Positions 1-57,747 of a stretch of 57,747 nucleotides of DNA are shown in pieces. The stretch spans positions 1 through 57,747 of the IMG/VR virus record IMGVR_UViG_3300033148_006757. The stretch is one strand, 5' to 3'. Within the stretch, counting starts at the first letter, position 1. Every line of letters starts with the position of its first letter. Source of the stretch: a virus. Lineage: Duplodnaviria; Caudoviricetes. Position numbers and translations under genes: made by a program. The notes beneath the pieces were generated by a model that saw only the letters and a list, made by a program, of their open reading frames with translations, did not search any database and had not been told where the DNA came from.

Positions 1-60
1 ACGCTGAAGAGGTATGGAAAGATTGGGTCCTAACCGGATAGATCAAGGGAGTAACTTATA

Positions 61-204
61 ATGAACCAATCAGAAGTATTAGGTCTAGCAGGAATGATAG
101 CATCCGCTAGTGGATTAGATGGTTATACTCAGGGGTCAGTTTTATGCTCTATCATGTTCTTTCTATTCCTAGGGTATACATTATTAGGGAGGAGTGATAA
201 GTAG
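61..204 (+). CDS. small hypothetical membrane protein (47 aa)
   Basis: Manually translated: MNQSEVLGLAGMIASASG...SIMFFLFLGYTLLGRSDK; GGAG upstream; hydrophobic. Confidence 0.5.
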   Translation: MNQSEVLGLAGMIASASGLDGYTQGSVLCSIMFFLFLGYTLLGRSDK

Positions 205-214
205 GTATGAACTT

Positions 215-352
215 ATGGCTTTAATAGAATTACCTAACTGTCCTAAATGTTGGTCTGAGGGTAAGGTGAATAACGAATGGATAGCAGCAGGGAAAGGATG
301 GTATTGCTATGAATGTAGTTTTCGAATAGATATGCCAGGTACATGGGCCTAG
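215..352 (+). CDS. small zinc-ribbon protein (45 aa)
   Basis: Manually translated; CPKC...CYEC pairs; AGGT upstream. Confidence 0.6.
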   Translation: MALIELPNCPKCWSEGKVNNEWIAAGKGWYCYECSFRIDMPGTWA

Positions 353-387
353 GAAAAAGTTATTATAGGGGTAATTACCCATATATT

Positions 388-514
388 AGTGAACATATAG
401 TGAACATATAACGACTCTGGAATGTTCATATAGTGAACATGGGACAAAGTAGTGAACATATAGCAGCATGGAATGTTCATTAGGTGTTCATAATAGTGAA
501 CATATAGTGAACAT
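388..514. repeat. cluster of direct and inverted TGAACA / AGTGAACATAT repeats
   Basis: AGTGAACAT at 388, 399, 432, 451, 495, 506; inverted TGTTCA at 423, 474, 485. Confidence 0.9.
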
Positions 515-555
515 CTGACAGCATAGGATTAAAGTAGTAATAAGAGGTATTAGAA

Positions 556-1338
556 ATGGATGTGAATAATGGTGATAAAGGTAGTAATAATAATAGTGAT
601 GAAAGTGGTACTGATGTAGTGATATATGCAAATAATGCAAATAATGCAATTGTGCCAGCCCCTACGAATATCACCCCATTGAAATTAATTTCTGACGCGG
701 AAATAAAACCAATTCCAGAAAATTCCGACATAGTCCGGCGAGGGATATGTGACCCGATAATGGCCCTGGATCAATACACCGACGAAACATTAGAGATGTT
801 AGACCAGATCCAAAAGAACCAGGATCAGAAACACTCTAAAGCACCTCCCTTACGTTTCCATGATGTTACCCAGGAAGGGAAGCCTTTATACTTAGACCCG
901 AAGGTAGAATCTATCCGGAATCAGATATGGGAGTATTGGTATGAGCAGGGACTTAGTACAGCTAAGATGGTAGAGTTACTACATATAAGGAACCATGTAA
1001 TAATCCGCCACTTAGCAGTGTGCAAGGCCAGGTATGATGAGTGGATAGATCAGTACGGTCTCACAGTATATGGCAACCCTGCCCAGAGGTTGGATGACCT
1101 TCTGAAAGAGTTTAAAGAGATGCTAGAGGACATAGAGAAGGACATGAAGGTGGAAGGTATATCCGGGAAAGAGTTGAGGGAACTCCGAAAGTTAAAGCTA
1201 GACATACTGGATAGAGTGGCCAAGTATCAGGCAATCGAGCCACCTAAGAGCATAGATGTTACCATCCGAACTCCAGCAGAAGAGACTAGGGATAAGATGG
1301 TGGAGTTATTCCCAGATGGGGAAGGTGGGTATCAATGA
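556..1338 (+). CDS. HTH/coiled-coil protein, candidate terminase small subunit
   Basis: GAGGT RBS; HTH-like GLSTAKMVELLHIRNHVIIRHL, helical coiled region and short beta-like C-terminus (PKSIDVTI), as in TerS architecture; function inferred. Confidence 0.4.
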   Translation: MDVNNGDKGSNNNSDESGTDVVIYANNANNAIVPAPTNITPLKLISDAEIKPIPENSDIVRRGICDPIMALDQYTDETLEMLDQIQKNQDQKHSKAPPLRFHDVTQEGKPLYLDPKVESIRNQIWEYWYEQGLSTAKMVELLHIRNHVIIRHLAVCKARYDEWIDQYGLTVYGNPAQRLDDLLKEFKEMLEDIEKDMKVEGISGKELRELRKLKLDILDRVAKYQAIEPPKSIDVTIRTPAEETRDKMVELFPDGEGGYQ

Positions 1339-1670
1339 TAGAAATAGAAAAGTGGTATAATCAACAGAGATATGAATTCGAAATAAAAGAAGAGCTAGAG
1401 ATGGAATATAAAAGATTCTTTTACTCGGGTCTCTAATCCTGCCACTACCTCTGTTTTGTATGGGATGAATGATTCCATGATCATCCATCTTAGCGGGTAT
1501 AATTTCGGGGATAATTTCACTACCAATAGATGGGTTAGATATTTTCTCTTTTAGTCAAATGAAAATCTGTCTTTGTTTTAATATAGATAAGGTCAGATAT
1601 AAAAGTAAATACTGATTTCTATTCAAATGAAGAGAGAAAATAAATAGGAGAAAACACCTATTACAATAAG

Positions 1671-1997
1671 ATGACAGATAAGAAGGATAGTAAATGGACC
1701 CCGGAATACAGAAAAAATTATATGAAAGAATGGAGAAGAAAGAATAAAAGGAAGACGAAGGAGTATCAGGCTAGATGGAAGGCCGAGAATGAAGAGAGGT
1801 TGAAGGAATATCATAATAATTATATGAAAGAATGGAGAAAGATCCTGGGAAATAGGGAGAAAATAGCCAACTACCAAAAAGAGTGGAATAAGAATCACCC
1901 CGACTATCATAAAAATCGTCAGGAGGATATTGAGAGACAGAGAATAGCTGATAGGCAGAAAGAGATTGAACAAATGAATGATATTATAATAGGATGA
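1671..1997 (+). CDS. basic helical protein with repeated Y(M/Q)KEWR motifs
   Basis: NYMKEWRRK, NYMKEWRK, NYQKEWNK repeats. Confidence 0.6.
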   Translation: MTDKKDSKWTPEYRKNYMKEWRRKNKRKTKEYQARWKAENEERLKEYHNNYMKEWRKILGNREKIANYQKEWNKNHPDYHKNRQEDIERQRIADRQKEIEQMNDIIIG

Positions 1998-2130
1998 TAT
2001 AATGATAGGATAAGTGATTATATCTCAATATCTGGCTTTATATTAGTGTTAAATTAGATATTTGAGATATAATTCTAAGATATATGTTAATCCAAATAAG
2101 AAATCCTAGAAATCATAGAAATCGGGTTAG

Positions 2131-2591
2131 AAAAAGGGTATCCGATCCTATTTAGAGCTTATAGTAAAATCGGGAAACATACTGGGAAAGATTTGAAAAT
2201 GAGCTTGATCGAATATAAGAAAAGATCGGGGGGAAGTGTAGGAATATCTTCTGGAATAATGACAAAAAAAAACGCTACAGTAGCGAGGTGAGTGGGCTTT
2301 TACCAGGCTAATTGCCCGCCCTTTTCTCCGATCTCCTCTGCATTATTTCCAAGAGTCTAGTGGATTCGTATACAGTTTTTCTATCCTCTTCTATCCGGTA
2401 AATAGTGATGTCCATCATGAACATCGCGGCTTTGATATCGGCTATTTGCTCGGTCGGTACCTGGATTCCTATCATCCCTTCGTAGTCGGGATTTCCTTCA
2501 TCATCTTCATACTCTTCTGCAATATTTATGGTGTACATTTCTAAAACCTCGTAGGATTTAACCTCTAAATCTAACCTATGAATTTAACCTC
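2131..2591. repeat. boundary-conserved module A (AAAAAGGGT..CCGAT ... triple AACCT)
   Basis: Left motif AAAAAGGGTATCCGATCCTATTTA at 2131; right motif GTAGGATTTAACCT-N-CTAACCTA-N-AACCTC at 2551-2591; homologues at 3859 and 57149. Confidence 0.8.
2308..2538 (-). CDS. hypothetical protein
   Basis: 76-aa ORF with GAGGT RBS. Confidence 0.7.
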   Translation of the reverse strand: MYTINIAEEYEDDEGNPDYEGMIGIQVPTEQIADIKAAMFMMDITIYRIEEDRKTVYESTRLLEIMQRRSEKRAGN

Positions 2592-2734
2592 TTATATATC
2601 TCTCTTTTCATCTTCGGTGAGCTTTTTGACCGTCTAGGCCTAAACTTTGGCCCTGATTCCTATTTCTTTTGGAAGTGTATTTTTCCATCCGGAGCTCTCC
2701 AAAAATTCATTTTAGATCAAAAAAATTTAATGAT

Positions 2735-2881
2735 CTAGAGAACTCTTCTTATTCTTCTGATCTGTTCATTTGGTCTTGAACATTCAAAATCTTTTCGGAC
2801 TTCAGCAGGATTTTCATTCCACACTCTCAAACAAACTTCATTAATATCTTCGATTTCATATAAATTATCCAAAATAGTCAC
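2735..2881 (-). CDS. small hypothetical protein (48 aa, GTG start)
   Basis: Manually translated MTILDNLYEIEDINEVCLRVWNENPAEVRKDFECSRPNEQIRRIRRVL; AGGA upstream; follows 2890..3036. Confidence 0.5.
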   Translation of the reverse strand: MTILDNLYEIEDINEVCLRVWNENPAEVRKDFECSRPNEQIRRIRRVL

Positions 2882-2889
2882 TTCCTAAA

Positions 2890-3036
2890 TTATTCTATAA
2901 ATCTATCCTCAAACATTATTATACAGTTATCCCTATCTAACTGTACACAAATTCCTTCACCACTCCCAAATTGATCTTCTACCTCTTTTTCTGAGAGTTG
3001 ATCGATACTGTCCAAAATTTTTTGTTTAATGCTCAT
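2890..3036 (-). CDS. small acidic hypothetical protein (48 aa)
   Basis: Manually translated MSIKQKILDSIDQLSEKEVEDQFG...; GAGGT RBS and TATA promoter at 3071-3105. Confidence 0.6.
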   Translation of the reverse strand: MSIKQKILDSIDQLSEKEVEDQFGSGEGICVQLDRDNCIIMFEDRFIE

Positions 3037-3070
3037 TTCGAATTACCTCTGATAGTTCTATTACTATCAA

Positions 3071-3105
3071 TTCTTAGTATGTCTTAAGAGTATATATAGA
3101 TTGCT
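3071..3105 (-). promoter_or_regulatory. TATA promoter with AAGACATACTA motif
   Basis: Minus strand AGCAATCTATATATACTCTTAAGACATACTAAG upstream of 3036. Confidence 0.7.
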
Positions 3106-3122
3106 ATTTAGATTTATCCAAA

Positions 3123-3160
3123 AAAATTTTAGAGAGCTAGGAGGAACTCTCTAAAATTTT
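3123..3160. terminator. perfect 14-bp inverted repeat, probable terminator
   Basis: AAAATTTTAGAGAG (3123-3136) / CTCTCTAAAATTTT (3147-3160), just downstream of the 3168..3434 minus-strand gene. Confidence 0.6.
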
Positions 3161-3167
3161 AATGGGC

Positions 3168-3434
3168 TTACTCAAACTCGGTTTTCTTTATAACTTTTTG
3201 TGAGTAGTGAACAATCCAATCTTCCTGAAATTCCTCTGAGGCATCCTCAGCTTTTTGGACTAATCTCTCGCGAATTTCGACAGTTCCGCACCCTTCGACT
3301 TCAGCTTTTTTATAGACCAGTCCGAACTTATTCATATATTTTTGAAGTGCTACCTCACTTGCAAAAATTTCTGACTCTTCTGGCTTTTTCATATTCAATG
3401 CTAATATACATTTGTCAATTCCTTTGCGTGTCAT
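3168..3434 (-). CDS. hypothetical protein
   Basis: 88-aa ORF, GAGGT RBS, promoter at 3491-3530. Confidence 0.7.
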   Translation of the reverse strand: MTRKGIDKCILALNMKKPEESEIFASEVALQKYMNKFGLVYKKAEVEGCGTVEIRERLVQKAEDASEEFQEDWIVHYSQKVIKKTEFE

Positions 3435-3490
3435 ATTTTTTTACCTCTCAAATTTTTATTTATAGTTTATTTTAGAGCTCTTATTTTGCT

Positions 3491-3610
3491 CTTAGTCTTA
3501 GTACGCTCCCAGAGTATATATACTTTTCTACCTTGGCTTAGTTCTAAATTATTAATCATTATAGATAGAAATTAAATAGAAAGCTTTATATACCTAGGCT
3601 GCGTACTACT
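3491..3610. promoter_or_regulatory. divergent TATA promoters sharing a GCGTACTA motif
   Basis: Minus strand TAGAAAAGTATATATACTCTGGGAGCGTACTAAG; plus strand TAGAAAGCTTTATATACCTAGGCTGCGTACTA. Confidence 0.65.
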
Positions 3611-3656
3611 AACTGAGTATAAAACTCAAATAATAAACTGAATGAGGTAATTTAAA

Positions 3657-3797
3657 ATGAGTGATCAATTAGAAAAATTAGCAAGAGCAGCACTGAATAA
3701 ACTTTCAAAGGAAGAGTTAATCGATCAACTGTCTAATAAAATGACAGTTGTAGAAATGATGGCACTTGTAGAAAAAGATTATAAAGAGACCAAGTAA
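3657..3797 (+). CDS. small helical hypothetical protein (46 aa)
   Basis: Manually translated MSDQLEKLARAALNKLSKEELIDQLSNK...; GAGGT RBS; T-tract after stop. Confidence 0.65.
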   Translation: MSDQLEKLARAALNKLSKEELIDQLSNKMTVVEMMALVEKDYKETK

Positions 3798-3858
3798 TTT
3801 TTTTTGGTCAGTGATTTGAATCACAGTGTGAATATAAAAATCATAAAAATCAATTTTT

Positions 3859-4320
3859 AAAAAGGGTATCCGATTATAAATAGAGCTTAATTATATTTTA
3901 GAAGTTATTTTTGAAGATCTTAGAAAATTAGTTCCTAAAATAGTTTAGAAAGTATTTTAAAACTATTTTAGGAAGTTTATTAGAATTATTCTAAGATTAT
4001 TATATAAATATAGCAATTAAATTCTATAATTAATTCTATAATCTTAGCTAGAGCTAGTATTAATTATTCAATAAAACTCAAAAAACCAGCTTAAAATAGC
4101 TAAAATAAGCTCATATATCGAGTTATTTTATAATTAGAATGGTAATATATGGCTAGAATAATTAATAATAGCTCATACTAGCTTAAAACTAGAATAAATT
4201 AGAAATAACACTCTAGAATTATTGTTGAGCTTGATCAGCTTAATGAAAGAATAAATATATTTTAGAAGTTTCGAAAAACCGTAGGATTTAACCTATCAAT
4301 CTAACCTACAGAAAAACCTC
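3859..4320. repeat. boundary-conserved module B
   Basis: AAAAAGGGTATCCGAT at 3859; GTAGGATTTAACCTATCAATCTAACCTACAGAAAAACCTC at 4281-4320. Confidence 0.8.
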
Positions 4321-4441
4321 CACGGGTTAGTGTTTTATTATTATAGGAATATATTTTGGAAGTGATTTTAATAATATATTATTTAATCACATTATAAATA
4401 TATTTTCACCAATTCCTAAAAATTATATTGCTTATTATAAA

Positions 4442-4633
4442 TTATTTTAATAAGCCGCTTTTATTATGATTTTTTAAATATTTATATTTTTGCCAATTTT
4501 CTTCACTTCCATGCAAAATATTATTATGAGGATTATAAATATAATTTAAAAATCCTCTTAAATTATTTTGATAGTTATGCGCTTTTGCAATTTTTTTATT
4601 TTTATTAACTTTTTTAAATGCTTTATTTCTCAT
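4442..4633 (-). CDS. small basic hypothetical protein
   Basis: 63-aa ORF with AGGAG RBS and TATA cassette at 4685-4722. Confidence 0.45.
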   Translation of the reverse strand: MRNKAFKKVNKNKKIAKAHNYQNNLRGFLNYIYNPHNNILHGSEENWQKYKYLKNHNKSGLLK

Positions 4634-4684
4634 ATTAAATTTCTCCTAAAGTTATATATAATATTATTATTTAATATTATATAA

Positions 4685-4998
4685 TATATAATAGCCTTAA
4701 TACTATATAAAGCTTTCTATTTAATATTATATTATATAACTATTAATCATTATATATAACTATCAAAAAAATTATCTACTTTTATAACCTTCTAAATTTA
4801 TTTGCATTTCTAAATCTAAATAACTATCAAAAATTCCATCTATATAAAAATCTTTATACACTTTTAACTCTCTAAATAATTCACTTCCTAATTCAAAAAT
4901 TTCCATTTAATACACTTCCTAAATTTATTTATTTACTAATTTTAATTAAATTCTCAATACTATATAATAACCTTAATCCTATATATACCTTTCTATTT
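4685..4998 (-). promoter_or_regulatory. duplicated 38-bp promoter cassette (4685-4722 and 4961-4998)
   Basis: TATATAATAGCCTTAATACTATATAAAGCTTTCTATTT vs TATATAATAACCTTAATCCTATATATACCTTTCTATTT (4 mismatches); each precedes a minus-strand small ORF. Confidence 0.7.
4772..4906 (-). CDS. small acidic hypothetical protein (44 aa)
   Basis: Manually translated MEIFELGSELFRELKVYKDFYIDGIFDSYLDLEMQINLEGYKSR; AGGAAGTG upstream. Confidence 0.45.
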   Translation of the reverse strand: MEIFELGSELFRELKVYKDFYIDGIFDSYLDLEMQINLEGYKSR

Positions 4999-5729
4999 GC
5001 ATTTTTATAATTATAATAATCATAATATATTAATATTAATATAAACTCTCAATTATAAATTTAAATTTAATATCAATATAACTCTATTAATATAATACCA
5101 CAGCTATGCTATTATTAAATAATAATTATAACATTATAATTATATATCTTAAATTATAATACTATTAATTATATACTCATTAAATATATTAATTATAATA
5201 ATAACTTATAAAAAATATCTATACTATTATAATTAATATATAACTTTATAATTATATATACACACTATATATATAATAATAATATAACTTTATATATATA
5301 TTAATGCATATATAATCACATAATGATATAAATAATAATATAATAATATATATATAATAATCATATAACTTTATAAAAAAATATATATACTCTATCTAAA
5401 TATATTAATAATAAATATAACTTAATAAAATACTTTATATATATAACTTTTCAAAAAATCATAACTCCCCCCTCCCCTTTTTTATACAGCGGGTGGCTCA
5501 TTTTACACATATATCATATTTTCCGTATTCTCCGGCGCGGTCCAAAAAATTTTCTGTAAAAAATTTTCAAGTATAAGGGTGTGGTCCTAAGTTTAATAAA
5601 AACCTTAATAATAACTCAATTATAACATTCATACAAACATCTATATATAATAAAACACCCATATCTACTAGTATCTTAGTTATTAATTTACCAAAAAATC
5701 CGATAACAACTCAATAGGGAGGGATTATA

Positions 5730-5864
5730 ATACCATTTGCAGATTACGAAGACTTCGATGAATGCGTGAGGAAAAATCAGGATAAGAAAGATCCAGAAGC
5801 ATATTGTGCTGAGATTGAAAGGCAAGCGGGAAGAGTCTTTAAAGAGGAGAGAAAGGGGTTCTAA
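5730..5864 (+). CDS. small Cys-containing protein, probable ATA start
   Basis: (M)PFADYEDFDECVRKNQDKKDPEAYCAEIERQ... behind GGGAGG; resembles a short MPF..Y..F..CV..N......AYC motif I recall from head-tail virus head modules. Confidence 0.55.
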   Translation: MPFADYEDFDECVRKNQDKKDPEAYCAEIERQAGRVFKEERKGF

Positions 5865-6012
5865 GAATTTAATATAATCCCTAGGGGAGGCCCGTTTCCG
5901 TATAATGAAAAAAGCTCTTAATTACTTAGCGAAGTTATATACCACACGCTTATGATATTCATAAATACCATTAGATAGACACTTATATATACATAGGAAT
6001 CAATATAGGAGT

Positions 6013-6201
6013 ATGAATAAAATTAATACCAAGAATAATCCCAAATTCCTCCCCCTAAATAGTGAATCTAATTATCAGGGCGCCATGATGAAGCAGATGG
6101 AACGGATAGAAGATAGGGTAGATGGAATTGGAGTATTGATTCTGATCCATATGGTGGTTGTAATCATGGGGATTATAGGGATTATGATAGTCGCCCAGTA
6201 G
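6013..6201 (+). CDS. small coiled-coil plus C-terminal TM protein
   Basis: AGGAG RBS; hydrophobic C-terminus. Confidence 0.6.
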   Translation: MNKINTKNNPKFLPLNSESNYQGAMMKQMERIEDRVDGIGVLILIHMVVVIMGIIGIMIVAQ

Positions 6202-6253
6202 GGTTATAATATAAATATGGATATAAATATAGACGGACTAGGAGAGGATCAGA

Positions 6254-7270
6254 ATAGTATATCAGAGCATACCAGAGGATTACTATACATTTGATGCATC
6301 TCTTAAACAGATAACCCTCCTAGTACCATATGATTCTGTAGAGCTTGGGCAGATACAGAGTATCCGGAATCTTACTACTTATGAGGTTTTATTCGACTCC
6401 TGGCTAAATGATGAGCTTATCAGTCTAAGCGGAGGGGTTATTACTCATACACATGTGAGTAGTAATCAAGCTCAGAAAGATACCGATAAATTACAGATCT
6501 TTATAGATGCCGGGAGTATGCCGGATATTCCTATTTTAACTCAGGAACATCGTACCTCTGTCTCTGAAGGAGATATTCATAAGACGGATGTATGTATAGG
6601 GTCTAATAATGCTATCGGGGCCGGCCCTTTTGTGATTTTATCAAATTGTGATGCGGTTCAGCCATCAGCAGGTGTTCAGATGCAATTTGTATCAACCAGT
6701 GGAGAAGATGCTCTTTTAGGAAGCGGAGTACAGAAGATGAAACTCTACTATTTCGCCGAGAGTCCTTGGGAGCTTAAGAATGAAGTGGTTGAAATGGATG
6801 GTACTACTCCAGTTAATACGGATGCTACAGATATTTATAGAATCCATAAGGTTGAAGCTTCTAAAGGGCATCCAGCGGTTGGAACTATTACTATAAAATC
6901 TACCGATACTGTCACACTATATGCTCAGATAGACCCCTATACCACCTTTTTCCAGCGGGCTATATTTTATGTCGAGACTGGATATCAGGCTATGGTTACG
7001 GATATAATCCTGGGATGTTCTACTAATGGAGGAGTTAAATGGCGGCTTTTCAAATCTTTTGAAGATGAAGATACTGGAGAAGTTGTCACTAGGGGGAGGT
7101 TAAGTGTTAGTGTAGCGGATGATGCTATACATATACCCCTTGGAATAGGAGTGAAAGTATCTAACCCGAATGGGAAGAGAATTGCGATTGGGTTGGCGGT
7201 CCAGGGGGCTGTGGCTAATCAAGAAGGGATTGGAACCATGAGGGGATATTGTAAGAAAATAGGTGCGTAA
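6254..7270 (+). CDS. putative virion structural protein (start extended from GTG 6455 to ATA 6254)
   Basis: Frame is open from 6242; GGAGAGG precedes ATA 6254; beta-rich, contains EVVEMDGTTPVNT. Confidence 0.6.
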   Translation: MVYQSIPEDYYTFDASLKQITLLVPYDSVELGQIQSIRNLTTYEVLFDSWLNDELISLSGGVITHTHVSSNQAQKDTDKLQIFIDAGSMPDIPILTQEHRTSVSEGDIHKTDVCIGSNNAIGAGPFVILSNCDAVQPSAGVQMQFVSTSGEDALLGSGVQKMKLYYFAESPWELKNEVVEMDGTTPVNTDATDIYRIHKVEASKGHPAVGTITIKSTDTVTLYAQIDPYTTFFQRAIFYVETGYQAMVTDIILGCSTNGGVKWRLFKSFEDEDTGEVVTRGRLSVSVADDAIHIPLGIGVKVSNPNGKRIAIGLAVQGAVANQEGIGTMRGYCKKIGA

Positions 7271-7272
7271 TT

Positions 7273-7545
7273 ATGACCGGAAAATCATTACCCTGGAAAA
7301 TGAATGATGAAGAGTTAAAGAATTTTATAGAGTACTGTAAGAAGCCCGTAACCGCAGGACTGATTGGAGGAGGATCGTGCCTCATGCTAGAACACCTATT
7401 CGAGTATGGGGGATTCGATTTATTGGACTTCTGGGGGCATGAGTATCTGGGATATGGTATGATAACATCCGGATTCCTATTATCTATAAAGTGGAAGCAG
7501 TGGAAAGAACTCAAACTATATAAATTAAAGAATATAATAAGGTGA
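7273..7545 (+). CDS. small membrane protein
   Basis: Two hydrophobic segments; AGGTG RBS. Confidence 0.6.
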   Translation: MTGKSLPWKMNDEELKNFIEYCKKPVTAGLIGGGSCLMLEHLFEYGGFDLLDFWGHEYLGYGMITSGFLLSIKWKQWKELKLYKLKNIIR

Positions 7546-7550
7546 TATAA

Positions 7551-7715
7551 ATGGAAGTAGATCAAGTAAAAGTGGCAATCTGCGCAGTTGTGATTCTGGA
7601 AATCGGAATGGGTATAATAGCATACTGTAGTGGTTCAGCTCCAGACATGGGCACCATTGGTATGGGAATAACAGCAATTGCTGGCATAGTCGGATACGAT
7701 ATGAAAAAGGAATAA
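7551..7715 (+). CDS. two-TM small protein, holin-like
   Basis: Manually translated MEVDQVKVAICAVVILEIGMGIIAY...MGITAIAGIVGYDMKKE; AGGTGA RBS. Confidence 0.55.
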   Translation: MEVDQVKVAICAVVILEIGMGIIAYCSGSAPDMGTIGMGITAIAGIVGYDMKKE

Positions 7716-7717
7716 TA

Positions 7718-8206
7718 ATGAATAAACTAAGTATAACATTAATTGCAATCGCGTTGTTAGTAATATCTGTAGCATCAGCGGCGATATTAACAGAATATTT
7801 CAGAGATGAAAGAGTTGTGGAAGTAGCACCCTGGATGTCGTTCGAAGTCGATAATGACCCCAGAGATATTACATATGGAGATACACAGCTATATGACTAC
7901 ATTAATATCACCAGCCATAAGAAGTACAGTTCCACTTGCGAGATTCAAACCGATATATTTTTCAATGGTAATGAATTGGTAGATCTGGAAGGTATCCGGG
8001 TTGATTATAGTGTGGAGTCTGGTAGTGGAGCATTAATCACACCAAAGGATATAAATGATAATGGTTTACCTGATGCGGCTGTTTTTGGAACACAAGACGC
8101 CGATGGCATCTTCACGATCAGAAGGAATATCCGAATTAATGAGGATCTTACACCAGGAACATATCGTATAGTTACAATACTGATCCCATATCAGGGCAGT
8201 ACATAA
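7718..8206 (+). CDS. secreted/surface protein with signal peptide
   Basis: MNKLSITLIAIALLVISVASA signal-like N-terminus; beta-rich body ending LTPGTYRIVT. Confidence 0.65.
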   Translation: MNKLSITLIAIALLVISVASAAILTEYFRDERVVEVAPWMSFEVDNDPRDITYGDTQLYDYINITSHKKYSSTCEIQTDIFFNGNELVDLEGIRVDYSVESGSGALITPKDINDNGLPDAAVFGTQDADGIFTIRRNIRINEDLTPGTYRIVTILIPYQGST

Positions 8207-8275
8207 GCCCTTGCAGCGATTGCTGCGATGGTAGTGAAAGATTATTTCCCGTCAAGAGAACAGGAGACATAAATT

Positions 8276-8728
8276 ATGGCAGAAAACAGATGGACAGCAT
8301 ACGATTCAATTGCAAGTTATTTAACGACTGAATTAAATTCCTTGGCAGATAACGGGAATAAATTAGGCGCTGCGATAGACTTTGCAACCGCTGGAGCCGA
8401 TAGAAAACTCTACATGGACATTGAGGTATATCTAGGGTCGGTTGATCTATCAGCGCAGACCAACCCGGCATTATATTTGTGGGTTTTAGGTAGGACTGAT
8501 GGAACGAATTTCGAAGATGGTAGTGATACAGTAAACCCTGCAAGACCACCTGATGTGATAATCCCACTTAGGGCTTTCAATGGAGTGCAGAGAGTGTTCG
8601 CAAAGCGTGTGTTAACTACACCAGACCAGGGCAAGATATTGATAGAGAGTCAAGTTGGCGGGAGTGTGGCGTTGGCGGCAACATTGAATACTATGAAGTA
8701 TTATCTATACAGTGAAGAATTCGTATAG
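8276..8728 (+). CDS. putative virion accessory protein
   Basis: AGGAG RBS; beta-rich; sits in the adhesin cluster. Confidence 0.55.
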   Translation: MAENRWTAYDSIASYLTTELNSLADNGNKLGAAIDFATAGADRKLYMDIEVYLGSVDLSAQTNPALYLWVLGRTDGTNFEDGSDTVNPARPPDVIIPLRAFNGVQRVFAKRVLTTPDQGKILIESQVGGSVALAATLNTMKYYLYSEEFV

Positions 8729-8788
8729 GTGTGTATAGTGACTGACTACTACATTAAGAATGTCTCCAGTGAAGGAATGGTATAATAA

Positions 8789-10198
8789 ATGTCTGATTTA
8801 GTGGTTTCTGCAGATGGTCATTATATAAAAACTCCAGAGGGAGATCCTTTTTTCTGGGTTAGCGAATGCATTTGGTATCTTGTTCAGAAACTTAATCGAG
8901 CAGATGTGGAATATTTGCTTGATCGACTCGCAGGCATAACAGATCCGGAACTTGGGTGCACAAACGTTATCAAAACGACTATCATTTTTCGAGATGCAGG
9001 AGATGTAGAGAATCCGACGAATGCAAATGGTCATCAGGCGTTTAACGGTGGCACGGTTCCGGATTTTGCAGATCCAAAGGTAGTGGCTGGCGGAACTCCT
9101 GATGCACCGAACGATTATTGGGATCATCTGGATTTTATAGTAAGAGAGACTGCTGCACGTGGGATGTATATTACACTTAATCCCCAATGGTCGAGAGCTT
9201 ATGTACGTGGTCAAAATTCTACAACTCCGATTTCAATTGCTGATGCCAGGTCATATGCTGAGTTTTTGGGTGATCGATATAAAGATGCGACTAATGTGAT
9301 ATGGTTGATTGGTGGAGACGGGAATGATTTAGATTTTGAAACTTATCGTGCAGTATACGAAGCTCAAGCAGAAGGAATCCTCAAAGGCGTAACTGAATGT
9401 ACATCGTGTCCGGTACATGATGAAGCAAGCGCTTTATGGGACGAAGTTACGATGACCTACCATGGGGATTTCAACAGTATGGCCTCAGACTGTTGGGATA
9501 TTAACGAAAAGTGGGCTAATATCGACGGTGCTTATGCTGGAAGGTTTTATTTTGTAACCCCCGCATTCAATTTAGCAAACCCCAGACCAATAGTAGAAAC
9601 AGAAGGATACGGATACTGGTCGTCTACGACTGAGCAATTGCAAGCGATGAGGTTTCATCATTATACCCATATTCTGTCTGGTGGGCGTGGTGCAGAGTAT
9701 ATGAATGAATATATCTGGGATTTTACCGGATCGTGGAAAGATCTGCTTTCGCTTGAGATCAGAAAATACATTACGATATGGAAGGATGCTATAGATTCAG
9801 TAGCGTGGCACAACTTAATTCCCGATCAAGGAATAATTTTATCTGCTAATACGTTTAGTGAGGCAGATTTTAAGAAGACTATTGTAGCGTCGAGATCTTC
9901 TGATGAAGATTTAATTATGGTATTCTATGGTGGGTTAAGTTCTGGATCGGCTCAAGTCGATCTAGGGGATATCACTAACCCCTATGCCAAAGGGTACTGG
10001 ATTAACCCAATGGATGGTGACGTGATGGATGCCGGGACTTATGAGACAACCGAGAACCCAACTTTGGTGATGCCGGGAAGTTGGGAAGATGCGCTACTGA
10101 AACTAGTAGGGACAGAGGGAGATATTCCATATGTTCGTTATAGAGGTATCAATCGACCGAAGCCAAGATTTAATAATGGCGGCAGGAGATTCCAATGA
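8789..10198 (+). CDS. DUF4038/apiosidase-like (GH140-like) glycoside hydrolase with C-terminal beta domain
   Basis: Motifs VSADGHY..GDPFFW, YWDHLDFIV, LGDRYKD..NVIWLIGGD, PIVETEGY, WINPMDG, WEDALL. Confidence 0.75.
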   Translation: MSDLVVSADGHYIKTPEGDPFFWVSECIWYLVQKLNRADVEYLLDRLAGITDPELGCTNVIKTTIIFRDAGDVENPTNANGHQAFNGGTVPDFADPKVVAGGTPDAPNDYWDHLDFIVRETAARGMYITLNPQWSRAYVRGQNSTTPISIADARSYAEFLGDRYKDATNVIWLIGGDGNDLDFETYRAVYEAQAEGILKGVTECTSCPVHDEASALWDEVTMTYHGDFNSMASDCWDINEKWANIDGAYAGRFYFVTPAFNLANPRPIVETEGYGYWSSTTEQLQAMRFHHYTHILSGGRGAEYMNEYIWDFTGSWKDLLSLEIRKYITIWKDAIDSVAWHNLIPDQGIILSANTFSEADFKKTIVASRSSDEDLIMVFYGGLSSGSAQVDLGDITNPYAKGYWINPMDGDVMDAGTYETTENPTLVMPGSWEDALLKLVGTEGDIPYVRYRGINRPKPRFNNGGRRFQ

Positions 10199-10530
10199 GA
10201 CTTAAACAGAATCATCCACTCGCTCAGGGATTACTAACAGCATTTATATTAAATGAATCTGGTGGCAATATAGTTTATGATGTGGCTAAAAATCACATCG
10301 GAACCATTGTCGGTGCCGACTGGGTTCCCGATGGATTAGATTTCATTGCTGCAAATACTGATTATGTGGATTTATTGGATAGTGTTGCAGGCGGTCACGA
10401 TTTCACCGAATTATCTGATAATATAACAGTTGTGGCGGGTATAAATCCAGGTGTAGTTACCGGAGCTGGCACATACTGGCGTCCTGACAATACCATAATA
10501 GAACTACGAACCCAACAAACCACAGAATAA
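10195..10530 (+). CDS. N-terminal half of a LamG/concanavalin A-like adhesin (interrupted)
   Basis: HPLAQGL...LNESGGNIVYD...GTIVGADW..GLDF is a typical viral LamG start; stops mid-domain. Confidence 0.7.
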   Translation: MRLKQNHPLAQGLLTAFILNESGGNIVYDVAKNHIGTIVGADWVPDGLDFIAANTDYVDLLDSVAGGHDFTELSDNITVVAGINPGVVTGAGTYWRPDNTIIELRTQQTTE

Positions 10531-11969
10531 ACACCGATTATACTGTCGGCTTTACAATCGAGGGCGATAATTGGATTTTATATCTTGACGGTGCAAGTGA
10601 TAATAATGGATCGTTTTCTCAGGCTACTGGAGACCGGAGTGTAGGTGGTACTATCTGCAATATGCAGATTGGTGTCAGGTCAACGGATGTAGGAGCCAAA
10701 ACCAGCAGTCAATACGATGGACTGATAAAATATATATATATTTATGATCGTACTCTTTCCGCAGATGAAATGAAATGGCTTGACTACGACCCATATTGTA
10801 TGTTTGAACCAGACTTCGTACCATCTATATACCGAGTATCCGCTTTAATCGATGTATATCTAACTCTATCTCAGAATATGGATATTAGCAAATCCGGGCA
10901 AGCTAATACACAAGGCCCAGTTATATTATCAAATACTTTAGCAACTATAGATGGAGGAGGAGCTAACGCCCTAGGACCTATCAATATCAGTGATCTACTG
11001 GCTATAGACAACTCAGGACAGGGTAATACCCAGGGATCCACGGTATTATCGGACGTATTGTCATTTAGTGTTGGGTCCGATGCCATTATTCAATCCACTA
11101 TAATAATCACGGAGATCTTAACTTTACTTGAAGCAGCAACGGCTACTACGTCAGGGTCGCTGACTTTGAATGAGGTTTTAACCCTCATTCAATCAACAGT
11201 GGGATTGTTTGAGACGGACATCTCAGTTAATGAAATATTAACTATCTTACAAGAGAAATTCGGCACCCTGGAGACAGATCTATCTGTCTCAGAAATATTG
11301 ACAGAGACTTATTCAGGAAATGCCACGACCTTAGGATCTCTGTCTCTGAGTGATATTCTAACTATCCTACAAGCTACTGCAGATAAGTTTGATGAGAATC
11401 TTTCATTGTCTCAGACATTAAATATACTACAGAGTAGCTTGGCGGTCTCTGATAGTGCTGTTAATTTGCTGAATATTTTGAGTATAATATCGGCAGGGGT
11501 AGCGACTACTGAAGCTTCGGCCACTTTTATTAAAGATTTGTCTGTCGCACAAACCAGTACAGAAATAGTCCAGGCCTATCTGGCACTAGCTTATGATATG
11601 GCCGTTCAATCTCAAAGTATCAGTACAGCCTCCTCGGTCCTCACTATGGCCATGAATGCCGGAATTAGTGCCACAGTAGCTATAGATATGTCTGGATCAT
11701 TATCTCTATCTCAATCCTTGATACTGTCGCAGATAGGAAGCGCTAACTCCGAGTCAGAAATGTCTCTGAGTAACACACTTTCTACAACGATTCTAGCAGA
11801 AGCACTGGCTTCAGCTGGGATATCTTTAAATATGGTTGAAGTACTTGTTACTAATGGAACATTAATAGGTATTACTATTACCCTTCCAGACAGGCGGACT
11901 ATTACTATCGGAGTAGAAGTTAGAATAGCAAAAATCCCAGAAGAGGATAGAACCGCGATCATAAGGTGA
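10527..11969 (+). CDS. C-terminal half of LamG domain plus repetitive stalk (fibre/adhesin)
   Basis: Frame of ORF 10662 is open from 10488 and encodes INTDYTVGFT..WILYLDG..IGVR..YDGLIKYIYIYDRTLS; then ~23-aa LS(D/E)ILT repeats. Confidence 0.65.
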   Translation: MNTDYTVGFTIEGDNWILYLDGASDNNGSFSQATGDRSVGGTICNMQIGVRSTDVGAKTSSQYDGLIKYIYIYDRTLSADEMKWLDYDPYCMFEPDFVPSIYRVSALIDVYLTLSQNMDISKSGQANTQGPVILSNTLATIDGGGANALGPINISDLLAIDNSGQGNTQGSTVLSDVLSFSVGSDAIIQSTIIITEILTLLEAATATTSGSLTLNEVLTLIQSTVGLFETDISVNEILTILQEKFGTLETDLSVSEILTETYSGNATTLGSLSLSDILTILQATADKFDENLSLSQTLNILQSSLAVSDSAVNLLNILSIISAGVATTEASATFIKDLSVAQTSTEIVQAYLALAYDMAVQSQSISTASSVLTMAMNAGISATVAIDMSGSLSLSQSLILSQIGSANSESEMSLSNTLSTTILAEALASAGISLNMVEVLVTNGTLIGITITLPDRRTITIGVEVRIAKIPEEDRTAIIR

Positions 11970-12487
11970 TATATATGAAACCGCAAAACTTAAATGCAAA
12001 ATTTGGTGATCTGTTCCTAGTCGAATGTTTCGATAAGGATGGTAACCTGAAATGGAAAGATACTATCAAGAATCTGGTAGTGAATGAAGGTCTCGATGAT
12101 GCCTTAGATAAGTATTTCAAGGGAAGTGCTTATACAGCCGCCCACTACGTCGGACTTACTGACGGAACCCCCACAGTAGCTGCCGCGGATACAATGGCTT
12201 CACATGCTGGGTGGGTTGAAGTAGTAGCTTATGACGAGGCAGTCAGACAGACATTGACATTAGGCGCAGTATCGGGCCAGTCAGTGGATAATTCAGCCAG
12301 TAAAGCAGTGTTTACAATTTCCTCAAATGCAACCACAATCGGCGGGGCATTCATAAGTACTAATAACACCAGAGGGGGATCAACCGGCACCTTATATGGT
12401 GGGGGAGCATTCACTGCGGGCGATAAAGTATTGGATGACGATGATGTCCTTAATGTGACAGTCACAGCCAGTGCTGCAGCAAGCTGA
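11966..12487 (+). CDS. fibre-associated structural protein
   Basis: DKDGNLKW...NLVVNEGLD...DDVLNVT pattern typical of phage fibre-cluster proteins; start may be ATG 11975. Confidence 0.65.
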   Translation: MIYMKPQNLNAKFGDLFLVECFDKDGNLKWKDTIKNLVVNEGLDDALDKYFKGSAYTAAHYVGLTDGTPTVAAADTMASHAGWVEVVAYDEAVRQTLTLGAVSGQSVDNSASKAVFTISSNATTIGGAFISTNNTRGGSTGTLYGGGAFTAGDKVLDDDDVLNVTVTASAAAS

Positions 12488-12499
12488 AGAGGTATACTA

Positions 12500-12775
12500 A
12501 TGGTTCTAACCACATTTCTCAAAGATCCGGATTCAGTCCTAGACTACGCATTTAACTGGGGTGAATGGTTAGAATCAGGAGAAAGTATCAATAGCCACGT
12601 AATAACAGTGGAAAACGGAATCACTAAGGATGATAGTGGGAACTCGGCCACTGCTGTTACTGTTTGGCTTTCCGGAGGTACCGCTGGAACTAACTACAAC
12701 ATAGCCTGTAAGATAGTAACCACCCAAGGACGTACTGATGAAAGATCTGTTACTATTCGGTGCAGAGAGCGATGA
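12500..12775 (+). CDS. phage fibre adaptor-like protein
   Basis: KDPDSVLDYAFNW..WL...VWLSGGTAG..Y...C...T..GRTDER. Confidence 0.7.
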   Translation: MVLTTFLKDPDSVLDYAFNWGEWLESGESINSHVITVENGITKDDSGNSATAVTVWLSGGTAGTNYNIACKIVTTQGRTDERSVTIRCRER

Positions 12776-14280
12776 ATAATTCGGTACAAGATCATTTAAA
12801 TACTCCTAGCTTTGAATATCTGTCCGACAGGCAGAGGAACTATATAACTCTTCTGTCTGAAGTATTTTATATGAAAAATGCTAGGGGGACTGTATTCCCA
12901 TACCGGCCAGAGCCTTATCAAATTGAGTACCATGCTGATTGTATGGTCGCTATCCAGGACTTCCCTAACAGATTATGGAAAAAGGCTCGGGGTATTGGAG
13001 CTAGTGCCACTACTATGATGGATGCCTTAATGGTAGCTCATAGATTCAAAGGGGTTAAGATACCAGTAGGATCTGTTACGGGTACTCAGGCATTTGGTCC
13101 TATAGAATGGGCTATATGGTTAGCAGATAATCCCCAGATACCAGATTTTTTTAATCGTAATCAAGAAATAAATTCCATATGTGAATTAGATAATGGGTCT
13201 ATCATTTTTCCTGTTCCCGGACATAACCCAGAAGCGCTTCGTAATTATCGGACCGTTTTTAACGTATATGATGAATTTGCATTTCATCCCTATCCTAAGA
13301 AACTTAAGGCAGCCGGGGATTCCTGTCTATCGGAAGGTGGACAGATTAACATATTATCTACCTTGAATGGAACAGAAAACGAATACTGGCGGATTATACA
13401 GAATGCCGAGGATATGGGCTATAAAGTATATGATGTCCCTATGTTTGATCCCGCTAAGTTTGATGTTACCAGACCCATACCAGACCAGATAGCCGAAGGT
13501 ACTATAACTCCAATTTCCCCATGGGTTGATGTCGGAAAACTAGAGGAAGGGAGAAAGTATGACCCGGTTATATTTATGCAGGAACAGATGTGCGATCCAG
13601 AAGACGCTGCTATATCCTTCTTATCTCAAGTGCTCTTAGAAGAGATATGCAGACCGGTTCGATATCTAGTTCAAGATAGGAGATTCGGTTTGAATTCATA
13701 TCATTTAGGGATAGACTTCGCGAGTGAGCATGATGTTTCCGCTTTTGAAATAATGGAACGGACTACTGCAGGATGGATTCATCGGGGAAGAGTTCCGGTT
13801 AGAAAGACTGACACCGTTCAACAAAATTACCTCGCACGAGAGCTAGATAAGGCTTTTGGTTTTTCTACGCTCACTATAGATTTAACTGGGCCGGGCATTG
13901 GCTTCTACCACTACGCTAAACATGATTTCGGAAGTAAAGTGATAGGTATCAATTTTTCTACCCGTCAAGCTATAGATGAAAAAGAATCACATTTATATAG
14001 AAGTAAAGACAAAAATGTAACTAAGACTGGAGCCATAACAATACCTATAAAGCGGGCCATGGCCATTAATATGAAAATAGAAATGGAACGGGGTCGATGT
14101 ATCATAATGGATATCCCTGAATATAAAGCAGATCTCCATTCAGTGGATTATGATTCATTAGATGCTCCTAGATCCCGTGATCGTCATGGTGATGAATTTT
14201 GGGGAACCGCTCTAGCTATGTGGGGCCCTAATGTAAGTAATAAACAAATAACTATTAGACCGAGAGCTAGGAGATACTAA
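12772..14280 (+). CDS. terL: terminase large subunit
   Basis: KARGIGAS (Walker A), VYDEFAF (Walker B), LSTLNG, nuclease motifs GIDFA, IDLTGPG, HGDEFWGTALA. Confidence 0.92.
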   Translation: MNNSVQDHLNTPSFEYLSDRQRNYITLLSEVFYMKNARGTVFPYRPEPYQIEYHADCMVAIQDFPNRLWKKARGIGASATTMMDALMVAHRFKGVKIPVGSVTGTQAFGPIEWAIWLADNPQIPDFFNRNQEINSICELDNGSIIFPVPGHNPEALRNYRTVFNVYDEFAFHPYPKKLKAAGDSCLSEGGQINILSTLNGTENEYWRIIQNAEDMGYKVYDVPMFDPAKFDVTRPIPDQIAEGTITPISPWVDVGKLEEGRKYDPVIFMQEQMCDPEDAAISFLSQVLLEEICRPVRYLVQDRRFGLNSYHLGIDFASEHDVSAFEIMERTTAGWIHRGRVPVRKTDTVQQNYLARELDKAFGFSTLTIDLTGPGIGFYHYAKHDFGSKVIGINFSTRQAIDEKESHLYRSKDKNVTKTGAITIPIKRAMAINMKIEMERGRCIIMDIPEYKADLHSVDYDSLDAPRSRDRHGDEFWGTALAMWGPNVSNKQITIRPRARRY

Positions 14281-15764
14281 TGCCGATAGATGAACAGAAA
14301 TCCAAGAAGAAAATAGTAGGGGGGACTATGCGATTAGTCCAGACTTATGATGACTTCCTAAGAATTACTCCCCCAGAAAGTACCAGACAAGGGAATTTCA
14401 AAAAGAATAAATATGATGTTTATAGAGAGATGGTGGACTTTGATAATGAGGTATCTGGGGGGTTAATGAGAATAGCCGCAGTTGTAGAAAAGGCTTATGA
14501 TGGCCCCGGAATGAAACCCGATGGGGATGAAAAATTGTTTTCATTAGTCACCCAGATATTGGATGAAATGAGATTCAATAAAATCCTAGGATCTACAGTG
14601 ATATCCTTAGGGAGAGATGGGGATGTAGCAAATATCCCGATAGGGCTCCCTACCGGGATGACGAAGAAAAAAGCTTTAAAATCTCCTATCAAAGGAATGA
14701 AACCTCTCCCTACCAATATTTTAACCATCACTGATAAGGGGACTCCTAAGAATGGGTTAGATCAGGGTTATGTGATAATGAATCGAGAGAAATATCTCCT
14801 GAATGAGGGTGATATAGGATCCAAATCAGGTCCGGTCTATAATGGAGAGAATGTGTGGCATGTATCTATTGGGGCCCGAGACAATTGGACCTTGGATATT
14901 AAAGGTCGATCCACCTATGGTTTATGGGGAATCAGTCCGTTACATTCTTTAATCTCATCAGTCCGATGGAAAGCCCAGAGCATAAGAGATGATATCTCCT
15001 GGAGGCATGCAAATGTTCCCCGTTTTGATCATTCAGTGCCCTTAGGGGCTGTATTAGACCTTAATGAATATACCGGAACAGTCGAGGAGCGGATTGAGAA
15101 AGCTCAGAGGATTGCTGATGACATATTAGATGACTATCGGGCCGGAATGGTCAACAATGAAGATGATTCTCGTTATCCTTCCCAGGATGAGGAAACAGTG
15201 ATGGATGTAAATCAAGGATTCATTCATGACTCTGAAACTAATGTTACTCAAGTAGGGGGACACCATACATATGCAGATTGTCTACCAATTGTGGAGAAAG
15301 TAGATGGAAGCATTGCTTCGAAAATGGGTCTTCCTATATCTGCCTTTGGATATGAAAAAGGCTCTAGTTATGCTATAGGAAAAGTCACATCGGGGTTCAT
15401 GAACACTTTTGGACTTCATCTTCTCAATAGTATCCAGGAGGGTACTTTTGATTATATTCAAAGAGTTATTAACCAGCGGACTAATAAGAGATTTGATGAA
15501 TCTGAATGGGATAAGATCTATCTCAAATATACGGTCACGGATTTCGAAGAACTCAAAACAAGAGTGGATGCATGGGGTCTAGCATATAAAGACGGAATGG
15601 CCAGACTAGGAGAAGCCCGAAATGGAATTAATCTGCAGCCAGTAGAGAAAGATGCGGATGAAGAAGATATCAATAACCAATTCCATCCGGGATTAGTACC
15701 AGTGCCCAGTCAAGTTAATGTCAATACTGGACCCAATGGAGAACCCGAGGAGGAGGATGAATAA
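14280..15764 (+). CDS. portal protein
   Basis: Follows TerL; 494 aa; YGLWGISPL and C-terminal EARNGINL. Confidence 0.8.
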   Translation: MPIDEQKSKKKIVGGTMRLVQTYDDFLRITPPESTRQGNFKKNKYDVYREMVDFDNEVSGGLMRIAAVVEKAYDGPGMKPDGDEKLFSLVTQILDEMRFNKILGSTVISLGRDGDVANIPIGLPTGMTKKKALKSPIKGMKPLPTNILTITDKGTPKNGLDQGYVIMNREKYLLNEGDIGSKSGPVYNGENVWHVSIGARDNWTLDIKGRSTYGLWGISPLHSLISSVRWKAQSIRDDISWRHANVPRFDHSVPLGAVLDLNEYTGTVEERIEKAQRIADDILDDYRAGMVNNEDDSRYPSQDEETVMDVNQGFIHDSETNVTQVGGHHTYADCLPIVEKVDGSIASKMGLPISAFGYEKGSSYAIGKVTSGFMNTFGLHLLNSIQEGTFDYIQRVINQRTNKRFDESEWDKIYLKYTVTDFEELKTRVDAWGLAYKDGMARLGEARNGINLQPVEKDADEEDINNQFHPGLVPVPSQVNVNTGPNGEPEEEDE

Positions 15765-15765
15765 T

Positions 15766-15891
15766 ATGGAACCAGACCTTAATGTCAGAATGACTAGGAT
15801 AGAAGCGGAGATAGATGCTATAAAAAACAGAGTGTCCGGAGTGGAACAGAGGAAGAAACTGGTAAGAGAAGTTAAATCTACTAGAGGGTAG
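15766..15891 (+). CDS. small coiled-coil protein (41 aa)
   Basis: Manually translated MEPDLNVRMTRIEAEIDAIKNRVSGVEQRKK...; GGAGG RBS. Confidence 0.5.
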   Translation: MEPDLNVRMTRIEAEIDAIKNRVSGVEQRKKLVREVKSTRG

Positions 15892-15903
15892 GATCCCCTA
15901 TTA

Positions 15904-16329
15904 ATGGTAATAAATAGCAAAATACCTAAGCTGATAGGGGAGTTAGAAGCCTTCAAGCGAGAGGCTTTGGTTAGCGCTGCTCATTTTCTTAGAGATAGGA
16001 TGAAGGATACTATAGAAAAACAGACCGAATCATCCTGGGCTTCTTTATCCCTAGTTACTCTGAGAAAGAAATTTCCGGAGACTAGGAAGTTGTTTGAGAA
16101 GGGAAATTTAGTGGATGCTATAAAGGCGGAAATAGGTCATGTAGAGGCCACCGTGGGAATACATAAAAATGAAAAACGATGGGATATAGGAATATTTCAG
16201 GAATATGGTGCTCCTAGAGCCGGTATTCCATCTAGATCTTTTATCAGGAGTACTTGGGCTAGATATCAGTTAGAAGTTAAAGCCCGTATCGAAGCCATTT
16301 TTATTCGTAAGACAAAGATCGGAAAATAG
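15904..16329 (+). CDS. HK97 gp10-like / virion morphogenesis (neck/tail completion) protein
   Basis: WASLS..T...K, GNLVDAI, FQEYGAPRAGIPSRSFIR. Confidence 0.75.
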   Translation: MVINSKIPKLIGELEAFKREALVSAAHFLRDRMKDTIEKQTESSWASLSLVTLRKKFPETRKLFEKGNLVDAIKAEIGHVEATVGIHKNEKRWDIGIFQEYGAPRAGIPSRSFIRSTWARYQLEVKARIEAIFIRKTKIGK

Positions 16330-16435
16330 AGTAGACTTAATATAGAGGTATTGAGAATATAGTAGTAATAAGCAATATGAGGAAGTGGATTAAATCAACG
16401 ATCAAATAAAATCCCATATAACATCTCAGCTCAAA

Positions 16436-17500
16436 GTGAGATCTTTCGAGGAAAAAGAGGCAGGAGTATTCACTATTAAAGCTGCTAAAGTCGGAAGTGC
16501 TAGTTATAACTGGATTGGAGATAAATTGACATTCTCTGAAGAAAGTCTCATAAATTATGCTCACACTTGGGCTGGTGGCATCATCACTCTAAATCATATG
16601 TATGTAGATGATGATAACAGTATGATTCTATCCTCAGAATTCAACACCTCTGATAAGCTGGTCTATATGGATATAAAAGTGGCAAACGAGATGACTGCGG
16701 AGAGAATCCGTGCCAAAGAACCAACAGGCGTTAGTATAGAAGCTAATATTGTTGGGGATACTCCGAATGGCGAGATAATCGCTTTTACGGGTACGGGAGT
16801 TTCTATCGTATTCTATCCTGATCAACCAGCATGTCCCACAGAAGAAGGATGCGGCATCGTATCCAAAGATTTTAATACTGATGATAGCCTCTCTAATCAG
16901 AAACGCGCATCAGCTAATACAGCAACTCCATCGAGGGTTGAAACAACATTATCCGGAGGGATAAGTATAGACGAAATAAATGAAACAGGTACTCCGGGAG
17001 CAACTCTATCTACCGAAACGGGTGGAGCTGTTTCTCAGGAGGATTTCCAGACGATTTCTGCTAAGCTCCTCGAGACTCGAAGAGAATTAGCTGAGCTCAA
17101 GGCTGGAGCAAAGGATCAGGAATATCTCGAAAAGATCCAGGCTAAGGATAGTCAGATAGACACCCTGAAGGCCGAGATCGACAAAAGAGATTCTGATGTA
17201 GCAGCAGGACTCGTTGAGAAGATCCTGAAGATAGATCCAGAATTCTCTGCCGAAGGAAAGAATCTCTCTGAACTGACCAGTATCCATGCATCTCTCAGTC
17301 GTATGATGAAAAAGATCAAAAGCGCTGAGGAAGAGCCAGAGGACCCTAATGAAGAAGAAGTAGATGCTGGTGAATTCCGAGATCCGAGACAGAGTGCAGG
17401 TAAAGGAGACGCCTTATCAATCGGCGGAATCTCCGGTGGAGTATGGACTGGCGGAAATGGTAAGACTCCAATCTCGGCGAAAGTAGCTAGAGGTGAGTAG
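16436..17500 (+). CDS. prohead protease/scaffold protein
   Basis: ITLNH, GVSIE, QPAC...GCGI followed by a coiled-coil scaffold region; upstream of capsid genes. Confidence 0.7.
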   Translation: MRSFEEKEAGVFTIKAAKVGSASYNWIGDKLTFSEESLINYAHTWAGGIITLNHMYVDDDNSMILSSEFNTSDKLVYMDIKVANEMTAERIRAKEPTGVSIEANIVGDTPNGEIIAFTGTGVSIVFYPDQPACPTEEGCGIVSKDFNTDDSLSNQKRASANTATPSRVETTLSGGISIDEINETGTPGATLSTETGGAVSQEDFQTISAKLLETRRELAELKAGAKDQEYLEKIQAKDSQIDTLKAEIDKRDSDVAAGLVEKILKIDPEFSAEGKNLSELTSIHASLSRMMKKIKSAEEEPEDPNEEEVDAGEFRDPRQSAGKGDALSIGGISGGVWTGGNGKTPISAKVARGE

Positions 17501-17502
17501 TA

Positions 17503-18363
17503 ATGTCCTGGCAAAGAACTAAACCAGTAAATAGAATTCTCCTGGCCGGCCAGCCCGATGAACTTATCGGAAAGGTTGGTGGAACAGTCACTGAGATGAA
17601 ACCCGGTAGACTTGTCACCAAGGGCACTAACGATGATGATATAATCATCAATAGTAAGACCACATCACCAACAGCCTTCCTGGGGTATGAACAGACTAAT
17701 AACTACTACAAGCCAACCGATGTAGATACTGCATATACTGCAAATGATATTGCTACCATTCTGAATGGCCCAATGGTCATTAATGGCTCTGTATCTGAGG
17801 CGGTCAATAAAGGTGATCTGCTCTGTGGAGATGATGACGGTAAGCTCAGAAAGTATTATCCCGGCGCGATCAAGACAATGGTAATACCCTTCATCAAGAA
17901 GACGACTGAGTTCGACAGTACTTTTGATCTTCCCGAAGGAGCCGTTATAATCGGCCAGCCATTTGTGGAAGTAGTCGATGAAGTGGCATCCGGTACTATT
18001 GACGTTGGTATTCTCTCATCTGAAGCAGGTGGAGACGCGGACGGCTTCATTGACGGTATGAGTTGTGCTACAGCAGGGAAGATTGTTCCGATCACTTGGG
18101 ACGCTACCGCAGATGCTGATAACACTATCGGTCTGTTGATAAGTAATGCGATGCTCGGAGGCACTTCTAACTACGGTAGGATCCCCAAGATGTGGGTATG
18201 CGATGGTACAGCAGTATCAGTGTCATACACTACAAGCGACCATGCTATCGCAGGAAACATACATATCATGTACGCAGAACCAGGTGCAGCTGACGAACCA
18301 GTAGCAAAGGCTGAGGAGACAATTGCAGCGGCTGGAGATTGTGCAGTCAGGAGTTTGATTTAA
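17503..18363 (+). CDS. capsid decoration/cement protein with internal insertion domain
   Basis: Between scaffold and MCP; MKPGRLV..., VNKGDLL..., C-terminal PVAKAEE. Confidence 0.6.
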   Translation: MSWQRTKPVNRILLAGQPDELIGKVGGTVTEMKPGRLVTKGTNDDDIIINSKTTSPTAFLGYEQTNNYYKPTDVDTAYTANDIATILNGPMVINGSVSEAVNKGDLLCGDDDGKLRKYYPGAIKTMVIPFIKKTTEFDSTFDLPEGAVIIGQPFVEVVDEVASGTIDVGILSSEAGGDADGFIDGMSCATAGKIVPITWDATADADNTIGLLISNAMLGGTSNYGRIPKMWVCDGTAVSVSYTTSDHAIAGNIHIMYAEPGAADEPVAKAEETIAAAGDCAVRSLI

Positions 18364-19266
18364 ATGGCAGGCGGACACCCCCTCACAGAACAGCAGATGA
18401 CATATTATGATAACGTCGTACAGGATGTTATCAGACAGGAGATAGTAGGGAGGAATCTCATAGCTATTGCCACAGGTAGTCCATTCGGATTCGGAGTTCA
18501 AAAGATCGACTTCAACGCATTAGTCGATATGAGTGCTGCTGAACTCAGTATGACACTCACTGAGAATGCCGATATGATCGGACTGACCAACGATAGTCTA
18601 CCCATCCCCATACTTCACAAGGAATGGGAGATTGGAAGGAGAGATCTTGCATCTAGTAAGCGAACTGGTATGCCTCTCGATACAGTGGGTCCTGAAACTG
18701 CTGCCTCTAAAGTAGCGGAATTGGAAGACTCTCTCATCATCGATGGATGGAGTGCTGATGGTACGAATTATGACTTCAATGGACTCTATCAGAGTGCCGG
18801 GAATGATTATTCTACCAGTAAGGACTTCGGAACAGCCGGGAATGCCATAGTAGCAGTAAAGGGCGGAATCGCTCTCTTACTGGCGGATCATATCAAGCCC
18901 CCATATAATATAACTCTGAACCAAGTTCAGTATGGGGAGATATTGGGTCCCAGAGCTACCACTAGCGATAAGACCGAATTATCTATCATCCGGGACATGC
19001 TCCGTGGTGGAGATGGTGCAGGTGAGACTACTCCATTCGGACCTAATGCTGGAGGGAACATATTTGTAACAGATGTCATGACAGCTGGTACCGCTCTGAT
19101 CAGTGCAACTCCTAATACGAGATATGCTGATCTGGCTATCGGCCTGGATGTCGCAACTGAATACGAATTCTTGCCAAAGAGTCGGAATGCATTCGGCAGG
19201 GTATTTGAATGCATGATCCCCAGGATCAAAGAACCAAACGCCTTCTGCAAACTATCCGCGATATAG
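18364..19266 (+). CDS. major capsid protein, HK97 fold, encapsulin/Linocin_M18-like
   Basis: VGRNLI, GFGVQ, PIPILHKEWEIGRRDL, PLD...AASKVAELEDSLIIDG, PRIKEPNAFCKL. Confidence 0.85.
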   Translation: MAGGHPLTEQQMTYYDNVVQDVIRQEIVGRNLIAIATGSPFGFGVQKIDFNALVDMSAAELSMTLTENADMIGLTNDSLPIPILHKEWEIGRRDLASSKRTGMPLDTVGPETAASKVAELEDSLIIDGWSADGTNYDFNGLYQSAGNDYSTSKDFGTAGNAIVAVKGGIALLLADHIKPPYNITLNQVQYGEILGPRATTSDKTELSIIRDMLRGGDGAGETTPFGPNAGGNIFVTDVMTAGTALISATPNTRYADLAIGLDVATEYEFLPKSRNAFGRVFECMIPRIKEPNAFCKLSAI

Positions 19267-19279
19267 TTGTATTGAAAAA

Positions 19280-19310
19280 TAGGTCGATGTGAGACGCAAC
19301 CATCGGCCTA
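19280..19310 (+). terminator. hairpin downstream of MCP
   Basis: TAGGTCGATG...CATCGGCCTA stem (one G-U pair). Confidence 0.5.
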
Positions 19311-19355
19311 ACCTTTATATACTAATAAGAATGTCTTGAATATGAGGTTATAGTA

Positions 19356-19790
19356 ATGGTAGATAAATATAAATGTGAAGTCACAGCCAATCGACTGGTA
19401 ATGGAAGTTCTAGATAACAATGGTAATCCCGTAGTTGTCACTAAAACAGATACCTTCGGGCAATCCTATCAGGAAACCGCTGAAGTTCAATATAGAAGAG
19501 GGGATATCATATTCCTGCCTGAGGCTGCGATAAAACCGCGATTGAGTTCACTCAAACTGGTACTTGAACCAGTAAAAATAGCTCCAGTCCTGCAGGGTAA
19601 AAGCTCGGATGAAGAGACCCCTGAGCCAGTAAAATCCGAGGATGTTTCTGATACTAAGTCTGTGAAGGATGATAAGGAAGTTACAGTTTCGGATCTCATC
19701 CCTAAAGAGAAAGACAAGGTGGCAGAGGAAAAACCTAAAACAGCGGCTCAGGCTCAGAAAGATAAGGTAGCAGCTGAGAAAGGTAAATAA
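19356..19790 (+). CDS. hypothetical protein in head module
   Basis: GAGGT RBS; low-complexity charged C-terminus. Confidence 0.65.
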   Translation: MVDKYKCEVTANRLVMEVLDNNGNPVVVTKTDTFGQSYQETAEVQYRRGDIIFLPEAAIKPRLSSLKLVLEPVKIAPVLQGKSSDEETPEPVKSEDVSDTKSVKDDKEVTVSDLIPKEKDKVAEEKPKTAAQAQKDKVAAEKGK

Positions 19791-20233
19791 TGACTATAGT
19801 AGCATCTGACATTCGGGCATGGCCCTTAAATAATATTCCGGAGAGTGATATAGCCGATGAAGTTATCACTACTGCCGCTGAGATGGCCCTAGCATATGTG
19901 AATGATGTCAAGAAAGTGGATGCTACTCAGAGTCAAATAGATAATGCAGTACAAGCCTACGGAGGCTATTTAGCCTTCCTGGCTTATCTAGATCATCCAG
20001 TAGAAGATGTGGCAGGATCTTTTACAAATGGATACTTTACTCCCGCTACCGGCACAGAGGGAGTTCCTCAAATCCGAAGTATGCATGATATTAAAACGAA
20101 ATTAAAACATCTTAAAGAAACGTCCGAGAGCTTTCTAGGATTAGTATCATCCACTACAAATGAGGGAATATGGCCTATTAAACCACGTGTAATTCCACAT
20201 ATGACCCGAACCATCCGTCAGAAGCAGTTATAA
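19790..20233 (+). CDS. putative head-tail adaptor
   Basis: Position after MCP; helical, 147 aa. Confidence 0.5.
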   Translation: MTIVASDIRAWPLNNIPESDIADEVITTAAEMALAYVNDVKKVDATQSQIDNAVQAYGGYLAFLAYLDHPVEDVAGSFTNGYFTPATGTEGVPQIRSMHDIKTKLKHLKETSESFLGLVSSTTNEGIWPIKPRVIPHMTRTIRQKQL

Positions 20234-20356
20234 TCCCACTTTTTTGTCTCAGTAATCTATTTATACTTTCATAGATACTTGTATCTAAGGATTTATGAGA
20301 AGGTCTCTCATTATCTTAATGATTAATATTGTCGGAAAGGTCTTCCGGGTGATACA

Positions 20357-20860
20357 GTGCTTAGTATAAATCAAAAAAATACCATTTACAACGCTATTCT
20401 TAAAGTATACCCTGTAGAAGAGACCGTATTCGAAGTCAATTGTATATATAATAACCAGATTATTTCCGGCAGAGTTGCAGATCCTATTATAGAACATAAT
20501 GAAGATACTACAGGCTATCCCCTGATAGTTCTCTCTTATATTCTGGGAGGAGAACTTATGGGAGATTTAGAAAGTGGAGTATCCTGGAGATTCGCGATGT
20601 TATCTGTGGACATATATGCTAAGAATTTTGATGATAGACCTTCTGGGGAGATAATTAACGGTCAGATATTGAATGACGAGCTGACTAGACAGTTCATCAA
20701 CAATGTGAATGATAATTGGAATACTAATCCGGCATTACTTCGAGAAAATGTTAGATTAGATACTCCGGTAGAAGACCCTCTGGATCTATCTAATATAATA
20801 GGAACTCCCCATATATATAGGAATCATATTGATATTCATTTAATCTATAAAGAGGAATAA
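20357..20860 (+). CDS. putative tail terminator
   Basis: YPLIVLSY, LSVDIYA, YRNHIDIHLIY; precedes tail tube gene. Confidence 0.6.
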   Translation: MLSINQKNTIYNAILKVYPVEETVFEVNCIYNNQIISGRVADPIIEHNEDTTGYPLIVLSYILGGELMGDLESGVSWRFAMLSVDIYAKNFDDRPSGEIINGQILNDELTRQFINNVNDNWNTNPALLRENVRLDTPVEDPLDLSNIIGTPHIYRNHIDIHLIYKEE

Positions 20861-20862
20861 GA

Positions 20863-21765
20863 ATGGTACTTGATGGATCAGCAGAAAAATCAGTTGAACT
20901 CGTAGTAGAGAGTGTGTTTGGAACTTTTCCGACAGACCCTACTATGCTAGGAATAGGTGGCTACCCCGTAAAGGTGACCAATAAGAAAACAGTACAGATT
21001 GAGAACTTCCCCTATCTGAAGGAAGTAGCCGGAACTAATAGAGCCCAATCTACGAAGGTGGCTAAAGTAGGAGAAGCATATTCCACTAACATCGAGATGC
21101 GACCTACAGGATGGGATATGTGGGCTTATCTTCTTGGTGGTACTACTGCCACTCCAGCCATCTCAGACACTATCGCAAATCTGAGTATGGGTAATAAAGT
21201 AGGATCCGCGGAATATGAGAAGTTCAGTGGTGGAATTGTCCAGAAGATCGAATGTAATATAGAGCCCGATAAGGCGGCCTCCCAGACTGTAGACGTCATG
21301 TTCGTGGAGTCCGATGGTATTACAGGTGCGGATTATATAGGAGCAGGAGCTCATGCAGCAGTAGCTACTGGAGCCCCCTTAGATGCTCCTGGTATTACGT
21401 CTGTACTATATGATGCGGCTGCATTGAGCACAGTAGATGCTAAGTTGGAGTATATCAAGATGGCCTGTGAATATCCGATAACCCCGGTTCCTGATATCAC
21501 CACTTCCTGGGATAGTAGAATAGGAGGATGGGGTAGAGGCCAGAGAAATATTTCACTGGAATTAGGTCTGACATTAGATGCCATGACTGACCTCCAGACT
21601 GATATGTTTGATGGAGCTGCTCACACCTTCGCATTCACCGCTCTCGGTAAAACTTTAAGCTTCTCTAATATCATATGGGGAGGAGACTGGGAGCAGGAAC
21701 TTGATCCAGATGATATGATCGCAATGCCTTTGAAGTCTAGCTTCGTGGATTTGGTGTTCTCATGA
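20863..21765 (+). CDS. major tail tube protein
   Basis: VESVFGTFP start, RNISLELGL; ~300 aa; no sheath gene seen. Confidence 0.7.
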   Translation: MVLDGSAEKSVELVVESVFGTFPTDPTMLGIGGYPVKVTNKKTVQIENFPYLKEVAGTNRAQSTKVAKVGEAYSTNIEMRPTGWDMWAYLLGGTTATPAISDTIANLSMGNKVGSAEYEKFSGGIVQKIECNIEPDKAASQTVDVMFVESDGITGADYIGAGAHAAVATGAPLDAPGITSVLYDAAALSTVDAKLEYIKMACEYPITPVPDITTSWDSRIGGWGRGQRNISLELGLTLDAMTDLQTDMFDGAAHTFAFTALGKTLSFSNIIWGGDWEQELDPDDMIAMPLKSSFVDLVFS

Positions 21766-22250
21766 GTTCAAATGGTTTAAAATTCACCTTTGGGGGACAA
21801 GAGTTAAATCTCTCCCCAAGGGTGAAACACAAATATGTCCGAAGGGCCCAGAATCTAATGACTGAGTGGATGCTCCAGAATATTGATATGACATCTATCC
21901 TTAATGCCGGAGGTAAGGAAGAAGCTTCTATGAATGAGCTGCTTCATACGGCCATTATGGAAAAACCTAATCTGGCCATAGAGATCCAGGATATAGAGAA
22001 TTCCATCATCCTAGATCAGACCATTATGTTAGCTTCTGGTCTGGATTATCCCGTACTGGTAGGGTTGAAAGAAGAAGCATATGAAGACGAGTATATCGAA
22101 TTATATGAAAAGTGTTCTGAACTTCTGGGAGGGAATGCTAACGATTTTTTCGAAGTCTATCTTACCGGTTCGACCCCGAAGCAAAGAAAAACTCGGACAC
22201 CCCGGAAGCTAGTGGAGAAAAAGACCCCAGAGTCTACCCTTCGGGAATAA
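21762..22250 (+). CDS. tail assembly chaperone (G-like)
   Basis: Follows tail tube gene; contains slippery T TTT TTC at 22145-22151. Confidence 0.75.
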   Translation: MSSNGLKFTFGGQELNLSPRVKHKYVRRAQNLMTEWMLQNIDMTSILNAGGKEEASMNELLHTAIMEKPNLAIEIQDIENSIILDQTIMLASGLDYPVLVGLKEEAYEDEYIELYEKCSELLGGNANDFFEVYLTGSTPKQRKTRTPRKLVEKKTPESTLRE

Positions 22251-22456
22251 AATCGGCCCGTAATTTCATCCGAGATATTAAATTAGCCTTCTCTGGAAGA
22301 GGTAAGGGGGATCAGGCTTTAGAAGAATATAATCTCTCTAAAGTCCTGAAAACCCCAATGATATTTCTGGACGATATGGAAGAAGTAGAATATAGAAAAC
22401 ATCTGATAATAGCTCGGTTAGAGGCTAAAAAGAATAAACCCAAGGATCAATCATGA
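22145..22456 (+). CDS. -1 frameshift extension of the tail chaperone (GT-like)
   Basis: After TTTTTTC the -1 frame is open ~100 codons (RSLSYRFDPE...RLEAKKNKPKDQS), ending at TGA 22454-22456 overlapping the next ATG. Confidence 0.75.
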   Translation, partial: FFRSLSYRFDPEAKKNSDTPEASGEKDPRVYPSGIKSARNFIRDIKLAFSGRGKGDQALEEYNLSKVLKTPMIFLDDMEEVEYRKHLIIARLEAKKNKPKDQS

Positions 22457-24063
22457 CAATATATATAGGGGAAATACCCATCCATTATGTGTCCTCATTC
22501 GATACGGATCGTAATCTAAAAAGTATCGAAGAGATACATTTTCTGGGAGTAGATGCTATTCCTCATCTATCCGAACAGGCCTCTAATATTAGGGATTTTG
22601 GGATGACTGGAACCCTGTTACAGGATAGTGGAATAATTCCCACGATAGATGATATGGCTGAGGATATTCTAGCTTTAAAGGATAGAGGTAGTAGGTTTAA
22701 TTACATTCATAATTTTCAGAATAGGAGTGGATGGCTAGGGATAAAAGAGGCGGGATCAGATAAGAATGCCTCCTCTTTAGTAACCCGTCCATATCTTATG
22801 TCCGGTAAGTTTCTCCCTAAGGCTTTATATCAAACTAGGATGCATTCCAATCCAGTTATTAGACCAAATGATTTTTCCTTTTCCCTGGGAGCGGATGACT
22901 GTGATAACTACATAGCTATACCAATAGGAGCGACATACTTAGGAGGTGATGGAAGTACTATCACTAGGACCTCCAAAGATGGTGACATTACTCTGGTGCT
23001 AGCTACGGATGACAGTGATATTAAATGGGATATTAACGAGGCAGATAGACTTAATGGTGAATGTAAAATCTTCGACATGATGTCTGAGAACTTGTTGAAA
23101 AACGACGATTTTGAAGATTGGGGTGAGGGAACTTCAGTACCCCCTAGTGGATGGATAAATTCAGGGTTACTGGGAGTAGTACGAGATGCACTACATAAGA
23201 TCGGGGTATATTCTGTAAAGATAACTACTGATGCTGCAATAGATCATTTATACCAGGAAATAAGTCTGGATTATGCTGGCAAAGAACTAACTTTTGGATG
23301 TTGGGTATATTCGACATTGGAAATTCATGCAAGGATTGGTATCACCGACGATACTGGCACTTCATATAGTGGGTATCACGCCGGAGGCAGTGTGTGGAGG
23401 TGGCTCACAGTAACACGTACCATAGATCCCGGAACATCATATATACGTGTCATACTAAATTTATACCAAGCAAATTCTGCATATTATGACGGAGGCATAG
23501 TAGTAGAAGGGTCTGAAGTCCCAGTGACTCCAGTAATTGATACTTATGGAGTTCAAGTATATAGCAGAGAAAGAGAGTTTACAGGAAGTATGATAATCGA
23601 GAATGGTTTGTATAGGATTATGATAAATCCATCTACTGACCATATAACTATATATTATTGGGATGGTTCTGAGTATATTCATATTAGTGCTTTTACTGCA
23701 GCCACCTTCACTAGGACTACTATCCTAGAAAATACATCCGATCGTATTAGGGTGAAATTGGATAGTGATGTGGAGATAGAACTCAGAAGAGGACACCCTC
23801 CAATGATAGATACAGGCGCTACAGATTTGATAACTATCGGTCTAACACCAGCAGATCAATCTACAACTACTGAAAACTATCTGAGCCTAGGTACTAATCT
23901 ATACATCTCCAGTGATGAGTCATTTAACATTGTGAACGCTACCAAGAACTTAGATGATGGTAAAAAGTGGATATTCTACGAGACAGACTCCGGGGTAGCA
24001 GAAGACATAGCTCACCAAGCAATGGTTGATGCGAGAGAAAATAGAGAATTAATCCAGAGATAG
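22453..24063 (+). CDS. tail-associated protein with carbohydrate-binding (CBM4/9-like) insertion
   Basis: ENLLKNDDFEDW...GW...YSVKI...LYQ...TFGCWV...WRWLTVT...YYDG jelly-roll signature; Dit-like N-terminus inferred. Confidence 0.6.
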   Translation: MTIYIGEIPIHYVSSFDTDRNLKSIEEIHFLGVDAIPHLSEQASNIRDFGMTGTLLQDSGIIPTIDDMAEDILALKDRGSRFNYIHNFQNRSGWLGIKEAGSDKNASSLVTRPYLMSGKFLPKALYQTRMHSNPVIRPNDFSFSLGADDCDNYIAIPIGATYLGGDGSTITRTSKDGDITLVLATDDSDIKWDINEADRLNGECKIFDMMSENLLKNDDFEDWGEGTSVPPSGWINSGLLGVVRDALHKIGVYSVKITTDAAIDHLYQEISLDYAGKELTFGCWVYSTLEIHARIGITDDTGTSYSGYHAGGSVWRWLTVTRTIDPGTSYIRVILNLYQANSAYYDGGIVVEGSEVPVTPVIDTYGVQVYSREREFTGSMIIENGLYRIMINPSTDHITIYYWDGSEYIHISAFTAATFTRTTILENTSDRIRVKLDSDVEIELRRGHPPMIDTGATDLITIGLTPADQSTTTENYLSLGTNLYISSDESFNIVNATKNLDDGKKWIFYETDSGVAEDIAHQAMVDARENRELIQR

Positions 24064-24073
24064 GTATAAACAA

Positions 24074-26557
24074 ATGGCCCTAGTAGATTTATTGGTAAGA
24101 GTTCGTGCGGATATAGGGAGAGCCACAGCCGGATTAATGGCGGTGGATAATCTTTCTAAAAAAGTAGAAACTGCTATGACCCGTAATATGCGATCTATCC
24201 GTCGAGCGGTTAATGGGGTGGTAGCCTCTTTCGTAAAATTTGCTGCTATCCTGGGGATAATCTCTCTTATAGTATTGGCAAAAGCGGTCTCTAGCTTCGC
24301 TAAATTTGAACAATCAATTGTTAATGCTACTTCGGTTACTGGAAAACTAGGTGAAGAGTTTATAGTAGTTAAAGATCATTTATCTGCTCTAGCTCAAACC
24401 CTGGGTAAAACAACGGTATTCTCTGCTGGAGAAGCCGCTCAAGCTATGTATGATCTAGCTTCTGCTGGGGTAGAAGTCGGTAGAATGACGAAAGAAGATA
24501 TGATACCGATCCTCGATCTGGCTGCTGCTACCCAGTCTGAATTAAAATTTGCAACAGAAACATTAACTTCTACTATAGCCCAGTTCGGATTAAGTATTAC
24601 AGATACGGAGAGAGTATCCGATGTACTAACCGGTACAATCACTTCCACTAAAGCTACTATCGAAAAAATGTCAATCGCTCTGGCATATGTCGGTCCTATT
24701 GCTCATGGGACCGGTCTGAGTCTTGAAGAAACGTCAGCCGCTTTAGGTATGTTATATAATGCTGGTCTTCCTGCTAGTATGGCTGGTACGGCCCTAAGAG
24801 GGGCCCTTCTGAGATTAATGAATCCAACTGCCGCTGCTAGAGATACTCTAAAAAGTATGGGGTTAACATTACAAGATGTAGATCCTACTTTACATAAATT
24901 TGCAGATATTGTTAAGATCCTAGGAGAAAGGCAGATGACTACTGCAGAATCTGCTATCATATTTGGAGTTAGAGCAGCATCTGGAATGGTAGCACTCGCC
25001 GGAGCATCAGATAAATTAGAAGTCCTCACCGAGAAATTACATAATGTTCAGGGATTAACAAGAGAGATTGCTGAAGTCCAATTGAGTACCCTTAGTGGTT
25101 CTTTCGTCTTACTCAAATCCGCTCTAGAAGGATTAATGATATCCATAGGAAGTGCGACTGAGGGAGGAATGAAAAACTTTAGTTCAGAACTAAGAAACAT
25201 CGTTCTGGCTATAGAAGAGCCCTTGATGAATGCCGTAGCTAATTTAATGTCATTCTTAGATCAACTAGGTCCTACATGGGAAAGTCTTAAATCTATAGTC
25301 TCTAGTGTTATTGGCATAATGGGGGATCTGGCGGAAATATTCGGAATAGCTGGAGAAGAGGGAGCCAATAGATTGGCAAATGCTATAAATTTATTAGCTA
25401 CCTCTTTCGCCGGTTTATTAAGATGGATAGACGAACATCCTAGTGTTACTAAATTTGTTGCAGCCTTAGGGGTCGGAATACTTATATTTATTAATTTGGT
25501 CGGTGTGATAATACCTGTAATAGTCGCGCTAGCGGCTTTAAAAACTGCTATAATAGGGGTAGGGGTCTCGATGGCCTTTGGTATGTCTCTGACGTCCGCT
25601 TTAACAGCAGCATTTCCAGCTCTCGGAGCCGCCATAGGCGTATTAACTGGTCCTATAGGCTGGGTTATATTAGCTATTAGTCTATTCGGAGCAGCCTATG
25701 CCACAAATTTCTTGGGTATCAGAGATATCACCCATAAGGTTGTCAGCTGGCTAATAGATAGATTTTATGATCTGGTGAATGGGATCGGATTTGTAATGTG
25801 GCATGTGAAAAAGCTGATAGTAGAGGAATGGAACGCTTTAGTCCCTATGATGAAGAAGTTAGGAATGGATGTAGTAAAATATCAGATATCGGCTTTTGAG
25901 TTATTGGAGCGTAAAGCTAAAGATACATCTGAGATAGTTCAAGATGAGATGGGAGATATGGGAACCTCTGTAGCTGATACTCTTGAAGACTTACAAGGTG
26001 ATTTGGCCATCGCCCAAATAGATCTAGAAGACTATGCCGATACTATGAATGAGTTTGAAGCAGCTCCTACTAGAATGGGTGGGGGAGATATTGATGAGTT
26101 CTTTAAGGCACGGGGAGGCTTCATTTCAGGAGAAGGGGAATATATCGGTAAAGGTCATCCTGATTGGGAAGCATTGACAGCTAAAGCGGGTGCTCCTATA
26201 GATGAAACAATTTACGGTAAGATAGATGGAGATAGTAGATTAACGGCTAATATGGCACTAGGAGGAGGAGAGCGGGCTTTCAGGGCTATTATGGATTCTA
26301 ATACCGTACAGGAAGAACAGAATCAGAAGTTAGATAAGTTGGAACACCTTCAGAAATTACCAGAAATTTCTGAAAAATTAGATAAGTTAGGAATTGAGAT
26401 AAATAACTATACCACGAATACTTATACTAATAGAAGTAGTAGTAGCAGTACCAGAGCAGGTACTATCAGTCCAGCCCCTAGCTTAATAAATGATACCAAA
26501 GACAGTAAATCCGTTAGCAAGGGGCTGAGAGATTATAGTAACCCATTCGGATTCTAA
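24074..26557 (+). CDS. tape measure protein (TP901-like core)
   Basis: LGKTTVFSAGEAAQAMYDLASAG, LDLAAA, ASMAGTALRG, IFGVRA, LSGSFVLLKSALEG; Ala/Gly-rich helices. Confidence 0.92.
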   Translation: MALVDLLVRVRADIGRATAGLMAVDNLSKKVETAMTRNMRSIRRAVNGVVASFVKFAAILGIISLIVLAKAVSSFAKFEQSIVNATSVTGKLGEEFIVVKDHLSALAQTLGKTTVFSAGEAAQAMYDLASAGVEVGRMTKEDMIPILDLAAATQSELKFATETLTSTIAQFGLSITDTERVSDVLTGTITSTKATIEKMSIALAYVGPIAHGTGLSLEETSAALGMLYNAGLPASMAGTALRGALLRLMNPTAAARDTLKSMGLTLQDVDPTLHKFADIVKILGERQMTTAESAIIFGVRAASGMVALAGASDKLEVLTEKLHNVQGLTREIAEVQLSTLSGSFVLLKSALEGLMISIGSATEGGMKNFSSELRNIVLAIEEPLMNAVANLMSFLDQLGPTWESLKSIVSSVIGIMGDLAEIFGIAGEEGANRLANAINLLATSFAGLLRWIDEHPSVTKFVAALGVGILIFINLVGVIIPVIVALAALKTAIIGVGVSMAFGMSLTSALTAAFPALGAAIGVLTGPIGWVILAISLFGAAYATNFLGIRDITHKVVSWLIDRFYDLVNGIGFVMWHVKKLIVEEWNALVPMMKKLGMDVVKYQISAFELLERKAKDTSEIVQDEMGDMGTSVADTLEDLQGDLAIAQIDLEDYADTMNEFEAAPTRMGGGDIDEFFKARGGFISGEGEYIGKGHPDWEALTAKAGAPIDETIYGKIDGDSRLTANMALGGGERAFRAIMDSNTVQEEQNQKLDKLEHLQKLPEISEKLDKLGIEINNYTTNTYTNRSSSSSTRAGTISPAPSLINDTKDSKSVSKGLRDYSNPFGF

Positions 26558-26579
26558 TAATTGAGAAAGGAGATAACAA

Positions 26580-28631
26580 ATGGCTACATTGAATGGAGCA
26601 GAGTTTAAAATCATCGAGATAGAGTGGTCTACTTATCAGAATAATGTGATTCAGGAAATACTGGGAAGTGATTCTGTTGAGGTTCAGAATCAGGGTCATG
26701 GTAGTGAGCCAGTTAGGATTCAGGCCATGGTGAATAATGAAAAAGAGATGGATGACTTCCAAGAACAGTTTTATTCCAACGGATTGTTGACTCTCATAAA
26801 GGATTCTGACTCTGGTAGACAATATCAAGTATATGCTCTGGGTAATGTTAGAAGAGAAAACATTGCAAATTCTATATCAGACCAAGGTATTATCTTTACC
26901 TGCATGATGCAATTAAAGTATCCCCATAGTGAGTCTGTCGCTACTATAACCCAGAGTAAAACAATTACAGAAAATAATCAGGAATTCTCTACAGATGACT
27001 CTGGTGTAGATATCAAAACTATGGGGAATGTAGATGCGATACCGGATATAAAAATAACTGGAGGCTCAATCCCCTTTGGTCCAGGCCAGTTAGAGGTTGA
27101 CTCTAATTATAATCTGAATAATAGTTTATCTACAGTGACTATAAACCAGACGAATAGTATAATGTCAACCCCTGTAGATTCAACTACGGTTCAAGGAGAG
27201 TCGATGAATCTCCGAAAGGCTGGAATGGGTATAATAGACTCGATCCAAGTAACTGTAAAAAGTGTGGCAACTTCAGGAGATGTGACCTGTACAGTATATA
27301 ATAAATTTGGTGGGACATCACTAGGTAGTAAAACTATCAACATAGCTGGAACAGGAGCAGCAGTATTCACATTCGATACTCCTATAGCGGTAGTTCAAGC
27401 AGAGACAACCTGTTTGGATACAGATGATGGAAATTACCTATATTGGGAAATATCCACCGCTGCAGCTGATATCGATATAGGTTATTCTAACGATTTTGAC
27501 CCTTATCCGGATGGATTCTGGTATGAAGATGAGGTCAGACAAGGACTATTCGATTTAACTTTCAGTGTCGTTGGACACTCTGTTAAAGAGATTCGACAGA
27601 CATTTGAAGTTAATGCGGATATGAGATTAAACCACATCCTTTTAAATCTGTGTAAATACAAATACGCAGGGACCAATGACTGCACAGTAACAGTGAAACA
27701 GGGAGCTACCACATTAGGCTCAGGTACCGTAGTACTAGCAGGTACCGATTTTGTTGATGTTCCATTCTATCTAGCCGAGACTATCGTAGGTAGTAGCTTG
27801 TATTTAGTCCCTGCTACAGAATATACAATATACATTACACCACCATCAGATAGTGGTAATTCAACAGGAATTTTATTAAAAACCAAAAGTACTAATGAGT
27901 ATGGGGACGGAGCAGTAACTTTAGTAGAAGATGGAGGGACTACTAGAGACCAAACTCATGATCTTTATTTTGTAGCAGCCTCTTATTACACTAATGATGA
28001 TGTACAAGTCTATAATACTGCTGACGTTGATACTAAAGGTTTGGTTTCAAATGAGATGTTCCATAGTGCTGTTCATCGGATCAATATAGACGGAAGTGGC
28101 ACCATAGATATAGTTGATGTTTTTACGACCCCTGATTTCTTCCGTAACATACACACACATAACGGAGTAACCAGAATTTTTTCTGCTGCAACAGGATGGG
28201 GGATGTGGATAGGTAATACTTATTACGCCAGTTATAAAATAGATACTAAATACCCTCTCAGGATTATCCCGGTATTAACAGCATTTATTAATGTGTCTTT
28301 CGGATCCCCAAAGATACAGATATCTATAGATAATAGTACTTGGTATAATATAGATACTAGTGTTGTCGATAAAGTGTCTACTGAATACCCATTGAATAGC
28401 ACTGGTAATTTAAGCCTTCTGGGAAAGGCCTCGTTCTATTATCGGTATTATGGAGACGGAACCGGTCTTGTTAATGCGGGTGCCCTAGCTATGGGTATTC
28501 ATACAATTTATGCTAAGAATCCTAAAATACTGAAAGGAAGTTCTCCTAGTACGGTAAGAATAGATCAAAATGTTAACAGCGGTATGGCTTGCACAGCAGA
28601 TTTAATATTTAAACACAGGTGGTGGATCTAA
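26580..28631 (+). CDS. distal tail/tail tip protein with large beta-rich insertions (receptor-binding candidate)
   Basis: Immediately after TMP; GNVDAIPDIKITG; repeated YPDG/YGDG...DL.F modules; ends FKHRWW. Confidence 0.65.
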   Translation: MATLNGAEFKIIEIEWSTYQNNVIQEILGSDSVEVQNQGHGSEPVRIQAMVNNEKEMDDFQEQFYSNGLLTLIKDSDSGRQYQVYALGNVRRENIANSISDQGIIFTCMMQLKYPHSESVATITQSKTITENNQEFSTDDSGVDIKTMGNVDAIPDIKITGGSIPFGPGQLEVDSNYNLNNSLSTVTINQTNSIMSTPVDSTTVQGESMNLRKAGMGIIDSIQVTVKSVATSGDVTCTVYNKFGGTSLGSKTINIAGTGAAVFTFDTPIAVVQAETTCLDTDDGNYLYWEISTAAADIDIGYSNDFDPYPDGFWYEDEVRQGLFDLTFSVVGHSVKEIRQTFEVNADMRLNHILLNLCKYKYAGTNDCTVTVKQGATTLGSGTVVLAGTDFVDVPFYLAETIVGSSLYLVPATEYTIYITPPSDSGNSTGILLKTKSTNEYGDGAVTLVEDGGTTRDQTHDLYFVAASYYTNDDVQVYNTADVDTKGLVSNEMFHSAVHRINIDGSGTIDIVDVFTTPDFFRNIHTHNGVTRIFSAATGWGMWIGNTYYASYKIDTKYPLRIIPVLTAFINVSFGSPKIQISIDNSTWYNIDTSVVDKVSTEYPLNSTGNLSLLGKASFYYRYYGDGTGLVNAGALAMGIHTIYAKNPKILKGSSPSTVRIDQNVNSGMACTADLIFKHRWWI

Positions 28632-29653
28632 TAGTAGATGTAGTGGTAGAGGTAGAAAAATCTACTGGAGATCTTTACTATCCTAAAGTTCCTGAATTAA
28701 CTATCAATAAGGCGGACCCCTATCAAATAGATTCAGCCACTGTTAGAATAGCTGAATCCGGTCTAGGTGATGTAGCCTTGCACGACGATGTTTCTATAGT
28801 CTTAAATGACCAGATATATTTTGTAGGGACCCTAGGAAAAAGAAAAGCATCTATATCTAAAACCAACTCATCTCTTGAGTTCCCCGCCAAAGACTATGGT
28901 GATATTTTAGCCCATACTTATGTATCCACTCTAAGGGATTGGACCTCTTCTACCGCAATCGGGGTTATTTTAGAAAACCTACGAAGTAGTTTTGTAAGTT
29001 CTTATTTGACCGGAAATAATATCTCAACCGGTCCTAGTATAGGAGCTTACAATATACCAGCATGGGGTAAAACCCTATTACAGTCATATCAAGAATTAGC
29101 CGAGATTGCTGGATATGATTTATTCATAGATACTGATGCTGATATTAATTTTACTACTAAGAATACAGTAGCTAAAGAAGGTTTTTCTATTATTGAAGAT
29201 AAGAATGTAATAGAAATAAGTGATTATACTGAGGATAAATATCAAGTTCGTAACTATGTGAAGGTTATAGGAGATACGGGGTACTCTGCTTATGCCGAAG
29301 ATACAGATTCTCAGGATGCTTATGATAAAAGAGAACATTTATATACCGATCCTTCTCTAGGTTCAAATACTGCATGTCAAGCTATAGCAGATGCTTTAAT
29401 CCAAGCGGAGCCTCCTATTAATGTATCTCTTATTATAACTGGGGATCTAAATGTCGACCCCAGGGATTTAGTAAATGTTTATATTCCTAAACTCGATATA
29501 GATACTACTCTCCGGGTTACAGGCGTAGAACAGATGATAGATATAAATACCTTTGAAACATCAATCGAATTAGGTAGTCAACCGGTTGATTTAGGATCTA
29601 TTATCGCCCAGATGAAAGGAACCATAGCATTACTTAGTGGGGGATATGTTTGA
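28619..29653 (+). CDS. baseplate hub / tail tip protein
   Basis: ELAEIAGYDLFID, VRNYVKVIG, DSQDAYDKRE, FETSIELG. Confidence 0.7.
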   Translation: MVDLIVDVVVEVEKSTGDLYYPKVPELTINKADPYQIDSATVRIAESGLGDVALHDDVSIVLNDQIYFVGTLGKRKASISKTNSSLEFPAKDYGDILAHTYVSTLRDWTSSTAIGVILENLRSSFVSSYLTGNNISTGPSIGAYNIPAWGKTLLQSYQELAEIAGYDLFIDTDADINFTTKNTVAKEGFSIIEDKNVIEISDYTEDKYQVRNYVKVIGDTGYSAYAEDTDSQDAYDKREHLYTDPSLGSNTACQAIADALIQAEPPINVSLIITGDLNVDPRDLVNVYIPKLDIDTTLRVTGVEQMIDINTFETSIELGSQPVDLGSIIAQMKGTIALLSGGYV

Positions 29654-29698
29654 ATGCTGTCAAACCATAATAGAAACAGATATTACAGGACCCGAACT

Positions 29699-29998
29699 AT
29701 GAGAGATGACGAAATTCTTATAACAATCAGTGCCGTAGATGAAAGGACAAAGATAATTTTGGATCAACAAAAATCTATGAGACAAGAAATCTCCATTCTT
29801 AAATCTAAGCCTTCCGTATGTGGTTTACATGCCGAAATGGAAAAAAGAGTCCAGAAACTCCGGTTATCTGATGCCGAGTTCAGTGGAGAATTAAATATAC
29901 TAGATCTGAAAACCAAAACTATAATAGCCGGTGGAGTTGTGACTGTATCCAGTATAGTATCTCTGCTCGTATCTAAATTGGCATTGATGATTTTTTAA
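29699..29998 (+). CDS. coiled-coil protein with C-terminal TM (lysis-associated candidate)
   Basis: VDERTK..LD coiled coil then hydrophobic C-terminus; second ATG chosen as start. Confidence 0.5.
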   Translation: MRDDEILITISAVDERTKIILDQQKSMRQEISILKSKPSVCGLHAEMEKRVQKLRLSDAEFSGELNILDLKTKTIIAGGVVTVSSIVSLLVSKLALMIF

Positions 29999-30173
29999 CT
30001 GTGGCCCGAATATATTCTGCTCTCACTGTCTGTGGCCGGATCAACAGAATATCACTAATCTCATTAACCGACATCTGGTATTCATCATACATCAGAGATA
30101 TTAAAATTTCCTCTATCGTCAGGCCACTTGCTCTTTCCTTTTGGATTAGATCTGGATTTAACTCATAAAACAC
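29973..30173 (-). CDS. small HTH protein
   Basis: MSVNEISDILLIRPQTVR. Confidence 0.6.
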   Translation of the reverse strand: MFYELNPDLIQKERASGLTIEEILISLMYDEYQMSVNEISDILLIRPQTVRAEYIRATVKKSSMPI

Positions 30174-30693
30174 TGAACAATTCCTCCACGTTGAATATAG
30201 ATCCCTTTTCTCTGGCCATCTCTATAACCCTGGGATGTTTCTCTAAAACTTCCCATTTGATACTTTTACTCTTGCCCAACTTCATACTTATATCCACCAG
30301 AGTGTTTACAGATAAAAGGAAAGCTCTTTTGTTCCTAGGTTCATCCCTTTGCAGAGCGAACACATATTCTCCTCCGGCACCATCTATATCCAAGCCGAAT
30401 TCTATCTGATGCGGTTTTATATTTCGGAGAGGGAATGATTCTAGATTACTAGTACTCTTACACTCTACCCATAAAGTTTGACCCTCATGTATGACGATAA
30501 AATCCGCAGGTACCTTAGGAATGAGAAAGTTCTCGTATTCAGTATTGGTCTTCTTTAATTTTCTTAATAAACCTTCGATGGAATGAGTATCGATTAACTT
30601 GTATATGAAGGCATCGGGTAAAAAGCTTTTAACGCTTTTTTTAAACGTATCCTCCCATTTGTATCCACTTCTAGTATATGACATGTATATCAC
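30163..30693 (-). CDS. Holliday junction resolvase (RecU/Hjc-like PD-(D/E)XK)
   Basis: GYKWE, PADFIV, VECKST, NIKPHQI. Confidence 0.8.
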   Translation of the reverse strand: MIYMSYTRSGYKWEDTFKKSVKSFLPDAFIYKLIDTHSIEGLLRKLKKTNTEYENFLIPKVPADFIVIHEGQTLWVECKSTSNLESFPLRNIKPHQIEFGLDIDGAGGEYVFALQRDEPRNKRAFLLSVNTLVDISMKLGKSKSIKWEVLEKHPRVIEMAREKGSIFNVEELFSVL

Positions 30694-30700
30694 TCTCTTT

Positions 30701-30731
30701 AAGAGTAATATGTCTTATCTATATATATACC
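30701..30731 (-). promoter_or_regulatory. TATA promoter with AAGACATA motif
   Basis: Minus strand GTATATATATAGATAAGACATATTA. Confidence 0.6.
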
Positions 30732-33506
30732 TTATGCTGTCCCGCGAATATATCTCTTCCCGTCCATTTTTAAAAAGCCTGTTTCTATCATCCTCTCTAA
30801 TATATCGTCTGGTAATGATTTTATCTGATGTCTATATAAGCCTTGATTTTTACCAGAGAATTTCTTAAGGATTCTATCCCCCCATATCTTCATTTCCATC
30901 GAATCGTCTTTAGATATATTAAAGCCTAATGCTGTAAATAATTCGGGATTAGGGATGTATATTCTATCTGATTTATATTTAGAGGCTTGAGTTAAAGCAT
31001 CAGAAACAATTCCCTGATAAAAAACCTTTGTCCCTTTCCCCATATTACCTCCACATAGTTGAATTAGATCGGACATAGCCTCTTCTGAATTCCGAGGATA
31101 TTGTAAAGATTCTACTATTACATCATTCCTAGATCCCCCTAATTGAGTATTACCCCGGACCTCTCCATCATTAATGTAATCCCCATCGTTTTTTCTAGAA
31201 TATATGATAGTTCGACCATCTATATCCGATCCATCCATGACATCCGATCCTATAGGTATTTGATACAAATTATTCAATATATTTTTCTTTGAGTCGTGAC
31301 TAGAGGTCCACCATTTACTACTGGCTATTTCGATATCTGTCGGAGTAGATGTTATACCTAGTATAGCTGAGTTACCACTACACTCTTCCATAATCTCTCT
31401 AAAACTTAGAGGTACTCTATTCTCTCCATCTGTGGTTATACATTCAATCCTTAAATCTCGAATATATTCTATAGTCTTGTCATACAACCGAGGGTTTATT
31501 CTCTTAGCAAAGATATCATTCATAATTATCTTCATGGGTTTAACACCCATTATATCATAGGTCTTAAGTTCGGGCTGACGTATATTATAAAGTCTCCTCA
31601 TCCTACCCTCATCATACTCTTCATTAAGATATATCCATTGTTTTATTTCCTCTGCGGCTTGTAATTCATCCAATCCTTCCGGAGTGATATCTCCGCTCTC
31701 TAGCATTTGTGATATTTCTTCATATTTCCTGGGTAATTCCGAGGCATCCAGAATTCCTAATTTCCTCATATTCTTTATTATTTTACGGTCCGAGATTGTA
31801 ATTTTAGGAATTTTTCGGTTGATATAGTCAATCTGGTCAATAAGGGTGCAAAAAAGGGTCCCCGATTTCAAAATCGGGATGAATGGACTATCCGGAATGA
31901 ATAGGTGATGTTTTACCTTAGAATCGGTCATCAATATGACTAAATTCTCCTCTTTCGTAGACATCAGTAGAGATAAATACACCCATTTGGCACAAGTGTT
32001 ATACTCTTCCGCTATCTTTTCATAGCGTGATAATGTACCGAAAAACGGCAAATCTCCGGTGATATAATCATCCATCAATGGCTTTAATAGCTCACGTATC
32101 GTGACTCTTTTCTCGCATCCCTTACATACTCCTGATGGAACGTAACCTAACTTTACAAACTCTGCTGCTCGTGGACATAGCTCTAAATTGTTAGGATTAT
32201 CTAAGAAACCTACTCCAGCCTTCTTTAACCTCCCGGCAATAATTTTCTTTACTTTTTTCGTGTGGGCCACGAAATTAACCCTTCCACCTTCACCTATGAT
32301 ATTTTTCATCATCGCTATTGTTGACCAGGTTTTCCCGGTATTAAATCCGTTTAGAATCACGGTATATTCGTCTTGGGTTAATATATCCTGTATGTCCTCT
32401 GCAACATATTGAAACTGTTCTATAGTCTCTCGAACTCCTCCTAGAGTCCTCTCTTCTTTTCCTTGAGTTTTATCTACTGCTACCTCTAATTTCTGATAGA
32501 TATTCTGTTGCTTCTGAATTCGGCATTCATCACAAGAGCCTATCACATATTTAGAACAACGTTCCATCAGTTTATCACAGGTGAAGGGCATTAAATTTTT
32601 ACGCTTTATAGGCCTCAGATGCTTCGAGGTCTTTCTTTTACTATATTGCTCTTGTACCGAGAAATAGGTATGAACATCTTGATCTCCCCCCCCATTTGCC
32701 ATTATCTCTGCTGCTGCGGCTGTCATAAAACTCCATCCTTCTCCCCCGGTTGTTTCTATCTTATTATCATATATAGCCTGAAAACAAGGCCGTAGTTCAT
32801 CATAAACCTCATCGAAATGAGAGGCCTTAGGGATATCATTATAATCAAGAGAATGGCTCTGATAATTTATCATATCATCTATAGGAATCCCTAATCGATT
32901 CAAATCTTCTTGCGTTATCTTATGGTTATCTATATCTCTAACTATATCACCAGTTAATTCGAGTTTATTGAAATCCTGATCTACAAAAAAGGACGTGGAA
33001 TTATATAATAAATGAGTTCCTAATGGCGGCCTTATGCCACGACCAATACCATTTTCTATAGTATCTATCGGGAATATTTCTGCATCTACTCCTACGGAAT
33101 CTACAACCTGTTTTAGGAAATCATACATCCTAGTGACCGGGAGTTCCTGAGAGAAAATCCATATATGATAACCCCTTCCACCAGTTTTCTCGACCAATAC
33201 AGATCGGCCTACTCCCAGAGATACCAATTGCTCTGATATAGATTTAATCTGGTTCTCCATTTCTCTCCAGGCCTCAGGATTATCCGATTCTCCGTGTGGT
33301 ATATCTAGATCGATGGCTCCTAGGAAACATTTTCCTTTTATGGACGGATATAATGCCAACACTTTTGTATGGTTTATTATATGGTCTTTCAGGTCCTCTA
33401 ATGTCAGACGTCTAGAAATGCGTTTATAGGAACCGTCTTTTTGCTGCTGGGCATATGTATCCCCACGAAATTTGAACAACGTGGTATACTCTTTTATGCT
33501 TATCAT
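30732..33506 (-). CDS. archaeo-eukaryotic primase fused to a PriL-like Cys domain and a degenerate SF2 helicase-like domain
   Basis: IDLD, KTGGRGYHIW, RPPLG (AEP motifs); LRPCF...FTC...C...C..C; GFNTGKT, LIDQID, TSTP. Confidence 0.75.
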   Translation of the reverse strand: MISIKEYTTLFKFRGDTYAQQQKDGSYKRISRRLTLEDLKDHIINHTKVLALYPSIKGKCFLGAIDLDIPHGESDNPEAWREMENQIKSISEQLVSLGVGRSVLVEKTGGRGYHIWIFSQELPVTRMYDFLKQVVDSVGVDAEIFPIDTIENGIGRGIRPPLGTHLLYNSTSFFVDQDFNKLELTGDIVRDIDNHKITQEDLNRLGIPIDDMINYQSHSLDYNDIPKASHFDEVYDELRPCFQAIYDNKIETTGGEGWSFMTAAAAEIMANGGGDQDVHTYFSVQEQYSKRKTSKHLRPIKRKNLMPFTCDKLMERCSKYVIGSCDECRIQKQQNIYQKLEVAVDKTQGKEERTLGGVRETIEQFQYVAEDIQDILTQDEYTVILNGFNTGKTWSTIAMMKNIIGEGGRVNFVAHTKKVKKIIAGRLKKAGVGFLDNPNNLELCPRAAEFVKLGYVPSGVCKGCEKRVTIRELLKPLMDDYITGDLPFFGTLSRYEKIAEEYNTCAKWVYLSLLMSTKEENLVILMTDSKVKHHLFIPDSPFIPILKSGTLFCTLIDQIDYINRKIPKITISDRKIIKNMRKLGILDASELPRKYEEISQMLESGDITPEGLDELQAAEEIKQWIYLNEEYDEGRMRRLYNIRQPELKTYDIMGVKPMKIIMNDIFAKRINPRLYDKTIEYIRDLRIECITTDGENRVPLSFREIMEECSGNSAILGITSTPTDIEIASSKWWTSSHDSKKNILNNLYQIPIGSDVMDGSDIDGRTIIYSRKNDGDYINDGEVRGNTQLGGSRNDVIVESLQYPRNSEEAMSDLIQLCGGNMGKGTKVFYQGIVSDALTQASKYKSDRIYIPNPELFTALGFNISKDDSMEMKIWGDRILKKFSGKNQGLYRHQIKSLPDDILERMIETGFLKMDGKRYIRGTA

Positions 33507-35189
33507 TTATAAATATACCACTCTATCTTGAATTTCCTCCGGGAACTCTTTTCGATTATATTTAAATAGCCTTCTGAAGGCTCCATCACATATATGAATG
33601 TCCGCATAATCCTCCTGGGATCTTACTACCCGTCCTATACCCTGTATTAATTTTTGACAGGCATTCTGAAAATATCTCGATTTGTCTCTTTTCATCCATC
33701 CTTCTACTACGGAGTCTTTGGTATCCTCGAAGGGTACTTTGGCTATTGCTAAAAATCTAGCTCTCTCATTAATGAAATCTTCTCCCTCCCACATAGATGG
33801 AGTTATAATGACACCATCACTTATTGCATAGTGATCATCCAGAAGATATTCTGTGTTATCTCCTTTCCTATGAATTACCATTCTATTAGCATACTGGGGG
33901 AATCTCTCTGATATATATTTACTATAATGGTCTACTTCGGCGAAAGAGTTACATAAGATTAATCCCCTATCATCCTCATATTTTTGCATTAGTCTACCCA
34001 AAACTCCACCCATAATGTCTCGTTTCTTTTCCATGCCTCCTCGTTCATAATTCATAGTGGGTTGAGGATATGAATATATTGGGGCATTCTCTGGAGGGAA
34101 GGTAGAAGCCATATGATAGTAAAACACTTCCTCTGGAGCCAGACCTAGGCGTTTACATAATAGATCTTTCCGCGGTAATGTAGCACTCATTATTAGTGCT
34201 ATATCGCTATGTCTCAATAGGGTTGGGTGTATATAATCTCCTATATATAGGGGGATTAATTTAAATCCGTCTTTATCCAAAGATATGACCCAATTATTAG
34301 GATTTTTTTGATAATAATGTAATAATCCTTCTATTCTATCATCTAAACTTTTTAACATTTGAGCTCTTCTTTTTAAACCATCCCTACCATTCTTTCTAGC
34401 TATCTCTGTGTCCGTTATCCTTAATTCTACTAATACACTTAATTCTGTTAACCATTTTATAGCCTCCGGAATCCCCTTTATGATATCTAAAGGTACTTGA
34501 TCATATTCAAAGTATTCTTTAAAATCTACCCCGGGTATATGTCGGACATGATATAGACCCAGATCATGGATTTCAAAGGAATTGACTTCCCTTAGATATG
34601 ATTCTAGGTTATGTCCTTCATCTAGAATTTGTAATGGTTTCCGAGAGAATTCACATTGAGGTATATTTTTCTTTAAGACATAATAAGGATAATTGAAGAC
34701 GGTGTGATCCGCTTTAACTCCATCTTCTACATTAACCCAATAGGGACATCTGTCCTCGAGTTTCTCGTGTCTCCATCCTTTCTCTCCATACGCCGGGTAT
34801 TTTCCGCCATTTACCGGTTTATATTTACATACAAAATTATCTGATCCTGTGATGCATTCCCCTCTGTCAGCAGTTTTGCTTCTATTTGATCTACATGTGA
34901 AATTCCTACGTCCCTCTACCTTCTTATGTTTTGGGTCTACAGCTATATATTGATTCTGGAGCTTGATCTGTGTGGTAAGGATGTCTGAGCTTCCTAGTAA
35001 GTTTCCTAGGACTGATGCTATTATTGTCTTTCCGGACCCAGTCCGCCCATCTAATGCTAATATTTTGTAACCATTGTGAACTGCTCCCCAAAGAGAGGTC
35101 ACTGCTGCTATCTGACCTGGACGAAAAGATTCCTTAGGATTATATTTCAGATCCATAGCAGCTGTACGTGGTAATAATTCGATTTTCAT
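33507..35189 (-). CDS. XPD/DinG(Rad3)-family SF2 helicase
   Basis: FRPGQ, TGSGKT, GRRNFTC...C...C...CPY (Fe-S-type Cys), LDEGH, MSAT, EGEDF, KVPF, QGIGRVVRS. Confidence 0.88.
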   Translation of the reverse strand: MKIELLPRTAAMDLKYNPKESFRPGQIAAVTSLWGAVHNGYKILALDGRTGSGKTIIASVLGNLLGSSDILTTQIKLQNQYIAVDPKHKKVEGRRNFTCRSNRSKTADRGECITGSDNFVCKYKPVNGGKYPAYGEKGWRHEKLEDRCPYWVNVEDGVKADHTVFNYPYYVLKKNIPQCEFSRKPLQILDEGHNLESYLREVNSFEIHDLGLYHVRHIPGVDFKEYFEYDQVPLDIIKGIPEAIKWLTELSVLVELRITDTEIARKNGRDGLKRRAQMLKSLDDRIEGLLHYYQKNPNNWVISLDKDGFKLIPLYIGDYIHPTLLRHSDIALIMSATLPRKDLLCKRLGLAPEEVFYYHMASTFPPENAPIYSYPQPTMNYERGGMEKKRDIMGGVLGRLMQKYEDDRGLILCNSFAEVDHYSKYISERFPQYANRMVIHRKGDNTEYLLDDHYAISDGVIITPSMWEGEDFINERARFLAIAKVPFEDTKDSVVEGWMKRDKSRYFQNACQKLIQGIGRVVRSQEDYADIHICDGAFRRLFKYNRKEFPEEIQDRVVYL

Positions 35190-35416
35190 TAAAATACCTC
35201 TATTTTCTATTTAACCTAAATCTTCCTTTATCACTTAAATAGATTGCATCTGGTACGAAGGCTTATATATAATTAAGGCCCCTCAGATATGATGCTTATA
35301 ACATACATATAATACATTAAAGTAAAGGCAAAATCGTTTTTTCATCTTTACTTTAAAGATTACTTATATATATATATAATACGCATTAGTGTCACCATCC
35401 CTAAAAAGGGGTTCGG

Positions 35417-35450
35417 GAAAGCTATAAATAGCATAAAGACATCTAAGTAG
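35417..35450 (+). promoter_or_regulatory. TATA promoter with AAGACAT motif
   Basis: GAAAGCTATAAATAGCATAAAGACATCTAAG; RBS GGAGG at 35469. Confidence 0.65.
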
Positions 35451-35476
35451 ATTGCAGTATTCCAAGAAGGAGGAAT

Positions 35477-36751
35477 TTGATGACTAAGAAGAAACCAACC
35501 AAGAAAGAAATCGTATTCGCCCTTAAAAGCGAATTCGGTATAGAAGTAGATAAGCTTGATGATGAAACATATGAGAAGGCTCTGAATAACTGGGAACAGT
35601 TAGGTCTCAGGACCATTGCCAGTAGATGTCGGTTCTATCTAACAGGTGCCGATAAAGATTCCCAAAAGGAAAGTATAGAGATCGAAGGGGTGTTCATGGG
35701 ATCAAGAGATCTGGTGACAGAGAAAAAACCTCTCGGTAGAAACAAAGTTCAGATCTTATCTTTCCTACAGAAAGGGGAAGACGGTAAATTCCGGGTATTT
35801 TCAGAACCATCGACTCCCACTCATTTCAAGGGTTTCAAGAAGAACGTCTTCGGGAAACTAGTAGCCGGGAAGTTCTTGATGAGCTCGAATGATAAAGGAA
35901 CTTTCTGTACGCCCAAGGATATCGTAGTAACCGAGGATGAATTCGAACTGGATACTTCTAAGATAGAGGTATTGGATGTCCAAGGTGTCTATGATCTGCC
36001 TGAGTATAAGGAATGTGCCGTTCTGGCCGAAATCTCATCAATATGGCAACTCAGGGTTCCTGAATGGGAAGCTGATAAATATGAGGATGAAGATTATCCG
36101 GTAGTAATCAAAGACAGCCCAGTATTTCAGCTATACTGTAAAGCTGAAGATGATGAACCCATTCTCAGAGCCAGCATACATCCTGTGAATCTCGGGAAAG
36201 CTGTGATAGTAATGGAGGACTTTGATGCTCTCTGGAAAGAGGGTGCTGATATGGAAGACGAACTGTCTCCATCATTCTCCGGAAGAAAGGTGATCCTAAT
36301 CGGTCAGAAGAGGAAGAACTCCACCTATGAAGATCGGGATTATGTCGACTTTGATATCAATGCGGTTCTTGAAGTTTCAGGAGACCCTGTGGTAGTGAAA
36401 GCCCAGGCAGAGAAGGTTCCAGGGAAGACCAAGAAGAAGGATAAGACTGCTGAGAAGGCGGCTAAAAAGGCCAAACAGCAGGGAGTCCGTCAAGCAAAGG
36501 TCACCGAATCTGTAGAAGCTCTCAGAGATGAGGCAACTCCGACCATCGTACGGAGCATGCATGATGAGAAATTCTTCAAAGGAGTTTCCGACGAAGATCT
36601 CCAGGATATGATAGCAGAGGAATGGACCAAGTTGGGGATTGAGTCTCCAGGAGAACCGGAGCCACCTGAAGAGCCAAAAGAGGATAACCCAGAGCCTGAA
36701 GAGGGCCTGGAAGCACCTAAGGAAGAAGATCTGTTTGGAGAAGAGGAGTAA
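35477..36751 (+). CDS. putative ssDNA-binding protein with acidic tail
   Basis: First gene of the recombination operon; beta-rich; ends EEDLFGEEE; OB folds inferred only. Confidence 0.4.
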   Translation: MMTKKKPTKKEIVFALKSEFGIEVDKLDDETYEKALNNWEQLGLRTIASRCRFYLTGADKDSQKESIEIEGVFMGSRDLVTEKKPLGRNKVQILSFLQKGEDGKFRVFSEPSTPTHFKGFKKNVFGKLVAGKFLMSSNDKGTFCTPKDIVVTEDEFELDTSKIEVLDVQGVYDLPEYKECAVLAEISSIWQLRVPEWEADKYEDEDYPVVIKDSPVFQLYCKAEDDEPILRASIHPVNLGKAVIVMEDFDALWKEGADMEDELSPSFSGRKVILIGQKRKNSTYEDRDYVDFDINAVLEVSGDPVVVKAQAEKVPGKTKKKDKTAEKAAKKAKQQGVRQAKVTESVEALRDEATPTIVRSMHDEKFFKGVSDEDLQDMIAEEWTKLGIESPGEPEPPEEPKEDNPEPEEGLEAPKEEDLFGEEE

Positions 36752-36767
36752 TCCTCTTCTTTTTTTC
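36740..36767 (+). terminator. hairpin plus T-tract
   Basis: AGAAGAGGA-GTAA-TCCTCTTCT followed by TTTTTT. Confidence 0.7.
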
Positions 36768-36782
36768 TATTTGGAGGTATAA

Positions 36783-37682
36783 ATGACAGCTACAGATGCT
36801 GAGGACGACCTTTTCGCAGAGGAATCCGAAGAAGAATTGGAACCAGAAGAGGTTGCGGAAAATTTAATGGCCCCTAGAAAGGGATCGGATCGCTCTAATA
36901 TATGTGCGGCTTTATGGGGTTTGAATGATACTCTTAAGTCTGGAATATGTATAGATTGCCGGAGTAAGAGACAGATTAAAAATCATGAATTAGTATTTGT
37001 GATTGATCTTGATGATGCCGACGAGACCCTTTGGAAAGATCATTGGGGAGGTACCGAAGATATAAGGATAATGAATCCTACGGTTTGGAAGCACGCCGAA
37101 GATGCCGAAAGAAAGGAGATAGATTATGATAGTACTTTGAAAGTTATTCATTCTATCGTATCCCGGATAGATAAGATGATCAAAAGTAAAGTGATAGTAG
37201 CCGCTGTTGTCTTTGATGGTCTGGATAAACTCTTGGATAACTCTGAGAATACCATGAGAATGGATAAACAACTCGAAATCGACGATGGTGTTACATTCGC
37301 CTTTTGGCGCCGGAGGAATAAATACTTCTTAGATATTTTAAAGGCGACAAAATCATTATCCTGTCCTCGGTATTTTATCACCCATTCTAAGAATAAACAG
37401 AAGAAAAAAACTAACCAGGCTGGAGTAGAGGTAGTAACGAAAGAGTGGGATGTACCTGATTGGCACCAGAGCGTCGCTAATGAAATGTGGCAAATTCTCT
37501 ACTGCACTAAAGAAGAGAACCTCGATGGAGATACTACATATAATGCAAAAGTGGAAAAGTTCAAAGGATCTCCTGAACTAGTAGGATCCACCCACACTAC
37601 TATGACTGTTAAGAATGGGAAGGTTAAATTCACCGGTTTGCCATTCTTAAGAGATACGGAAAACAGGGAGGTAAGGAAATGA
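36783..37682 (+). CDS. RecA-fold/AAA_24 (Sak4-like) ATPase with atypical Walker A
   Basis: ALWGLNDTLKSG, VIDLD, VVFDGLD, YFITH. Confidence 0.65.
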   Translation: MTATDAEDDLFAEESEEELEPEEVAENLMAPRKGSDRSNICAALWGLNDTLKSGICIDCRSKRQIKNHELVFVIDLDDADETLWKDHWGGTEDIRIMNPTVWKHAEDAERKEIDYDSTLKVIHSIVSRIDKMIKSKVIVAAVVFDGLDKLLDNSENTMRMDKQLEIDDGVTFAFWRRRNKYFLDILKATKSLSCPRYFITHSKNKQKKKTNQAGVEVVTKEWDVPDWHQSVANEMWQILYCTKEENLDGDTTYNAKVEKFKGSPELVGSTHTTMTVKNGKVKFTGLPFLRDTENREVRK

Positions 37683-38302
37683 TATTGCCAGGAAATGATA
37701 TAAGGGAGTTAGTGCGATCACGGGCTGTAGATCTAAACATCCAAATTCAACCAGCCGGTATAGATCTGACAGTCCGAGATATAAGCCAATTTATGGGTCA
37801 TGGAGCCTTAGATTTCTCTAATGAAAAGAGAAAACTTCCGGTGATGTCATATCTGGATATAAGAGAGGATGAACCATTAGTCTTAGAAAAAGGGTCCTAT
37901 ATGATCTATTGTGACCCAGTGATAGAGATCCCGATGGATATGATCGCCTTCGCACAACCAAGAAGCAGTCTGACTCGAATGGGGTGTGGTATTCATTCCG
38001 GAATATGGGATCCGGGATATGAGGGAGATAGTGTCTTTGTTCTGAATGTATATAATCCCTATGGGATGCGGATATATAAGAATGCCAGGATTGCCCAGTT
38101 GGTATATGTCAGGATGGAATCTCCGGCCGAAGAAGGATATGACGGAGTATACCAAGGACATGGTACAGCAGATATGGATTTTCAGGGAATAGGATGGATT
38201 GAGAAGGGCCAGATGGTTTTCGATAAAAAAACGAAGAGGCCGGAATGTACTCCAGAGATAGATAATCCTAATGAGACCCATAAAAATATGACTCGGGTAT
38301 AG
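37679..38302 (+). CDS. dut: archaeal-type trimeric dUTPase (dCD/dUTPase superfamily)
   Basis: QIQPAGIDLT, PRSSLTRMG, GIWDPGYEG, ARIAQLVY, YDGVYQ; lacks the deaminase TLE glutamate. Confidence 0.8.
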   Translation: MILPGNDIRELVRSRAVDLNIQIQPAGIDLTVRDISQFMGHGALDFSNEKRKLPVMSYLDIREDEPLVLEKGSYMIYCDPVIEIPMDMIAFAQPRSSLTRMGCGIHSGIWDPGYEGDSVFVLNVYNPYGMRIYKNARIAQLVYVRMESPAEEGYDGVYQGHGTADMDFQGIGWIEKGQMVFDKKTKRPECTPEIDNPNETHKNMTRV

Positions 38303-38304
38303 AA

Positions 38305-38997
38305 ATGGCATCAGACACTGAACAGAAAGACGGGATGCGTATATATCCCGTCCCTGGCCCTAATAAGGAAGAAGAGGTAAGATATCCTTCAGTAACCACA
38401 GTACTTAATATATTACCTATGCCAGATAATCTCAAGAGGTATATAGAATGGGATCCTGAAGGGGCTGATAAGAATATGAGAAGAAGAGCGATGGTTGGAT
38501 CTACTGCTCATTATTACTTCGAATGTTTAAATGCTCGTAAATTACCGGACCATAATCCTGTTATAGAAGATACTATTGAATTTCATAGGTTTTTTAATAG
38601 CAAGACAGCTAAAGCTATTGGTGAAATATGTAGAAAGCTTGAGTTATACAGTCGCTTTAATACATTCGAACCATGGTTTTTAGAGGAAAAAACCTGGTCT
38701 CATGAACTGGAAACTGCCGGAAGGGTAGACTTCATAGGGAAATTCAATGGGGTTAGCTGTATTCTTGATCTAAAAACAGCTAAGGCTTTTTATCCCCCTC
38801 AGAATGGGATAGATCCTCATGCTCTTCAATTATCCGCATACAAACAAGGGCTTAAAGAAGTCCATGGCATCGAAGTGGAGAAATTATATATCCTTAGGGT
38901 GAACGAGGCCAAAAAACCCGAATTAAAAGAAGTGCCTGATGATAAAGAAGGTTTTAGAATGGCACGGGATTTATTCCGGGAAGAGCATGGATTCTGA
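38305..38997 (+). CDS. PD-(D/E)XK exonuclease
   Basis: YPSVTTVL, GSTAH, AGRVDF, LDLKT, QLSAY. Confidence 0.85.
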   Translation: MASDTEQKDGMRIYPVPGPNKEEEVRYPSVTTVLNILPMPDNLKRYIEWDPEGADKNMRRRAMVGSTAHYYFECLNARKLPDHNPVIEDTIEFHRFFNSKTAKAIGEICRKLELYSRFNTFEPWFLEEKTWSHELETAGRVDFIGKFNGVSCILDLKTAKAFYPPQNGIDPHALQLSAYKQGLKEVHGIEVEKLYILRVNEAKKPELKEVPDDKEGFRMARDLFREEHGF

Positions 38998-39064
38998 GAT
39001 GTATTTATATACTTTGAAGGCGTACATATGATTACTAGGAAGCTGATAATAACAGCAAATAAAG

Positions 39065-39991
39065 GTGAAAGAAATGACAACAGACACAATTAACCATCTC
39101 AGGATTCTGATTGAGAGAGAGATGGCAGAGAGGATAAATGAGACTCCAGAAAATCTCATCGGTAGAGCATTGAATATAGCAGAGTATATAGTGATGCATG
39201 GTGCACCAAATGCTATTGAGGAAGAGATGATCGCAGCCGCAAGGATCCTTGAAGTCAGAGGACTTTCATATCTCCTGGAAATATCTGCAGAGAATTTCCC
39301 GGCATATGCGGCAATGGTCCGTGAAGAAGTAGGACCCAAGCACGCCTTCTGTATCAAATGTGGAAGAGCCCTGAAGAATAAGAATGCACTCAAGGTCGGA
39401 ATGGGTATCACCTGTAAAGCCCAGATCAAGAAAGGAAACTGGGAAATCGATCGGACCAAGAAATCCGCTACCGACAAAAGGCGCCAAGAGATCGTTGAGA
39501 ACGATGCTCTGGAAATGGATAACCCCGAGCGGCTTGGTTTGAGAAGGATCGCTATCAGATATGAGATCAGTGTATCCAGTGTGAGGATCGATCGCCAGGT
39601 GAACAGGAAAAAGAAGGAACTCGGCTCTATGGCAAGAACTCTGATCGAAGATAAAGAGATGCCCCCGGAAGCGGATTACTATCCTACCATATCAGAACCA
39701 CTGATACCACCTCCTCCAAAACCCCAGAAAGGAAAGGAACCCGAGGAGCCTGAAGAACCCAAGGAACTTATGCCCTTCGATCCCGAGAATCCCTGTAAGA
39801 TCTATCAGCGGAAGGGAGATGGCAGCCACTGCAAGAAGAACTGCAAGAGGAGCCGACCTCCTGAACCCGTAGAAGATCCTGAGGATCCGGTAGAACCGGT
39901 AGAACCGGAAGAGCCTGTGGAGGAGCCAGAAGAGCCTACAAACAACGAATCTTCCGAGGAAGAAGAAGATATGTTCGGAGACGAGGAATAA
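39065..39991 (+). CDS. zinc-ribbon (DUF6011-like) and HTH-like protein with Pro/Glu-rich tail
   Basis: CIKCGRAL...GMGITC; LRRIAIRYEISVSSV; PEEP repeats; own promoter at ~39001-39030. Confidence 0.6.
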   Translation: MKEMTTDTINHLRILIEREMAERINETPENLIGRALNIAEYIVMHGAPNAIEEEMIAAARILEVRGLSYLLEISAENFPAYAAMVREEVGPKHAFCIKCGRALKNKNALKVGMGITCKAQIKKGNWEIDRTKKSATDKRRQEIVENDALEMDNPERLGLRRIAIRYEISVSSVRIDRQVNRKKKELGSMARTLIEDKEMPPEADYYPTISEPLIPPPPKPQKGKEPEEPEEPKELMPFDPENPCKIYQRKGDGSHCKKNCKRSRPPEPVEDPEDPVEPVEPEEPVEEPEEPTNNESSEEEEDMFGDEE

Positions 39992-40010
39992 CCTCTCTCC
40001 TTTTATTTTT
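39977..40010 (+). terminator. hairpin plus T-tract
   Basis: GGAGACGAGG-AATAA-CCTCTCTCC followed by TTTTATTTTT. Confidence 0.55.
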
Positions 40011-40055
40011 AGAAAAAGAGCCGCGATAGATAACCGTATTTCTGGAGGAAGATGA

Positions 40056-40295
40056 ATGAGAGGAAGAAAAAGCGAGAGAAAAGGACTGTTATTACGGATA
40101 TACTGGAACCTTCGAGTTTCGATGGAAGTAGAGGAAATAATAGAAGTACTCAAATCTAATCCGAGTTTTGAAGACCCGGACGAAAGTACTAAAGACGTAG
40201 AGATAAAGAGAAAGATAGTTCATTTAACTAGGGCAATGGATTCAGTACTGACTATGGGAAAAGAGGAGGCTATACCATTCGAGGACCATAGATGA
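40056..40295 (+). CDS. hypothetical protein
   Basis: ORF with GGAGG upstream; stop overlaps next start. Confidence 0.55.
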   Translation: MRGRKSERKGLLLRIYWNLRVSMEVEEIIEVLKSNPSFEDPDESTKDVEIKRKIVHLTRAMDSVLTMGKEEAIPFEDHR

Positions 40296-41071
40296 ACCCC
40301 CAGCTAACTGAATTCGGAATATTCTCCGGGAATAATTTGGATAAGGTCTATAAAGAGGCTATGACCAAGATCCTGAAGGATGGGTCGGATTTAACCTTCG
40401 GAGATAAAGATGAGGTTAAAGAAGCCAGGGAGATATTCGGTATCATGCATCTCTATGGAAATGCTCTTAAAGATGTCCTGAAGGGGAAGACTCCAAAAGG
40501 ATTTAAATATACGGGATCACAAGTAAGAGCTCTTATGGATACGTTTGTAGCCAATGCTATTAATCCTACGGGCTTTGAGTATACCTATCCTGAGATATTG
40601 AGAAATCAACCAGCACAGGGAATGATAAATAGAGAGAAACATACTAACATGGACCAGATCGTCCTATCTCAGAATTTATTGAGAACGGATATAATGGATA
40701 GGATAAAGAGCAATCGAAATGTCGGATGGATCGGTAATCCTGGCTTCACTTATAGTAGGGATAAACCTTGTTTTAACTGGTATCAACTACGCTATATGGG
40801 TCACAGAAAGACCGTATTGGGTAAAGAAATTCCGATGGTGTCATTCAGAATGCTATTTCGATCCCATGATTGGGGAGATGCCGTAATGGGCAATGCTTCT
40901 TCAATAGGGCATGGGTTTAATGAACTAGTAATAAAGCCCCTAGGGGGAGAGATGCTAGAGATGATCATAATATCTTCCTCTGCTCACATATATGAGAAAG
41001 AATCCCAGATGTGTGAAGAGGTCTTCGGGATACCTTATAAGAGATCGAAAGAAGGGAGGGGGATTTCATAG
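40292..41071 (+). CDS. thyA: thymidylate synthase, archaeal type (dUMP-type Asn)
   Basis: GFEYTY, KPCF (catalytic Cys), FRSHDWGDAVMGN (Asn at the E. coli N177-equivalent position), SAHIYE. Confidence 0.75.
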   Translation: MNPQLTEFGIFSGNNLDKVYKEAMTKILKDGSDLTFGDKDEVKEAREIFGIMHLYGNALKDVLKGKTPKGFKYTGSQVRALMDTFVANAINPTGFEYTYPEILRNQPAQGMINREKHTNMDQIVLSQNLLRTDIMDRIKSNRNVGWIGNPGFTYSRDKPCFNWYQLRYMGHRKTVLGKEIPMVSFRMLFRSHDWGDAVMGNASSIGHGFNELVIKPLGGEMLEMIIISSSAHIYEKESQMCEEVFGIPYKRSKEGRGIS

Positions 41072-41076
41072 AGATG

Positions 41077-41110
41077 ATCTATAAATAGAATAAAGACGTA
41101 TTAGTAATTA
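41077..41110 (+). promoter_or_regulatory. TATA promoter with AAGACGTATTA motif
   Basis: ATCTATAAATAGAATAAAGACGTATTAGT. Confidence 0.65.
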
Positions 41111-41129
41111 CAAGGATTGAATAGAAACA

Positions 41130-41221
41130 GCCCATCAAAGGTCAAATCTGGAGAGGCCTACTGTCAATTAGATTACCTCTAAAATATCATCCCAGTCTCC
41201 CAGAGACTTAATTTGATGGGT
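41130..41221 (+). other. predicted structured 5' leader / candidate ncRNA
   Basis: CCCATCAAA (41131) / TTTGATGGG (41212) enclosing AGAGG/CCTCT and AGTCTC/GAGACT stems. Confidence 0.45.
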
Positions 41222-41249
41222 CATTTCATACGGAGGTAATAAAATTACA

Positions 41250-42143
41250 TTGAAAGAAACTTTAAGACCAAAGACTCTAGAGAAGTTCCGAGGTCATGAA
41301 GATATAAAAAAATCAGTCAATAATCTACTTGAATCAGACAGCCGACAGGATATAATTCTATTCGGTCCGCCTGGAACTGGTAAAACCACATTGGCTCGAA
41401 TCATCGGCTATCATTACTACGAAGAGAGTTATGAAGTAGCCATGATGGATCTAAATGCCAGTGATGAAAATGGAGTAGATGTTATTCGAACTCGGGTAGC
41501 GAATAAAGCTCGGGCTAGAAGTATGGAATCCGGAAAACCACAGATTATATTCCTGGATGAAGCAGATGCATTAACCCCTCAGGCTCAGATGGCTTTGAGG
41601 AGAACCATGGAGGATAATGATGCTAATTGTATTTTTATATTAGCAACTAACAACCTAAATGCTATTATAGAACCGATACAATCGCGTTGTAGTGCTCATA
41701 TATATCATTTAGATAGATTAGAAGACTCTGAAATTCATCTATTACTCAATGATATAGCTAAGAAAATGCAAGTAAGTAGTCCAGATATACCTTATCTAGA
41801 TATCATTAAGAAAGCAAATGGTGATGCTAGATCTTGCGTCGATCTATTTGAGAGCTGGATGAATGGGTCGGATACAAAAAAGAATACTGAGTCATTAGTG
41901 GAGCTATTAGAGCTATTAGATAGTGATGAGGAGATCGAAACCTATCCTCTCTTAGCATATATAGAAGCTAAGGATCTAACGGCCTTAAGTATGCTGATAT
42001 TAGGGAGTAATGTGTATTCCTTATCGGAGAAGACCACACTGAACAGAATAATTGCTGCATGTGACTTCAGAATTCAGAGGAGCCATAACCCCGATATACA
42101 TTTGATAGATATGCTTAATAGAATCTGGAAGGAGATCAGATAA
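41250..42143 (+). CDS. rfcS: clamp loader (replication factor C small subunit-like)
   Basis: LRPKTL, GPPGTGKTT, LNASDENG, FLDEAD, AQMALRR, IQSRC, GDAR. Confidence 0.92.
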   Translation: MKETLRPKTLEKFRGHEDIKKSVNNLLESDSRQDIILFGPPGTGKTTLARIIGYHYYEESYEVAMMDLNASDENGVDVIRTRVANKARARSMESGKPQIIFLDEADALTPQAQMALRRTMEDNDANCIFILATNNLNAIIEPIQSRCSAHIYHLDRLEDSEIHLLLNDIAKKMQVSSPDIPYLDIIKKANGDARSCVDLFESWMNGSDTKKNTESLVELLELLDSDEEIETYPLLAYIEAKDLTALSMLILGSNVYSLSEKTTLNRIIAACDFRIQRSHNPDIHLIDMLNRIWKEIR

Positions 42144-42961
42144 TGACAGGGGAATTCCAGATCAGAGCGGGATTATTGGCCAATCATATGAAAAGAGCCT
42201 CTTTCTGTACTGATATCAGGGATATAATCCTGGAGATAAACGAAGGAGTAATGAAAACCGGAGCTGTTGGGGCGGCTAATGATAGAATAGCAATCATCCG
42301 AACTTCTCTCGAAAACCCGGAGGAGAGTTTCGATACTTTAGGGATTCCTAACATCTATAAGGTTATCGATAAGATCGGTAATTTCCGACCGGAGGATATG
42401 ATATGGTTGAAGATTGATGAAAATAATCAGATGAAAGTCATTAGGACTAAGCCTAAGAAAACTTACACTATATCGACTGTGGAGGACATCACCCAGATAC
42501 GATCGAAGTCGGTTTATGATATATGGCCCGATGCAGAGAAGATGGAGATGTGTTTGAAAGTAGGAGATAAGCCCACTCAGAAGGCCGGTAATATAAAAGC
42601 TATTCTGAGGATACCGAATTTATCTGAGGCCCAGAAATTATTCAAAAACAAGGATGTTTTCACAGATGAAGTGGAGCTGACTGTTTTCCCTGAGGGCAAT
42701 ATAGAAATCATGGGACGGGACGAAGATGATATAGGGGGAGATTTTTTTGAGGTTGAACCGATATTTAAACCTGAGAGAAAAATGTCCTCGGGGTATAGTG
42801 GATTGATTGAAGTAATGAAAGCACTCAACCCGAAGGCGGATATCACTATGTATATTGGAGATGGAACTATGTCTCTGATGATAGTGGAGAAGTATGATAC
42901 CCCCGAAGAGTCATATGAGAGCATATATATTGTGATGCCTAGAATACTGAGATGGAGGTAA
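42143..42961 (+). CDS. putative sliding clamp (PCNA-like)
   Basis: Adjacent to RFC; ~270 aa; C-terminal YIVMPRI resembles the PCNA terminal strand. Confidence 0.6.
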   Translation: MTGEFQIRAGLLANHMKRASFCTDIRDIILEINEGVMKTGAVGAANDRIAIIRTSLENPEESFDTLGIPNIYKVIDKIGNFRPEDMIWLKIDENNQMKVIRTKPKKTYTISTVEDITQIRSKSVYDIWPDAEKMEMCLKVGDKPTQKAGNIKAILRIPNLSEAQKLFKNKDVFTDEVELTVFPEGNIEIMGRDEDDIGGDFFEVEPIFKPERKMSSGYSGLIEVMKALNPKADITMYIGDGTMSLMIVEKYDTPEESYESIYIVMPRILRWR

Positions 42962-42968
42962 TAATAAG

Positions 42969-43715
42969 ATGGAAATAGAATCATATAATGAGCATCAAGG
43001 ATGGAGAGCAGAGAATTTGAATGGATTAATCCAGAGGATACATAATACTCTGGATCAGCAGGGGAGGGAAGCTTATATAGGCGGAGTCGTAAGTTTATCT
43101 AATGTAACTTTCAAGATCCAGAAGAATCGGTACTCTAATGCTATGATGGATGCCAATGTGGTAGAGCGGGATGGAGAAAGAGGATTAAACTTTCTAAAAC
43201 AGGAGTTCAAAGAATGGGTTGCAGAAGAGTATCATAATCCAGGTCAAGCCTGGAAGGAATATCCTGAGAGATGGAGATCATTCCTGAACGCCAAAGATAG
43301 AGTGGATTATTCATATAATGAAAGAATCCAGGGATGTAGTCAGCTAGAGAATGTTATTAAAACTCTAGCAAAAACCCCATACACCAGACAGGCCTATATT
43401 GAGATATATCGGGCTCCGATAGATTCATATAGGATGGGAGAGGATGATAGAATGGTTCCATGTATCCTGGGATATCATTTCACTCAAATCGGTCAAGATC
43501 TGAATATGACTGTGATGGCCCGATCTATCGATGCTAATAACTGTCTGATGAATGATATGTGGCTGGCCGATAGATTATTAAACTATATCGTGGAAATGAT
43601 CAACCGGAAATTAGAATATGCCGCTTCTAAGAAGATAAGCGAGGGCTCTATCACTTTCATGATCAGTAACCTACATTCATATCCAGATATCGTTCAGAAG
43701 GAGACGATAAGATGA
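42969..43715 (+). CDS. ThyA-superfamily enzyme, dCMP hydroxymethylase-like (Asp at specificity site)
   Basis: YSYNERI, TRQAY, VPCI, RSIDANNCLMND (compare T4 gp42 RSNDVVFGFRND), NLHSY. Confidence 0.75.
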   Translation: MEIESYNEHQGWRAENLNGLIQRIHNTLDQQGREAYIGGVVSLSNVTFKIQKNRYSNAMMDANVVERDGERGLNFLKQEFKEWVAEEYHNPGQAWKEYPERWRSFLNAKDRVDYSYNERIQGCSQLENVIKTLAKTPYTRQAYIEIYRAPIDSYRMGEDDRMVPCILGYHFTQIGQDLNMTVMARSIDANNCLMNDMWLADRLLNYIVEMINRKLEYAASKKISEGSITFMISNLHSYPDIVQKETIR

Positions 43716-44692
43716 CCAGAGATGATGAAATAAACGATTTAAGAAAAGCTATGGGCACTATGCCTAATGAGAATCTTGAACCGAATACCATGTTCTATAT
43801 AGGAGTTAACGGCATAACGGTTGAGATGGTAGAGTGTCCGGAGAATCCCTATAGAGCTATATTCGAAGCAAGTGTGGCTACTTGGGGAGATGAAAGATAT
43901 GGCACTAAATGGGGTGAGGTTAGTCCGGAGAACCGTTTCAAAGTAGTTAAGGCAGCCTTATCAGGACAGACTCTTCCGCAAGCATTGGAGCCGGTTAATT
44001 TCATGTTTATTGTGAGAGGAGCCAGTAGAGCTCAGTTTGATCAACATGCCAGGCAAAGAATAGGCGCTACCTTCTTCAGTCAAGGGGTTAGAGATAACTC
44101 TAGAGCAGATGCAGGTTTTAGGGTCCCTACCGATCTCATAGAAATGGAAGATAGAAACCTGAGTGACCGAGTACTTGAGCATATAGCAAAGGGTAAAGAG
44201 TTATATAGCGAAATCCTGGGAAATGGAAAAGGCTCTTATCAATCAGCCAGGGCAATACTCCCTATGGGTATGACTCACAACTATAAGTATGCTGCTAACT
44301 TACAGGCTATTAAAGGCTATATGGCTCAAAGACTCCAGGCATGTGAGCAGGAAGATACTGTCTTCGTAGCTATATCCATAAGAAAAGCTATAGAGGAAAA
44401 ATTCCCACTAATAGCCAGTCACCTGAAGCCGGGATGCGATTATGCCAAAAGATGTACATATCATCAATCATACACCCTGAGTGAGATGTTCGGATGCTTG
44501 TTTGCAGGATGTGGAAGATGGCCGGATGAGAATGAATACTCTACCTTTAATGGGAGCTGTAGTAATTATAGGACTATGGCGGAACAAGGAGGTATTCAGT
44601 TACGTTCCCCGACATTTTGGCGAGAATATGATACCTTTGGAAGCTTGGATGTAGAAGATAGGATGTTGTTTGAGGCCTCATATGAGTTCTAA
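43712..44692 (+). CDS. ThyX-fold flavoprotein with non-canonical active site
   Basis: ALEPVNFMF, SRAQFDQHARQR, QSARAILP, YMAQRL; RHR is RQR, the SxRY motif is GVRD; Cys-rich C-terminus. Confidence 0.75.
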   Translation: MTRDDEINDLRKAMGTMPNENLEPNTMFYIGVNGITVEMVECPENPYRAIFEASVATWGDERYGTKWGEVSPENRFKVVKAALSGQTLPQALEPVNFMFIVRGASRAQFDQHARQRIGATFFSQGVRDNSRADAGFRVPTDLIEMEDRNLSDRVLEHIAKGKELYSEILGNGKGSYQSARAILPMGMTHNYKYAANLQAIKGYMAQRLQACEQEDTVFVAISIRKAIEEKFPLIASHLKPGCDYAKRCTYHQSYTLSEMFGCLFAGCGRWPDENEYSTFNGSCSNYRTMAEQGGIQLRSPTFWREYDTFGSLDVEDRMLFEASYEF

Positions 44693-45668
44693 TACAGTAA
44701 TTCTAGGAAATGGATTATCCGCCCTGATATGGGCGGCTTATCATCCTAATTCTGTCATAATCGGACCCGGAAAACCAGGAGGAATGGCTAAAGATATGAA
44801 AGCTCCCTTTTTCCTGCATAAACATCCGGCTACCGAAAGGTTATTGAAGGAATTAGGATTAAGTACTTGTACCAGGGAAGTGAAGGTAGGATATGCCTAT
44901 AGCAGTACCGTAGGAACTTATATCCGGGATGAACCTCCTAAAGGTTTCCGAGATAGTTATTATAGGCATAGCAGATGTTTATATACTGGGTGTTCAGATT
45001 CGGTACCTAATTCTGTAATGAATCAGGGGGCAGAGAGATTTGAAGCTTATAAAATAACCCCGGATACCTTGATCAATCAACTGATAGAAGCGGTAATATC
45101 AATCGGAGGTGTGTTTTATAGGGATATTCTTAGAAAGATAGTAGTGGATAGAGAGGTAATAGGTGTATATGGTGATAGAATGAATGCTCTATATAAAGAA
45201 GTAATATCCACCATACCTATAAACATTTTTCAATCGCTCTTACCGGAGCAGGAATATAAGAGAATATATCAGGATGATAGCCTCACTAAAATATTTCTGG
45301 AAGCCAAGGAACAAGATCCATGTACGAGGGGATATGATTTCGTATATTTATGCCCCCACCAGAAACATCCGATCTTCCATTTGTTCGCCTCCCATATAAC
45401 CCGGATGAATAATAACCACGTCACAAAGAAAACTTTTTTTGAGTATACTTTCGTAGCAGGGGCTCCGATCATCGATGAAGCTATGAAACAGTTAACAGAA
45501 ATTTATGGAGAAGACCGAGTATCTTTACACCCGGAGATATCAGTTAGAAGAGATGTAGAATGGAAAAAATACCATGGCATAAAATTCCTTGGAAGGGGTG
45601 CTCAATGGGATCATTCGATTAAGGTTCAAGATGTGGTTATGGAGGCTCAGAAACATGCAGAGCAATAA
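44682..45668 (+). CDS. FAD-dependent enzyme, UDP-galactopyranose mutase / amine oxidase superfamily-like
   Basis: Rossmann VILGNGLSA...KPGG, VISTIP, C-terminal IKFLGRGAQW; start placed at second ATG behind GAGG. Confidence 0.65.
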   Translation: MSSNTVILGNGLSALIWAAYHPNSVIIGPGKPGGMAKDMKAPFFLHKHPATERLLKELGLSTCTREVKVGYAYSSTVGTYIRDEPPKGFRDSYYRHSRCLYTGCSDSVPNSVMNQGAERFEAYKITPDTLINQLIEAVISIGGVFYRDILRKIVVDREVIGVYGDRMNALYKEVISTIPINIFQSLLPEQEYKRIYQDDSLTKIFLEAKEQDPCTRGYDFVYLCPHQKHPIFHLFASHITRMNNNHVTKKTFFEYTFVAGAPIIDEAMKQLTEIYGEDRVSLHPEISVRRDVEWKKYHGIKFLGRGAQWDHSIKVQDVVMEAQKHAEQ

Positions 45669-46254
45669 ATGGGAAGTGGAGAAGGAGAAAAAAATATGTT
45701 ACTTCGATATAGACGGGGTTTTGAATGATTATCCGGAGTGTTGGTTAAGATTTCTACGGGAAAAATGGGATAGAACAGAGCTCCCTGATAGAAAAATCAG
45801 GGATTTGAATTATGTTAAAGAACAGGTTCCCTATCAGTTGTATAGGAACTCTAAATGGGAATATCGAGAAAGTGGCTATAAAACCACCATCCCCCCCACT
45901 ACTAGTGCTTCCGAATTGACCTATAATCTGCATCAGATGAGATACCATATAGTTATAATAACCGCTAGACCTGTGAAAGAGCACCCATCTTTATTCAAAC
46001 AGACTGTAGACTGGCTGCAGAAAAATAGCATCGAATTTGATGATCTTATATTCGATGGGGATAAACATATTGCAGTATTGAAAAGGTATCCTCATTTGAA
46101 ATTCGGGGTAGAAGATCACAGATATTATGCTAACCTAGTAGCCTCTTGGGGGTATCATATGTATCTTTTAGACAGTAAATACAATCAAGGTGAGATTCAT
46201 AAAAACGTCACCAGAATAAAGAGCTTGGTCGAGATATTAGAACAATCTATATAA
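45655..46254 (+). CDS. HAD-family phosphatase (5'(3')-deoxyribonucleotidase-like)
   Basis: FDIDGVL, IITAR, DK, VEDH; start ATG 45655 behind GGAGG. Confidence 0.8.
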   Translation: MQSNKWEVEKEKKICYFDIDGVLNDYPECWLRFLREKWDRTELPDRKIRDLNYVKEQVPYQLYRNSKWEYRESGYKTTIPPTTSASELTYNLHQMRYHIVIITARPVKEHPSLFKQTVDWLQKNSIEFDDLIFDGDKHIAVLKRYPHLKFGVEDHRYYANLVASWGYHMYLLDSKYNQGEIHKNVTRIKSLVEILEQSI

Positions 46255-46275
46255 AGGCATAAGACATACTAAGTA
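46244..46275 (+). promoter_or_regulatory. TATA promoter with AAGACATACTA motif
   Basis: AATCTATATAAAGGCATAAGACATACTAAG; RBS GGAGGT at 46287. Confidence 0.7.
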
Positions 46276-46298
46276 TTATCAGAATCGGAGGTAATCGA

Positions 46299-46766
46299 AT
46301 GAATAGTCAGATAAAACCAGACCTTGTGATATTAGAAGGACCCGATAAAGCTGGTAAATCAACCATATATCAGGCCTTCCGAAGAGCTACATACTATCAA
46401 CCACTTATTATCGACCGATTTATCGGTAGTAATATAGTATATGATCAACTACACGATCGTCTAGATAAACATACAGCCCACTATAATATGGAAGTGCGTC
46501 TGAAGGATATTTTTAATCCTTTGGTAGTATATTTGTGGGCCCCGGACCACGTATTAATGAGAAGAAGTGATATGGCCGGGGACTTAGATGAAGAGAGGGA
46601 GGATATAGAAGGCATCCATAAGTACTACGAGGAATACTTAAGACTCACGCCCTTAGAGATCCTTACTATAGATACCAGTATCATTCCCGTGGACGAAGTG
46701 GTAAAGACGATAAAATGGACATTAAGTCATAGACAAAATGAGGTAAGAAACCAATGGTCAGCGTAA
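46299..46766 (+). CDS. P-loop nucleoside monophosphate kinase (thymidylate kinase-like)
   Basis: ILEGPDKAGKST, IIDRFIGSNIVY, LTIDT. Confidence 0.8.
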   Translation: MNSQIKPDLVILEGPDKAGKSTIYQAFRRATYYQPLIIDRFIGSNIVYDQLHDRLDKHTAHYNMEVRLKDIFNPLVVYLWAPDHVLMRRSDMAGDLDEEREDIEGIHKYYEEYLRLTPLEILTIDTSIIPVDEVVKTIKWTLSHRQNEVRNQWSA

Positions 46767-47401
46767 TAACAAAATCCCTTGGGAATAAGATATTTGAAGT
46801 AACCCAGTTCGGGAAGGATCGAAAGAATGGGACTCGGGAGTCTCTTAACCAGATAATGATCTTAGAATTCCCGACCCAGAAAGGTATCATTAATTCAAAT
46901 ACTAGAGAGACTGGTATAAACCTATTAATAGAGGAAATGGAATGTAAACATCTCTATGCTTCCAAGCTCGGTAAGAATTGGGATCAGAAGAACCTGGAAG
47001 AATATCATCATTACGGATTCTTAACCCATGCCCTATTACATAAAATTAACTCCGTAAAATACTTTAACGGAGAGGGCATAGATTCCAGAAAACTGATAAT
47101 ATTCTCGGACGACTGCATATCGACCATACAGTTAATAGTTAGGGAAGAGGAAGTAGGACTGTATGTACATATGAGGAGTTCTGATGCTATAAATCTATTA
47201 CCACTAGATGTAATGGCTTTGACCAATCTATTGGACAACGTTATGATGACTCATAGATTATCGGGTGAAGATAGGAGAGTAATGATCCATATAACATTCG
47301 GGTCTCTTCACATATATTCAGATGATCTGAAAATAGCCAAAGAAGTAGGAGTAAGTACCTCAGGAGAGAAGTATAATGAAACCAGCAGACGTTATTTGTG
47401 A
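46754..47401 (+). CDS. divergent ThyA-superfamily enzyme (Asp at specificity site)
   Basis: SRKLII, DDCISTIQ, MRSSDAINLLPLD, GSLHIY. Confidence 0.7.
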   Translation: MVSVITKSLGNKIFEVTQFGKDRKNGTRESLNQIMILEFPTQKGIINSNTRETGINLLIEEMECKHLYASKLGKNWDQKNLEEYHHYGFLTHALLHKINSVKYFNGEGIDSRKLIIFSDDCISTIQLIVREEEVGLYVHMRSSDAINLLPLDVMALTNLLDNVMMTHRLSGEDRRVMIHITFGSLHIYSDDLKIAKEVGVSTSGEKYNETSRRYL

Positions 47402-47606
47402 GATGAAAGGATCGGGTATAGAATCGTTGGCCCATATAACAGTTCAGGGATCCCATAAGTATTATGTCACGATCGAGCAACTAAATAGAATGACACCTAA
47501 TATGGAGATAAAAGTACTCAGTATGGAAGTGAAACATTTAAGCACCCAGGACGTAATGGGAAAAGCTCCCCGAGCTAATAAGAAGCGGTTGTATAATGTC
47601 AGGTGA
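47376..47606 (+). CDS. hypothetical protein
   Basis: Coupled ORF within the operon. Confidence 0.55.
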   Translation: MKPADVICEMKGSGIESLAHITVQGSHKYYVTIEQLNRMTPNMEIKVLSMEVKHLSTQDVMGKAPRANKKRLYNVR

Positions 47607-47833
47607 ATAGGATGAGTAAAATCCGGGTAATAATAGAAGACTCCGAGCCTATCGAATACGAATATAATGGGGAGGTACAACATTATATCGAAATCAATAC
47701 AGCCCACTACGGAATAGAACAAATAAGTCAAAATACCGAGGATGCTATTGTAGACTGGGGAGAAGAGAATAATATAGGAATGGGTTCTTTTAAAAACCTG
47801 GTGAATATAATGAAACACATTGAGGTGGTTTGA
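47603..47833 (+). CDS. hypothetical protein
   Basis: Coupled ORF within the operon. Confidence 0.55.
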   Translation: MNRMSKIRVIIEDSEPIEYEYNGEVQHYIEINTAHYGIEQISQNTEDAIVDWGEENNIGMGSFKNLVNIMKHIEVV

Positions 47834-47836
47834 GGG

Positions 47837-49750
47837 GTGAATAAGTCTGAAACTCCTCTGATAATAGTTCTTGATCTAGAGACAACATCTTTGGATACGG
47901 AAGAAGCTGTTATTAAGACTGCCGGAGTATGGTCGAATAAGACGGACAAAATAGTATATCTATATGAGAAAGATCTACCCCTACTTAAAAAGGCGATACG
48001 GAAAGCGGATTTTGTAGTTACTTTTAATGGGGAACGATATGATATCCCCGTCTTATTAAACCAAAAGAATCAAGTTCTAAAGTACGAGTCCTCTATAAAG
48101 AGGAAACATATCGATTTATACCCAATAGTAAAGAAACGCGCCGGCATGTTCGGCCAGCATGTCTTTAAAGGAGGGTTCTCTTTAGACGCCATATGTAAAG
48201 CTCTAAAGATAGGAGATAAGATAGATGACTTCGACTACAGTATACTCCAGAAGGAGGTCTTTACTCCTGAGGATAAGGCTGAGATAGAACGATATCTAAA
48301 AGTAGATATAGAGCTCACTCGGGATCTTTTCCTTTTCTTAGAGGACATGTTTGAAGCCTTCAAACAATTCCTTCCTGAGAAAGACGTCCTAAAAAAGAAT
48401 TACATCAAATCCTCTCCAGGTTCTCTGGCATATAAAGTTATATGTCATTTAGCCGGATTGCCGGAATTGTATAAAGATGGTGATAGGGGAGATGATGATG
48501 ATGGCGTAGATGATTCCTTTAAAGGAGGAGATGTATTAGGACCATATGTCAACAGCAAGATAGGACGAATACGTCCAGTAGACTATGCTTCCGAATACCC
48601 GCACGCATTTATGCAGGCTAATTTATTTAGTCCGTGTAAGCATTGCATTAAAGGTGAATGTGAATATAGATATGAAGGTGGAACTATCAATAACTCTTGT
48701 ACGCTTTCACTATATGGCTCATATTGTACTAAAAACGGAATGGGTTTATTAGAAAGAACTCTTCAGAAAATGTACTTAATGCGGATCGACGCCAAGAAGG
48801 AAGTCAAGAAATATAAAAAATTATTGAAAGATAAAAATCTATCAGAGGGAGAGAAGGAAGAATATATATGGTTAAAGGAGACTAAGGATGGGCTACAATA
48901 CGCTCTTAAAATATGTATCAATACCATATATGGTTTATCCTCTTCTCCTAAATTTGTATCACTATATTTCGAGAATACAGCTCCGGATTGTACCAAGATT
49001 GGTAGATTCTGGCTTAACTATCTCCATATAGAAGCTGGGAAAGCAGGATATGAGAGGTTGTATGGTGATACCGACTCCTGTTATCTAGTCGATCCTTATG
49101 AGAGTAATGAGAAGTTACAGAAGTTCTTAGACCGGGTCTTAGGAGAGTTAAAATCTATAATGCCTTTCCCCCAGGATACTTTTAAGATTGAGATCGAGGA
49201 CCCCGTTCAGTATATACAATTCTTTAAAGATAAGGATGGGGATGGGTATAAAAAGAAAATGTATATTATGCTATTGGATGATGGGACGGTTAAGGTAAAA
49301 GGACTCCCAGTCATTAAATCTGATAGTTCCCTACTAGCCAGAGAGGTATGGAACAGATATCTTAAATCCCATATAGCCGAGCATAAGAATGCTATAGTCT
49401 CTAGAGATCTAATAGATGGATGGATGCAAGAGATATTGGAGGAGAATATCGAATATGCCGCTGTTGAGTTCAAGGTTAAAGAACCGGATACATATCAAAA
49501 CCCAAACCAGCTTCATGCCCAGATAGCGGCTGAATATGGAGAGGGAAGACATTTAATGATCAAGAACAAGATCGGATTGGGGGTGGGTAAATCGGTCAAT
49601 TATTTACCGGTGGAAGAGGCTAAAAAGATAGCCATGAGACATTTAGATTTATCTCGGACTTATTCGGATCTTTCAGATTTAATTTTATCAGACCAACTCA
49701 CTTTTGGAGATATTTTTGCATCAGACGACCAGACAATTATTGGAGGATAA
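47837..49750 (+). CDS. polB: family B DNA polymerase
   Basis: Exo LDLETT, FNGERYD, YLKVD; polymerase DYASEYP, KICINTIYG, YGDTDS, KKMY, VKG; PIP-like QLTFGDIF near C-terminus. Confidence 0.93.
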   Translation: MNKSETPLIIVLDLETTSLDTEEAVIKTAGVWSNKTDKIVYLYEKDLPLLKKAIRKADFVVTFNGERYDIPVLLNQKNQVLKYESSIKRKHIDLYPIVKKRAGMFGQHVFKGGFSLDAICKALKIGDKIDDFDYSILQKEVFTPEDKAEIERYLKVDIELTRDLFLFLEDMFEAFKQFLPEKDVLKKNYIKSSPGSLAYKVICHLAGLPELYKDGDRGDDDDGVDDSFKGGDVLGPYVNSKIGRIRPVDYASEYPHAFMQANLFSPCKHCIKGECEYRYEGGTINNSCTLSLYGSYCTKNGMGLLERTLQKMYLMRIDAKKEVKKYKKLLKDKNLSEGEKEEYIWLKETKDGLQYALKICINTIYGLSSSPKFVSLYFENTAPDCTKIGRFWLNYLHIEAGKAGYERLYGDTDSCYLVDPYESNEKLQKFLDRVLGELKSIMPFPQDTFKIEIEDPVQYIQFFKDKDGDGYKKKMYIMLLDDGTVKVKGLPVIKSDSSLLAREVWNRYLKSHIAEHKNAIVSRDLIDGWMQEILEENIEYAAVEFKVKEPDTYQNPNQLHAQIAAEYGEGRHLMIKNKIGLGVGKSVNYLPVEEAKKIAMRHLDLSRTYSDLSDLILSDQLTFGDIFASDDQTIIGG

Positions 49751-49752
49751 AT

Positions 49753-50271
49753 ATGACTACACGTTGGATAACAGAAGAGAATTTTTCTGAATTAGAAGGA
49801 CAGGAATTAAATACCGGCTTAAATGCCTTTGCTGAAAGCTCTGAGGACTTTGAATATCGAGTCGACTATAACTCTTTAACTCCGGCTCAGAAGAAAAAAT
49901 TACCCGGAATGGATGGGGAGTTTAAAGTGTATTGTAATGAGAAATCCCGTCCTCCTCCCTCTTTAAAACCAAGAGTGATCAAGGAGCGGTTTTATCCTAA
50001 GAAAGATATAATCCCCCTGATCAAGATGATACTAAAAGAGAAAGACCGAGATAAGGTCTTTGAAGCTCTGATGAGAGAAAAGATATCTCCTATAGTCTTA
50101 GGAATTTGGCTTATACGGCCATTTTCGGCCTCTAAAGAAGCTCTTGCGGTATTAGTAGAAGCCGAAAACTATGTATACCAGAATATCCCATATTACTTAG
50201 TAATAGCTTCTAAATTTAAACCCGGTGATCCTAACGTGCGTTTTAAATTTCCTAAAAAGATAAGAGAGTGA
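49753..50271 (+). CDS. hypothetical protein (possible replication accessory)
   Basis: GGAGG RBS; directly after polB. Confidence 0.6.
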   Translation: MTTRWITEENFSELEGQELNTGLNAFAESSEDFEYRVDYNSLTPAQKKKLPGMDGEFKVYCNEKSRPPPSLKPRVIKERFYPKKDIIPLIKMILKEKDRDKVFEALMREKISPIVLGIWLIRPFSASKEALAVLVEAENYVYQNIPYYLVIASKFKPGDPNVRFKFPKKIRE

Positions 50272-50275
50272 TATT

Positions 50276-50728
50276 ATGGAAGCCTACATAGGAGGAATAG
50301 AATTCGGGTTTGGGAGAGATACTAATAATAAAAATATCTCTGTCAATATATATTTTTCGGGATGTTCTAAAGAACCTAAATGTCCGGGATGCCATAATCC
50401 TCATTTATGGAAGAAGGAAAATGGGATTCTGATGACTCTCACTTATTTGAAAGAATATATAAAAATCCAATCAACCTTAGCAGATGCTCTGGTATTCCTG
50501 GGAGGAGAACCACTAGATCAGGAATTAGCCGTTTTAGAACTAGCTGTAGTGGCTGATGATTATGGAATGAATACCTATCTATATACCGGGAAAGAAGGGG
50601 ATGAGGTTTCCGAGATAGTGAAAGATACTATAGATGTCATCATATCCGGACCATATATCAGTGAACTAGCCAATCCGATGGGAACATGGCCCCCATCTAA
50701 GAACCAAGTGATAACCAGGAAAGAATAA
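50276..50728 (+). CDS. nrdG: anaerobic RNR activating enzyme (radical SAM)
   Basis: FSGCSKEPKCPGCHNP, LGGEPL, YTG, SGPY, SKNQ; adjacent to nrdD. Confidence 0.88.
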   Translation: MEAYIGGIEFGFGRDTNNKNISVNIYFSGCSKEPKCPGCHNPHLWKKENGILMTLTYLKEYIKIQSTLADALVFLGGEPLDQELAVLELAVVADDYGMNTYLYTGKEGDEVSEIVKDTIDVIISGPYISELANPMGTWPPSKNQVITRKE

Positions 50729-50729
50729 C

Positions 50730-52619
50730 ATGCTTAAGACAACAATGCACCTAGACGATGAGTTCGAGAATCTATATAACGTTATAAATCGGTCTGAGGA
50801 TGGAAAGAAATTATTGAATCTGACCGGAATAGGACGGGAACAATTGGATGTAGGTTATCTATCTCACGCCTATTTCCAAGAACATTGGGATGAAACCAGC
50901 ACTGACCCAAATGCAAATGCAAATAATATGGGGCCCATTAACTACGGGTTGGAAATATCCAAACCCCAGTTAAAATTGATAGGCTTGTATTTACTTCACC
51001 GATATGCTAGAAAAGACTTTTCGATAGAATATGCGGATAGGCTATTGAAAAATCTGGTTAAGGGAGACTACTATTTCCATGATGCTAGCGGAGTAGGTAT
51101 TCAGCAAGCTTATTGTTATGCCTATTCTACCCAGTGGGTAATGAATAATGGAATTCCTTGGGGCCAATTAAAATCATTGCCTCCTAAAAAAGCATCCAGC
51201 TATATAGCCCAAGTTGTTGAAACTACAATGGAGATGAGTATGGAATATGCTGGTGCTATAGCTCCCGCAGATGTTCTTGTACATTATGCCTATTATTCCA
51301 AGAAAGAGGGCTTATCCCATAAAGAGATAGAGAATCATCTGCAGTCCCTGGTACATATATTTAACAAACAATTCCGACCCGGCGGACAATCACCCTTCAC
51401 GAATATCAGTATATTCGACAGGCCTAATCTAGAATCCTTATTCGGCCATATATACTATGAGGATGGTTCTAGCCCGGATTATGATGAGATAATGAAAGTA
51501 CAGAGGATATTTCTGAGATGGTTCTGCAAAGGGGATCCATCAACAGGATTACCATATCGATTCCCTATCGTCACCACAAACTTTGCTCTAGGCCCGGATA
51601 AGAACATATTGGACGATGGTTTTCTATCTGAGATAGCCGAGTATAATACTGGGTTAGGGTGTCTAAATATTCATTCCGGAACTCATGGAAAACTAGCCAT
51701 GTGTTGCCGCTTTATAAATGATCCGAAGCGAATGAGACAATTCAAAACAGATACTTTTGGGAATGGCGGATTAAATATAGGTTCTCATAGAGTGATTGCT
51801 TTAGGGCTACCCCGAATCGCTTATGAGGCTAAAGGCAATTGGAAAAAGTATATGGAGATTCTAGGGAGAAGAATGGAAGAGGTGAGAGACCTTTTAGTAA
51901 TTCATAGAGAGAGAATATTAGGGAAGAGGATAGAGCAGAATTTCTTGAAGAGTTTCCAATATAATTTGGCTCATCCTAGTCATTTCTTTTCCACCTTCGG
52001 CTTTGTGGGGTTGTATGAAGCTATTTCGGCCATGGGTTTGGATGTATCTTCTGAAGAGGGATTCAATAGAGCTAAAGAAATCACTATGTTTATGGATCTG
52101 TTGGCAGCTGAGTATTCAGAGGAATTGGGGTATGCCTTCAATACCGAAGAGATACCCGCAGAAGGAGCTGCCGTGACACTGTGTCGTAAGGATAAAATAT
52201 TACATCCTGACGATGTAAAAGTGGACATCTATTCCAATCAATTCTTCCCCCTGCATTTAGACATACCTCTATTAGAACGTATATCTAAAACTGGGAAACT
52301 AATGGAAGGAGTATCAGGAGGATCCATATTGCATATCAACATAAATGAGAAGATCGAGAATCCAGCCATAATGGAGACCCTCATGAGACAGATTATAAAA
52401 GAGGGGGTGAATCACTTCGGAATTAATTATGGATTTAGCATATGTCCGAAAGACTCCGGCCACAATTCTGCAGGAATTCATCAAGAGTGTCCTATATGCG
52501 GAGAAACTATAGAAGATTGGATGACACGGGTAGTCGGGTATTTCGTGCCTGTGAGTAAGTGGAATCCGACCAGAAGAGAGATAGACTTTAAGGGTAGACA
52601 ATGGTATAAGGAGGTATGA
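50730..52619 (+). CDS. nrdD: class III anaerobic ribonucleoside-triphosphate reductase (no ATP cone)
   Basis: YFHD, YCYA, QSPFTN, FPIVT, MCCR, PAEG, SGGSI, CPICG, RVVGY. Confidence 0.93.
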   Translation: MLKTTMHLDDEFENLYNVINRSEDGKKLLNLTGIGREQLDVGYLSHAYFQEHWDETSTDPNANANNMGPINYGLEISKPQLKLIGLYLLHRYARKDFSIEYADRLLKNLVKGDYYFHDASGVGIQQAYCYAYSTQWVMNNGIPWGQLKSLPPKKASSYIAQVVETTMEMSMEYAGAIAPADVLVHYAYYSKKEGLSHKEIENHLQSLVHIFNKQFRPGGQSPFTNISIFDRPNLESLFGHIYYEDGSSPDYDEIMKVQRIFLRWFCKGDPSTGLPYRFPIVTTNFALGPDKNILDDGFLSEIAEYNTGLGCLNIHSGTHGKLAMCCRFINDPKRMRQFKTDTFGNGGLNIGSHRVIALGLPRIAYEAKGNWKKYMEILGRRMEEVRDLLVIHRERILGKRIEQNFLKSFQYNLAHPSHFFSTFGFVGLYEAISAMGLDVSSEEGFNRAKEITMFMDLLAAEYSEELGYAFNTEEIPAEGAAVTLCRKDKILHPDDVKVDIYSNQFFPLHLDIPLLERISKTGKLMEGVSGGSILHININEKIENPAIMETLMRQIIKEGVNHFGINYGFSICPKDSGHNSAGIHQECPICGETIEDWMTRVVGYFVPVSKWNPTRREIDFKGRQWYKEV

Positions 52620-52623
52620 TAAT

Positions 52624-52953
52624 ATGAGTGGCGTAGATATTGAGTATGGAGAGCATTCCCTATCCGAGATAGGGGGTAGAATAGAAGAGATAATGAAAAA
52701 ATATTATCCAGAAAGTACAGATCAGATTGTGCCGGAGGTGATTGATGAGCTCTTAGAAGCTGTTACAGAATCATTCAATCTGAAATCCGTCGATCTGAAA
52801 CTAAAGGATCTTATTGTAGTTTCTGATAACACTCCCCAGGGGACCTGTGTAATGCTGGGAGAAGAGGAAAGGAAAAGGATATCTAATATCCGAGCCATAG
52901 AGTGGGATATAAAGTCTGATGAGATGGGCACATTAAGGATTGAACTGATATGA
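52624..52953 (+). CDS. hypothetical protein
   Basis: GGAGGT RBS; coupled to next gene. Confidence 0.65.
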   Translation: MSGVDIEYGEHSLSEIGGRIEEIMKKYYPESTDQIVPEVIDELLEAVTESFNLKSVDLKLKDLIVVSDNTPQGTCVMLGEEERKRISNIRAIEWDIKSDEMGTLRIELI

Positions 52954-53489
52954 GGATAATAGGAATAAGTGGGAGAGCTCATGCCGGTAAGGATACAGTG
53001 GCTGATATGCTGGTGGAGAAATACGGCTTTATTAAAATAGCCTTTGCGGATAGTCTGAAGGAAATGGTCCAGTACCATTATGGTTTTAAAAGAGAGGATT
53101 TATGGACCGATTATAAGACAAAAGAGGTCCGAAGGATATTACAAGGAACCGGGGAAATGATTAAAAGTTTAGAGGGAGATGATTTCTGGATACGTCAGGT
53201 GCAACAGAGAATAGTCTATAGAACTATGACCACTAAAGAAATCCCCCGAGTTGTGATATCCGATGTCCGATTCGCTAACGAAAAACGGTATGTAAAAGAA
53301 TGGTCGGGCATAACTATAAGGATAGATAGACCTGATACTGACGTAGTGGAATTCAATCCTGAGCATGTATCTGAACAAGAACTCAGTGGCTTTGATTATA
53401 TCGTAGATAATCGACAGGGTATAGCAGAATTAGAATGGAAAATAGATGAAGTAATGAAAAATGAAATCATATCCCCGGTCTCTAAGTGA
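52950..53489 (+). CDS. deoxynucleoside monophosphate kinase (T4 gp1-like)
   Basis: GISGRAHAGKDT, AFADSLK, RRILQGTG, ISDVRFANE, HVSE. Confidence 0.88.
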   Translation: MRIIGISGRAHAGKDTVADMLVEKYGFIKIAFADSLKEMVQYHYGFKREDLWTDYKTKEVRRILQGTGEMIKSLEGDDFWIRQVQQRIVYRTMTTKEIPRVVISDVRFANEKRYVKEWSGITIRIDRPDTDVVEFNPEHVSEQELSGFDYIVDNRQGIAELEWKIDEVMKNEIISPVSK

Positions 53490-54124
53490 TCATGCAATTG
53501 GAATCATTCACTTTTTTAGACCTTGTACTAGAAAAAGGCGAGGTAAGCATGGAGAAGGAAAGATGTCTAGACATACCTAAAGAAATATATAGTGGCCAGA
53601 TAGTGGTGAGGAGAATTAAAGAGGAGGGATACTATCTATCGGCCAATCTCTTTCTGGAACAAGAGATCCAGAGGATTATGAAGTCAGCTTTAACTAACAA
53701 GATGAGAAGAGCATATCAGATATCAGGAACTAGAGAACCTTATGTCATAGAGAGAATGCTAGAACGAATAGAGGATATAGAATACAACTCCCTAGTAGAT
53801 AATTCTCAGGCATGGAAAACATTATTAGAGACTGGCAAGTATATGGAAACTACACCCCAGTTTTCGCCATCATTAGATTTTTTGATATATCATAAGGTCC
53901 TGGAGTATGAATGTGAAGGATATTATTCCCCCCATATAGAATGGATAAACCAGATAAAAAAGAACCACATCTTATCCTTCGATAAAGCGGGGGGAATTAT
54001 AAAATGTAATGATCCTACCGTGATAAATAATTGGATGACTTCTCTAGGCTATGTATTTGAAAGGGATAAATACATCCTTTCAGAATCAGAGCGCCTAAGT
54101 ACCCCTATATTTCTAACGGCATAG
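53486..54124 (+). CDS. hypothetical protein
   Basis: 212-aa coupled ORF. Confidence 0.6.
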   Translation: MIMQLESFTFLDLVLEKGEVSMEKERCLDIPKEIYSGQIVVRRIKEEGYYLSANLFLEQEIQRIMKSALTNKMRRAYQISGTREPYVIERMLERIEDIEYNSLVDNSQAWKTLLETGKYMETTPQFSPSLDFLIYHKVLEYECEGYYSPHIEWINQIKKNHILSFDKAGGIIKCNDPTVINNWMTSLGYVFERDKYILSESERLSTPIFLTA

Positions 54125-54130
54125 GATATG

Positions 54131-54165
54131 GAAAAAGTATATAAAGGAATAAGACGTACTAGTAG
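54131..54165 (+). promoter_or_regulatory. TATA promoter with AAGACGTACTA motif
   Basis: GAAAAAGTATATAAAGGAATAAGACGTACTAGT. Confidence 0.7.
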
Positions 54166-54202
54166 TTACAGAGAATAGTTAATTAGATAAAGAGGAATCG
54201 AA

Positions 54203-54613
54203 ATGGTATATATCGAAGCAAAAGATGAGGTCCCTGAGGATCTGACAAAAAGACTGGAAGAACTATCGGATAGCCTATTGATATTGAAGAATGCTGAGAA
54301 GGAAATAAAAAGCAAGATCGATATCAAACGTGGGGAATTCGAGATGATAACGGAGAAATATGGGGTTGGAATGGTAGAGACTGATACCAGTACTGCCTCT
54401 ATCAGCACCAGTGAACGATTCTCCAAGTGGAATGATCTCGAGAGGGTATTCGAAAAGATCCCGAGAAGGATGCAGACCATCAAAACTATGACCCCAGATG
54501 TCAAGAAGATCCGGGCCTTAGTAAACAATGGTAAACTCCCAGAGGAGATCCTGGAATTGGCCAAAATAACCACAATCACCAGGATGAGTTTCAAGGCTAC
54601 CGAAGAGGAATAA
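54203..54613 (+). CDS. coiled-coil protein, weakly Gam/gp157-like
   Basis: N-terminal coiled coil then PDVKKIRALV..G.LP; family assignment weak. Confidence 0.45.
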   Translation: MVYIEAKDEVPEDLTKRLEELSDSLLILKNAEKEIKSKIDIKRGEFEMITEKYGVGMVETDTSTASISTSERFSKWNDLERVFEKIPRRMQTIKTMTPDVKKIRALVNNGKLPEEILELAKITTITRMSFKATEEE

Positions 54614-54616
54614 CCA

Positions 54617-54937
54617 ATGGGAAGACCAAAAGCAGATGGATCTAGTGGGGGGGAAACCTCCCAAGAGAGTCTGGTATGCAGAATCGGTAAATGGGAAGTC
54701 AGGGTAGATAACCGGAATTATACTGTTGGATATAGAGAAGATCCTAATCAGAGATACCTGTATCAGATGCAGTTCTGCGCTTCTCTTAAAGAAGCATTTA
54801 GGAATCTATCTCGAAGAATACTCACTGACAAGTTTATTAACAACAATCTTCCAGAGACCGAGAGAACATTGGCAGGAGCTATCCAGATGATTGAAGAACA
54901 TGATGCATGGATAGAGGAATTAACTATGGGGTATTGA
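54617..54937 (+). CDS. hypothetical protein
   Basis: GAGG RBS; operon context. Confidence 0.65.
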   Translation: MGRPKADGSSGGETSQESLVCRIGKWEVRVDNRNYTVGYREDPNQRYLYQMQFCASLKEAFRNLSRRILTDKFINNNLPETERTLAGAIQMIEEHDAWIEELTMGY

Positions 54938-54938
54938 T

Positions 54939-55133
54939 ATGAGTATATTAATAGATCCTAACTACGACCTGTTTGTAAAGATCTTATTTGCATTATGGGT
55001 CTTAAAAGGACTGGTTAACGCTGGAAATGGAGTGATGGGCACAGTAATTCTGGTGCGAGATTCACATGGAGGCCTGGAGATAATAGCGGCCTTAATCATG
55101 TTTATAGTAGTTATTGTAGTACTAACATTATGA
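54939..55133 (+). CDS. two-TM membrane protein
   Basis: Two hydrophobic stretches. Confidence 0.6.
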   Translation: MSILIDPNYDLFVKILFALWVLKGLVNAGNGVMGTVILVRDSHGGLEIIAALIMFIVVIVVLTL

Positions 55134-55142
55134 GGTATTAAG

Positions 55143-55301
55143 ATGGGAAAGAAACACGGAAAGAATGGGAAGGCTAAGGGTAGGATAAAGGGATGGAATG
55201 GAACATCCTTTTTTGTACCGATCTGGATGCAGAAGAAAGATAAGGCGAGATCAAAAAAGGAGGAGAGATTAAAATATGGACCTGACATCCCCTCGGTTTA
55301 A
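55143..55301 (+). CDS. small basic protein (52 aa)
   Basis: Manually translated MGKKHGKNGKAKGRIKGWNGTSFFVPIW...; GAGGT RBS. Confidence 0.5.
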   Translation: MGKKHGKNGKAKGRIKGWNGTSFFVPIWMQKKDKARSKKEERLKYGPDIPSV

Positions 55302-55446
55302 CCAGAGAGATCTAACTCTTGATGAGAGTAAGGTCTTATTCAGAGACTGGATTGAAATGCTTACGAAGGATTACGTAGATTCAAAGAACGCCAGATTCCA
55401 GATGAGAGTAACCAAGGAAGGAGTTATAATCGGGTCGATACAATGA
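55276..55446 (+). CDS. small hypothetical protein (56 aa)
   Basis: Manually translated MDLTSPRFNQRDLTLDESKVLFRDW...; GGAGGAG RBS; stop overlaps next ATG. Confidence 0.55.
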   Translation: MDLTSPRFNQRDLTLDESKVLFRDWIEMLTKDYVDSKNARFQMRVTKEGVIIGSIQ

Positions 55447-55718
55447 AGAGATATAATCAGATGTGGAATGAGATCCCTATGCATAAGAGACCAAGACCAG
55501 GAGAAGTGTATATGTGTCTAGATCCTCAAAAGAGATTAGGGGAAGGTACATGGTCAGTCTCTATTATGAGTGGAGGAGTCGGGAATCAATGGAATGATAA
55601 CATTCAACTGGGATTATTCTGGAAAGAAGAGGTAGCGGAAATGTTCGCTAAAATGGCTGGGATGATAGATAAGGTCAAAGAACTCCAAATAGAAAGAGGA
55701 TGGGTGTTTAAAAGATGA
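55443..55718 (+). CDS. hypothetical protein
   Basis: Coupled ORF. Confidence 0.6.
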   Translation: MKRYNQMWNEIPMHKRPRPGEVYMCLDPQKRLGEGTWSVSIMSGGVGNQWNDNIQLGLFWKEEVAEMFAKMAGMIDKVKELQIERGWVFKR

Positions 55719-56011
55719 AATCGAAAGTTAGAGGGAGACCCGGGGCTGTCCCGAATGAACTTCTCATCCGACCTACTCCAGGAATTCGACTGGAAGATAT
55801 GGCTATAGGTGATAGAGTATCATATATACATCCATCCGGAGGAGGACAGCATATAGGTACAGTCACAGATATCACTAGTAGAGGTATCATTAGGACTAAG
55901 GATTGGGTAGAGGATAAGCTCAATATAGTGACAGCTAATGTTCGAGTGATATGGAAAACAGATGGGGGAGAATGGGTCCGGCAACCATTATACCGGGAGG
56001 AATCAGAATGA
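55715..56011 (+). CDS. hypothetical protein, possible SH3-like beta barrel
   Basis: MAIGDRVSY...HIGTVTDI. Confidence 0.55.
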   Translation: MKSKVRGRPGAVPNELLIRPTPGIRLEDMAIGDRVSYIHPSGGGQHIGTVTDITSRGIIRTKDWVEDKLNIVTANVRVIWKTDGGEWVRQPLYREESE

Positions 56012-56934
56012 AGCATAAATTCAGATCGATAAACTTACATCAGGCCAGCATGCTAAAGTTGTCCATGATCGATAAAATCATCCAGGAATACTTAGCAGAT
56101 GGCTATAAACTCACGGTGAGACAATTATTCTACCAGATGGTAGGTAGGGGATTGATCGAGAATGACCAGAAAGAGTATAGGAAGATCAGCAGTCTCGTCG
56201 TCCTGGGAAGAATGGGAGGATTAATCGACTTTAATGCTATTGAAGATAGGGTTAGAATCCCTAGACTACCATATTTCTGTGAGAATCCAAGGGATGCCAT
56301 AGAGGATACGATTTTAACATATCGTATAGATAGACAGGATGGTCAAGAATGGTATACTGAGGTATGGAGTGAGAAAGATGCTCTATCAGGCTTGCTCTAT
56401 GATGTGACTAGGAAATATCATGTCAACTTAGTCATAAATAGGGGTTACTCATCCTGTTCTGCTATGTATGAGGCATACGGTCGATTCGCAAAGGCTATTA
56501 CTGAGAATGGCCAGCTTGGACAGATCATATATCTAGGTGACCACGATCCTTCTGGTAAAGATATGATCAGGGATATCCAGGACCGGATGAATGAATTCGG
56601 GATAGGTAAATACATAGATGTGATCCCTGTGGCTCTCACTATGGAACAGATCGAGAAATATGATCCTCCTCCTTACTTCGCTAAGATCAAAGATCCCCGG
56701 GCCAAATGGTACATGGCTGAATTCGGGGATGTAGCTTGGGAGGTAGATGCTCTGACTCCACAGGTTCTAAAAAAAGTACTGGAAGATGCTATCACCGATA
56801 GGATGGATTTAAATCTATATATGGGGAGGCTAGAACAGGAAGAGAAAGATATTAAAGAGTTGAATGGGTTAGGTGACTTGGATAGAGGAAACTCTGGTGG
56901 AAGCATATGGGGATCCAGAGAAAGATTTTATTGA
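56008..56934 (+). CDS. Topo VI-A/Spo11-like winged-helix plus TOPRIM protein (DUF2399-like)
   Basis: LTVRQLFY, EVWSEKDAL, RGYSS, YLGDHDPSG, WEVDAL; start at ATG 56008 behind GGAGG. Confidence 0.8.
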   Translation: MKHKFRSINLHQASMLKLSMIDKIIQEYLADGYKLTVRQLFYQMVGRGLIENDQKEYRKISSLVVLGRMGGLIDFNAIEDRVRIPRLPYFCENPRDAIEDTILTYRIDRQDGQEWYTEVWSEKDALSGLLYDVTRKYHVNLVINRGYSSCSAMYEAYGRFAKAITENGQLGQIIYLGDHDPSGKDMIRDIQDRMNEFGIGKYIDVIPVALTMEQIEKYDPPPYFAKIKDPRAKWYMAEFGDVAWEVDALTPQVLKKVLEDAITDRMDLNLYMGRLEQEEKDIKELNGLGDLDRGNSGGSIWGSRERFY

Positions 56935-56955
56935 ATATAAAGAGGTGAAAATTAA

Positions 56956-57138
56956 ATGGGAACGCTAGAGGATTATGATGCCTTCCTTCAGTTTTATCAT
57001 AGAAGGATGAGGGAGGCCTGGTATCAGGCCTTCTGGATAAGGGTCCGGATTTGGATATGGGATCATGAGCTTTCATTAGTATTAATATCGGTCGGGAGCA
57101 TACTCGGAATACTATGGTATATAACTGAAATCCTGTGA
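56956..57138 (+). CDS. small membrane protein
   Basis: GAGGTGA RBS; C-terminal TM segment. Confidence 0.6.
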   Translation: MGTLEDYDAFLQFYHRRMREAWYQAFWIRVRIWIWDHELSLVLISVGSILGILWYITEIL

Positions 57139-57148
57139 ATAGGGGGCT

Positions 57149-57610
57149 AAAAAAGGGTCCCCGATCCTATTTAAGGTTCCGAAAAAATACTGGAAAATTT
57201 TTCGGAACCACAGCCCTTTTTTCGCCAGGATTCCCTAGAATTATTTCTCATTTATTTTCAGAATAAACCGGGGTGATATATCATAAAAAATAGAATGAAG
57301 GCTAGAGAACTCATAGAAAATTTTCCATATATTTTCACAGCAGTCACGGACATAATAGGATTAATGTTATATGAATCAATGCCCTAATCCGTAGGAATAG
57401 TTTTAGCATTAATGCAGGAATATCTCAATAATAACATAGCAGATAATGGCAGAATAAACATAATTATCTCAGAGATTCTTAACATCATGGCTGATAAAGA
57501 TAGTGATTTATCATATATTTTAAAACAAGGATCCGGAGAGAAAAAAATTCTTAGGAATACCGAAAATCCACGAGGAATTAACCTGTGAAATTAACCTATA
57601 AAATAACCTC
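57149..57610. repeat. boundary-conserved module C, with nested inverted repeat
   Basis: AAAAAAGGGTCCCCGATCCTATTTA at 57149; GGTTCCGAAAAA/TTTTTCGGAACC at 57175-57209; CGAGGAATTAACCT...TTAACCTA...AACCTC at 57571-57610. Confidence 0.8.
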
Positions 57611-57747
57611 TCTCTCTTATATCTTTCCGGATGATCTGGGCCGGTATACTCTCATATACAGACCACCCAGAATCCTCCGACATTTAAGCGGATGAATGCC
57701 TCTCAGAATCCTCTCGGATATATCAGATTATGCTTAAAGTATTTTAA

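Follow-up and report, generated by a model that had tools for sequence, protein, structure and literature searches.

What is known of gene regulation in archaeal viruses comes from a handful of cultured models. In the auxiliary-operator repression loops of bacteria and phages (lac O1-O2, gal, deo and lambda OL-OR) the sites lie a few hundred bp apart and helical phase matters. For T4-type phages, PMC2839356 and PMC4122927 describe PeSLs (promoter-early stem-loops), short motifs repeated in a hyperplastic ORFan region where they flank unrelated cargo and mark the positions at which close relatives differ by insertion, deletion or replacement. In the archaeal fusellovirus SSV1, the account in PMC5569661 has one small repressor, F55, with tandem-repeat operators in or next to several early promoters.

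We report three 0.46-kb units (modules 1 to 3) in an uncultivated archaeal-type tailed virus, which have only their two end sequences in common (Table 1; the window, i.e. the whole stretch of DNA analysed, comprises 57,747 nt). Our preferred reading, to which we give a probability of roughly 40%, is that leftward cassettes of a hyperplastic early region use the end motifs as common cis-regulatory brackets, with a tandem-repeat operator or leader on the right and a 3' box with a T-run on the left. The left motif, AAAAGGGTMYCCGAT, is exact at 2132-2146, 3860-3874 and 57151-57165, the right motif lies at 2553-2578, 4283-4308 and 57573-57598, and the distance from GGGT to AGGA is 417, 419 and 418 bp in modules 1, 2 and 3, respectively. 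With up to two mismatches the left motif has five matches against 0.58 expected (0 of 100 shuffles reach five), and with up to three mismatches the right motif has three against 0.00 expected (100 shuffles). Conservation extends beyond the motifs given in the first-pass annotation, over 55 nt in the left block (80% identity between modules 1 and 2, 62% between modules 1 and 3) and over at least 29 nt in the right block (93% and 72%, respectively), and profiles built from the three copies match only these sites and a fourth left copy (E = 3.6e-4). The AACCT starts are spaced 13/13 bp in module 1 and 13/12 bp in modules 2 and 3; the AACCT/TAACCT words are kept while the 7-8-nt spacers vary among four copies (that of the relative discussed below included), which is the pattern expected of protein-binding sites. 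The module 1 ORF is present at 100% identity on four contigs and a module 3 ORF on three (the longest contig being 61846 bp), and their occurrence on further contigs rules out an assembly quirk of this record.

Table 1. Positions of the module blocks and associated features in the window
Feature	Position	Strand	Evidence
Left block, module 1	2107..2161		repeat family, motif and profile matches
Hairpin CGCTACTGTAGCG followed by T9, terminator-like	2264..2285	-	sequence reading, T-run list; kept in the relative
Gene for acidic 76-aa protein, cargo of module 1	2308..2538	-	homologues, AlphaFold2
Right block, module 1; AACCT at 2560, 2573, 2586	2541..2592		repeat family, motif and profile matches
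Purine tract and TATA-like GATATATAAG adjoining the repeats, plus stretch annotated mechanically as 26-aa ORF	2593..2688	-	
Left block, module 2	3835..3889		repeat family, motif and profile matches
Interior, module 2	3890..4270		21% GC, many inverted repeats
Right block, module 2; AACCT at 4290, 4303, 4315	4271..4320		repeat family, motif and profile matches
Fourth left block, inside primase-helicase ORF (30732-33506, - strand)	31807..31866		repeat family, motif and profile matches
Left block, module 3, CCCC subtype	57126..57180		two repeat families, motif and profile matches
Hairpin GGTTCCGAAAAA...TTTTTCGGAACC bracketed by AAAAAAGGG and CCCTTTTTT	57175..57222		sequence reading, folds, T-runs
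Right block, module 3; AACCT at 57580, 57593, 57605	57562..57612		repeat family, motif and profile matches

Between the blocks, the GC content is 41%, 21% and 31% in modules 1, 2 and 3, and the interiors have no significant similarity to each other, whether compared ungapped, by profile or by local alignment in both orientations; they are also dissimilar in the reduced alphabets R/Y, W/S and M/K. Judged by shuffles and alignments, the two end motifs, their near-constant spacing and the unrelated interiors noted in the first-pass annotation are all real and far beyond chance, and no method run aligned the interiors as diverged duplicates. That the modules are nevertheless old duplicates of one cassette, with selected ends, replaced or saturated interiors and an equal length that is a functionless leftover, we regard as unlikely. 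There are two subtypes of left block (modules 1 and 2 versus module 3 and the primase-helicase copy), and the homology within them, 55-60 nt long, speaks for copying rather than convergence; moreover, the module 1 ortholog in the relative differs by just one 1-nt indel at ~25% divergence. However, uniform divergence is excluded, since modules 1 and 2 share 80-93% identity at their ends whereas their interiors are at the random level and differ in GC content, and replacement by unrelated DNA would not keep the length within 1 bp twice (were lengths free to vary over several hundred bp, a rough estimate is of the order of 1e-5). A diversity-generating or hypervariable cassette was ruled out: the interiors are unrelated in every alphabet and that of module 1 is conserved in the relative.

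DNA was compared for one relative, L070, a 1571-bp contig of a Thermoplasmata MAG that keeps the whole of module 1 at 418 bp. The left core (2131-2152, reading AATAGGATCGGATACCCTTTTT on the - strand) is identical at 22 of 22 positions and its flanks at ~75%, while the right block is 90% identical as compared to 72% at third codon positions and 74-76% in the non-coding interior (neutral ~73%). The end blocks are thus more alike than neutral sites, which argues that both ends of module 1 are under selection. Variable spacing in relatives, which would speak against the first-pass annotation, was not seen, but this pair belongs to a module 1 ortholog and hence gives no independent test; the suggestion of exchangeable cassettes fits poorly with a module 1 that is whole in the relative, i.e. 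without swapping at that time scale. Homology falls to 42% ~30 nt past the left T-run, just outside the left block; in this one relative the left boundary of homology coincides with the left block and the right boundary is ~90 nt beyond the right block. Two ORFs of 48 aa and one of 108 aa are missing from the relative, and the region differs by indels of whole small genes. The right block sits in a 5' leader in module 1 and in the relative; the relative has not kept the TATA element that adjoins the module 1 repeats but has a standard promoter further upstream, so that the right block is no basal promoter.

The 76-aa ORF is a real, conserved gene, and describing all three modules as non-coding was wrong for module 1. 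Its product has 10 homologue clusters (64-89% identity, 76-79 aa, one of them a 128-aa read-through) and an AlphaFold2 pLDDT of 80.9, with no PDB fold match at E <= 0.001 and no Pfam or PHROG matches. A GAGGT Shine-Dalgarno sequence precedes the ATG by 8-9 nt and comes straight after the right block, which on the - strand reads AGGTTAAATTCAT, AGGTTAGATTTAG and AGGTTAAATCCTACG and then the Shine-Dalgarno sequence; the block is also visible in translated form in the read-through homologue (P0131). The hairpin with T9 is the gene's own terminator-like site, ~130 nt before the left core. The stretch annotated as a 26-aa ORF is 90% conserved relative to the relative's DNA, and since seven codons differ non-synonymously and one synonymously (the stop) the constraint looks to be at the nucleotide level.

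The interior of module 2 has no ORF of at least 25 aa and is flanked by an exact 14-nt direct repeat (3893-3906 and 4257-4270). It is a self-complementary array of AGCT and TAGAA words, with AGCT nine times (0.6 expected) at 9-10-bp steps, CTAG six times (0.6 expected) and ten copies of TAGAA. The distinct conserved ends around unrelated interiors in the three modules, together with this direct repeat in module 2 and the loss of homology to the relative near the left end, are features that non-autonomous mobile elements (MITE-like or IS200/605-derivative-like, whose left and right ends differ and enclose passenger DNA) might leave. We consider such an origin very improbable: terminal inverted repeats and conserved subterminal hairpins are absent, no target duplication is common to the three units, the ORFs scanned contained no recognisable transposase or integrase, no further module copies were found elsewhere in the window or in IMG/VR, JGI metagenomes or a host-like MAG, and a fixed length is not a property of transposons.

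The fourth left block has the exact motif at 31852-31866, with the box on the sense strand of the primase-helicase ORF, in which the block encodes ...KSGTLFC...; it is 70% identical to the left block of module 3 over 60 nt, 17 nt of which match exactly. No convincing right partner was found for it, the best right-like stretch near +421 ranking 45 among 5768 windows and at 442nd place or lower by PWM. The motifs form three pairs at near-constant distance, and the left motif also occurs alone. Its location within this ORF brings replication or segregation to mind, with the left box as a site for the primase-helicase or another initiator, the 13-mers as an initiator-binding or unwinding array, and the modules as origin- or centromere-like sites bridged at a fixed distance. 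The three tandem 12-13-mers of the right block, the 21%-GC, inverted-repeat-rich interior of module 2 with its regularly stepped AGCT words, a spacing that appears indifferent to interior content, and the location of the modules next to a non-coding-like zone of 21% GC and to the minimum of the cumulative GC skew (~4-6 kb) would agree with this. However, module 1 has an ordinary 41%-GC gene as its interior, conserved in relatives, the period of 12-13 bp does not fit iterons, for which 11 or 22 bp is typical, it would be unusual to have three origins within a few kb, and the skew signal is confounded by gene orientation; on balance, such a role appears rather unlikely. An iteron-type origin in particular was rejected on the repeat period, on an AT-rich interior being present in module 2 only, and on the gene inside module 1.

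One strand carries all left copies (4/4) and all right copies (3/3). The left blocks of modules 1-3 start 134, 62 and 12 nt past + strand stop codons (1997, 3797 and 57138), the predicted leftward-transcribed stretches of modules 1 and 2 end at left-block junctions with + strand genes, and TATA-like elements are present 1-20 nt upstream of the repeats at all three right blocks in the window; in module 3, what would be upstream on the - strand is past the window end. Far from being feature-less, the modules are oriented units tied to predicted leftward transcription, and they sit where it meets the ends of + strand genes. They are located in a variable region of small genes between replication and structural genes, where nine small ORFs (2308-4906) gave no PHROG matches. 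The left box ends in CCCTTTTT(T), and T5-T6 is present on the - strand in 4/4 left copies, three at convergent junctions and one inside an ORF; runs of at least T6 are, however, common (70 in the window, many within genes), and a T-run alone is weak evidence of termination. In module 3 the box mirrors the opposite-strand CCCTTTTTT around a 12-bp hairpin, and as read from the sequence this hairpin resembles a terminator acting in both directions, placed where the long + strand operon ends.

The common orientation relative to leftward transcription, the right block in the 5' leader (module 1 and the relative) and the T-run at the end of the left box might also point to an RNA-level element, i.e. 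leftward transcripts of ~440 nt with shared 5' and 3' ends for RNA processing, stability or protein binding. Module 2 does fold far better than shuffles (z-scores -5.9 on the + strand and -3.1 on the - strand), but modules 1 and 3 do not (z +0.4 to -1.2). There is no conserved pairing within or between the ends, the complementarity in module 1 is absent from modules 2 and 3, no Rfam family (gathering score) and no tRNA or tmRNA was matched in the whole window, and we know of no reason for a fixed RNA length; we judge this alternative improbable.

Our preferred reading of the end motifs as cis-regulatory brackets finds support in the one-strand copies, the + strand gene ends, the module 1 gene behind its right block and the conserved ends in the relative. 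The whole-gene indels nearby are as in hyperplastic phage regions with repeated promoter/terminator cassettes, and F55 of SSV1 sets a precedent for tandem-repeat operators common to several early promoters. Read on the - strand, a unit would open with the right block, i.e. a purine tract/TATA-like element, three AGGTTA direct repeats of 12-13 bp and a conserved leader, acting as a tandem-repeat operator or 5' leader to which one regulator, encoded by the virus or its host, would bind. It would close with the left block, in which a box of 16-22 bp (ATCGGRKACCC) leads into T5-T6, as a 3'-end or termination box that may bind a factor too. The cargo would be arbitrary (the 76-aa gene in module 1, the AT-rich AGCT/TAGAA array in module 2, something else in module 3), and the ends would stay alike through the same factors and recombination between copies. 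The ~418 bp (~40 helical turns) would be kept as the ends cooperate, probably through a DNA loop held by protein, by which the unit would be silenced or insulated. Binding of proteins, termination and looping at the blocks are what we infer from the sequence.

Several observations count against this reading. The strand and the transcript starts and ends are all deduced, the module 1 gene has its own hairpin and T9 before the left box, the ORF listing shows nothing on the - strand that follows the leader in modules 2 and 3, and one left box is within the primase-helicase ORF. Promoter or terminator duty needs no fixed 418 bp, and a constraint on helical phase would also permit 418 bp plus or minus multiples of 10.5 bp. 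Finally, no RHH or HTH regulator was recognised at E <= 1 among 12 neighbouring ORFs.

Looping, a form of the geometric function proposed in the first-pass annotation, is the only idea that would account for the constant spacing. In its boldest, and doubtful, form the unit might be a length-gauged DNA bracket: two different predicted protein-binding sites ~40 turns apart that accept any cargo (a gene, a site array or non-coding DNA), so that in an archaeal virus a loop would serve to insulate or silence the unit, and the primase-helicase gene would hold one further half-site. The virus belongs to an uncultivated lineage, and its sole DNA relative found here is in a Thermoplasmata MAG. If partner sites work only at a set distance, they would constitute a compact, cargo-independent regulatory or architectural unit, through which DNA looping in archaeal chromatin could be approached directly by experiment; if the blocks are no more than a shared operator and terminator, they would be the archaeal equivalent of those repeated regulatory cassettes by which genes are shuffled in T4-type phages.

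As with PeSLs, the setting is hyperplastic, with small non-conserved genes (the 2308-4906 ORFs and the gene losses in the relative), some of which are present in one genome and absent from the other. Homology to the one relative stops at the left block, as it might at a PeSL, and on the other side ~90 nt outside the right block. A PeSL is, however, one composite of a sigma-70 promoter and a stem-loop, whereas here two dissimilar blocks are at opposite ends ~418 bp apart, the signals are of archaeal type, a stem-loop is present only at the module 3 left block (two of three left blocks lack one), and the distance between blocks is fixed, a feature not reported for PeSLs in the portions of PMC2839356 and PMC4122927 considered here. 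The F55 operators, as far as the excerpted account of them goes, may be compared with the three sites in the window at which a TATA-like element is followed closely by AGGTTA in triplicate, although the relative lacks this TATA at module 1; the word repeated is another one, as are its number (3) and its period (12-13 bp), the ORFs nearby yielded no recognisable RHH protein (12 ORFs, E <= 1), and the F55 sites, in that account, have no distant partner motif at a fixed distance, which is present here. The likeness to auxiliary-operator loops, as proposed, is that two predicted protein-binding sites a few hundred bp apart would cooperate by looping; there both sites are copies of one operator, whereas here the end sequences are unrelated, the system would be an archaeal or viral one, and three equal-length loops would form around different DNA.

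We report that the left motif is present in exact form in modules 1, 2 and 3 (at 2132, 3860 and 57151) and once more at 31852; with up to two mismatches allowed it gave five matches, compared with 0.58 expected, and none of 100 shuffles reached five. The right motif occurs three times in the window and never in 100 shuffles, with its AACCT words spaced 13/13, 13/12 and 13/12 bp in modules 1, 2 and 3, respectively. The distances between GGGT of the left motif and AGGA of the right motif are 417, 419 and 418 bp, which bears out the first-pass annotation in that two end motifs lie at a near-fixed distance. The conserved blocks around the motifs cover approximately 55 nt (left) and 50 nt (right), modules 1 and 2 being the closest pair (80% identity for the left and 93% for the right blocks), and block profiles run over the window gave no further site besides the fourth left copy. 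The interiors were likewise correctly described as unrelated: their GC contents are 41, 21 and 31%, and no similarity was detected in ungapped registers, in local alignments in both orientations or with reduced alphabets, nor did the other interiors match a profile built on module 1 plus its ortholog. With cassette lengths free to vary over hundreds of bp, we estimate, rather than compute in a formal test, the odds of two further spacings within 1-2 bp of the first at roughly 1e-5.

The fourth left copy included, every motif copy lies on the same strand. The left blocks are positioned 134, 62 and 12 nt past the stops of + strand genes (1997, 3797 and 57138 for modules 1, 2 and 3), and gene orientation gives leftward transcription of the DNA right of modules 1 and 2 (right of module 3 the window ends). 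Hence, on the - strand a unit opens with the right block and closes, at a convergent junction, with the left block. Read in this direction, the right block has a purine tract or a TATA-like element, three copies of AGGTTA and then AATCCTACG, which in module 1 is followed by GAGGT, ATG and a 76-aa ORF, while the left block reads ATCGG(A/G)(T/G)ACCC and then T5-T6. In module 3, CCCTTTTTT on the opposite strand mirrors the T-run, with a 12-bp hairpin between the two, an arrangement with the look of a two-way terminator; in module 1 the gene has its own hairpin and T9 directly 3' of it, leaving about 130 nt to the left box.

Coordinates of features in the window and identities to L070, the contig that carries the ortholog of module 1
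Feature	Position	Detail	Identity to L070
TGAACAT/ATGTTCA cluster	383-519	both strands	
260-aa ORF	556-1338		
108-aa basic ORF	1671-1997		
Module 1	2132-2578 (outer motif ends)		
Stretch upstream of right block			90%
Right block			90%
Coding sequence		third codon positions 72%	81%
Non-coding interior			74-76%
Left block overall			75%
Left core		22 nt	22/22 identical
Past about 30 nt beyond T-run			42%
26-codon ORF	2608-2688	just upstream of module 1 right block	90% (DNA)
Module 2	3860-4308 (outer motif ends)		
21%-GC zone	4330-5560	G/C-rich island at about 5460-5545	
Fourth left block	31807-31866	inside primase-helicase ORF, sense strand; encodes KSGTLFC	
Nucleotide-metabolism gene set	37679-47401, 50276-53489		
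ThyX-like ORFs, three	42969-43715, 43712-44692, 46754-47401		
Topoisomerase-VI-A-like ORF	55951-56934		
Module 3	57151-57598 (outer motif ends)		
ORFs of 30 and 58 aa in module 3	57295-57588	+ strand, one frame	
Promoter family (TATATA, ~10 nt, TAAGACATACTAAG-like)	3069-3103, 3496-3530, 3571-3592, 4704-4725, 19300-19340, 30700-30740, 35400-35440, 46243-46277, 54130-54170		

The fourth left block is 70% identical over 60 nt to that of module 3, with 17 nt exact, and the left blocks form two subtypes, module 1 with module 2 and module 3 with the primase copy, a pattern that points to copying. A right-like stretch approximately 421 bp from the fourth left motif was rejected as its partner, as it ranked 45 among 5768 windows and, when scored by PWM, no higher than 442nd. 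We likewise rejected the view that module 3 derives from the primase segment by decay, since the match is confined to the left 60-78 nt and the rest of the module has no resemblance to the primase gene. That history alone lies behind the modules is a rival explanation in which such copying would have its place; with ends 80-93% identical and interiors random, uniform divergence is excluded, and replacement of the interior would not keep its length.

The only relative's DNA compared was L070, a 1571-bp contig in a Thermoplasmata MAG, covering the module 1 region, and the host assignment depends on this one small binned contig. It aligns throughout to the - strand of 2107-2683 and its motif spacing is 418 bp. 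The contrast in identity between ends and interior (see table) argues that both ends are under selection. The module 1 interior, judged from this alignment, is inherited and not swapped, and the proposal of exchangeable cassettes is not supported for module 1 at this time scale. The TATA element beside the module 1 repeats is lost in L070, where a standard promoter precedes the upstream stretch, and consequently the right block is not a basal promoter. The 26-codon ORF differs from L070 by seven non-synonymous changes and one synonymous change (7/8 differing codons alter the residue) and is probably not a gene but a conserved nucleotide (non-coding) element. L070 has neither the two 48-aa ORFs nor the 108-aa ORF found in the window; the region therefore gains and loses whole small genes. 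The 108-aa ORF, with three or four internal Y-x-K-E-W-(R/N)-K repeats, had no family match, and L070 lacks it at the equivalent position. The 260-aa protein is kept beside module 1 in L070, and directly upstream of its ORF some eight copies of TGAACAT/ATGTTCA (as TAGTGAACATA) constitute what is probably an operator or binding array of this protein.

L070 has the pair at 418 bp, a spacing that reflects orthology. None of the loci from exact-motif scans of IMG/VR (33 right, 26 left) had the partner motif within a 1 kb flank. Several of the left-motif matches were discarded as ordinary hairpin terminators of unrelated phages. No match was obtained in a right-motif scan of JGI metagenome contigs or in blastn of module DNA against GenBank phages, and no relatives' DNA was found via the 260-aa ORF, or via the capsid-region ORF in IMG/VR or GenBank phages. 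The topoisomerase-VI-A-like ORF retrieved six distant loci in metagenomes and one contig of 71% GC, all lacking the motif pair; this protein (DUF2399-type) has thousands of homologues, with many bacterial phages among their sources (36-47% identity), and is therefore uninformative on host. Alignment searches with the 76-aa gene gave nothing in IMG/VR and only L070 among genome contigs, the host-like MAG G001 being the sole positive among 401 genomes of its class; no other parts of the virus were found in G001 with the queries used. In a survey of sequencing runs, one DNA run contained 5% of the sampled words and no RNA run was listed. That the modules are mobile elements is a further rival explanation. 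The literature searched had no mention of comparable spaced motif pairs or of the virus group.

The 76-aa protein of module 1 is acidic and has 10 homologue clusters (64-89% identity), nine of 76-79 aa; the tenth, P0131 from another relative, is a 128-aa read-through of upstream DNA in which repeats two and three, together with the leader, are translated almost unchanged. The predicted fold of the 76-aa protein (pLDDT 80.9) matched no solved fold at E <= 0.001. ORFs of at least 25 aa are absent from the module 2 interior, which is dense in inverted and direct repeats, almost all G and C being within AGCT (9 vs 0.6 expected), CTAG (6 vs 0.6) and TAGAA (10 copies) words, with the AGCT words at 9-10 bp steps in three small groups. 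Derivation of module 2 from module 1 by deamination was rejected on the basis of ungapped registers and reduced alphabets. Module 3 has short ORFs only; among them, two + strand ORFs of 30 and 58 aa, separated by one TAA and eight codons, could be a broken gene or chance, and the 58-aa ORF was dismissed as a conserved gene because its only recorded relative is an identical protein. With respect to an RNA-level role, another rival, the folding of module 2 is far stronger than that of its shuffles (z -5.9 on the + and -3.1 on the - strand), for modules 1 and 3 it does not exceed the level of shuffled sequence, no Rfam family or tRNA was found, and the left and right ends were rejected as inverted repeats or an RNA panhandle, as the complementarity in module 1 is lost in modules 2 and 3.

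The window, 57,747 bp long, is a linear virus record from IMG/VR (CheckV completeness 66%) with ORFs for the terminase large subunit, tape-measure protein and other tail proteins, a family-B DNA polymerase, a 924-aa AEP primase fused to a P-loop helicase domain, an XPD-like helicase, an RFC-like AAA+ protein, NrdD/NrdG and several ThyX-like and nucleotide-kinase genes. The nucleotide-metabolism set is unusually rich, also including a dCTP-deaminase-like ORF, thymidylate kinase, dNMP kinase and a PNK/HAD-like ORF, and hints at a modified base in virion DNA. Proteins identical to those of the window are encoded by a 61,846-bp contig, and close relatives are on 62-63-kb contigs; therefore approximately 4 kb is absent between the two window ends, so that module 3 (57.1 kb) falls on the side where modules 1 and 2 (2-4 kb) are found. 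This missing part, between module 3 and the window start, could hold more modules. Many genes are preceded by archaeal-type promoters, a TATATA box and after ~10 nt TAAGACATACTAAG-like words, and two copies, 3571-3592 and 4704-4725, form a perfect 22-nt inverted pair driving convergent small genes that flank module 2 on both sides. AT-rich repeats are numerous in the 21%-GC zone, which also has two tiny ORFs and gives way to the G/C-rich island; genes switch there from leftward to rightward and cumulative GC skew has its minimum, making it a candidate replication origin.

The simplest reading is that the motifs are paired cis-regulatory elements, shared among leftward units of a hyperplastic early region and marking their boundaries, because this fits the strand, the position, the module 1 gene start and the selective conservation of both ends; a role of the modules in replication or segregation is a rival to it. 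An operator, a 3' box and behaviour like that of PeSL cassettes do not account for the constant 418 bp, and for this reason we add that the two ends might cooperate across a loop of ~40 turns. Distances of ~40 helical turns are favourable for looping. We give boundary elements with such a loop, taken as a whole, a tentative probability of about 0.4. The right block, with its conserved words, free spacers and adjoining TATA-like elements, would act as a tandem-repeat operator or leader and in this is like the F55 sites of SSV1, as far as these are described in the source (PMC5569661). Finally, the left block would be a T-run 3' box plus an added recognition sequence, and the present region resembles in its behaviour the PeSL-shaped regions of T4-type phages, to the extent covered in the reports on them (PMC2839356, PMC4122927).

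What the first reader, a model, noticed from the sequence alone, without database searches (positions are those of the whole stretch)
40292..53489. Candidate new DNA base-hypermodification pathway in an archaeal virus: three ThyA paralogues, non-canonical ThyX, FAD enzyme, HAD phosphatase and two kinases
Seen: four thymidylate-synthase-fold genes in 7 kb (40292, 42969, 43712, 46754), interleaved with RFC and a PCNA-like gene and followed by PolB, class III RNR and a T4 gp1-like dNMP kinase. Established: one such enzyme suffices for dTMP, and extra ThyA-family genes in phages (T4 gp42, SPO1 dUMP hydroxymethylase) make modified nucleotides before replication. Inference: 40292 supplies dTMP, while 42969/43712/44682/45655/46299/46754 build a C5-modified dCMP, possibly sugar-bearing, that is phosphorylated and incorporated. 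No classical DNA glycosyltransferase is visible, so any decoration would occur at the nucleotide level. I know of no characterised pathway with this exact gene set, especially in archaeal viruses.
Basis: partly seen in the sequence, partly recalled or inferred. Interest (0 to 1): 0.92.

Follow-up and report, generated by a model that had tools for sequence, protein, structure and literature searches.

The report
Viral pyrimidine-modification gene island beside polymerase
A tailed virus of an anaerobic, probably archaeal host carries, next to its DNA polymerase, three thymidylate-synthase-like genes, an altered ThyX, an unknown flavoprotein, a nucleotidase and nucleotide kinases, most of which form a gene module shared by many uncultured viruses that probably makes an unusual DNA base.

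Summary
The window encodes three ThyA-family proteins (40292, 42969, 46754) and one ThyX-fold protein (43712). It also encodes a GR2-type flavoprotein, an NT5C-type HAD nucleotidase, a dTMP-kinase-like and a T4 gp1-like kinase, an RFC-like loader, PolB and NrdDG.

The cluster has two layers:
- **Conserved module.** 43712-44682-45655-46299-46754 recurs in 77 fetched loci. These fall into 50 groups at 90% identity. In 33 of 33 groups with full flanks the ThyX-like gene sits with the flavoprotein, nucleotidase and kinase. The small ThyA-like gene is present in 24 of 33 and is fused to the kinase in 7 groups.
- **Lineage-specific genes.** 40292 and 42969 occur only in this ~62-kb virus lineage.

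Relatives insert tailoring genes into the module (SDR epimerase, GT4, radical SAM, methyltransferase). The window has none of these.

Two ThyA-likes carry the cytosine-type Asp; one keeps the uracil-type Asn. The ThyX-like keeps its nucleotide-binding arginines but has lost His79, Ser88 and Tyr91.

Best reading (0.55): a pre-replicative pathway for a C5-modified pyrimidine, most likely deoxycytidine, without sugar in this virus. The closest known systems are T4 gp42/gp1 and the RB69 5-hydroxycytosine cluster. The signature residue of the RB69-type enzyme (D169N) is absent.

Other first-stage notes of this scan saw the altered ThyX here and on one other genome.

The parts
37679..38302 (+). Archaeal-type (DCD-fold) dUTPase. 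It supplies dUMP. It may stand in for the NTP-pyrophosphatase domain that the nucleotidase of relatives carries.
   Evidence: NF002598 E 4.3e-45, 153 bits against a cut-off of 130. PF22769 E 1.9e-23.
40292..41071 (+). TSa: archaeal-type ThyA, uracil-type (Asn at E. coli position 177, catalytic Cys, RSHD). Probable dTMP synthase. dUMP hydroxymethylase is not excluded.
   Evidence: TIGR03283 E 6e-14. Profile against PDB ThyA 3.9e-9, with alignment. 21 homologues. 0 of 77 module loci.
41250..42143 (+). RFC small-subunit-like clamp loader (context).
   Evidence: NF001679 E 1.8e-54. AAA E 6e-20.
42143..42961 (+). 272-aa ORF of unknown family.
   Evidence: No hit in Pfam, PHROGs or NCBIfam.
42969..43715 (+). 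TSb: full-length ThyA-family enzyme, cytosine-type (Asp at 177, Asp at 169, Met three residues before the catalytic Cys). Lineage-specific. Candidate dCMP C5-methyl- or hydroxymethyl-transferase.
   Evidence: PF00303 E 8e-8. phrog_160 E 2.9e-19. Its profile's only PDB hit is T4 dCMP hydroxymethylase, 1.1e-4. 15 homologues at 54-82% identity.
43712..44692 (+). ThyXL: ThyX-fold flavoprotein with altered active site and a tail of about 90 aa carrying conserved Cys242, Cys248, Cys267 and Cys283. Anchor of the conserved module.
   Evidence: PF02511 E 8.5e-13. AF2 pLDDT 89 and Foldseek ThyX 2e-10. Alignment to T. maritima ThyX. Family of 185 proteins.
44682..45668 (+). FADL: flavoprotein of about 330 aa, GR2 (UGM/PPOX/amine-oxidase) fold, closest by profile to UDP-galactopyranose mutase. 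Overlaps the end of ThyXL by 11 nt. The ORF can also be read from a TTG at 44670.
   Evidence: Profile against PDB UGM 2.8e-8. AF2 pLDDT 83.5 and Foldseek 6e-14 to 1e-12. 423 representative clusters at E<=1e-30.
45655..46254 (+). HAD phosphatase of the NT5C (5'-deoxynucleotidase) type with motif FDIDGV. It lacks the N-terminal NTP-pyrophosphatase domain present in 54 of 55 homologues.
   Evidence: PF06941 E 2.6e-9. Translation. N-terminal domain dUTPase_2/MazG in relatives.
46299..46766 (+). TMK-like nucleotide kinase (P-loop GPDKAGKST). Homologous to RB69 gp45. Fused to the TSc-type enzyme in 11 loci.
   Evidence: PF02223 E 3.9e-9. phrog_761 E 5.8e-15. Fusions. HMM against RB69 gp45 9.3e-16.
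46754..47401 (+). TSc: short ThyA-fold enzyme, cytosine-type (Asp at 177, Asp at 169, Ser three residues before the catalytic Cys). Member of the module family. Candidate dCMP C5-modifying enzyme.
   Evidence: Profile against T4 dCMP hydroxymethylase 5.2e-16 and 9iqu/9iqc 4.7e-12. HMM against RB69 gp48 1.3e-16. Invariant R112, C121, R141, S142, D152 and H186 in 26 sequences.
47837..49750 (+). Family B DNA polymerase. The module lies beside the polymerase gene here and in relatives.
   Evidence: PF00136 E 9.7e-16. PolB beside the module in 11 of 33 groups. UDG-polymerase fusions directly upstream of ThyXL in marine loci.
50276..52619 (+). NrdG activase and NrdD anaerobic ribonucleotide reductase (context: an anoxic host).
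   Evidence: PF13353 E 5.2e-18 and PF13597 E 2.6e-87.
52950..53489 (+). T4 gp1-like deoxynucleotide monophosphate kinase.
   Evidence: PF21448 E 9.2e-13, 48.7 bits against a cut-off of 27.1.

Best explanation
The stretch is a nucleotide-pool reprogramming island that feeds the virus's own PolB. It has two layers.

**Layer 1 (this ~62-kb lineage only).** The archaeal-type dUTPase (37679) gives dUMP. TSa (40292, uracil-type ThyA) turns it into dTMP. TSb (42969, cytosine-type ThyA with the full folate-type residue set) adds a one-carbon group to C5 of dCMP.

**Layer 2.** This is a five-gene module shared by many uncultured viruses.
- TSc (46754) is a cytosine-type ThyA-fold enzyme homologous to T4 gp42 and RB69 gp48. 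It modifies C5 of dCMP.
- The TMK-like kinase (46299), fused to TSc in relatives, and the gp1-like kinase (52950) phosphorylate the product.
- ThyXL (43712) is a ThyX-fold flavoenzyme. It still binds a pyrimidine mononucleotide but no longer has the thymidylate-synthase residues, so it makes a different C5 product.
- The FADL flavoprotein (44682) and the nucleotidase (45655) work as a pair. In relatives the nucleotidase carries an NTP-pyrophosphatase domain and would destroy a canonical pyrimidine dNTP.

The modified dNTP is then incorporated during replication. This virus has no sugar genes, so the base is probably not glycosylated.

**Shown:** fold and family of each protein, the residue states, and the co-occurrence and fusions.

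**Inferred:** substrates, products, the order of steps, and that the DNA is modified at all.
For: **Module.** The four core genes co-occur.
- In 41 of 41 full-flank loci ThyXL sits with FADL, HAD and TMK; in 32 of 41 TSc is also present.
- At 90% identity this is 33 of 33 groups for the three partners and 24 of 33 for TSc.
- TMK and TSc are one ORF in 11 loci, which fall into 7 groups.
- In the window the genes overlap: 43712/43715, 44682/44692, 45655/45668, 46754/46766.

**TSc.**
- The catalytic Cys, both Arg, Ser, His and the cytosine-type Asp are invariant across 26 sequences that share 17% mean column identity.
- The best solved relatives are T4 dCMP hydroxymethylase (5.2e-16) and 9iqu/9iqc (4.7e-12).
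- The TSc and TMK profiles hit RB69 gp48, an experimentally proven 5-hydroxy-dCMP synthase, at 1.3e-16, and its neighbour gp45 at 9.3e-16 (PMC13326640 sections 24-25, read).

**TSb.**
- It has Asp at 177 and Asp at 169.
- The only PDB hit of its profile is T4 dCMP hydroxymethylase.

**ThyXL.**
- The counterparts of T. maritima R78, R80, Q75, R90, R147 and R174 are kept.
- H79 is Gln, S88 is Gly, and Y91 is Asp or Asn (invariants).
- 5 of 27 ThyXL-bearing virus records also carry a canonical ThyX scoring 132-163 bits, against 43-53 bits for their own ThyXL copies.
- One record carries a canonical ThyA, and the window carries TSa. This argues that ThyXL is not simply the dTMP synthase.

**Exclusion logic.** 54 of 55 HAD homologues carry an N-terminal dUTPase_2/MazG-type NTP-pyrophosphatase domain.

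**Tailoring genes inside the module in relatives.**
- SDR epimerase, 25 of 33 groups.
- GT4, 7 of 33 groups.
- Aldo-keto reductase plus radical SAM/SPASM.
- Class I methyltransferase.
- PLP enzyme.

**Kinase.** A T4 gp1-like dNMP kinase is present.
Against: - No chemistry was measured and no reads were examined for modification.
- Archaeal tailed viruses commonly carry ThyX, thymidylate kinase, 5'-deoxyribonucleotidase, MazG and Dcd, and these have been read as ordinary pyrimidine metabolism (PMC8651126, passages seen).
- 4 of 7 complete ThyXL-bearing virus records have no other thymidylate synthase. There ThyXL could simply be the dTMP synthase.
- The window has no recognisable dCTPase. Its nucleotidase lacks the pyrophosphatase domain, so exclusion of a canonical base is not evident in this virus.
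- None of the three ThyA-likes has the D169N signature of 5-hydroxy-dCMP synthases.
- The rule that the residue at E. coli position 143 tells methyl from hydroxymethyl fails for archaeal-type ThyA. MAG copies have Glu there. The products of TSa, TSb and TSc therefore cannot be read from sequence.
- The role of FADL is unknown. Its fold matches many flavoenzymes about equally well.
- Two cytosine-type enzymes in one virus are not explained.
Confidence: 0.55

Rival explanations
1. Ordinary nucleotide supply. The island only raises and balances dNTP pools. ThyXL is a divergent but working flavin-dependent dTMP synthase. The TMK-like protein is dTMP kinase. The nucleotidase and dUTPase do salvage and keep uracil out of DNA. 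FADL reduces the ThyX flavin. The extra ThyA-likes are redundant or decaying paralogues. The DNA is canonical.
For: - ThyX, Tmk, 5'-nucleotidase, MazG and Dcd are listed as common nucleotide-metabolism genes of archaeal tailed viruses (PMC8651126).
- 4 of 7 complete ThyXL-bearing records have no other thymidylate synthase.
- ThyXL keeps the flavin- and nucleotide-binding arginines.
- The N-terminal domain of the nucleotidase in relatives matches dUTPase_2.
Against: - TSc keeps every catalytic residue over 26 very divergent sequences, with a cytosine-type Asp, and is fused to a kinase. That is not decay.
- ThyXL has lost H79, S88 and Y91. It coexists with a canonical ThyX in 5 records, with a canonical ThyA in one record, and with TSa in the window.
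- Relatives place GT4, SDR, radical SAM, methyltransferase and PLP genes inside the module.
- The TSc-TMK pair is homologous to the RB69 gp48-gp45 pair of a proven modification pathway.
Confidence: 0.25
2. The replaced base is thymine, not cytosine. ThyXL (or TSa) turns dUMP into 5-hydroxymethyl-dUMP or another 5-substituted dUMP. The pyrophosphatase-nucleotidase removes dTTP and dTMP, as in SPO1- or phi-e-type phages. The kinases activate the product. The cytosine-type ThyA-likes have a side role.
For: - A fused NTP-pyrophosphatase and 5'-deoxypyrimidine nucleotidase in 54 of 55 homologues resembles the dTTPase plus dTMPase logic of hydroxymethyluracil phages (PMC8989533 introduction, passage seen).
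- dCMP deaminase lies nearby in 11 of 33 groups.
- ThyXL keeps the arginine that reads the uracil ring in ThyX, the R174 counterpart.
- 4 of 7 complete records have no canonical thymidylate synthase.
Against: - The window keeps a uracil-type ThyA (TSa) that looks like a normal archaeal-type synthase. Cellular-looking MAG copies have the same acidic residue before the Cys.
- The window's nucleotidase has no pyrophosphatase domain.
- The enzyme fused to the kinase is cytosine-type in every one of the 26 aligned sequences.
Confidence: 0.13
3. This virus makes a glycosylated 5-hydroxycytosine, as RB69, DLP3 and RL38J1 do. FADL would be a UDP-galactopyranose mutase making the sugar donor, and an unrecognised glycosyltransferase would attach it.
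For: - FADL's best profile hit is UDP-galactopyranose mutase, 2.8e-8. In the printed alignment the column of FADL's nearly invariant Arg242 pairs with the Arg of the mutase's PFYRAT stretch.
- In 15 relatives TSc has Asn at position 169, the published 5-hydroxy-dCMP synthase signature. All 15 have the SDR epimerase and 7 have GT4.
- About 4 kb of the genome is missing from the window. Its own ThyXL protein was also seen on a 61,846-bp contig.
Against: - The window's TSc, TSb and TSa all have Asp at 169.
- No glycosyltransferase or SDR was found in the window by Pfam on 13 unassigned ORFs of 250 aa or more or by profiles built from the relatives.
- The hydroxylation needs O2 (PMC13326640 section 24), while this virus encodes only the anaerobic reductase NrdD.
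- FADL is present in all 33 groups whether or not sugar genes are there.
Confidence: 0.07

Closest known systems
5-hydroxycytosine (arabinosyl/hexosyl) pathway of phages RB69, DLP3 and RL38J1 (Lee et al., Nucleic Acids Res 2026, PMC13326640; sections 24, 25, 27, 28 and 29 read)
   Same: - A cytosine-type ThyA homologue sits next to a thymidylate-kinase-like 'nucleotide kinase'.
- A HAD phosphatase and a gp1-like dNMP kinase are present.
- All lie beside PolB and the clamp loader (RB69 map).
- The TSc and TMK profiles hit RB69 gp48 and gp45 at 1.3e-16 and 9.3e-16.
- Relatives of the module also carry GT4 and a sugar epimerase.
   Different: - The window's enzymes lack D169N and the acidic residue at 143.
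- There are no glycosyltransferase, sugar isomerase or nucleotidyltransferase genes.
- The HAD profile does not hit RB69 gp51.
- RB69 has no ThyX-like or FADL-like gene; these profiles found no hit.
- The host is probably anoxic, whereas the RB69 reaction uses O2.
T4 hydroxymethylcytosine pathway (gp42 dCMP hydroxymethylase, gp1 dNMP kinase, gp56 dCTPase)
   Same: - It is pre-replicative: a ThyA-fold enzyme with Asp at 177 and Asp at 169, followed by a dedicated kinase.
- T4 gp42 is the best solved relative of both the TSc profile and the TSb profile.
- A gp1-family kinase is present.
   Different: - The residue three before the catalytic Cys is Met (TSb) or Ser (TSc), not Asp.
- No dCTPase was recognised in the window.
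- There are two cytosine-type enzymes instead of one.
- The ThyX-like and FADL proteins have no T4 counterpart.
Flavin-dependent thymidylate synthase ThyX (T. maritima TM0449 and relatives)
   Same: - The fold matches: Foldseek E 2e-10, TM 0.77 normalised by the target. The Pfam hit is above the cut-off.
- The counterparts of R78, R80, R90, R147 and R174 are kept.
   Different: - H79 is Gln, S88 is Gly, Y91 is Asp or Asn, and there is no His at the H53 position.
- It scores below the TIGR02170 equivalog cut-off (36 against 88 bits).
- It has an extra Cys-rich tail.
- It is always linked to FADL, the nucleotidase and a kinase.
- No cultured phage has it; the best tblastn match is 26-29% identity to ordinary ThyX.
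UDP-galactopyranose mutase (Aspergillus fumigatus and other solved enzymes)
   Same: - It has the GR2 flavoprotein fold.
- It is the best profile hit, 2.8e-8, across the central domain.
- The diphosphate-binding Arg is shared. The C-terminal GR..W motif pairs only in a non-significant third stretch of the match.
   Different: - It is about 300-330 aa against 484-519 for the matching mutase chains.
- Other flavoenzymes (PPOX, amine oxidases, an M. mazei oxidoreductase) match the fold as well or better.
- It occurs without sugar genes in 8 of 33 groups and in the window.
- It is paired with a nucleotidase even in Mycobacterium phage Hawkeye gp70-gp71.

Membership tests
ThyA thymidylate synthase superfamily (PF00303) | Significant match to the family model | tested here: met
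   - TSb: 32.2 bits against a cut-off of 24.3.
- TSa: no Pfam hit, but TIGR03283 E 6e-14 and its profile hits ThyA chains at 3.9e-9.
- TSc: 17.6 bits, below the cut-off, but its profile hits T4 gp42 at 5.2e-16.
ThyA thymidylate synthase superfamily (PF00303) | Catalytic Cys (E. coli C146) and the phosphate-binding Arg-Ser (R166, S167) | tested here: met
   - TSa: PCFNW and RSHD.
- TSb: PCILG and RSID.
- TSc: DCIST and RSSD.
These are invariant in each family alignment and line up with a canonical ThyA.
dTMP synthase (uracil-specific ThyA) | Asn at E. coli position 177 | tested here: met
   Met for TSa only (invariant N201). TSb and TSc have Asp, so they are not filed here.
T4-type dCMP hydroxymethylase | Asp at 177, Asp at 169 and an acidic residue at 143 | tested here: inconclusive
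   Asp177 and Asp169 are met for TSb and TSc. Position 143 is Met (TSb) or Ser (TSc), not acidic. The 143 rule is itself doubtful for archaeal-type ThyA.
5-hydroxy-dCMP synthase (Lee et al. 2026) | Asn in place of Asp169 (D169N), the published diagnostic residue | tested here: not met
   TSa RSHD, TSb RSID and TSc RSSD against RB69 gp48 RSQN. By contrast, 15 relatives of TSc do have Asn.
Flavin-dependent thymidylate synthase ThyX | ThyX fold and Pfam Thy1 match | tested here: met
   PF02511 48.9 bits against a cut-off of 24.8. Foldseek E 2e-10.
Flavin-dependent thymidylate synthase ThyX | ThyX motif RHR...S.RY (H79, S88 and Y91 of T. maritima) and the equivalog score | tested here: not met
   The motif reads RQR and G.RD. 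H79 is Gln, S88 is Gly, Y91 is Asp or Asn. TIGR02170 gives 36.1 bits against a cut-off of 87.9. The residue names come from recalled knowledge. I checked them against the PDB titles naming H53D, R90A, Y91F and R174K mutants.
UDP-galactopyranose mutase | Specific sequence similarity beyond the shared flavoprotein fold, including the diphosphate-binding Arg | tested here: inconclusive
   The profile hit of 2.8e-8 pairs the Arg column with the Arg of PFYRAT in the mutase; Arg242 is nearly invariant. The next enzyme classes score 1e-5 to 7e-5. The fold search does not separate mutase from PPOX or amine oxidase. The protein is about 170 aa shorter.
NT5C-type HAD 5'-deoxynucleotidase | Family match and the DxDx(T/V) nucleophile motif | tested here: met
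   PF06941 37.6 bits against a cut-off of 24.8. FDIDGV is in the translation. Substrate not tested.
dTMP kinase | Family match, P-loop and equivalog score | tested here: inconclusive
   PF02223 36.9 bits against a cut-off of 27 and P-loop GPDKAGKST. TIGR00041 gives 36.9 bits against a cut-off of 83.25. Its closest characterised neighbour is the RB69 gp45 'nucleotide kinase'.
T4 gp1 deoxynucleotide monophosphate kinase | Match to PF21448 above the cut-off | tested here: met
   48.7 bits against a cut-off of 27.1, in two stretches.

The most novel reading that the evidence does not exclude
The ThyX-like, FADL, pyrophosphatase-nucleotidase, kinase and small-ThyA module is a so far undescribed pre-replicative pathway used by many uncultured viruses, including abundant marine ones. 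Its ThyX-fold enzyme would be the first of that fold to make a non-thymine C5-modified pyrimidine nucleotide. Its UGM-like flavoprotein would act on a nucleotide rather than on a sugar donor. The product would be a DNA base not yet catalogued. In the window's lineage a second cytosine-type ThyA (TSb) would add a further modification.
Probability: 0.35. Interest if true: 0.88.

Novelty: new variant of a known kind. Interest (0 to 1): 0.72.

Why it matters
Modified bases let viruses escape restriction and CRISPR. They also confound sequencing and have given useful enzymes.

All characterised pre-replicative pyrimidine modifications start from ThyA-fold enzymes. This module suggests that a ThyX-fold flavoenzyme and a UGM-like flavoprotein were recruited as well.

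The module is widespread:
- 185 ThyXL proteins.
- 423 FADL clusters at E<=1e-30.
- 50 non-redundant loci.

The ThyX-like gene has no counterpart in any cultured phage of the searched collection. Only the FADL-nucleotidase pair was seen in a cultured phage.

The module always lies beside the polymerase gene. It gives a concrete, cloneable gene set for the in vivo assay already published for ThyA homologues. It could reveal new DNA chemistry in archaeal and marine viruses.

Tried and rejected
- **Single sequences against solved structures.** TSb, ThyXL and FADL gave only non-significant hits. I replaced these searches with profile searches.
- **ThyXL alone in viral contigs.** It found nothing. 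The alignment A1 was needed.
- **tblastn against cultured phages.** FADL gave no match. ThyXL matched only ordinary ThyX at 26-29% identity. TSc gave weak hits to annotated hydroxymethylases.
- **Reading products from the residue at E. coli position 143.** Rejected. Archaeal-type ThyA copies in a Woesearchaeota MAG have Glu there.
- **TSa as a hydroxymethylase.** Considered, but left open for the same reason.
- **Search for a glycosyltransferase or SDR in the window.** None was found by Pfam on 13 unassigned ORFs of 250 aa or more, by PHROGs or by profiles from the relatives. The two unknown ORFs upstream look like an OB-fold ssDNA-binding protein (weak lead) and an AAA_24 ATPase.
- **The missing ~4 kb of the genome.** Searches with the last large gene found only 38-39% relatives. 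A glycosyltransferase there cannot be excluded.
- **Fold search of FADL against viral models.** Uninformative.
- **The 'PCNA-like' gene.** Could not be verified.
- **Not used.** Complex prediction, the look-up of sequencing runs and read laying. No claim here rests on binding or reads.
- **Supplements.** The supplementary files of PMC13326640 were not opened. They list the nine metaviromic ThyA homologues that were tested and may include members of the TSc family.

Full report
**What the window is.** It is an IMG/VR virus record of 57,747 bases, classed as linear.
- It encodes an HK97-type capsid protein, a tape-measure protein and a tail protein.
- On the minus strand it has an AEP primase and an XPD-like helicase.
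- From 35.5 kb onward it has a plus-strand replication and nucleotide block.
- Its own ThyX-like protein was also seen on a 61,846-bp contig. About 4 kb of the genome is therefore probably missing.
- An archaeal flavour comes from three proteins: an RFC small subunit (E 1.8e-54), an archaeal-type dUTPase above its curated cut-off, and methanogen-type ThyA matches.
- NrdD and NrdG point to an anoxic host.
- The host domain is not proven.

**Check of the observation.**
- TSb (42969) is a clear ThyA-family protein (PF00303 E 8e-8; phrog_160 E 2.9e-19).
- TSc (46754) is weak on its own. A profile of 26 homologues hits T4 dCMP hydroxymethylase at 5.2e-16.
- TSa (40292) has no Pfam hit. It matches TIGR03283 over the whole model at 6e-14, and its family profile hits ThyA chains at 3.9e-9.
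- ThyXL (43712) matches Pfam Thy1. Its model (pLDDT 89) superposes on ThyX structures.
- FADL has no Pfam hit but has a GR2 flavoprotein fold.
- The nucleotidase, both kinases, RFC, PolB and NrdDG are confirmed.
- Only the 'PCNA-like' ORF remains unverified.

**The cluster has two layers.** I collected 72 viral loci and 5 MAG loci that encode a relative of ThyXL. I then searched their ORFs with iterated profiles of each window protein.
- In 41 of 41 loci with at least 8 kb on both sides, ThyXL sits with FADL, the nucleotidase and the TMK-like kinase. The small ThyA-like TSc is present in 32 of 41.
- After collapsing near-identical loci (50 groups at 90% ThyXL identity; 33 with full flanks) the numbers are 33, 33, 33 and 24 of 33.
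- TMK and TSc are one ORF in 11 loci, which fall into 7 groups.
- TSa, TSb, the gp1-like kinase, RFC and NrdD were found in none of the 77 loci.
- TSb has only 15 database homologues, all 54-82% identical.
- TSa, TSb and ThyXL relatives share the same 'longest contig' lengths (63,221; 62,878; 62,323; 62,010; 60,609). I infer that these are sister genomes of one ~62-kb lineage.

**What relatives add to the module.**
- The nucleotidase of 54 of 55 homologues carries an N-terminal all-alpha NTP-pyrophosphatase domain (dUTPase_2/MazG). The window and L006 lack it.
- An SDR sugar epimerase/dehydratase family lies in the module in 25 of 33 groups.
- A GT4 glycosyltransferase lies nearby in 7 of 33 groups and a dCMP deaminase in 11 of 33.
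- Single lineages insert other genes: an aldo-keto reductase and a radical SAM/SPASM enzyme, a class I methyltransferase, or a PLP enzyme.
- The module always lies by the polymerase gene. This is PolB in some loci, and in marine loci a ~1,100-aa protein with a UDG-family domain directly upstream of ThyXL.
- A fixed core with variable tailoring genes is the layout of known DNA hypermodification clusters.
- The window has none of the sugar or tailoring genes. At the position where some relatives have the SDR gene, it has TSb.

**Residue states in the ThyA-likes.** I aligned them with a canonical bacterial ThyA, an archaeal-type ThyA and RB69 gp48. All three window proteins keep the catalytic Cys and the Arg-Ser-x-Asp motif.

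| Protein | Position 177 | Position 169 | Three residues before the Cys (position 143) |
|---|---|---|---|
| TSa | Asn | Asp | Asp |
| TSb | Asp | Asp | Met |
| TSc | Asp | Asp | Ser |
| RB69 gp48 | Asp | Asn | Glu |

- The published rules (PMC13326640, sections 24 and 28) say Asp177 means dCMP, Asn169 means 5-hydroxylation, and an acidic residue at 143 means hydroxymethyl rather than methyl.
- By these rules TSb and TSc act on dCMP and are not 5-hydroxy-dCMP synthases.
- I do not trust the 143 rule here. Archaeal-type ThyA copies in a MAG have Glu at that place.
- Among relatives, TSc has Asn169 in 15 loci. All 15 have the SDR and 7 have GT4. It has Asp or Glu in 9 loci, 5 of them without SDR. 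The window belongs to the second type.

**ThyXL.** The profile alignment to T. maritima ThyX keeps the counterparts of R78, R80, Q75, R90, R147 and R174.
- It replaces H79 by Gln, S88 by Gly and Y91 by Asp or Asn.
- The segment that should hold H53 reads TLPQALE.
- Residue names are recalled. The offset of 12 between chain and native numbering was checked on R90, E144, R147 and R174, which PDB titles name as mutated residues.
- A tail of about 90 residues carries invariant C242, C248 and C267 and nearly invariant C283. It is modelled at lower confidence.
- Of 27 ThyXL-bearing virus records searched whole, 5 also have a canonical ThyX scoring 132-163 bits against 43-53 for their own ThyXL copies. 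Across all 27 records ThyXL scored 18-74 bits, and in two records it was not detected at all.
- One record has a canonical ThyA, and the window has TSa.
- Of the 7 complete records, 3 have a second synthase and 4 have none. ThyXL is probably not just the dTMP synthase, but that cannot be ruled out for the 4.
- No cultured phage in the collection has this family. In 185,579 species genomes it was found only on 5 MAG contigs.

**FADL.**
- The family profile hits UDP-galactopyranose mutases best (2.8e-8). In the printed alignment the Arg of the mutase's PFYRAT stretch pairs with the column of FADL's nearly invariant Arg242. A third, non-significant stretch pairs the mutase's C-terminal GRFGSW with FADL's GR..W motif.
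- The next classes score 1e-5 to 7e-5.
- The fold search does not discriminate among mutase, PPOX, amine oxidases and an M. mazei oxidoreductase.
- The family is large (423 representative clusters at E<=1e-30). Of 10 clusters looked up, none has a name other than 'hypothetical protein'.
- The FADL-nucleotidase pair also occurs, with overlapping genes, in cultured Mycobacterium phage Hawkeye (gp70 'oxidoreductase', gp71 'nucleotidase').
- Because FADL is present whether or not sugar genes are, I think it works with the nucleotidase on a nucleotide. This is inference.

**Literature.** The closest known system is the 5-hydroxycytosine pathway (PMC13326640).
- It has a flavin- and O2-dependent ThyA homologue, a thymidylate-kinase-like gene next to it, a HAD phosphatase, a gp1-like kinase, sugar-donor genes and glycosyltransferases. 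All lie beside gene 43 and the clamp loader (RB69 map).
- The TSc and TMK profiles hit RB69 gp48 and gp45. The HAD, FADL and ThyXL profiles hit nothing there.
- Seven full-text searches found no paper describing the ThyX-like family, FADL or this module.
- PMC8651126 lists ThyX, Tmk, 5'-nucleotidase, MazG and Dcd as ordinary nucleotide genes of archaeal tailed viruses. That is the main rival reading.

**Verdict.**
The gene grouping differs, sugar at the nucleotide level has no support, and a characterised analogue exists.
- I give 0.55 to a pre-replicative C5-modified pyrimidine, most likely deoxycytidine, without sugar in this virus.
- I give 0.25 to ordinary nucleotide supply, 0.13 to thymine as the replaced base, and 0.07 to a glycosylated 5-hydroxycytosine.
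- The ThyX-like and FADL core is the new element.

Noticed in passing
L034-L072 (e.g. L052:9968-10792 and 10761-11498): Marine relatives carry two adjacent, slightly overlapping ThyX-like ORFs. The first covers profile positions 6-240 without the Cys tail. The second covers about 97-305 with the tail. This is a tandem pair that may form a hetero-oligomer.
   Followed up: partly
L032:9989-11443: One ThyX-like ORF of 485 aa has an insertion of about 145 aa between profile positions 217 and 205-323. It could be an intein or an inserted domain.
   Followed up: no
L052:11327-13410 and about 30 marine loci: GroES- and GroEL-family genes lie directly downstream of the ThyX-like genes in the marine group.
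   Followed up: no
L052:6569-9922 and other marine loci: A ~1,100-aa protein with an N-terminal UDG-family domain lies directly upstream of the ThyX-like gene. It is probably the DNA polymerase, but that was not checked. Free-standing UDG-family genes sit inside the module in L006 and L009. The window has no UDG-family gene.
   Followed up: partly
L079:4168-5636 (Mycobacterium phage Hawkeye gp70-gp71): A cultured mycobacteriophage has the FADL-like 'oxidoreductase' and the nucleotidase as an overlapping gene pair. A FabG-like SDR lies two genes further on, and DNA polymerase III alpha follows.
   Followed up: partly
window 55951-56934 (+): A 327-aa protein matches phrog_6247 'DNA topoisomerase' at E 4.9e-75 but has no Pfam hit.
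   Followed up: no
window 8789-10198 (+): An apiosidase-like (GH140-type) glycoside hydrolase with a collagen-binding-type domain lies among the virion genes.
   Followed up: no
window 4001-6000: A stretch with G+C of 0.21, against about 0.40 elsewhere, lies between small-ORF and structural regions.
   Followed up: no
G001 (Woesearchaeota MAG): L081, L083, L085: A 1.0-Mb MAG holds three methanogen-type ThyA copies of about 220 aa (E about 1e-37 each). That is unusual for so small a genome, and some may be viral.
   Followed up: no
window 35477-36751 and 36783-37682 (+): Two ORFs without Pfam or PHROG hits. The first has weak leads to archaeal OB-fold RPA/SSB proteins (scores 0.79-0.82). The second matches viral AAA_24-type clusters at 0.97.
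   Followed up: partly

Follow-up and report, generated by a model that had tools for sequence, protein, structure and literature searches.

The locus described here lies in a window of 57,747 nucleotides, the whole stretch of viral DNA that was analysed, and raises the question of what a protein of the ThyX fold does when the residues typical of flavin-dependent thymidylate synthesis have been replaced. The gene, hereafter X (43712..44692, + strand), is an open reading frame of 326 amino acids matching Pfam Thy1. ThyX serves both as a target for drugs and as a standard example of unusual flavin chemistry, and a large, almost purely viral, intein-targeted branch without the His/Tyr/Ser trio, coexisting with canonical ThyX, would mean that the fold supports a second reaction. 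Moreover, the hypermodifications of phage DNA determine the restriction and defence systems that a phage can evade, and a defined and widespread cassette would give a direct route to a modified nucleotide of a new kind and to the enzymes that make it.

X reached 48.9 bits against Pfam Thy1 (PF02511, E 8.5e-13), above the gathering cut-off of 24.8, and 50.5 bits in a six-frame search, while its score for the NCBIfam thyX equivalog TIGR02170, 36.1 bits, is under the cut-off of 87.9. The AF2 model (pLDDT 95, pTM 0.93) gave T. maritima ThyX as best Foldseek matches (E ~2e-10, TM by target 0.75), among 156 matches at E<=0.001 in a listing full of solved ThyX chains. From this model we are confident that X has the ThyX fold; X also shares its Arg network and the motifs ARxxLP and R(207) with canonical ThyX/FDTS (M. 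tuberculosis ThyX and T. maritima TM0449). Source names for X-family proteins, where other than "hypothetical protein", are always thymidylate synthase.

Residue equivalences were obtained by aligning the family profile to M. tuberculosis ThyX (E 2e-11) and by MAFFT alignment with the canonical ThyX paralogs of related phages; conservation was counted over 95 family rows, and the invariance of E93, R116, R180 and R207 over 112 rows. The altered ThyX motif RQRIGATFFSQGVRD (44051..44095, + strand, residues 114-128) contains R114, R116, G125, R127 and D128. Where ThyX has RHRx7S and RY, X reads RQRIG...G.RD: RHR becomes R-x-R with an inserted Gly in the X family, the motif Ser corresponds to G125, and RY to R127-D128. 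The initial annotation had named His to Gln, Ser to Gly and Tyr to Asp in this motif and, since the alignments give the same equivalences, these substitutions are confirmed, and not only by eye. Its reading of the N-terminal H..PFEH as LPQALEP also holds (residues 88-94, 43973..43993, + strand), with E93 invariant and position 94 being P, A, S, T or G across the 95 rows. Because canonical LEH has become LE(P/A/T), the His that follows the conserved Glu (H53 in T. maritima) is lost. In ThyX, H53 stacks folate and reduced flavin and forms a hydrogen bond with Y91, S88 is hydrogen bonded to flavin O4, and mutation of Y91 makes flavin oxidation 1000-fold slower (PMC11940539).

The scaffold motifs SRA..DQ, ARAILP and QRL remain, as had also been claimed. 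They are found as SRAQFDQ at residues 105-111, as ARAILP at residues 179-184 (44246..44263, + strand), which keeps the nucleotide-phosphate Arg R180, and as QRL at residues 206-208 within QRLQACEQED (residues 206-215, 44327..44356, + strand), in which R207 is the equivalent of the substrate-polarising Arg. The His of canonical K-H-A-Q-W-E is C211 in X, followed by a new and essentially invariant acid, E212 (94/95 rows). Equivalents of the ThyX arginines are retained in nearly all rows (R114 93/95, R127 87/95, and R116, R180 and R207 95/95 each), and E93, R116, R180 and R207 are invariant in the 112 rows; we take these arginines to be binders of the dUMP phosphate and base and of FAD. D110 (92/95), G125 (93/95) and D128 (92/95) are conserved to a similar extent. 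Compared with canonical ThyX, X has lost the His that stacks folate, the central His of RHR, and both the Ser and the Tyr of the motif, and gains D110, D128 and E212. It is also longer, by about 30 N-terminal and about 95 C-terminal residues. The Cys-rich tail reported initially is real: the start of the C-terminal extension (44429..44560, + strand) carries C242, C248, C267 and C283, conserved in 90, 89, 89 and 78 of the 95 rows respectively, the first three being substituted jointly in 5/95. This extension is missing from the canonical ThyX paralogs in loci L018 and L010.

X is no isolated case: it is part of a conserved clade that is viral almost throughout. The family comprises 46 clusters at E<=1e-30 and 79 viral loci, and in a quick tree the X clade of 24 rows (SH-aLRT 99) is monophyletic and stands apart from the canonical paralogs of the same phages. 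Inteins, read from the sequences and from Hint/intein Pfam matches, occupy five distinct insertion points within X-family motifs in seven proteins, and in P0004, P0009 and L095 the intein lies directly before the C211-equivalent Cys; such placement fits functionally critical sites. Cellular genomes were searched with one peptide pattern, which matched 3 loci, all on MAG contigs, and which cannot prove absence from cells. A literature search found no paper that describes the family.

X is flanked by further nucleotide and flavin enzyme genes on the same strand. A1 (40292..41071, + strand) is a divergent ThyA-like protein with Asn at the N177 position (E. coli ThyA numbering) and Asp at the L143 position, as judged from alignment and from a TIGR03283 score of 52 bits that is below cut-off. 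A2 (42969..43715, + strand; PF00303, 32.2 bits, and alignment), whose stop overlaps the start of X, resembles ThyA, with D169 kept, Asp in place of N177 and Met in place of L143. Neither A1 nor A2 gave a useful match when its sequence was searched against the PDB. The start of F (44670..45668, + strand) overlaps the end of X; its AF2 model (pLDDT 80) is a two-domain FAD fold of UGM/PPOX/amine-oxidase type, with VIA-align matches to UGM 4dsg (Z 21.4), PPOX 4ivm (Z 19.4) and UGM 3hdq (Z 18.3). X is indeed located between a dCMP-type ThyA and a FAD enzyme, in a genome with an Asn-type ThyA, as first described. Pfam finds NAD_binding_8 in 12/25 members of the F family, with no GLF match. When F was searched by tblastn in 50,697 records of cultured phages, there was no match at E<=0.01, a relative in phage PB1 (gp68) being found by profile comparison only, and a weak search for longer proteins with F fused gave none at E<=1e-5. 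A complex prediction of X with F, run with no controls, had a score of 0.00 (mark 0.32), which says nothing either way on binding.

Downstream, H (45589..46254, + strand; PF06941, 37.6 bits) is a HAD 5'-nucleotidase of NT5C type, whose true start probably lies further downstream than the TTG listed; most of its relatives bear an N-terminal MazG/dUTPase_2 domain. K (46299..46766, + strand; PF02223, 36.9 bits) is a thymidylate-kinase-like kinase, fused to a mini-ThyA-like protein in 11/74 cluster members. A3 (46754..47401, + strand) is, from Pfam and alignment, a short ThyA-like protein with the catalytic Cys present and with Asp at both the N177 and the D169 position.

This arrangement recurs in other viruses. 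In 33 non-redundant X loci flanked by 6 kb or more on either side, the (MazG-)HAD nucleotidase H accompanies X in 33/33, K and/or the Asp-type mini-ThyA-like A3 in 28/33, and the UGM/PPOX-fold flavoprotein F in 26/33. All cassette genes (109/109) are on the same strand as X, and the cassette persists while the replication genes of the 33 loci are unrelated. Conversely, when loci were seeded with F, a ThyX-fold gene was present within 10 kb in 28/33. Most cassettes of a sister type contain F and a ThyX-like gene but no K/A3, the sole K/A3 match being a weak one (L106, 1e-06). In 10 long ThyX-like members, Pfam detected Thy1, parts of homing endonucleases and a single weak GT2 match but nothing else, hence no informative fusion.

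We give a probability of roughly one half to the reading that X is an active, neofunctionalised ThyX-fold flavoenzyme involved in pre-replicative tailoring of pyrimidine nucleotides, and not the housekeeping thymidylate synthase of the virus. X probably produces a DNA building block of an unusual kind, because key catalytic residues are swapped, it bears a four-Cys tail, and it travels with a flavoprotein and nucleotide enzymes. The arginines that are kept (R114, R116, R127, R180 and R207) form in ThyX a network that holds both FAD and the pyrimidine deoxynucleotide, and would bind the same partners in X. The replaced His/Tyr/Ser trio serves folate stacking, reduced-flavin gating and faster methylene transfer in ThyX; in X, the acids D110, D128 and E212 and the four-Cys C-terminal domain are new. 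Within the cassette, which runs on one strand next to the viral DNA polymerase and also includes F, H, K and the Asp-type mini-ThyA-like protein, reduced flavin on X may attach a group to C5 of a pyrimidine dNMP (dUMP or dCMP), or process one there, the group being something more than a plain methyl. K would then phosphorylate the product for incorporation into DNA, and H would drain the competing canonical nucleotide. The initial annotation had proposed that X was repurposed, and this is supported by the clade's own invariant residues, by the canonical synthases found in X-bearing genomes and by the link to flavoprotein and nucleotide enzymes; its suggested example, a flavin-dependent reaction that hydroxylates or reduces a pyrimidine nucleotide or sugar, is one option among several.

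The other thymidylate synthases of X-bearing viruses bear directly on whether X could itself be one. Canonical ThyX is also encoded in 7/31 X-bearing viral records (97-235 bits, ORFs of 203-241 aa) and a full canonical ThyA in 1/31 (267 bits), sometimes only 2-5 kb from X. In L018 the canonical ThyX is one small ORF from the dCMP deaminase, and X adjoins F and H. The sister-type loci G034, G035 and G036 have a ThyX duplication too, with the divergent copy directly after F; as G008/G015 and G035/G036 are near-copies, there are fewer independent cases of duplication than raw counts suggest. Such coexistence makes a plain thymidylate-synthase role unlikely. No second synthase was detected in 23/31 records, most of those 23 being incomplete; among the eight X-bearing records at least 90% complete, a second canonical synthase is present in four and absent in the other four, so that X could be the sole thymidylate synthase there.

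These latter records speak for X as a divergent, genuine flavin-dependent thymidylate synthase in which other residues do the job, providing dTMP for a T4-like replacement of cytosine, a reading that we consider somewhat unlikely. T4 logic combines a dCTPase, a dCMP-modifying ThyA-like enzyme, a kinase, a deaminase and a thymidylate synthase. The cassette, with a dCMP deaminase in 11/33 loci and an Asp-type ThyA-like protein and/or kinase in 28/33, fits this logic, in which a thymidylate synthase is expected. X is also above the Pfam Thy1 cut-off and keeps all five arginines needed for ThyX chemistry, those for substrate as well as those for FAD, and in phage PB1 the ThyX-like gene stands alone, with no ThyA. 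However, X is under the thyX equivalog cut-off, a canonical ThyX or ThyA stands beside it in 8/31 records, and it is tightly linked to the unexplained flavoprotein F. Furthermore, the equivalents of His53, Ser88 and Tyr91 are all lost, when mutation of Y91 alone costs 1000-fold (PMC11940539).

The neofunctionalised enzyme that we favour may be compared with the 5-hydroxy-dCMP synthases RB69 gp48 and DLP3 gp80, described as thymidylate-synthase-superfamily enzymes which, with a flavin, carry out new C5 chemistry on a pyrimidine dNMP and have sugar enzymes and a dNMP kinase as partners (Lee et al. 2026, PMC13326640). They have a ThyA fold, whereas X has a ThyX fold, and the word "ThyX" is absent from the main text of that paper. 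Cassette mini-ThyA-like proteins often share the D169N and N177D substitutions of these synthases (PMC13326640); D169N is present in the relatives from L003, L004, L064 and L048, while A2 and A3 of the window have N177D and keep D169. The frequency of this signature, reported for flavin- and O2-dependent enzymes (PMC13326640), and the presence of K/A3 with the X family in 28/33 loci would suit X, or X with F, as a redox helper of NAD(P)H:flavin reductase type that feeds the flavin-dependent ThyA-like protein of the cassette and has no nucleotide modification of its own. We hold this to be very unlikely, as synthase and kinase alone sufficed in E. coli (PMC13326640), A2 and A3 retain D169, most sister-type cassettes have F and a ThyX-like gene without K/A3, and the conserved nucleotide-binding arginines would be needless for a mere reductase. 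The loss of residues regarded as catalytic could also point to a non-catalytic ThyX mimic, for instance a subunit poisoning or regulating host ThyX tetramers, but this is hardly credible given the invariant arginines, the new invariant acids, the inteins targeting X-family motifs, and the coexisting phage-encoded canonical ThyX that would be poisoned too.

Pbunaviruses, which are in use for phage therapy, hold a distant version of the pair formed by X and F. Pbunavirus PB1 gp61, annotated as FAD-dependent thymidylate synthase, matches the X profile (hhalign 98%, E 1.8e-13) and, like X, is without the His and has C-terminal Cys, while gp68 matches the F profile (hhalign 96.9%, E 1.6e-10); both genes are upstream of the DNA polymerase. 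The relationship of gp61 to X is only distant, with a long, unreliable branch in the quick tree, and PB1, unlike the window, has no ThyA-like gene and no K/A3 module. PB1 gp59 was considered as an H relative and rejected (no relation by BLASTP, hhalign 0.4%). No published function for gp61 or gp68 was found in a literature search.

Flavin-N5 iminium chemistry is known for ThyX with a one-carbon unit and for UGM with a sugar carbon. A quite unlikely but specific proposal is that X and F form a two-flavoprotein system, in which flavin-N5 iminium coupling would act ahead of replication and join C5 of a pyrimidine dNMP to a carbon unit other than a methyl derived from folate, with formaldehyde without reduction, or a sugar-derived aldehyde, as the possible donor. 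If true, this would represent a new type of pyrimidine hypermodification made ahead of replication, and might also supply the missing first step towards the thymidines of Pbunavirus DNA that bear a polyol or pentose. Thymidine hypermodifications of Pbunavirus DNA have been reported, with no biosynthetic genes named for them (PMC12191111). The modification is specific for the TG motif, which suits an enzyme acting at the DNA level, so that the Pbunavirus link to the X and F pair is only correlative.

Two further ThyX-fold systems are of interest beside X. Bacillus phage SP-15, whose DNA holds dihydroxypentyl-uracil, has two ThyX-fold genes, the divergent one, SP15_130, adjoining an SDR; SP15_130 fails to match the X profile (hhalign 2.5%) and was therefore dropped as a relative. 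PolB from polyoxin biosynthesis is a ThyX-type UMP C5-methylase, and thus a precedent for the recruitment of a ThyX homologue to a substrate other than dUMP (PMC5003785).

The open reading frame at 43712-44692 (+ strand), here called X, encodes a 326-residue protein that matches the Pfam family Thy1 (E 8.5e-13, 48.9 bits, cut-off 24.8) and scores 36.1 bits with the thyX equivalog model, under its cut-off of 87.9; as a single sequence it scarcely reaches the solved ThyX chains (E 0.3). The alignment-based AlphaFold2 model of X is very confident (pLDDT 95, pTM 0.93), and Foldseek places the ThyX proteins of T. maritima and M. tuberculosis at the top of its matches (E ~2e-10, TM by target 0.64-0.76). 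Residue equivalences were taken from two alignments: a profile of 31 family members with M. tuberculosis ThyX (E 2e-11), and a MAFFT alignment with the canonical ThyX paralogs of two related phage loci (L018:5299-5925 and L010:13442-14146). In both, the canonical His that follows a conserved Glu is absent. Furthermore, RHR has become R-x-R with a Gly inserted after it, the invariant G125 stands in place of the motif Ser, R127-D128 corresponds to R-Y, and C211, with the invariant E212 next to it, replaces the His lying four residues past the conserved R207. The altered motif reported at 44051-44095 in the initial annotation had therefore been read correctly, and its description of X as a ThyX fold that has lost motif residues is confirmed. 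H79, R80 and R147 are T. maritima ThyX numbers. The numbers H53, N85, E86, S88, R90, Y91 and R78 of the T. maritima protein come from PMC11940539, and H53, S88, R90, Y91 and R174 are also named in PDB titles.

X is no decayed gene but a member of a family. When 1.84 billion representatives were searched exhaustively with phmmer, 293 proteins reached E<=1e-3, 112 of them <=1e-10 and 46 <=1e-30; these 46 best matches are mostly full-length (~315-360 residues), the others being intein-bearing long forms or fragments. Of the 1358 candidates from a word-index search, 185 reached E<=1e-10. Where source names are given, the relatives are called 'FAD-dependent thymidylate synthase', 'thymidylate synthase ThyX' or 'hypothetical protein'. 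E93, R116, R180 and R207 are invariant in a 112-row alignment, and in the 95 rows of the family proper D110 is conserved in 92, Q111 in 94, S123 in 83, G125 in 93, D128 in 92, N129 in 89 and E212 in 94. The Cys-rich tail noted earlier is likewise conserved (C242, C248, C267 and C283 in 90, 89, 89 and 78 rows); C242, C248 and C267 are all replaced together in 5 of the 95 rows, the sequence pattern to be expected if they formed one metal site.

Long forms of the family carry inteins, which the sequences place at five distinct points, all within conserved motifs: before C211 (proteins P0004 and P0009, and viral locus L095 at 17750-19195), after the Ser of the F-x-S element, residue 123 (P0011), at G125 (P0037), after RDN (P0027) and in the F-D-Q element (P0050). 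Pfam detects Hint/intein domains in all seven intein-bearing proteins, and several have LAGLIDADG or HNH-type endonuclease parts. The X gene of locus L044 shows up as two overlapping ORFs (7974-8792 and 8782-9501; 272 and 239 residues, ~1450 bases in all), as in the other marine-type loci (L043-L080); gene splitting, a frameshift or a degenerate insertion may account for this.

In a quick IQ-TREE phylogeny of 58 chosen rows, intein-bearing forms and fragments excluded, all 24 X-family rows fall into a single clade (SH-aLRT 99) that lies within a wider set of divergent ThyX-like proteins, and the canonical ThyX paralogs lie on the opposite side of the midpoint root. Our INPHARED copy of cultured phages contains no family member, its best match being the ThyX of a Desulfovibrio phage, which has the canonical motif (26% identical across 70% of the query), and a prokaryote scan with a single peptide pattern, one genome per species, gave three loci, all on MAG contigs.

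A plain role of X as the viral thymidylate synthase would be in keeping with the 23 of 31 X-bearing virus records in which it is the only such enzyme detected, and with the cassette around X, which resembles the T4 scheme, where a thymidylate synthase belongs. However, one record (G031) has a full ThyA (267 bits) and seven (G005, G006, G007, G008, G010, G015 and G022) have a second, canonical ThyX (97-235 bits, ORFs of 203-241 residues), so that 8 of the 31 records, and 4 of the 8 that are at least 90% complete, hold a bona fide synthase besides X; the independent cases are fewer because G008 and G015 are near-copies. In locus L018 a single small ORF separates the canonical ThyX from a dCMP deaminase, and X abuts the FAD-fold and nucleotidase genes described below. 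Fifteen further records added three with two ThyX-fold genes (G034, G035 and G036, the last two near-copies), each with a divergent copy directly after the FAD-fold gene. In ThyX, as described in PMC11940539, H53 stacks the folate pterin and reduced flavin and hydrogen-bonds Y91, S88 hydrogen-bonds flavin O4, and mutation of Y91 makes flavin oxidation 1000-fold slower; X, in contrast to canonical ThyX, lacks equivalents of all three residues. Weighing the coexisting synthases and these losses against the 23 records with X alone and the T4-like cassette, we therefore consider a plain synthase rather unlikely and give a new function a probability of about 0.5. The repurposing originally proposed for X is partly supported.

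In the window X belongs to a six-gene run with overlapping or almost abutting ends: ThyA-like A2 (42969-43715), X, the FAD-fold flavoprotein F (44670-45668), the HAD 5'-nucleotidase H (45589-46254), the thymidylate-kinase-like kinase K (46299-46766) and the short ThyA-like A3 (46754-47401), all on the + strand; locus L009 has all six in this order. An IMG/VR scan for X yielded 79 loci, against which 26 window proteins were compared by tblastn. X has relatives in all 79, and at E<=1e-5 H has them in 59, F in 31, K in 15 and A3 in 5; the window replication proteins have none, save a helicase in 2. Naive ORFs of these loci were clustered by single-linkage BLAST, with Pfam run on representatives: X falls in 76 loci, a UDG-superfamily domain (alone or fused to PolA) in 60, H in 59, a joint K/A3 cluster in 50, F in 48, an SDR epimerase/RmlD-like protein in 37, GroES in 29, GroEL in 28, dCMP deaminase in 18 and GT1 in 14. 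SDR, UDG, GT and deaminase genes of this kind are absent from the window. Among 33 non-redundant loci (at least 6 kb either side of X, X proteins <90% identical), H is present in 33, UDG/PolA in 30, K/A3 in 28, F in 26, SDR in 22 and deaminase in 11, and every one of the 109 F, H and K/A3 genes shares the strand of X. In most loci H has 310-340 residues, an N-terminal all-alpha dUTPase/MazG domain being joined to the HAD domain. In 28-29 of the 79 loci X is immediately followed downstream by GroES and GroEL genes (e.g. L003:9037-10946).

The ThyA-likes were aligned with the canonical ThyA of G031 and read by the rules in PMC13326640, where dCMP specificity comes from N177D, hydroxymethyl products accompany an acid at L143 and 5-hydroxy-dCMP synthases are distinguished by D169N. 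A1 (40292-41071, + strand), very divergent (PF00303 just 12.9 bits) and with no relatives found in the 79 loci, has Asn177 and an Asp at the L143 position, which suggests a dUMP hydroxymethylase-like enzyme rather than a thymidylate synthase. A2 and A3 have N177D and retain D169, whereas the mini-ThyA-likes of L003, L004, L064 and L048 combine D169N with N177D, the 5hodCMP signature; thus the partner ThyA-like varies and X is constant. This published signature is common among the short ThyA-likes. Fusions of K and A3 make up 11 of 74 cluster members (L007:10951-11832, L018:14942-16009, L048:6963-7937 and 8 more), the kinase being joined to a very short ThyA-like domain of ~160-215 residues.

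The window copy of F matches no Pfam family, and NAD_binding_8 is present in 12 of 25 F-family members. Its model (pLDDT 80) is a two-domain FAD fold, for which an exhaustive structural search ranks UDP-galactopyranose mutase (UGM) first (4dsg, Z 21.4, 315 aligned, rmsd 3.6), followed by protoporphyrinogen oxidase (PPOX; Z 19.4) and bacterial UGM (3hdq, Z 18.3); Foldseek gives the same mixture. In the ESM Atlas, F lies in virus-only clusters adjoining amine-oxidase/PPOX families. The linkage of F with X holds from the side of F as well: when F served as seed to retrieve 33 new loci, 28 of these had a ThyX-fold gene no more than 10 kb away, belonging either to the X family or to further divergent types, most without the His. 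In L103 (9986-11227) F has 413 residues and appears by eye to end in a MazG-like tail, a domain found on the HAD nucleotidase in most other loci.

Among cultured phages, PB1 (Pbunavirus) encodes gp68, gp61 and the polymerase gp57 in one block. Profile comparison with hhalign links gp61 to X (98%, E 1.8e-13) and gp68 to F (96.9%, E 1.6e-10); like X, gp61 is without the His and contains C-terminal Cys. No match was obtained between gp59 and H, or to the ThyA family in PB1 at E<=0.1. According to Yee et al. (PMC12191111), nucleosides of 362 U and 390 U take the place of about a quarter of the thymidines of F8 and 14-1 DNA, in a TG motif; the authors describe them as a tetrose sugar-alcohol derivative and a cyclised aldopentose derivative, and state that the family has no known modification genes. 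5-Hydroxymethyl-dU plus tetritol or pentose minus water gives 362 and 390. The tie between the X/F-like pair of PB1 and this modification is correlative only, and a motif-specific modification could equally be made on the DNA itself. Literature searches on phage or viral ThyX-like proteins, ThyX paralogs and ThyX with DNA modification found no paper describing the X family, and those on Pbunavirus, ThyX and hypermodification none tying Pbunavirus ThyX to modification. Bacillus phage SP-15 (KT624200) has two ThyX-fold genes (5584-6315 and 115669-116910); its very divergent ThyX-fold protein SP15_130 (413 residues), which has no match to the X profile, is encoded directly after an SDR-type reductase and near a nucleoside 2-deoxyribosyltransferase.

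The window is an entire IMG/VR virus record (57,747 bases, linear, completeness estimate 66%) from a tailed virus, with an HK97-type capsid protein (Linocin_M18, 18364-19266) and a tape-measure protein (24074-26557). Its replication and nucleotide block comprises an AEP-type primase, DEAD_2 helicase, dCTP-deaminase-like protein, RFC-like AAA+ protein, family B polymerase, NrdD, NrdG and a dNMP kinase. Directly 3' of the RFC-like gene, 42143-42961 encodes a 272-residue protein with no Pfam or PHROG match, by position a candidate sliding clamp. The stretch 4001-6000 has a G+C of merely 0.21, against ~0.40 elsewhere, and no ORF of at least 100 residues. Upstream of the virion genes, 8789-10198 encodes an apiosidase-like glycoside hydrolase with a collagen-binding-type domain (PF13204, 121 bits).
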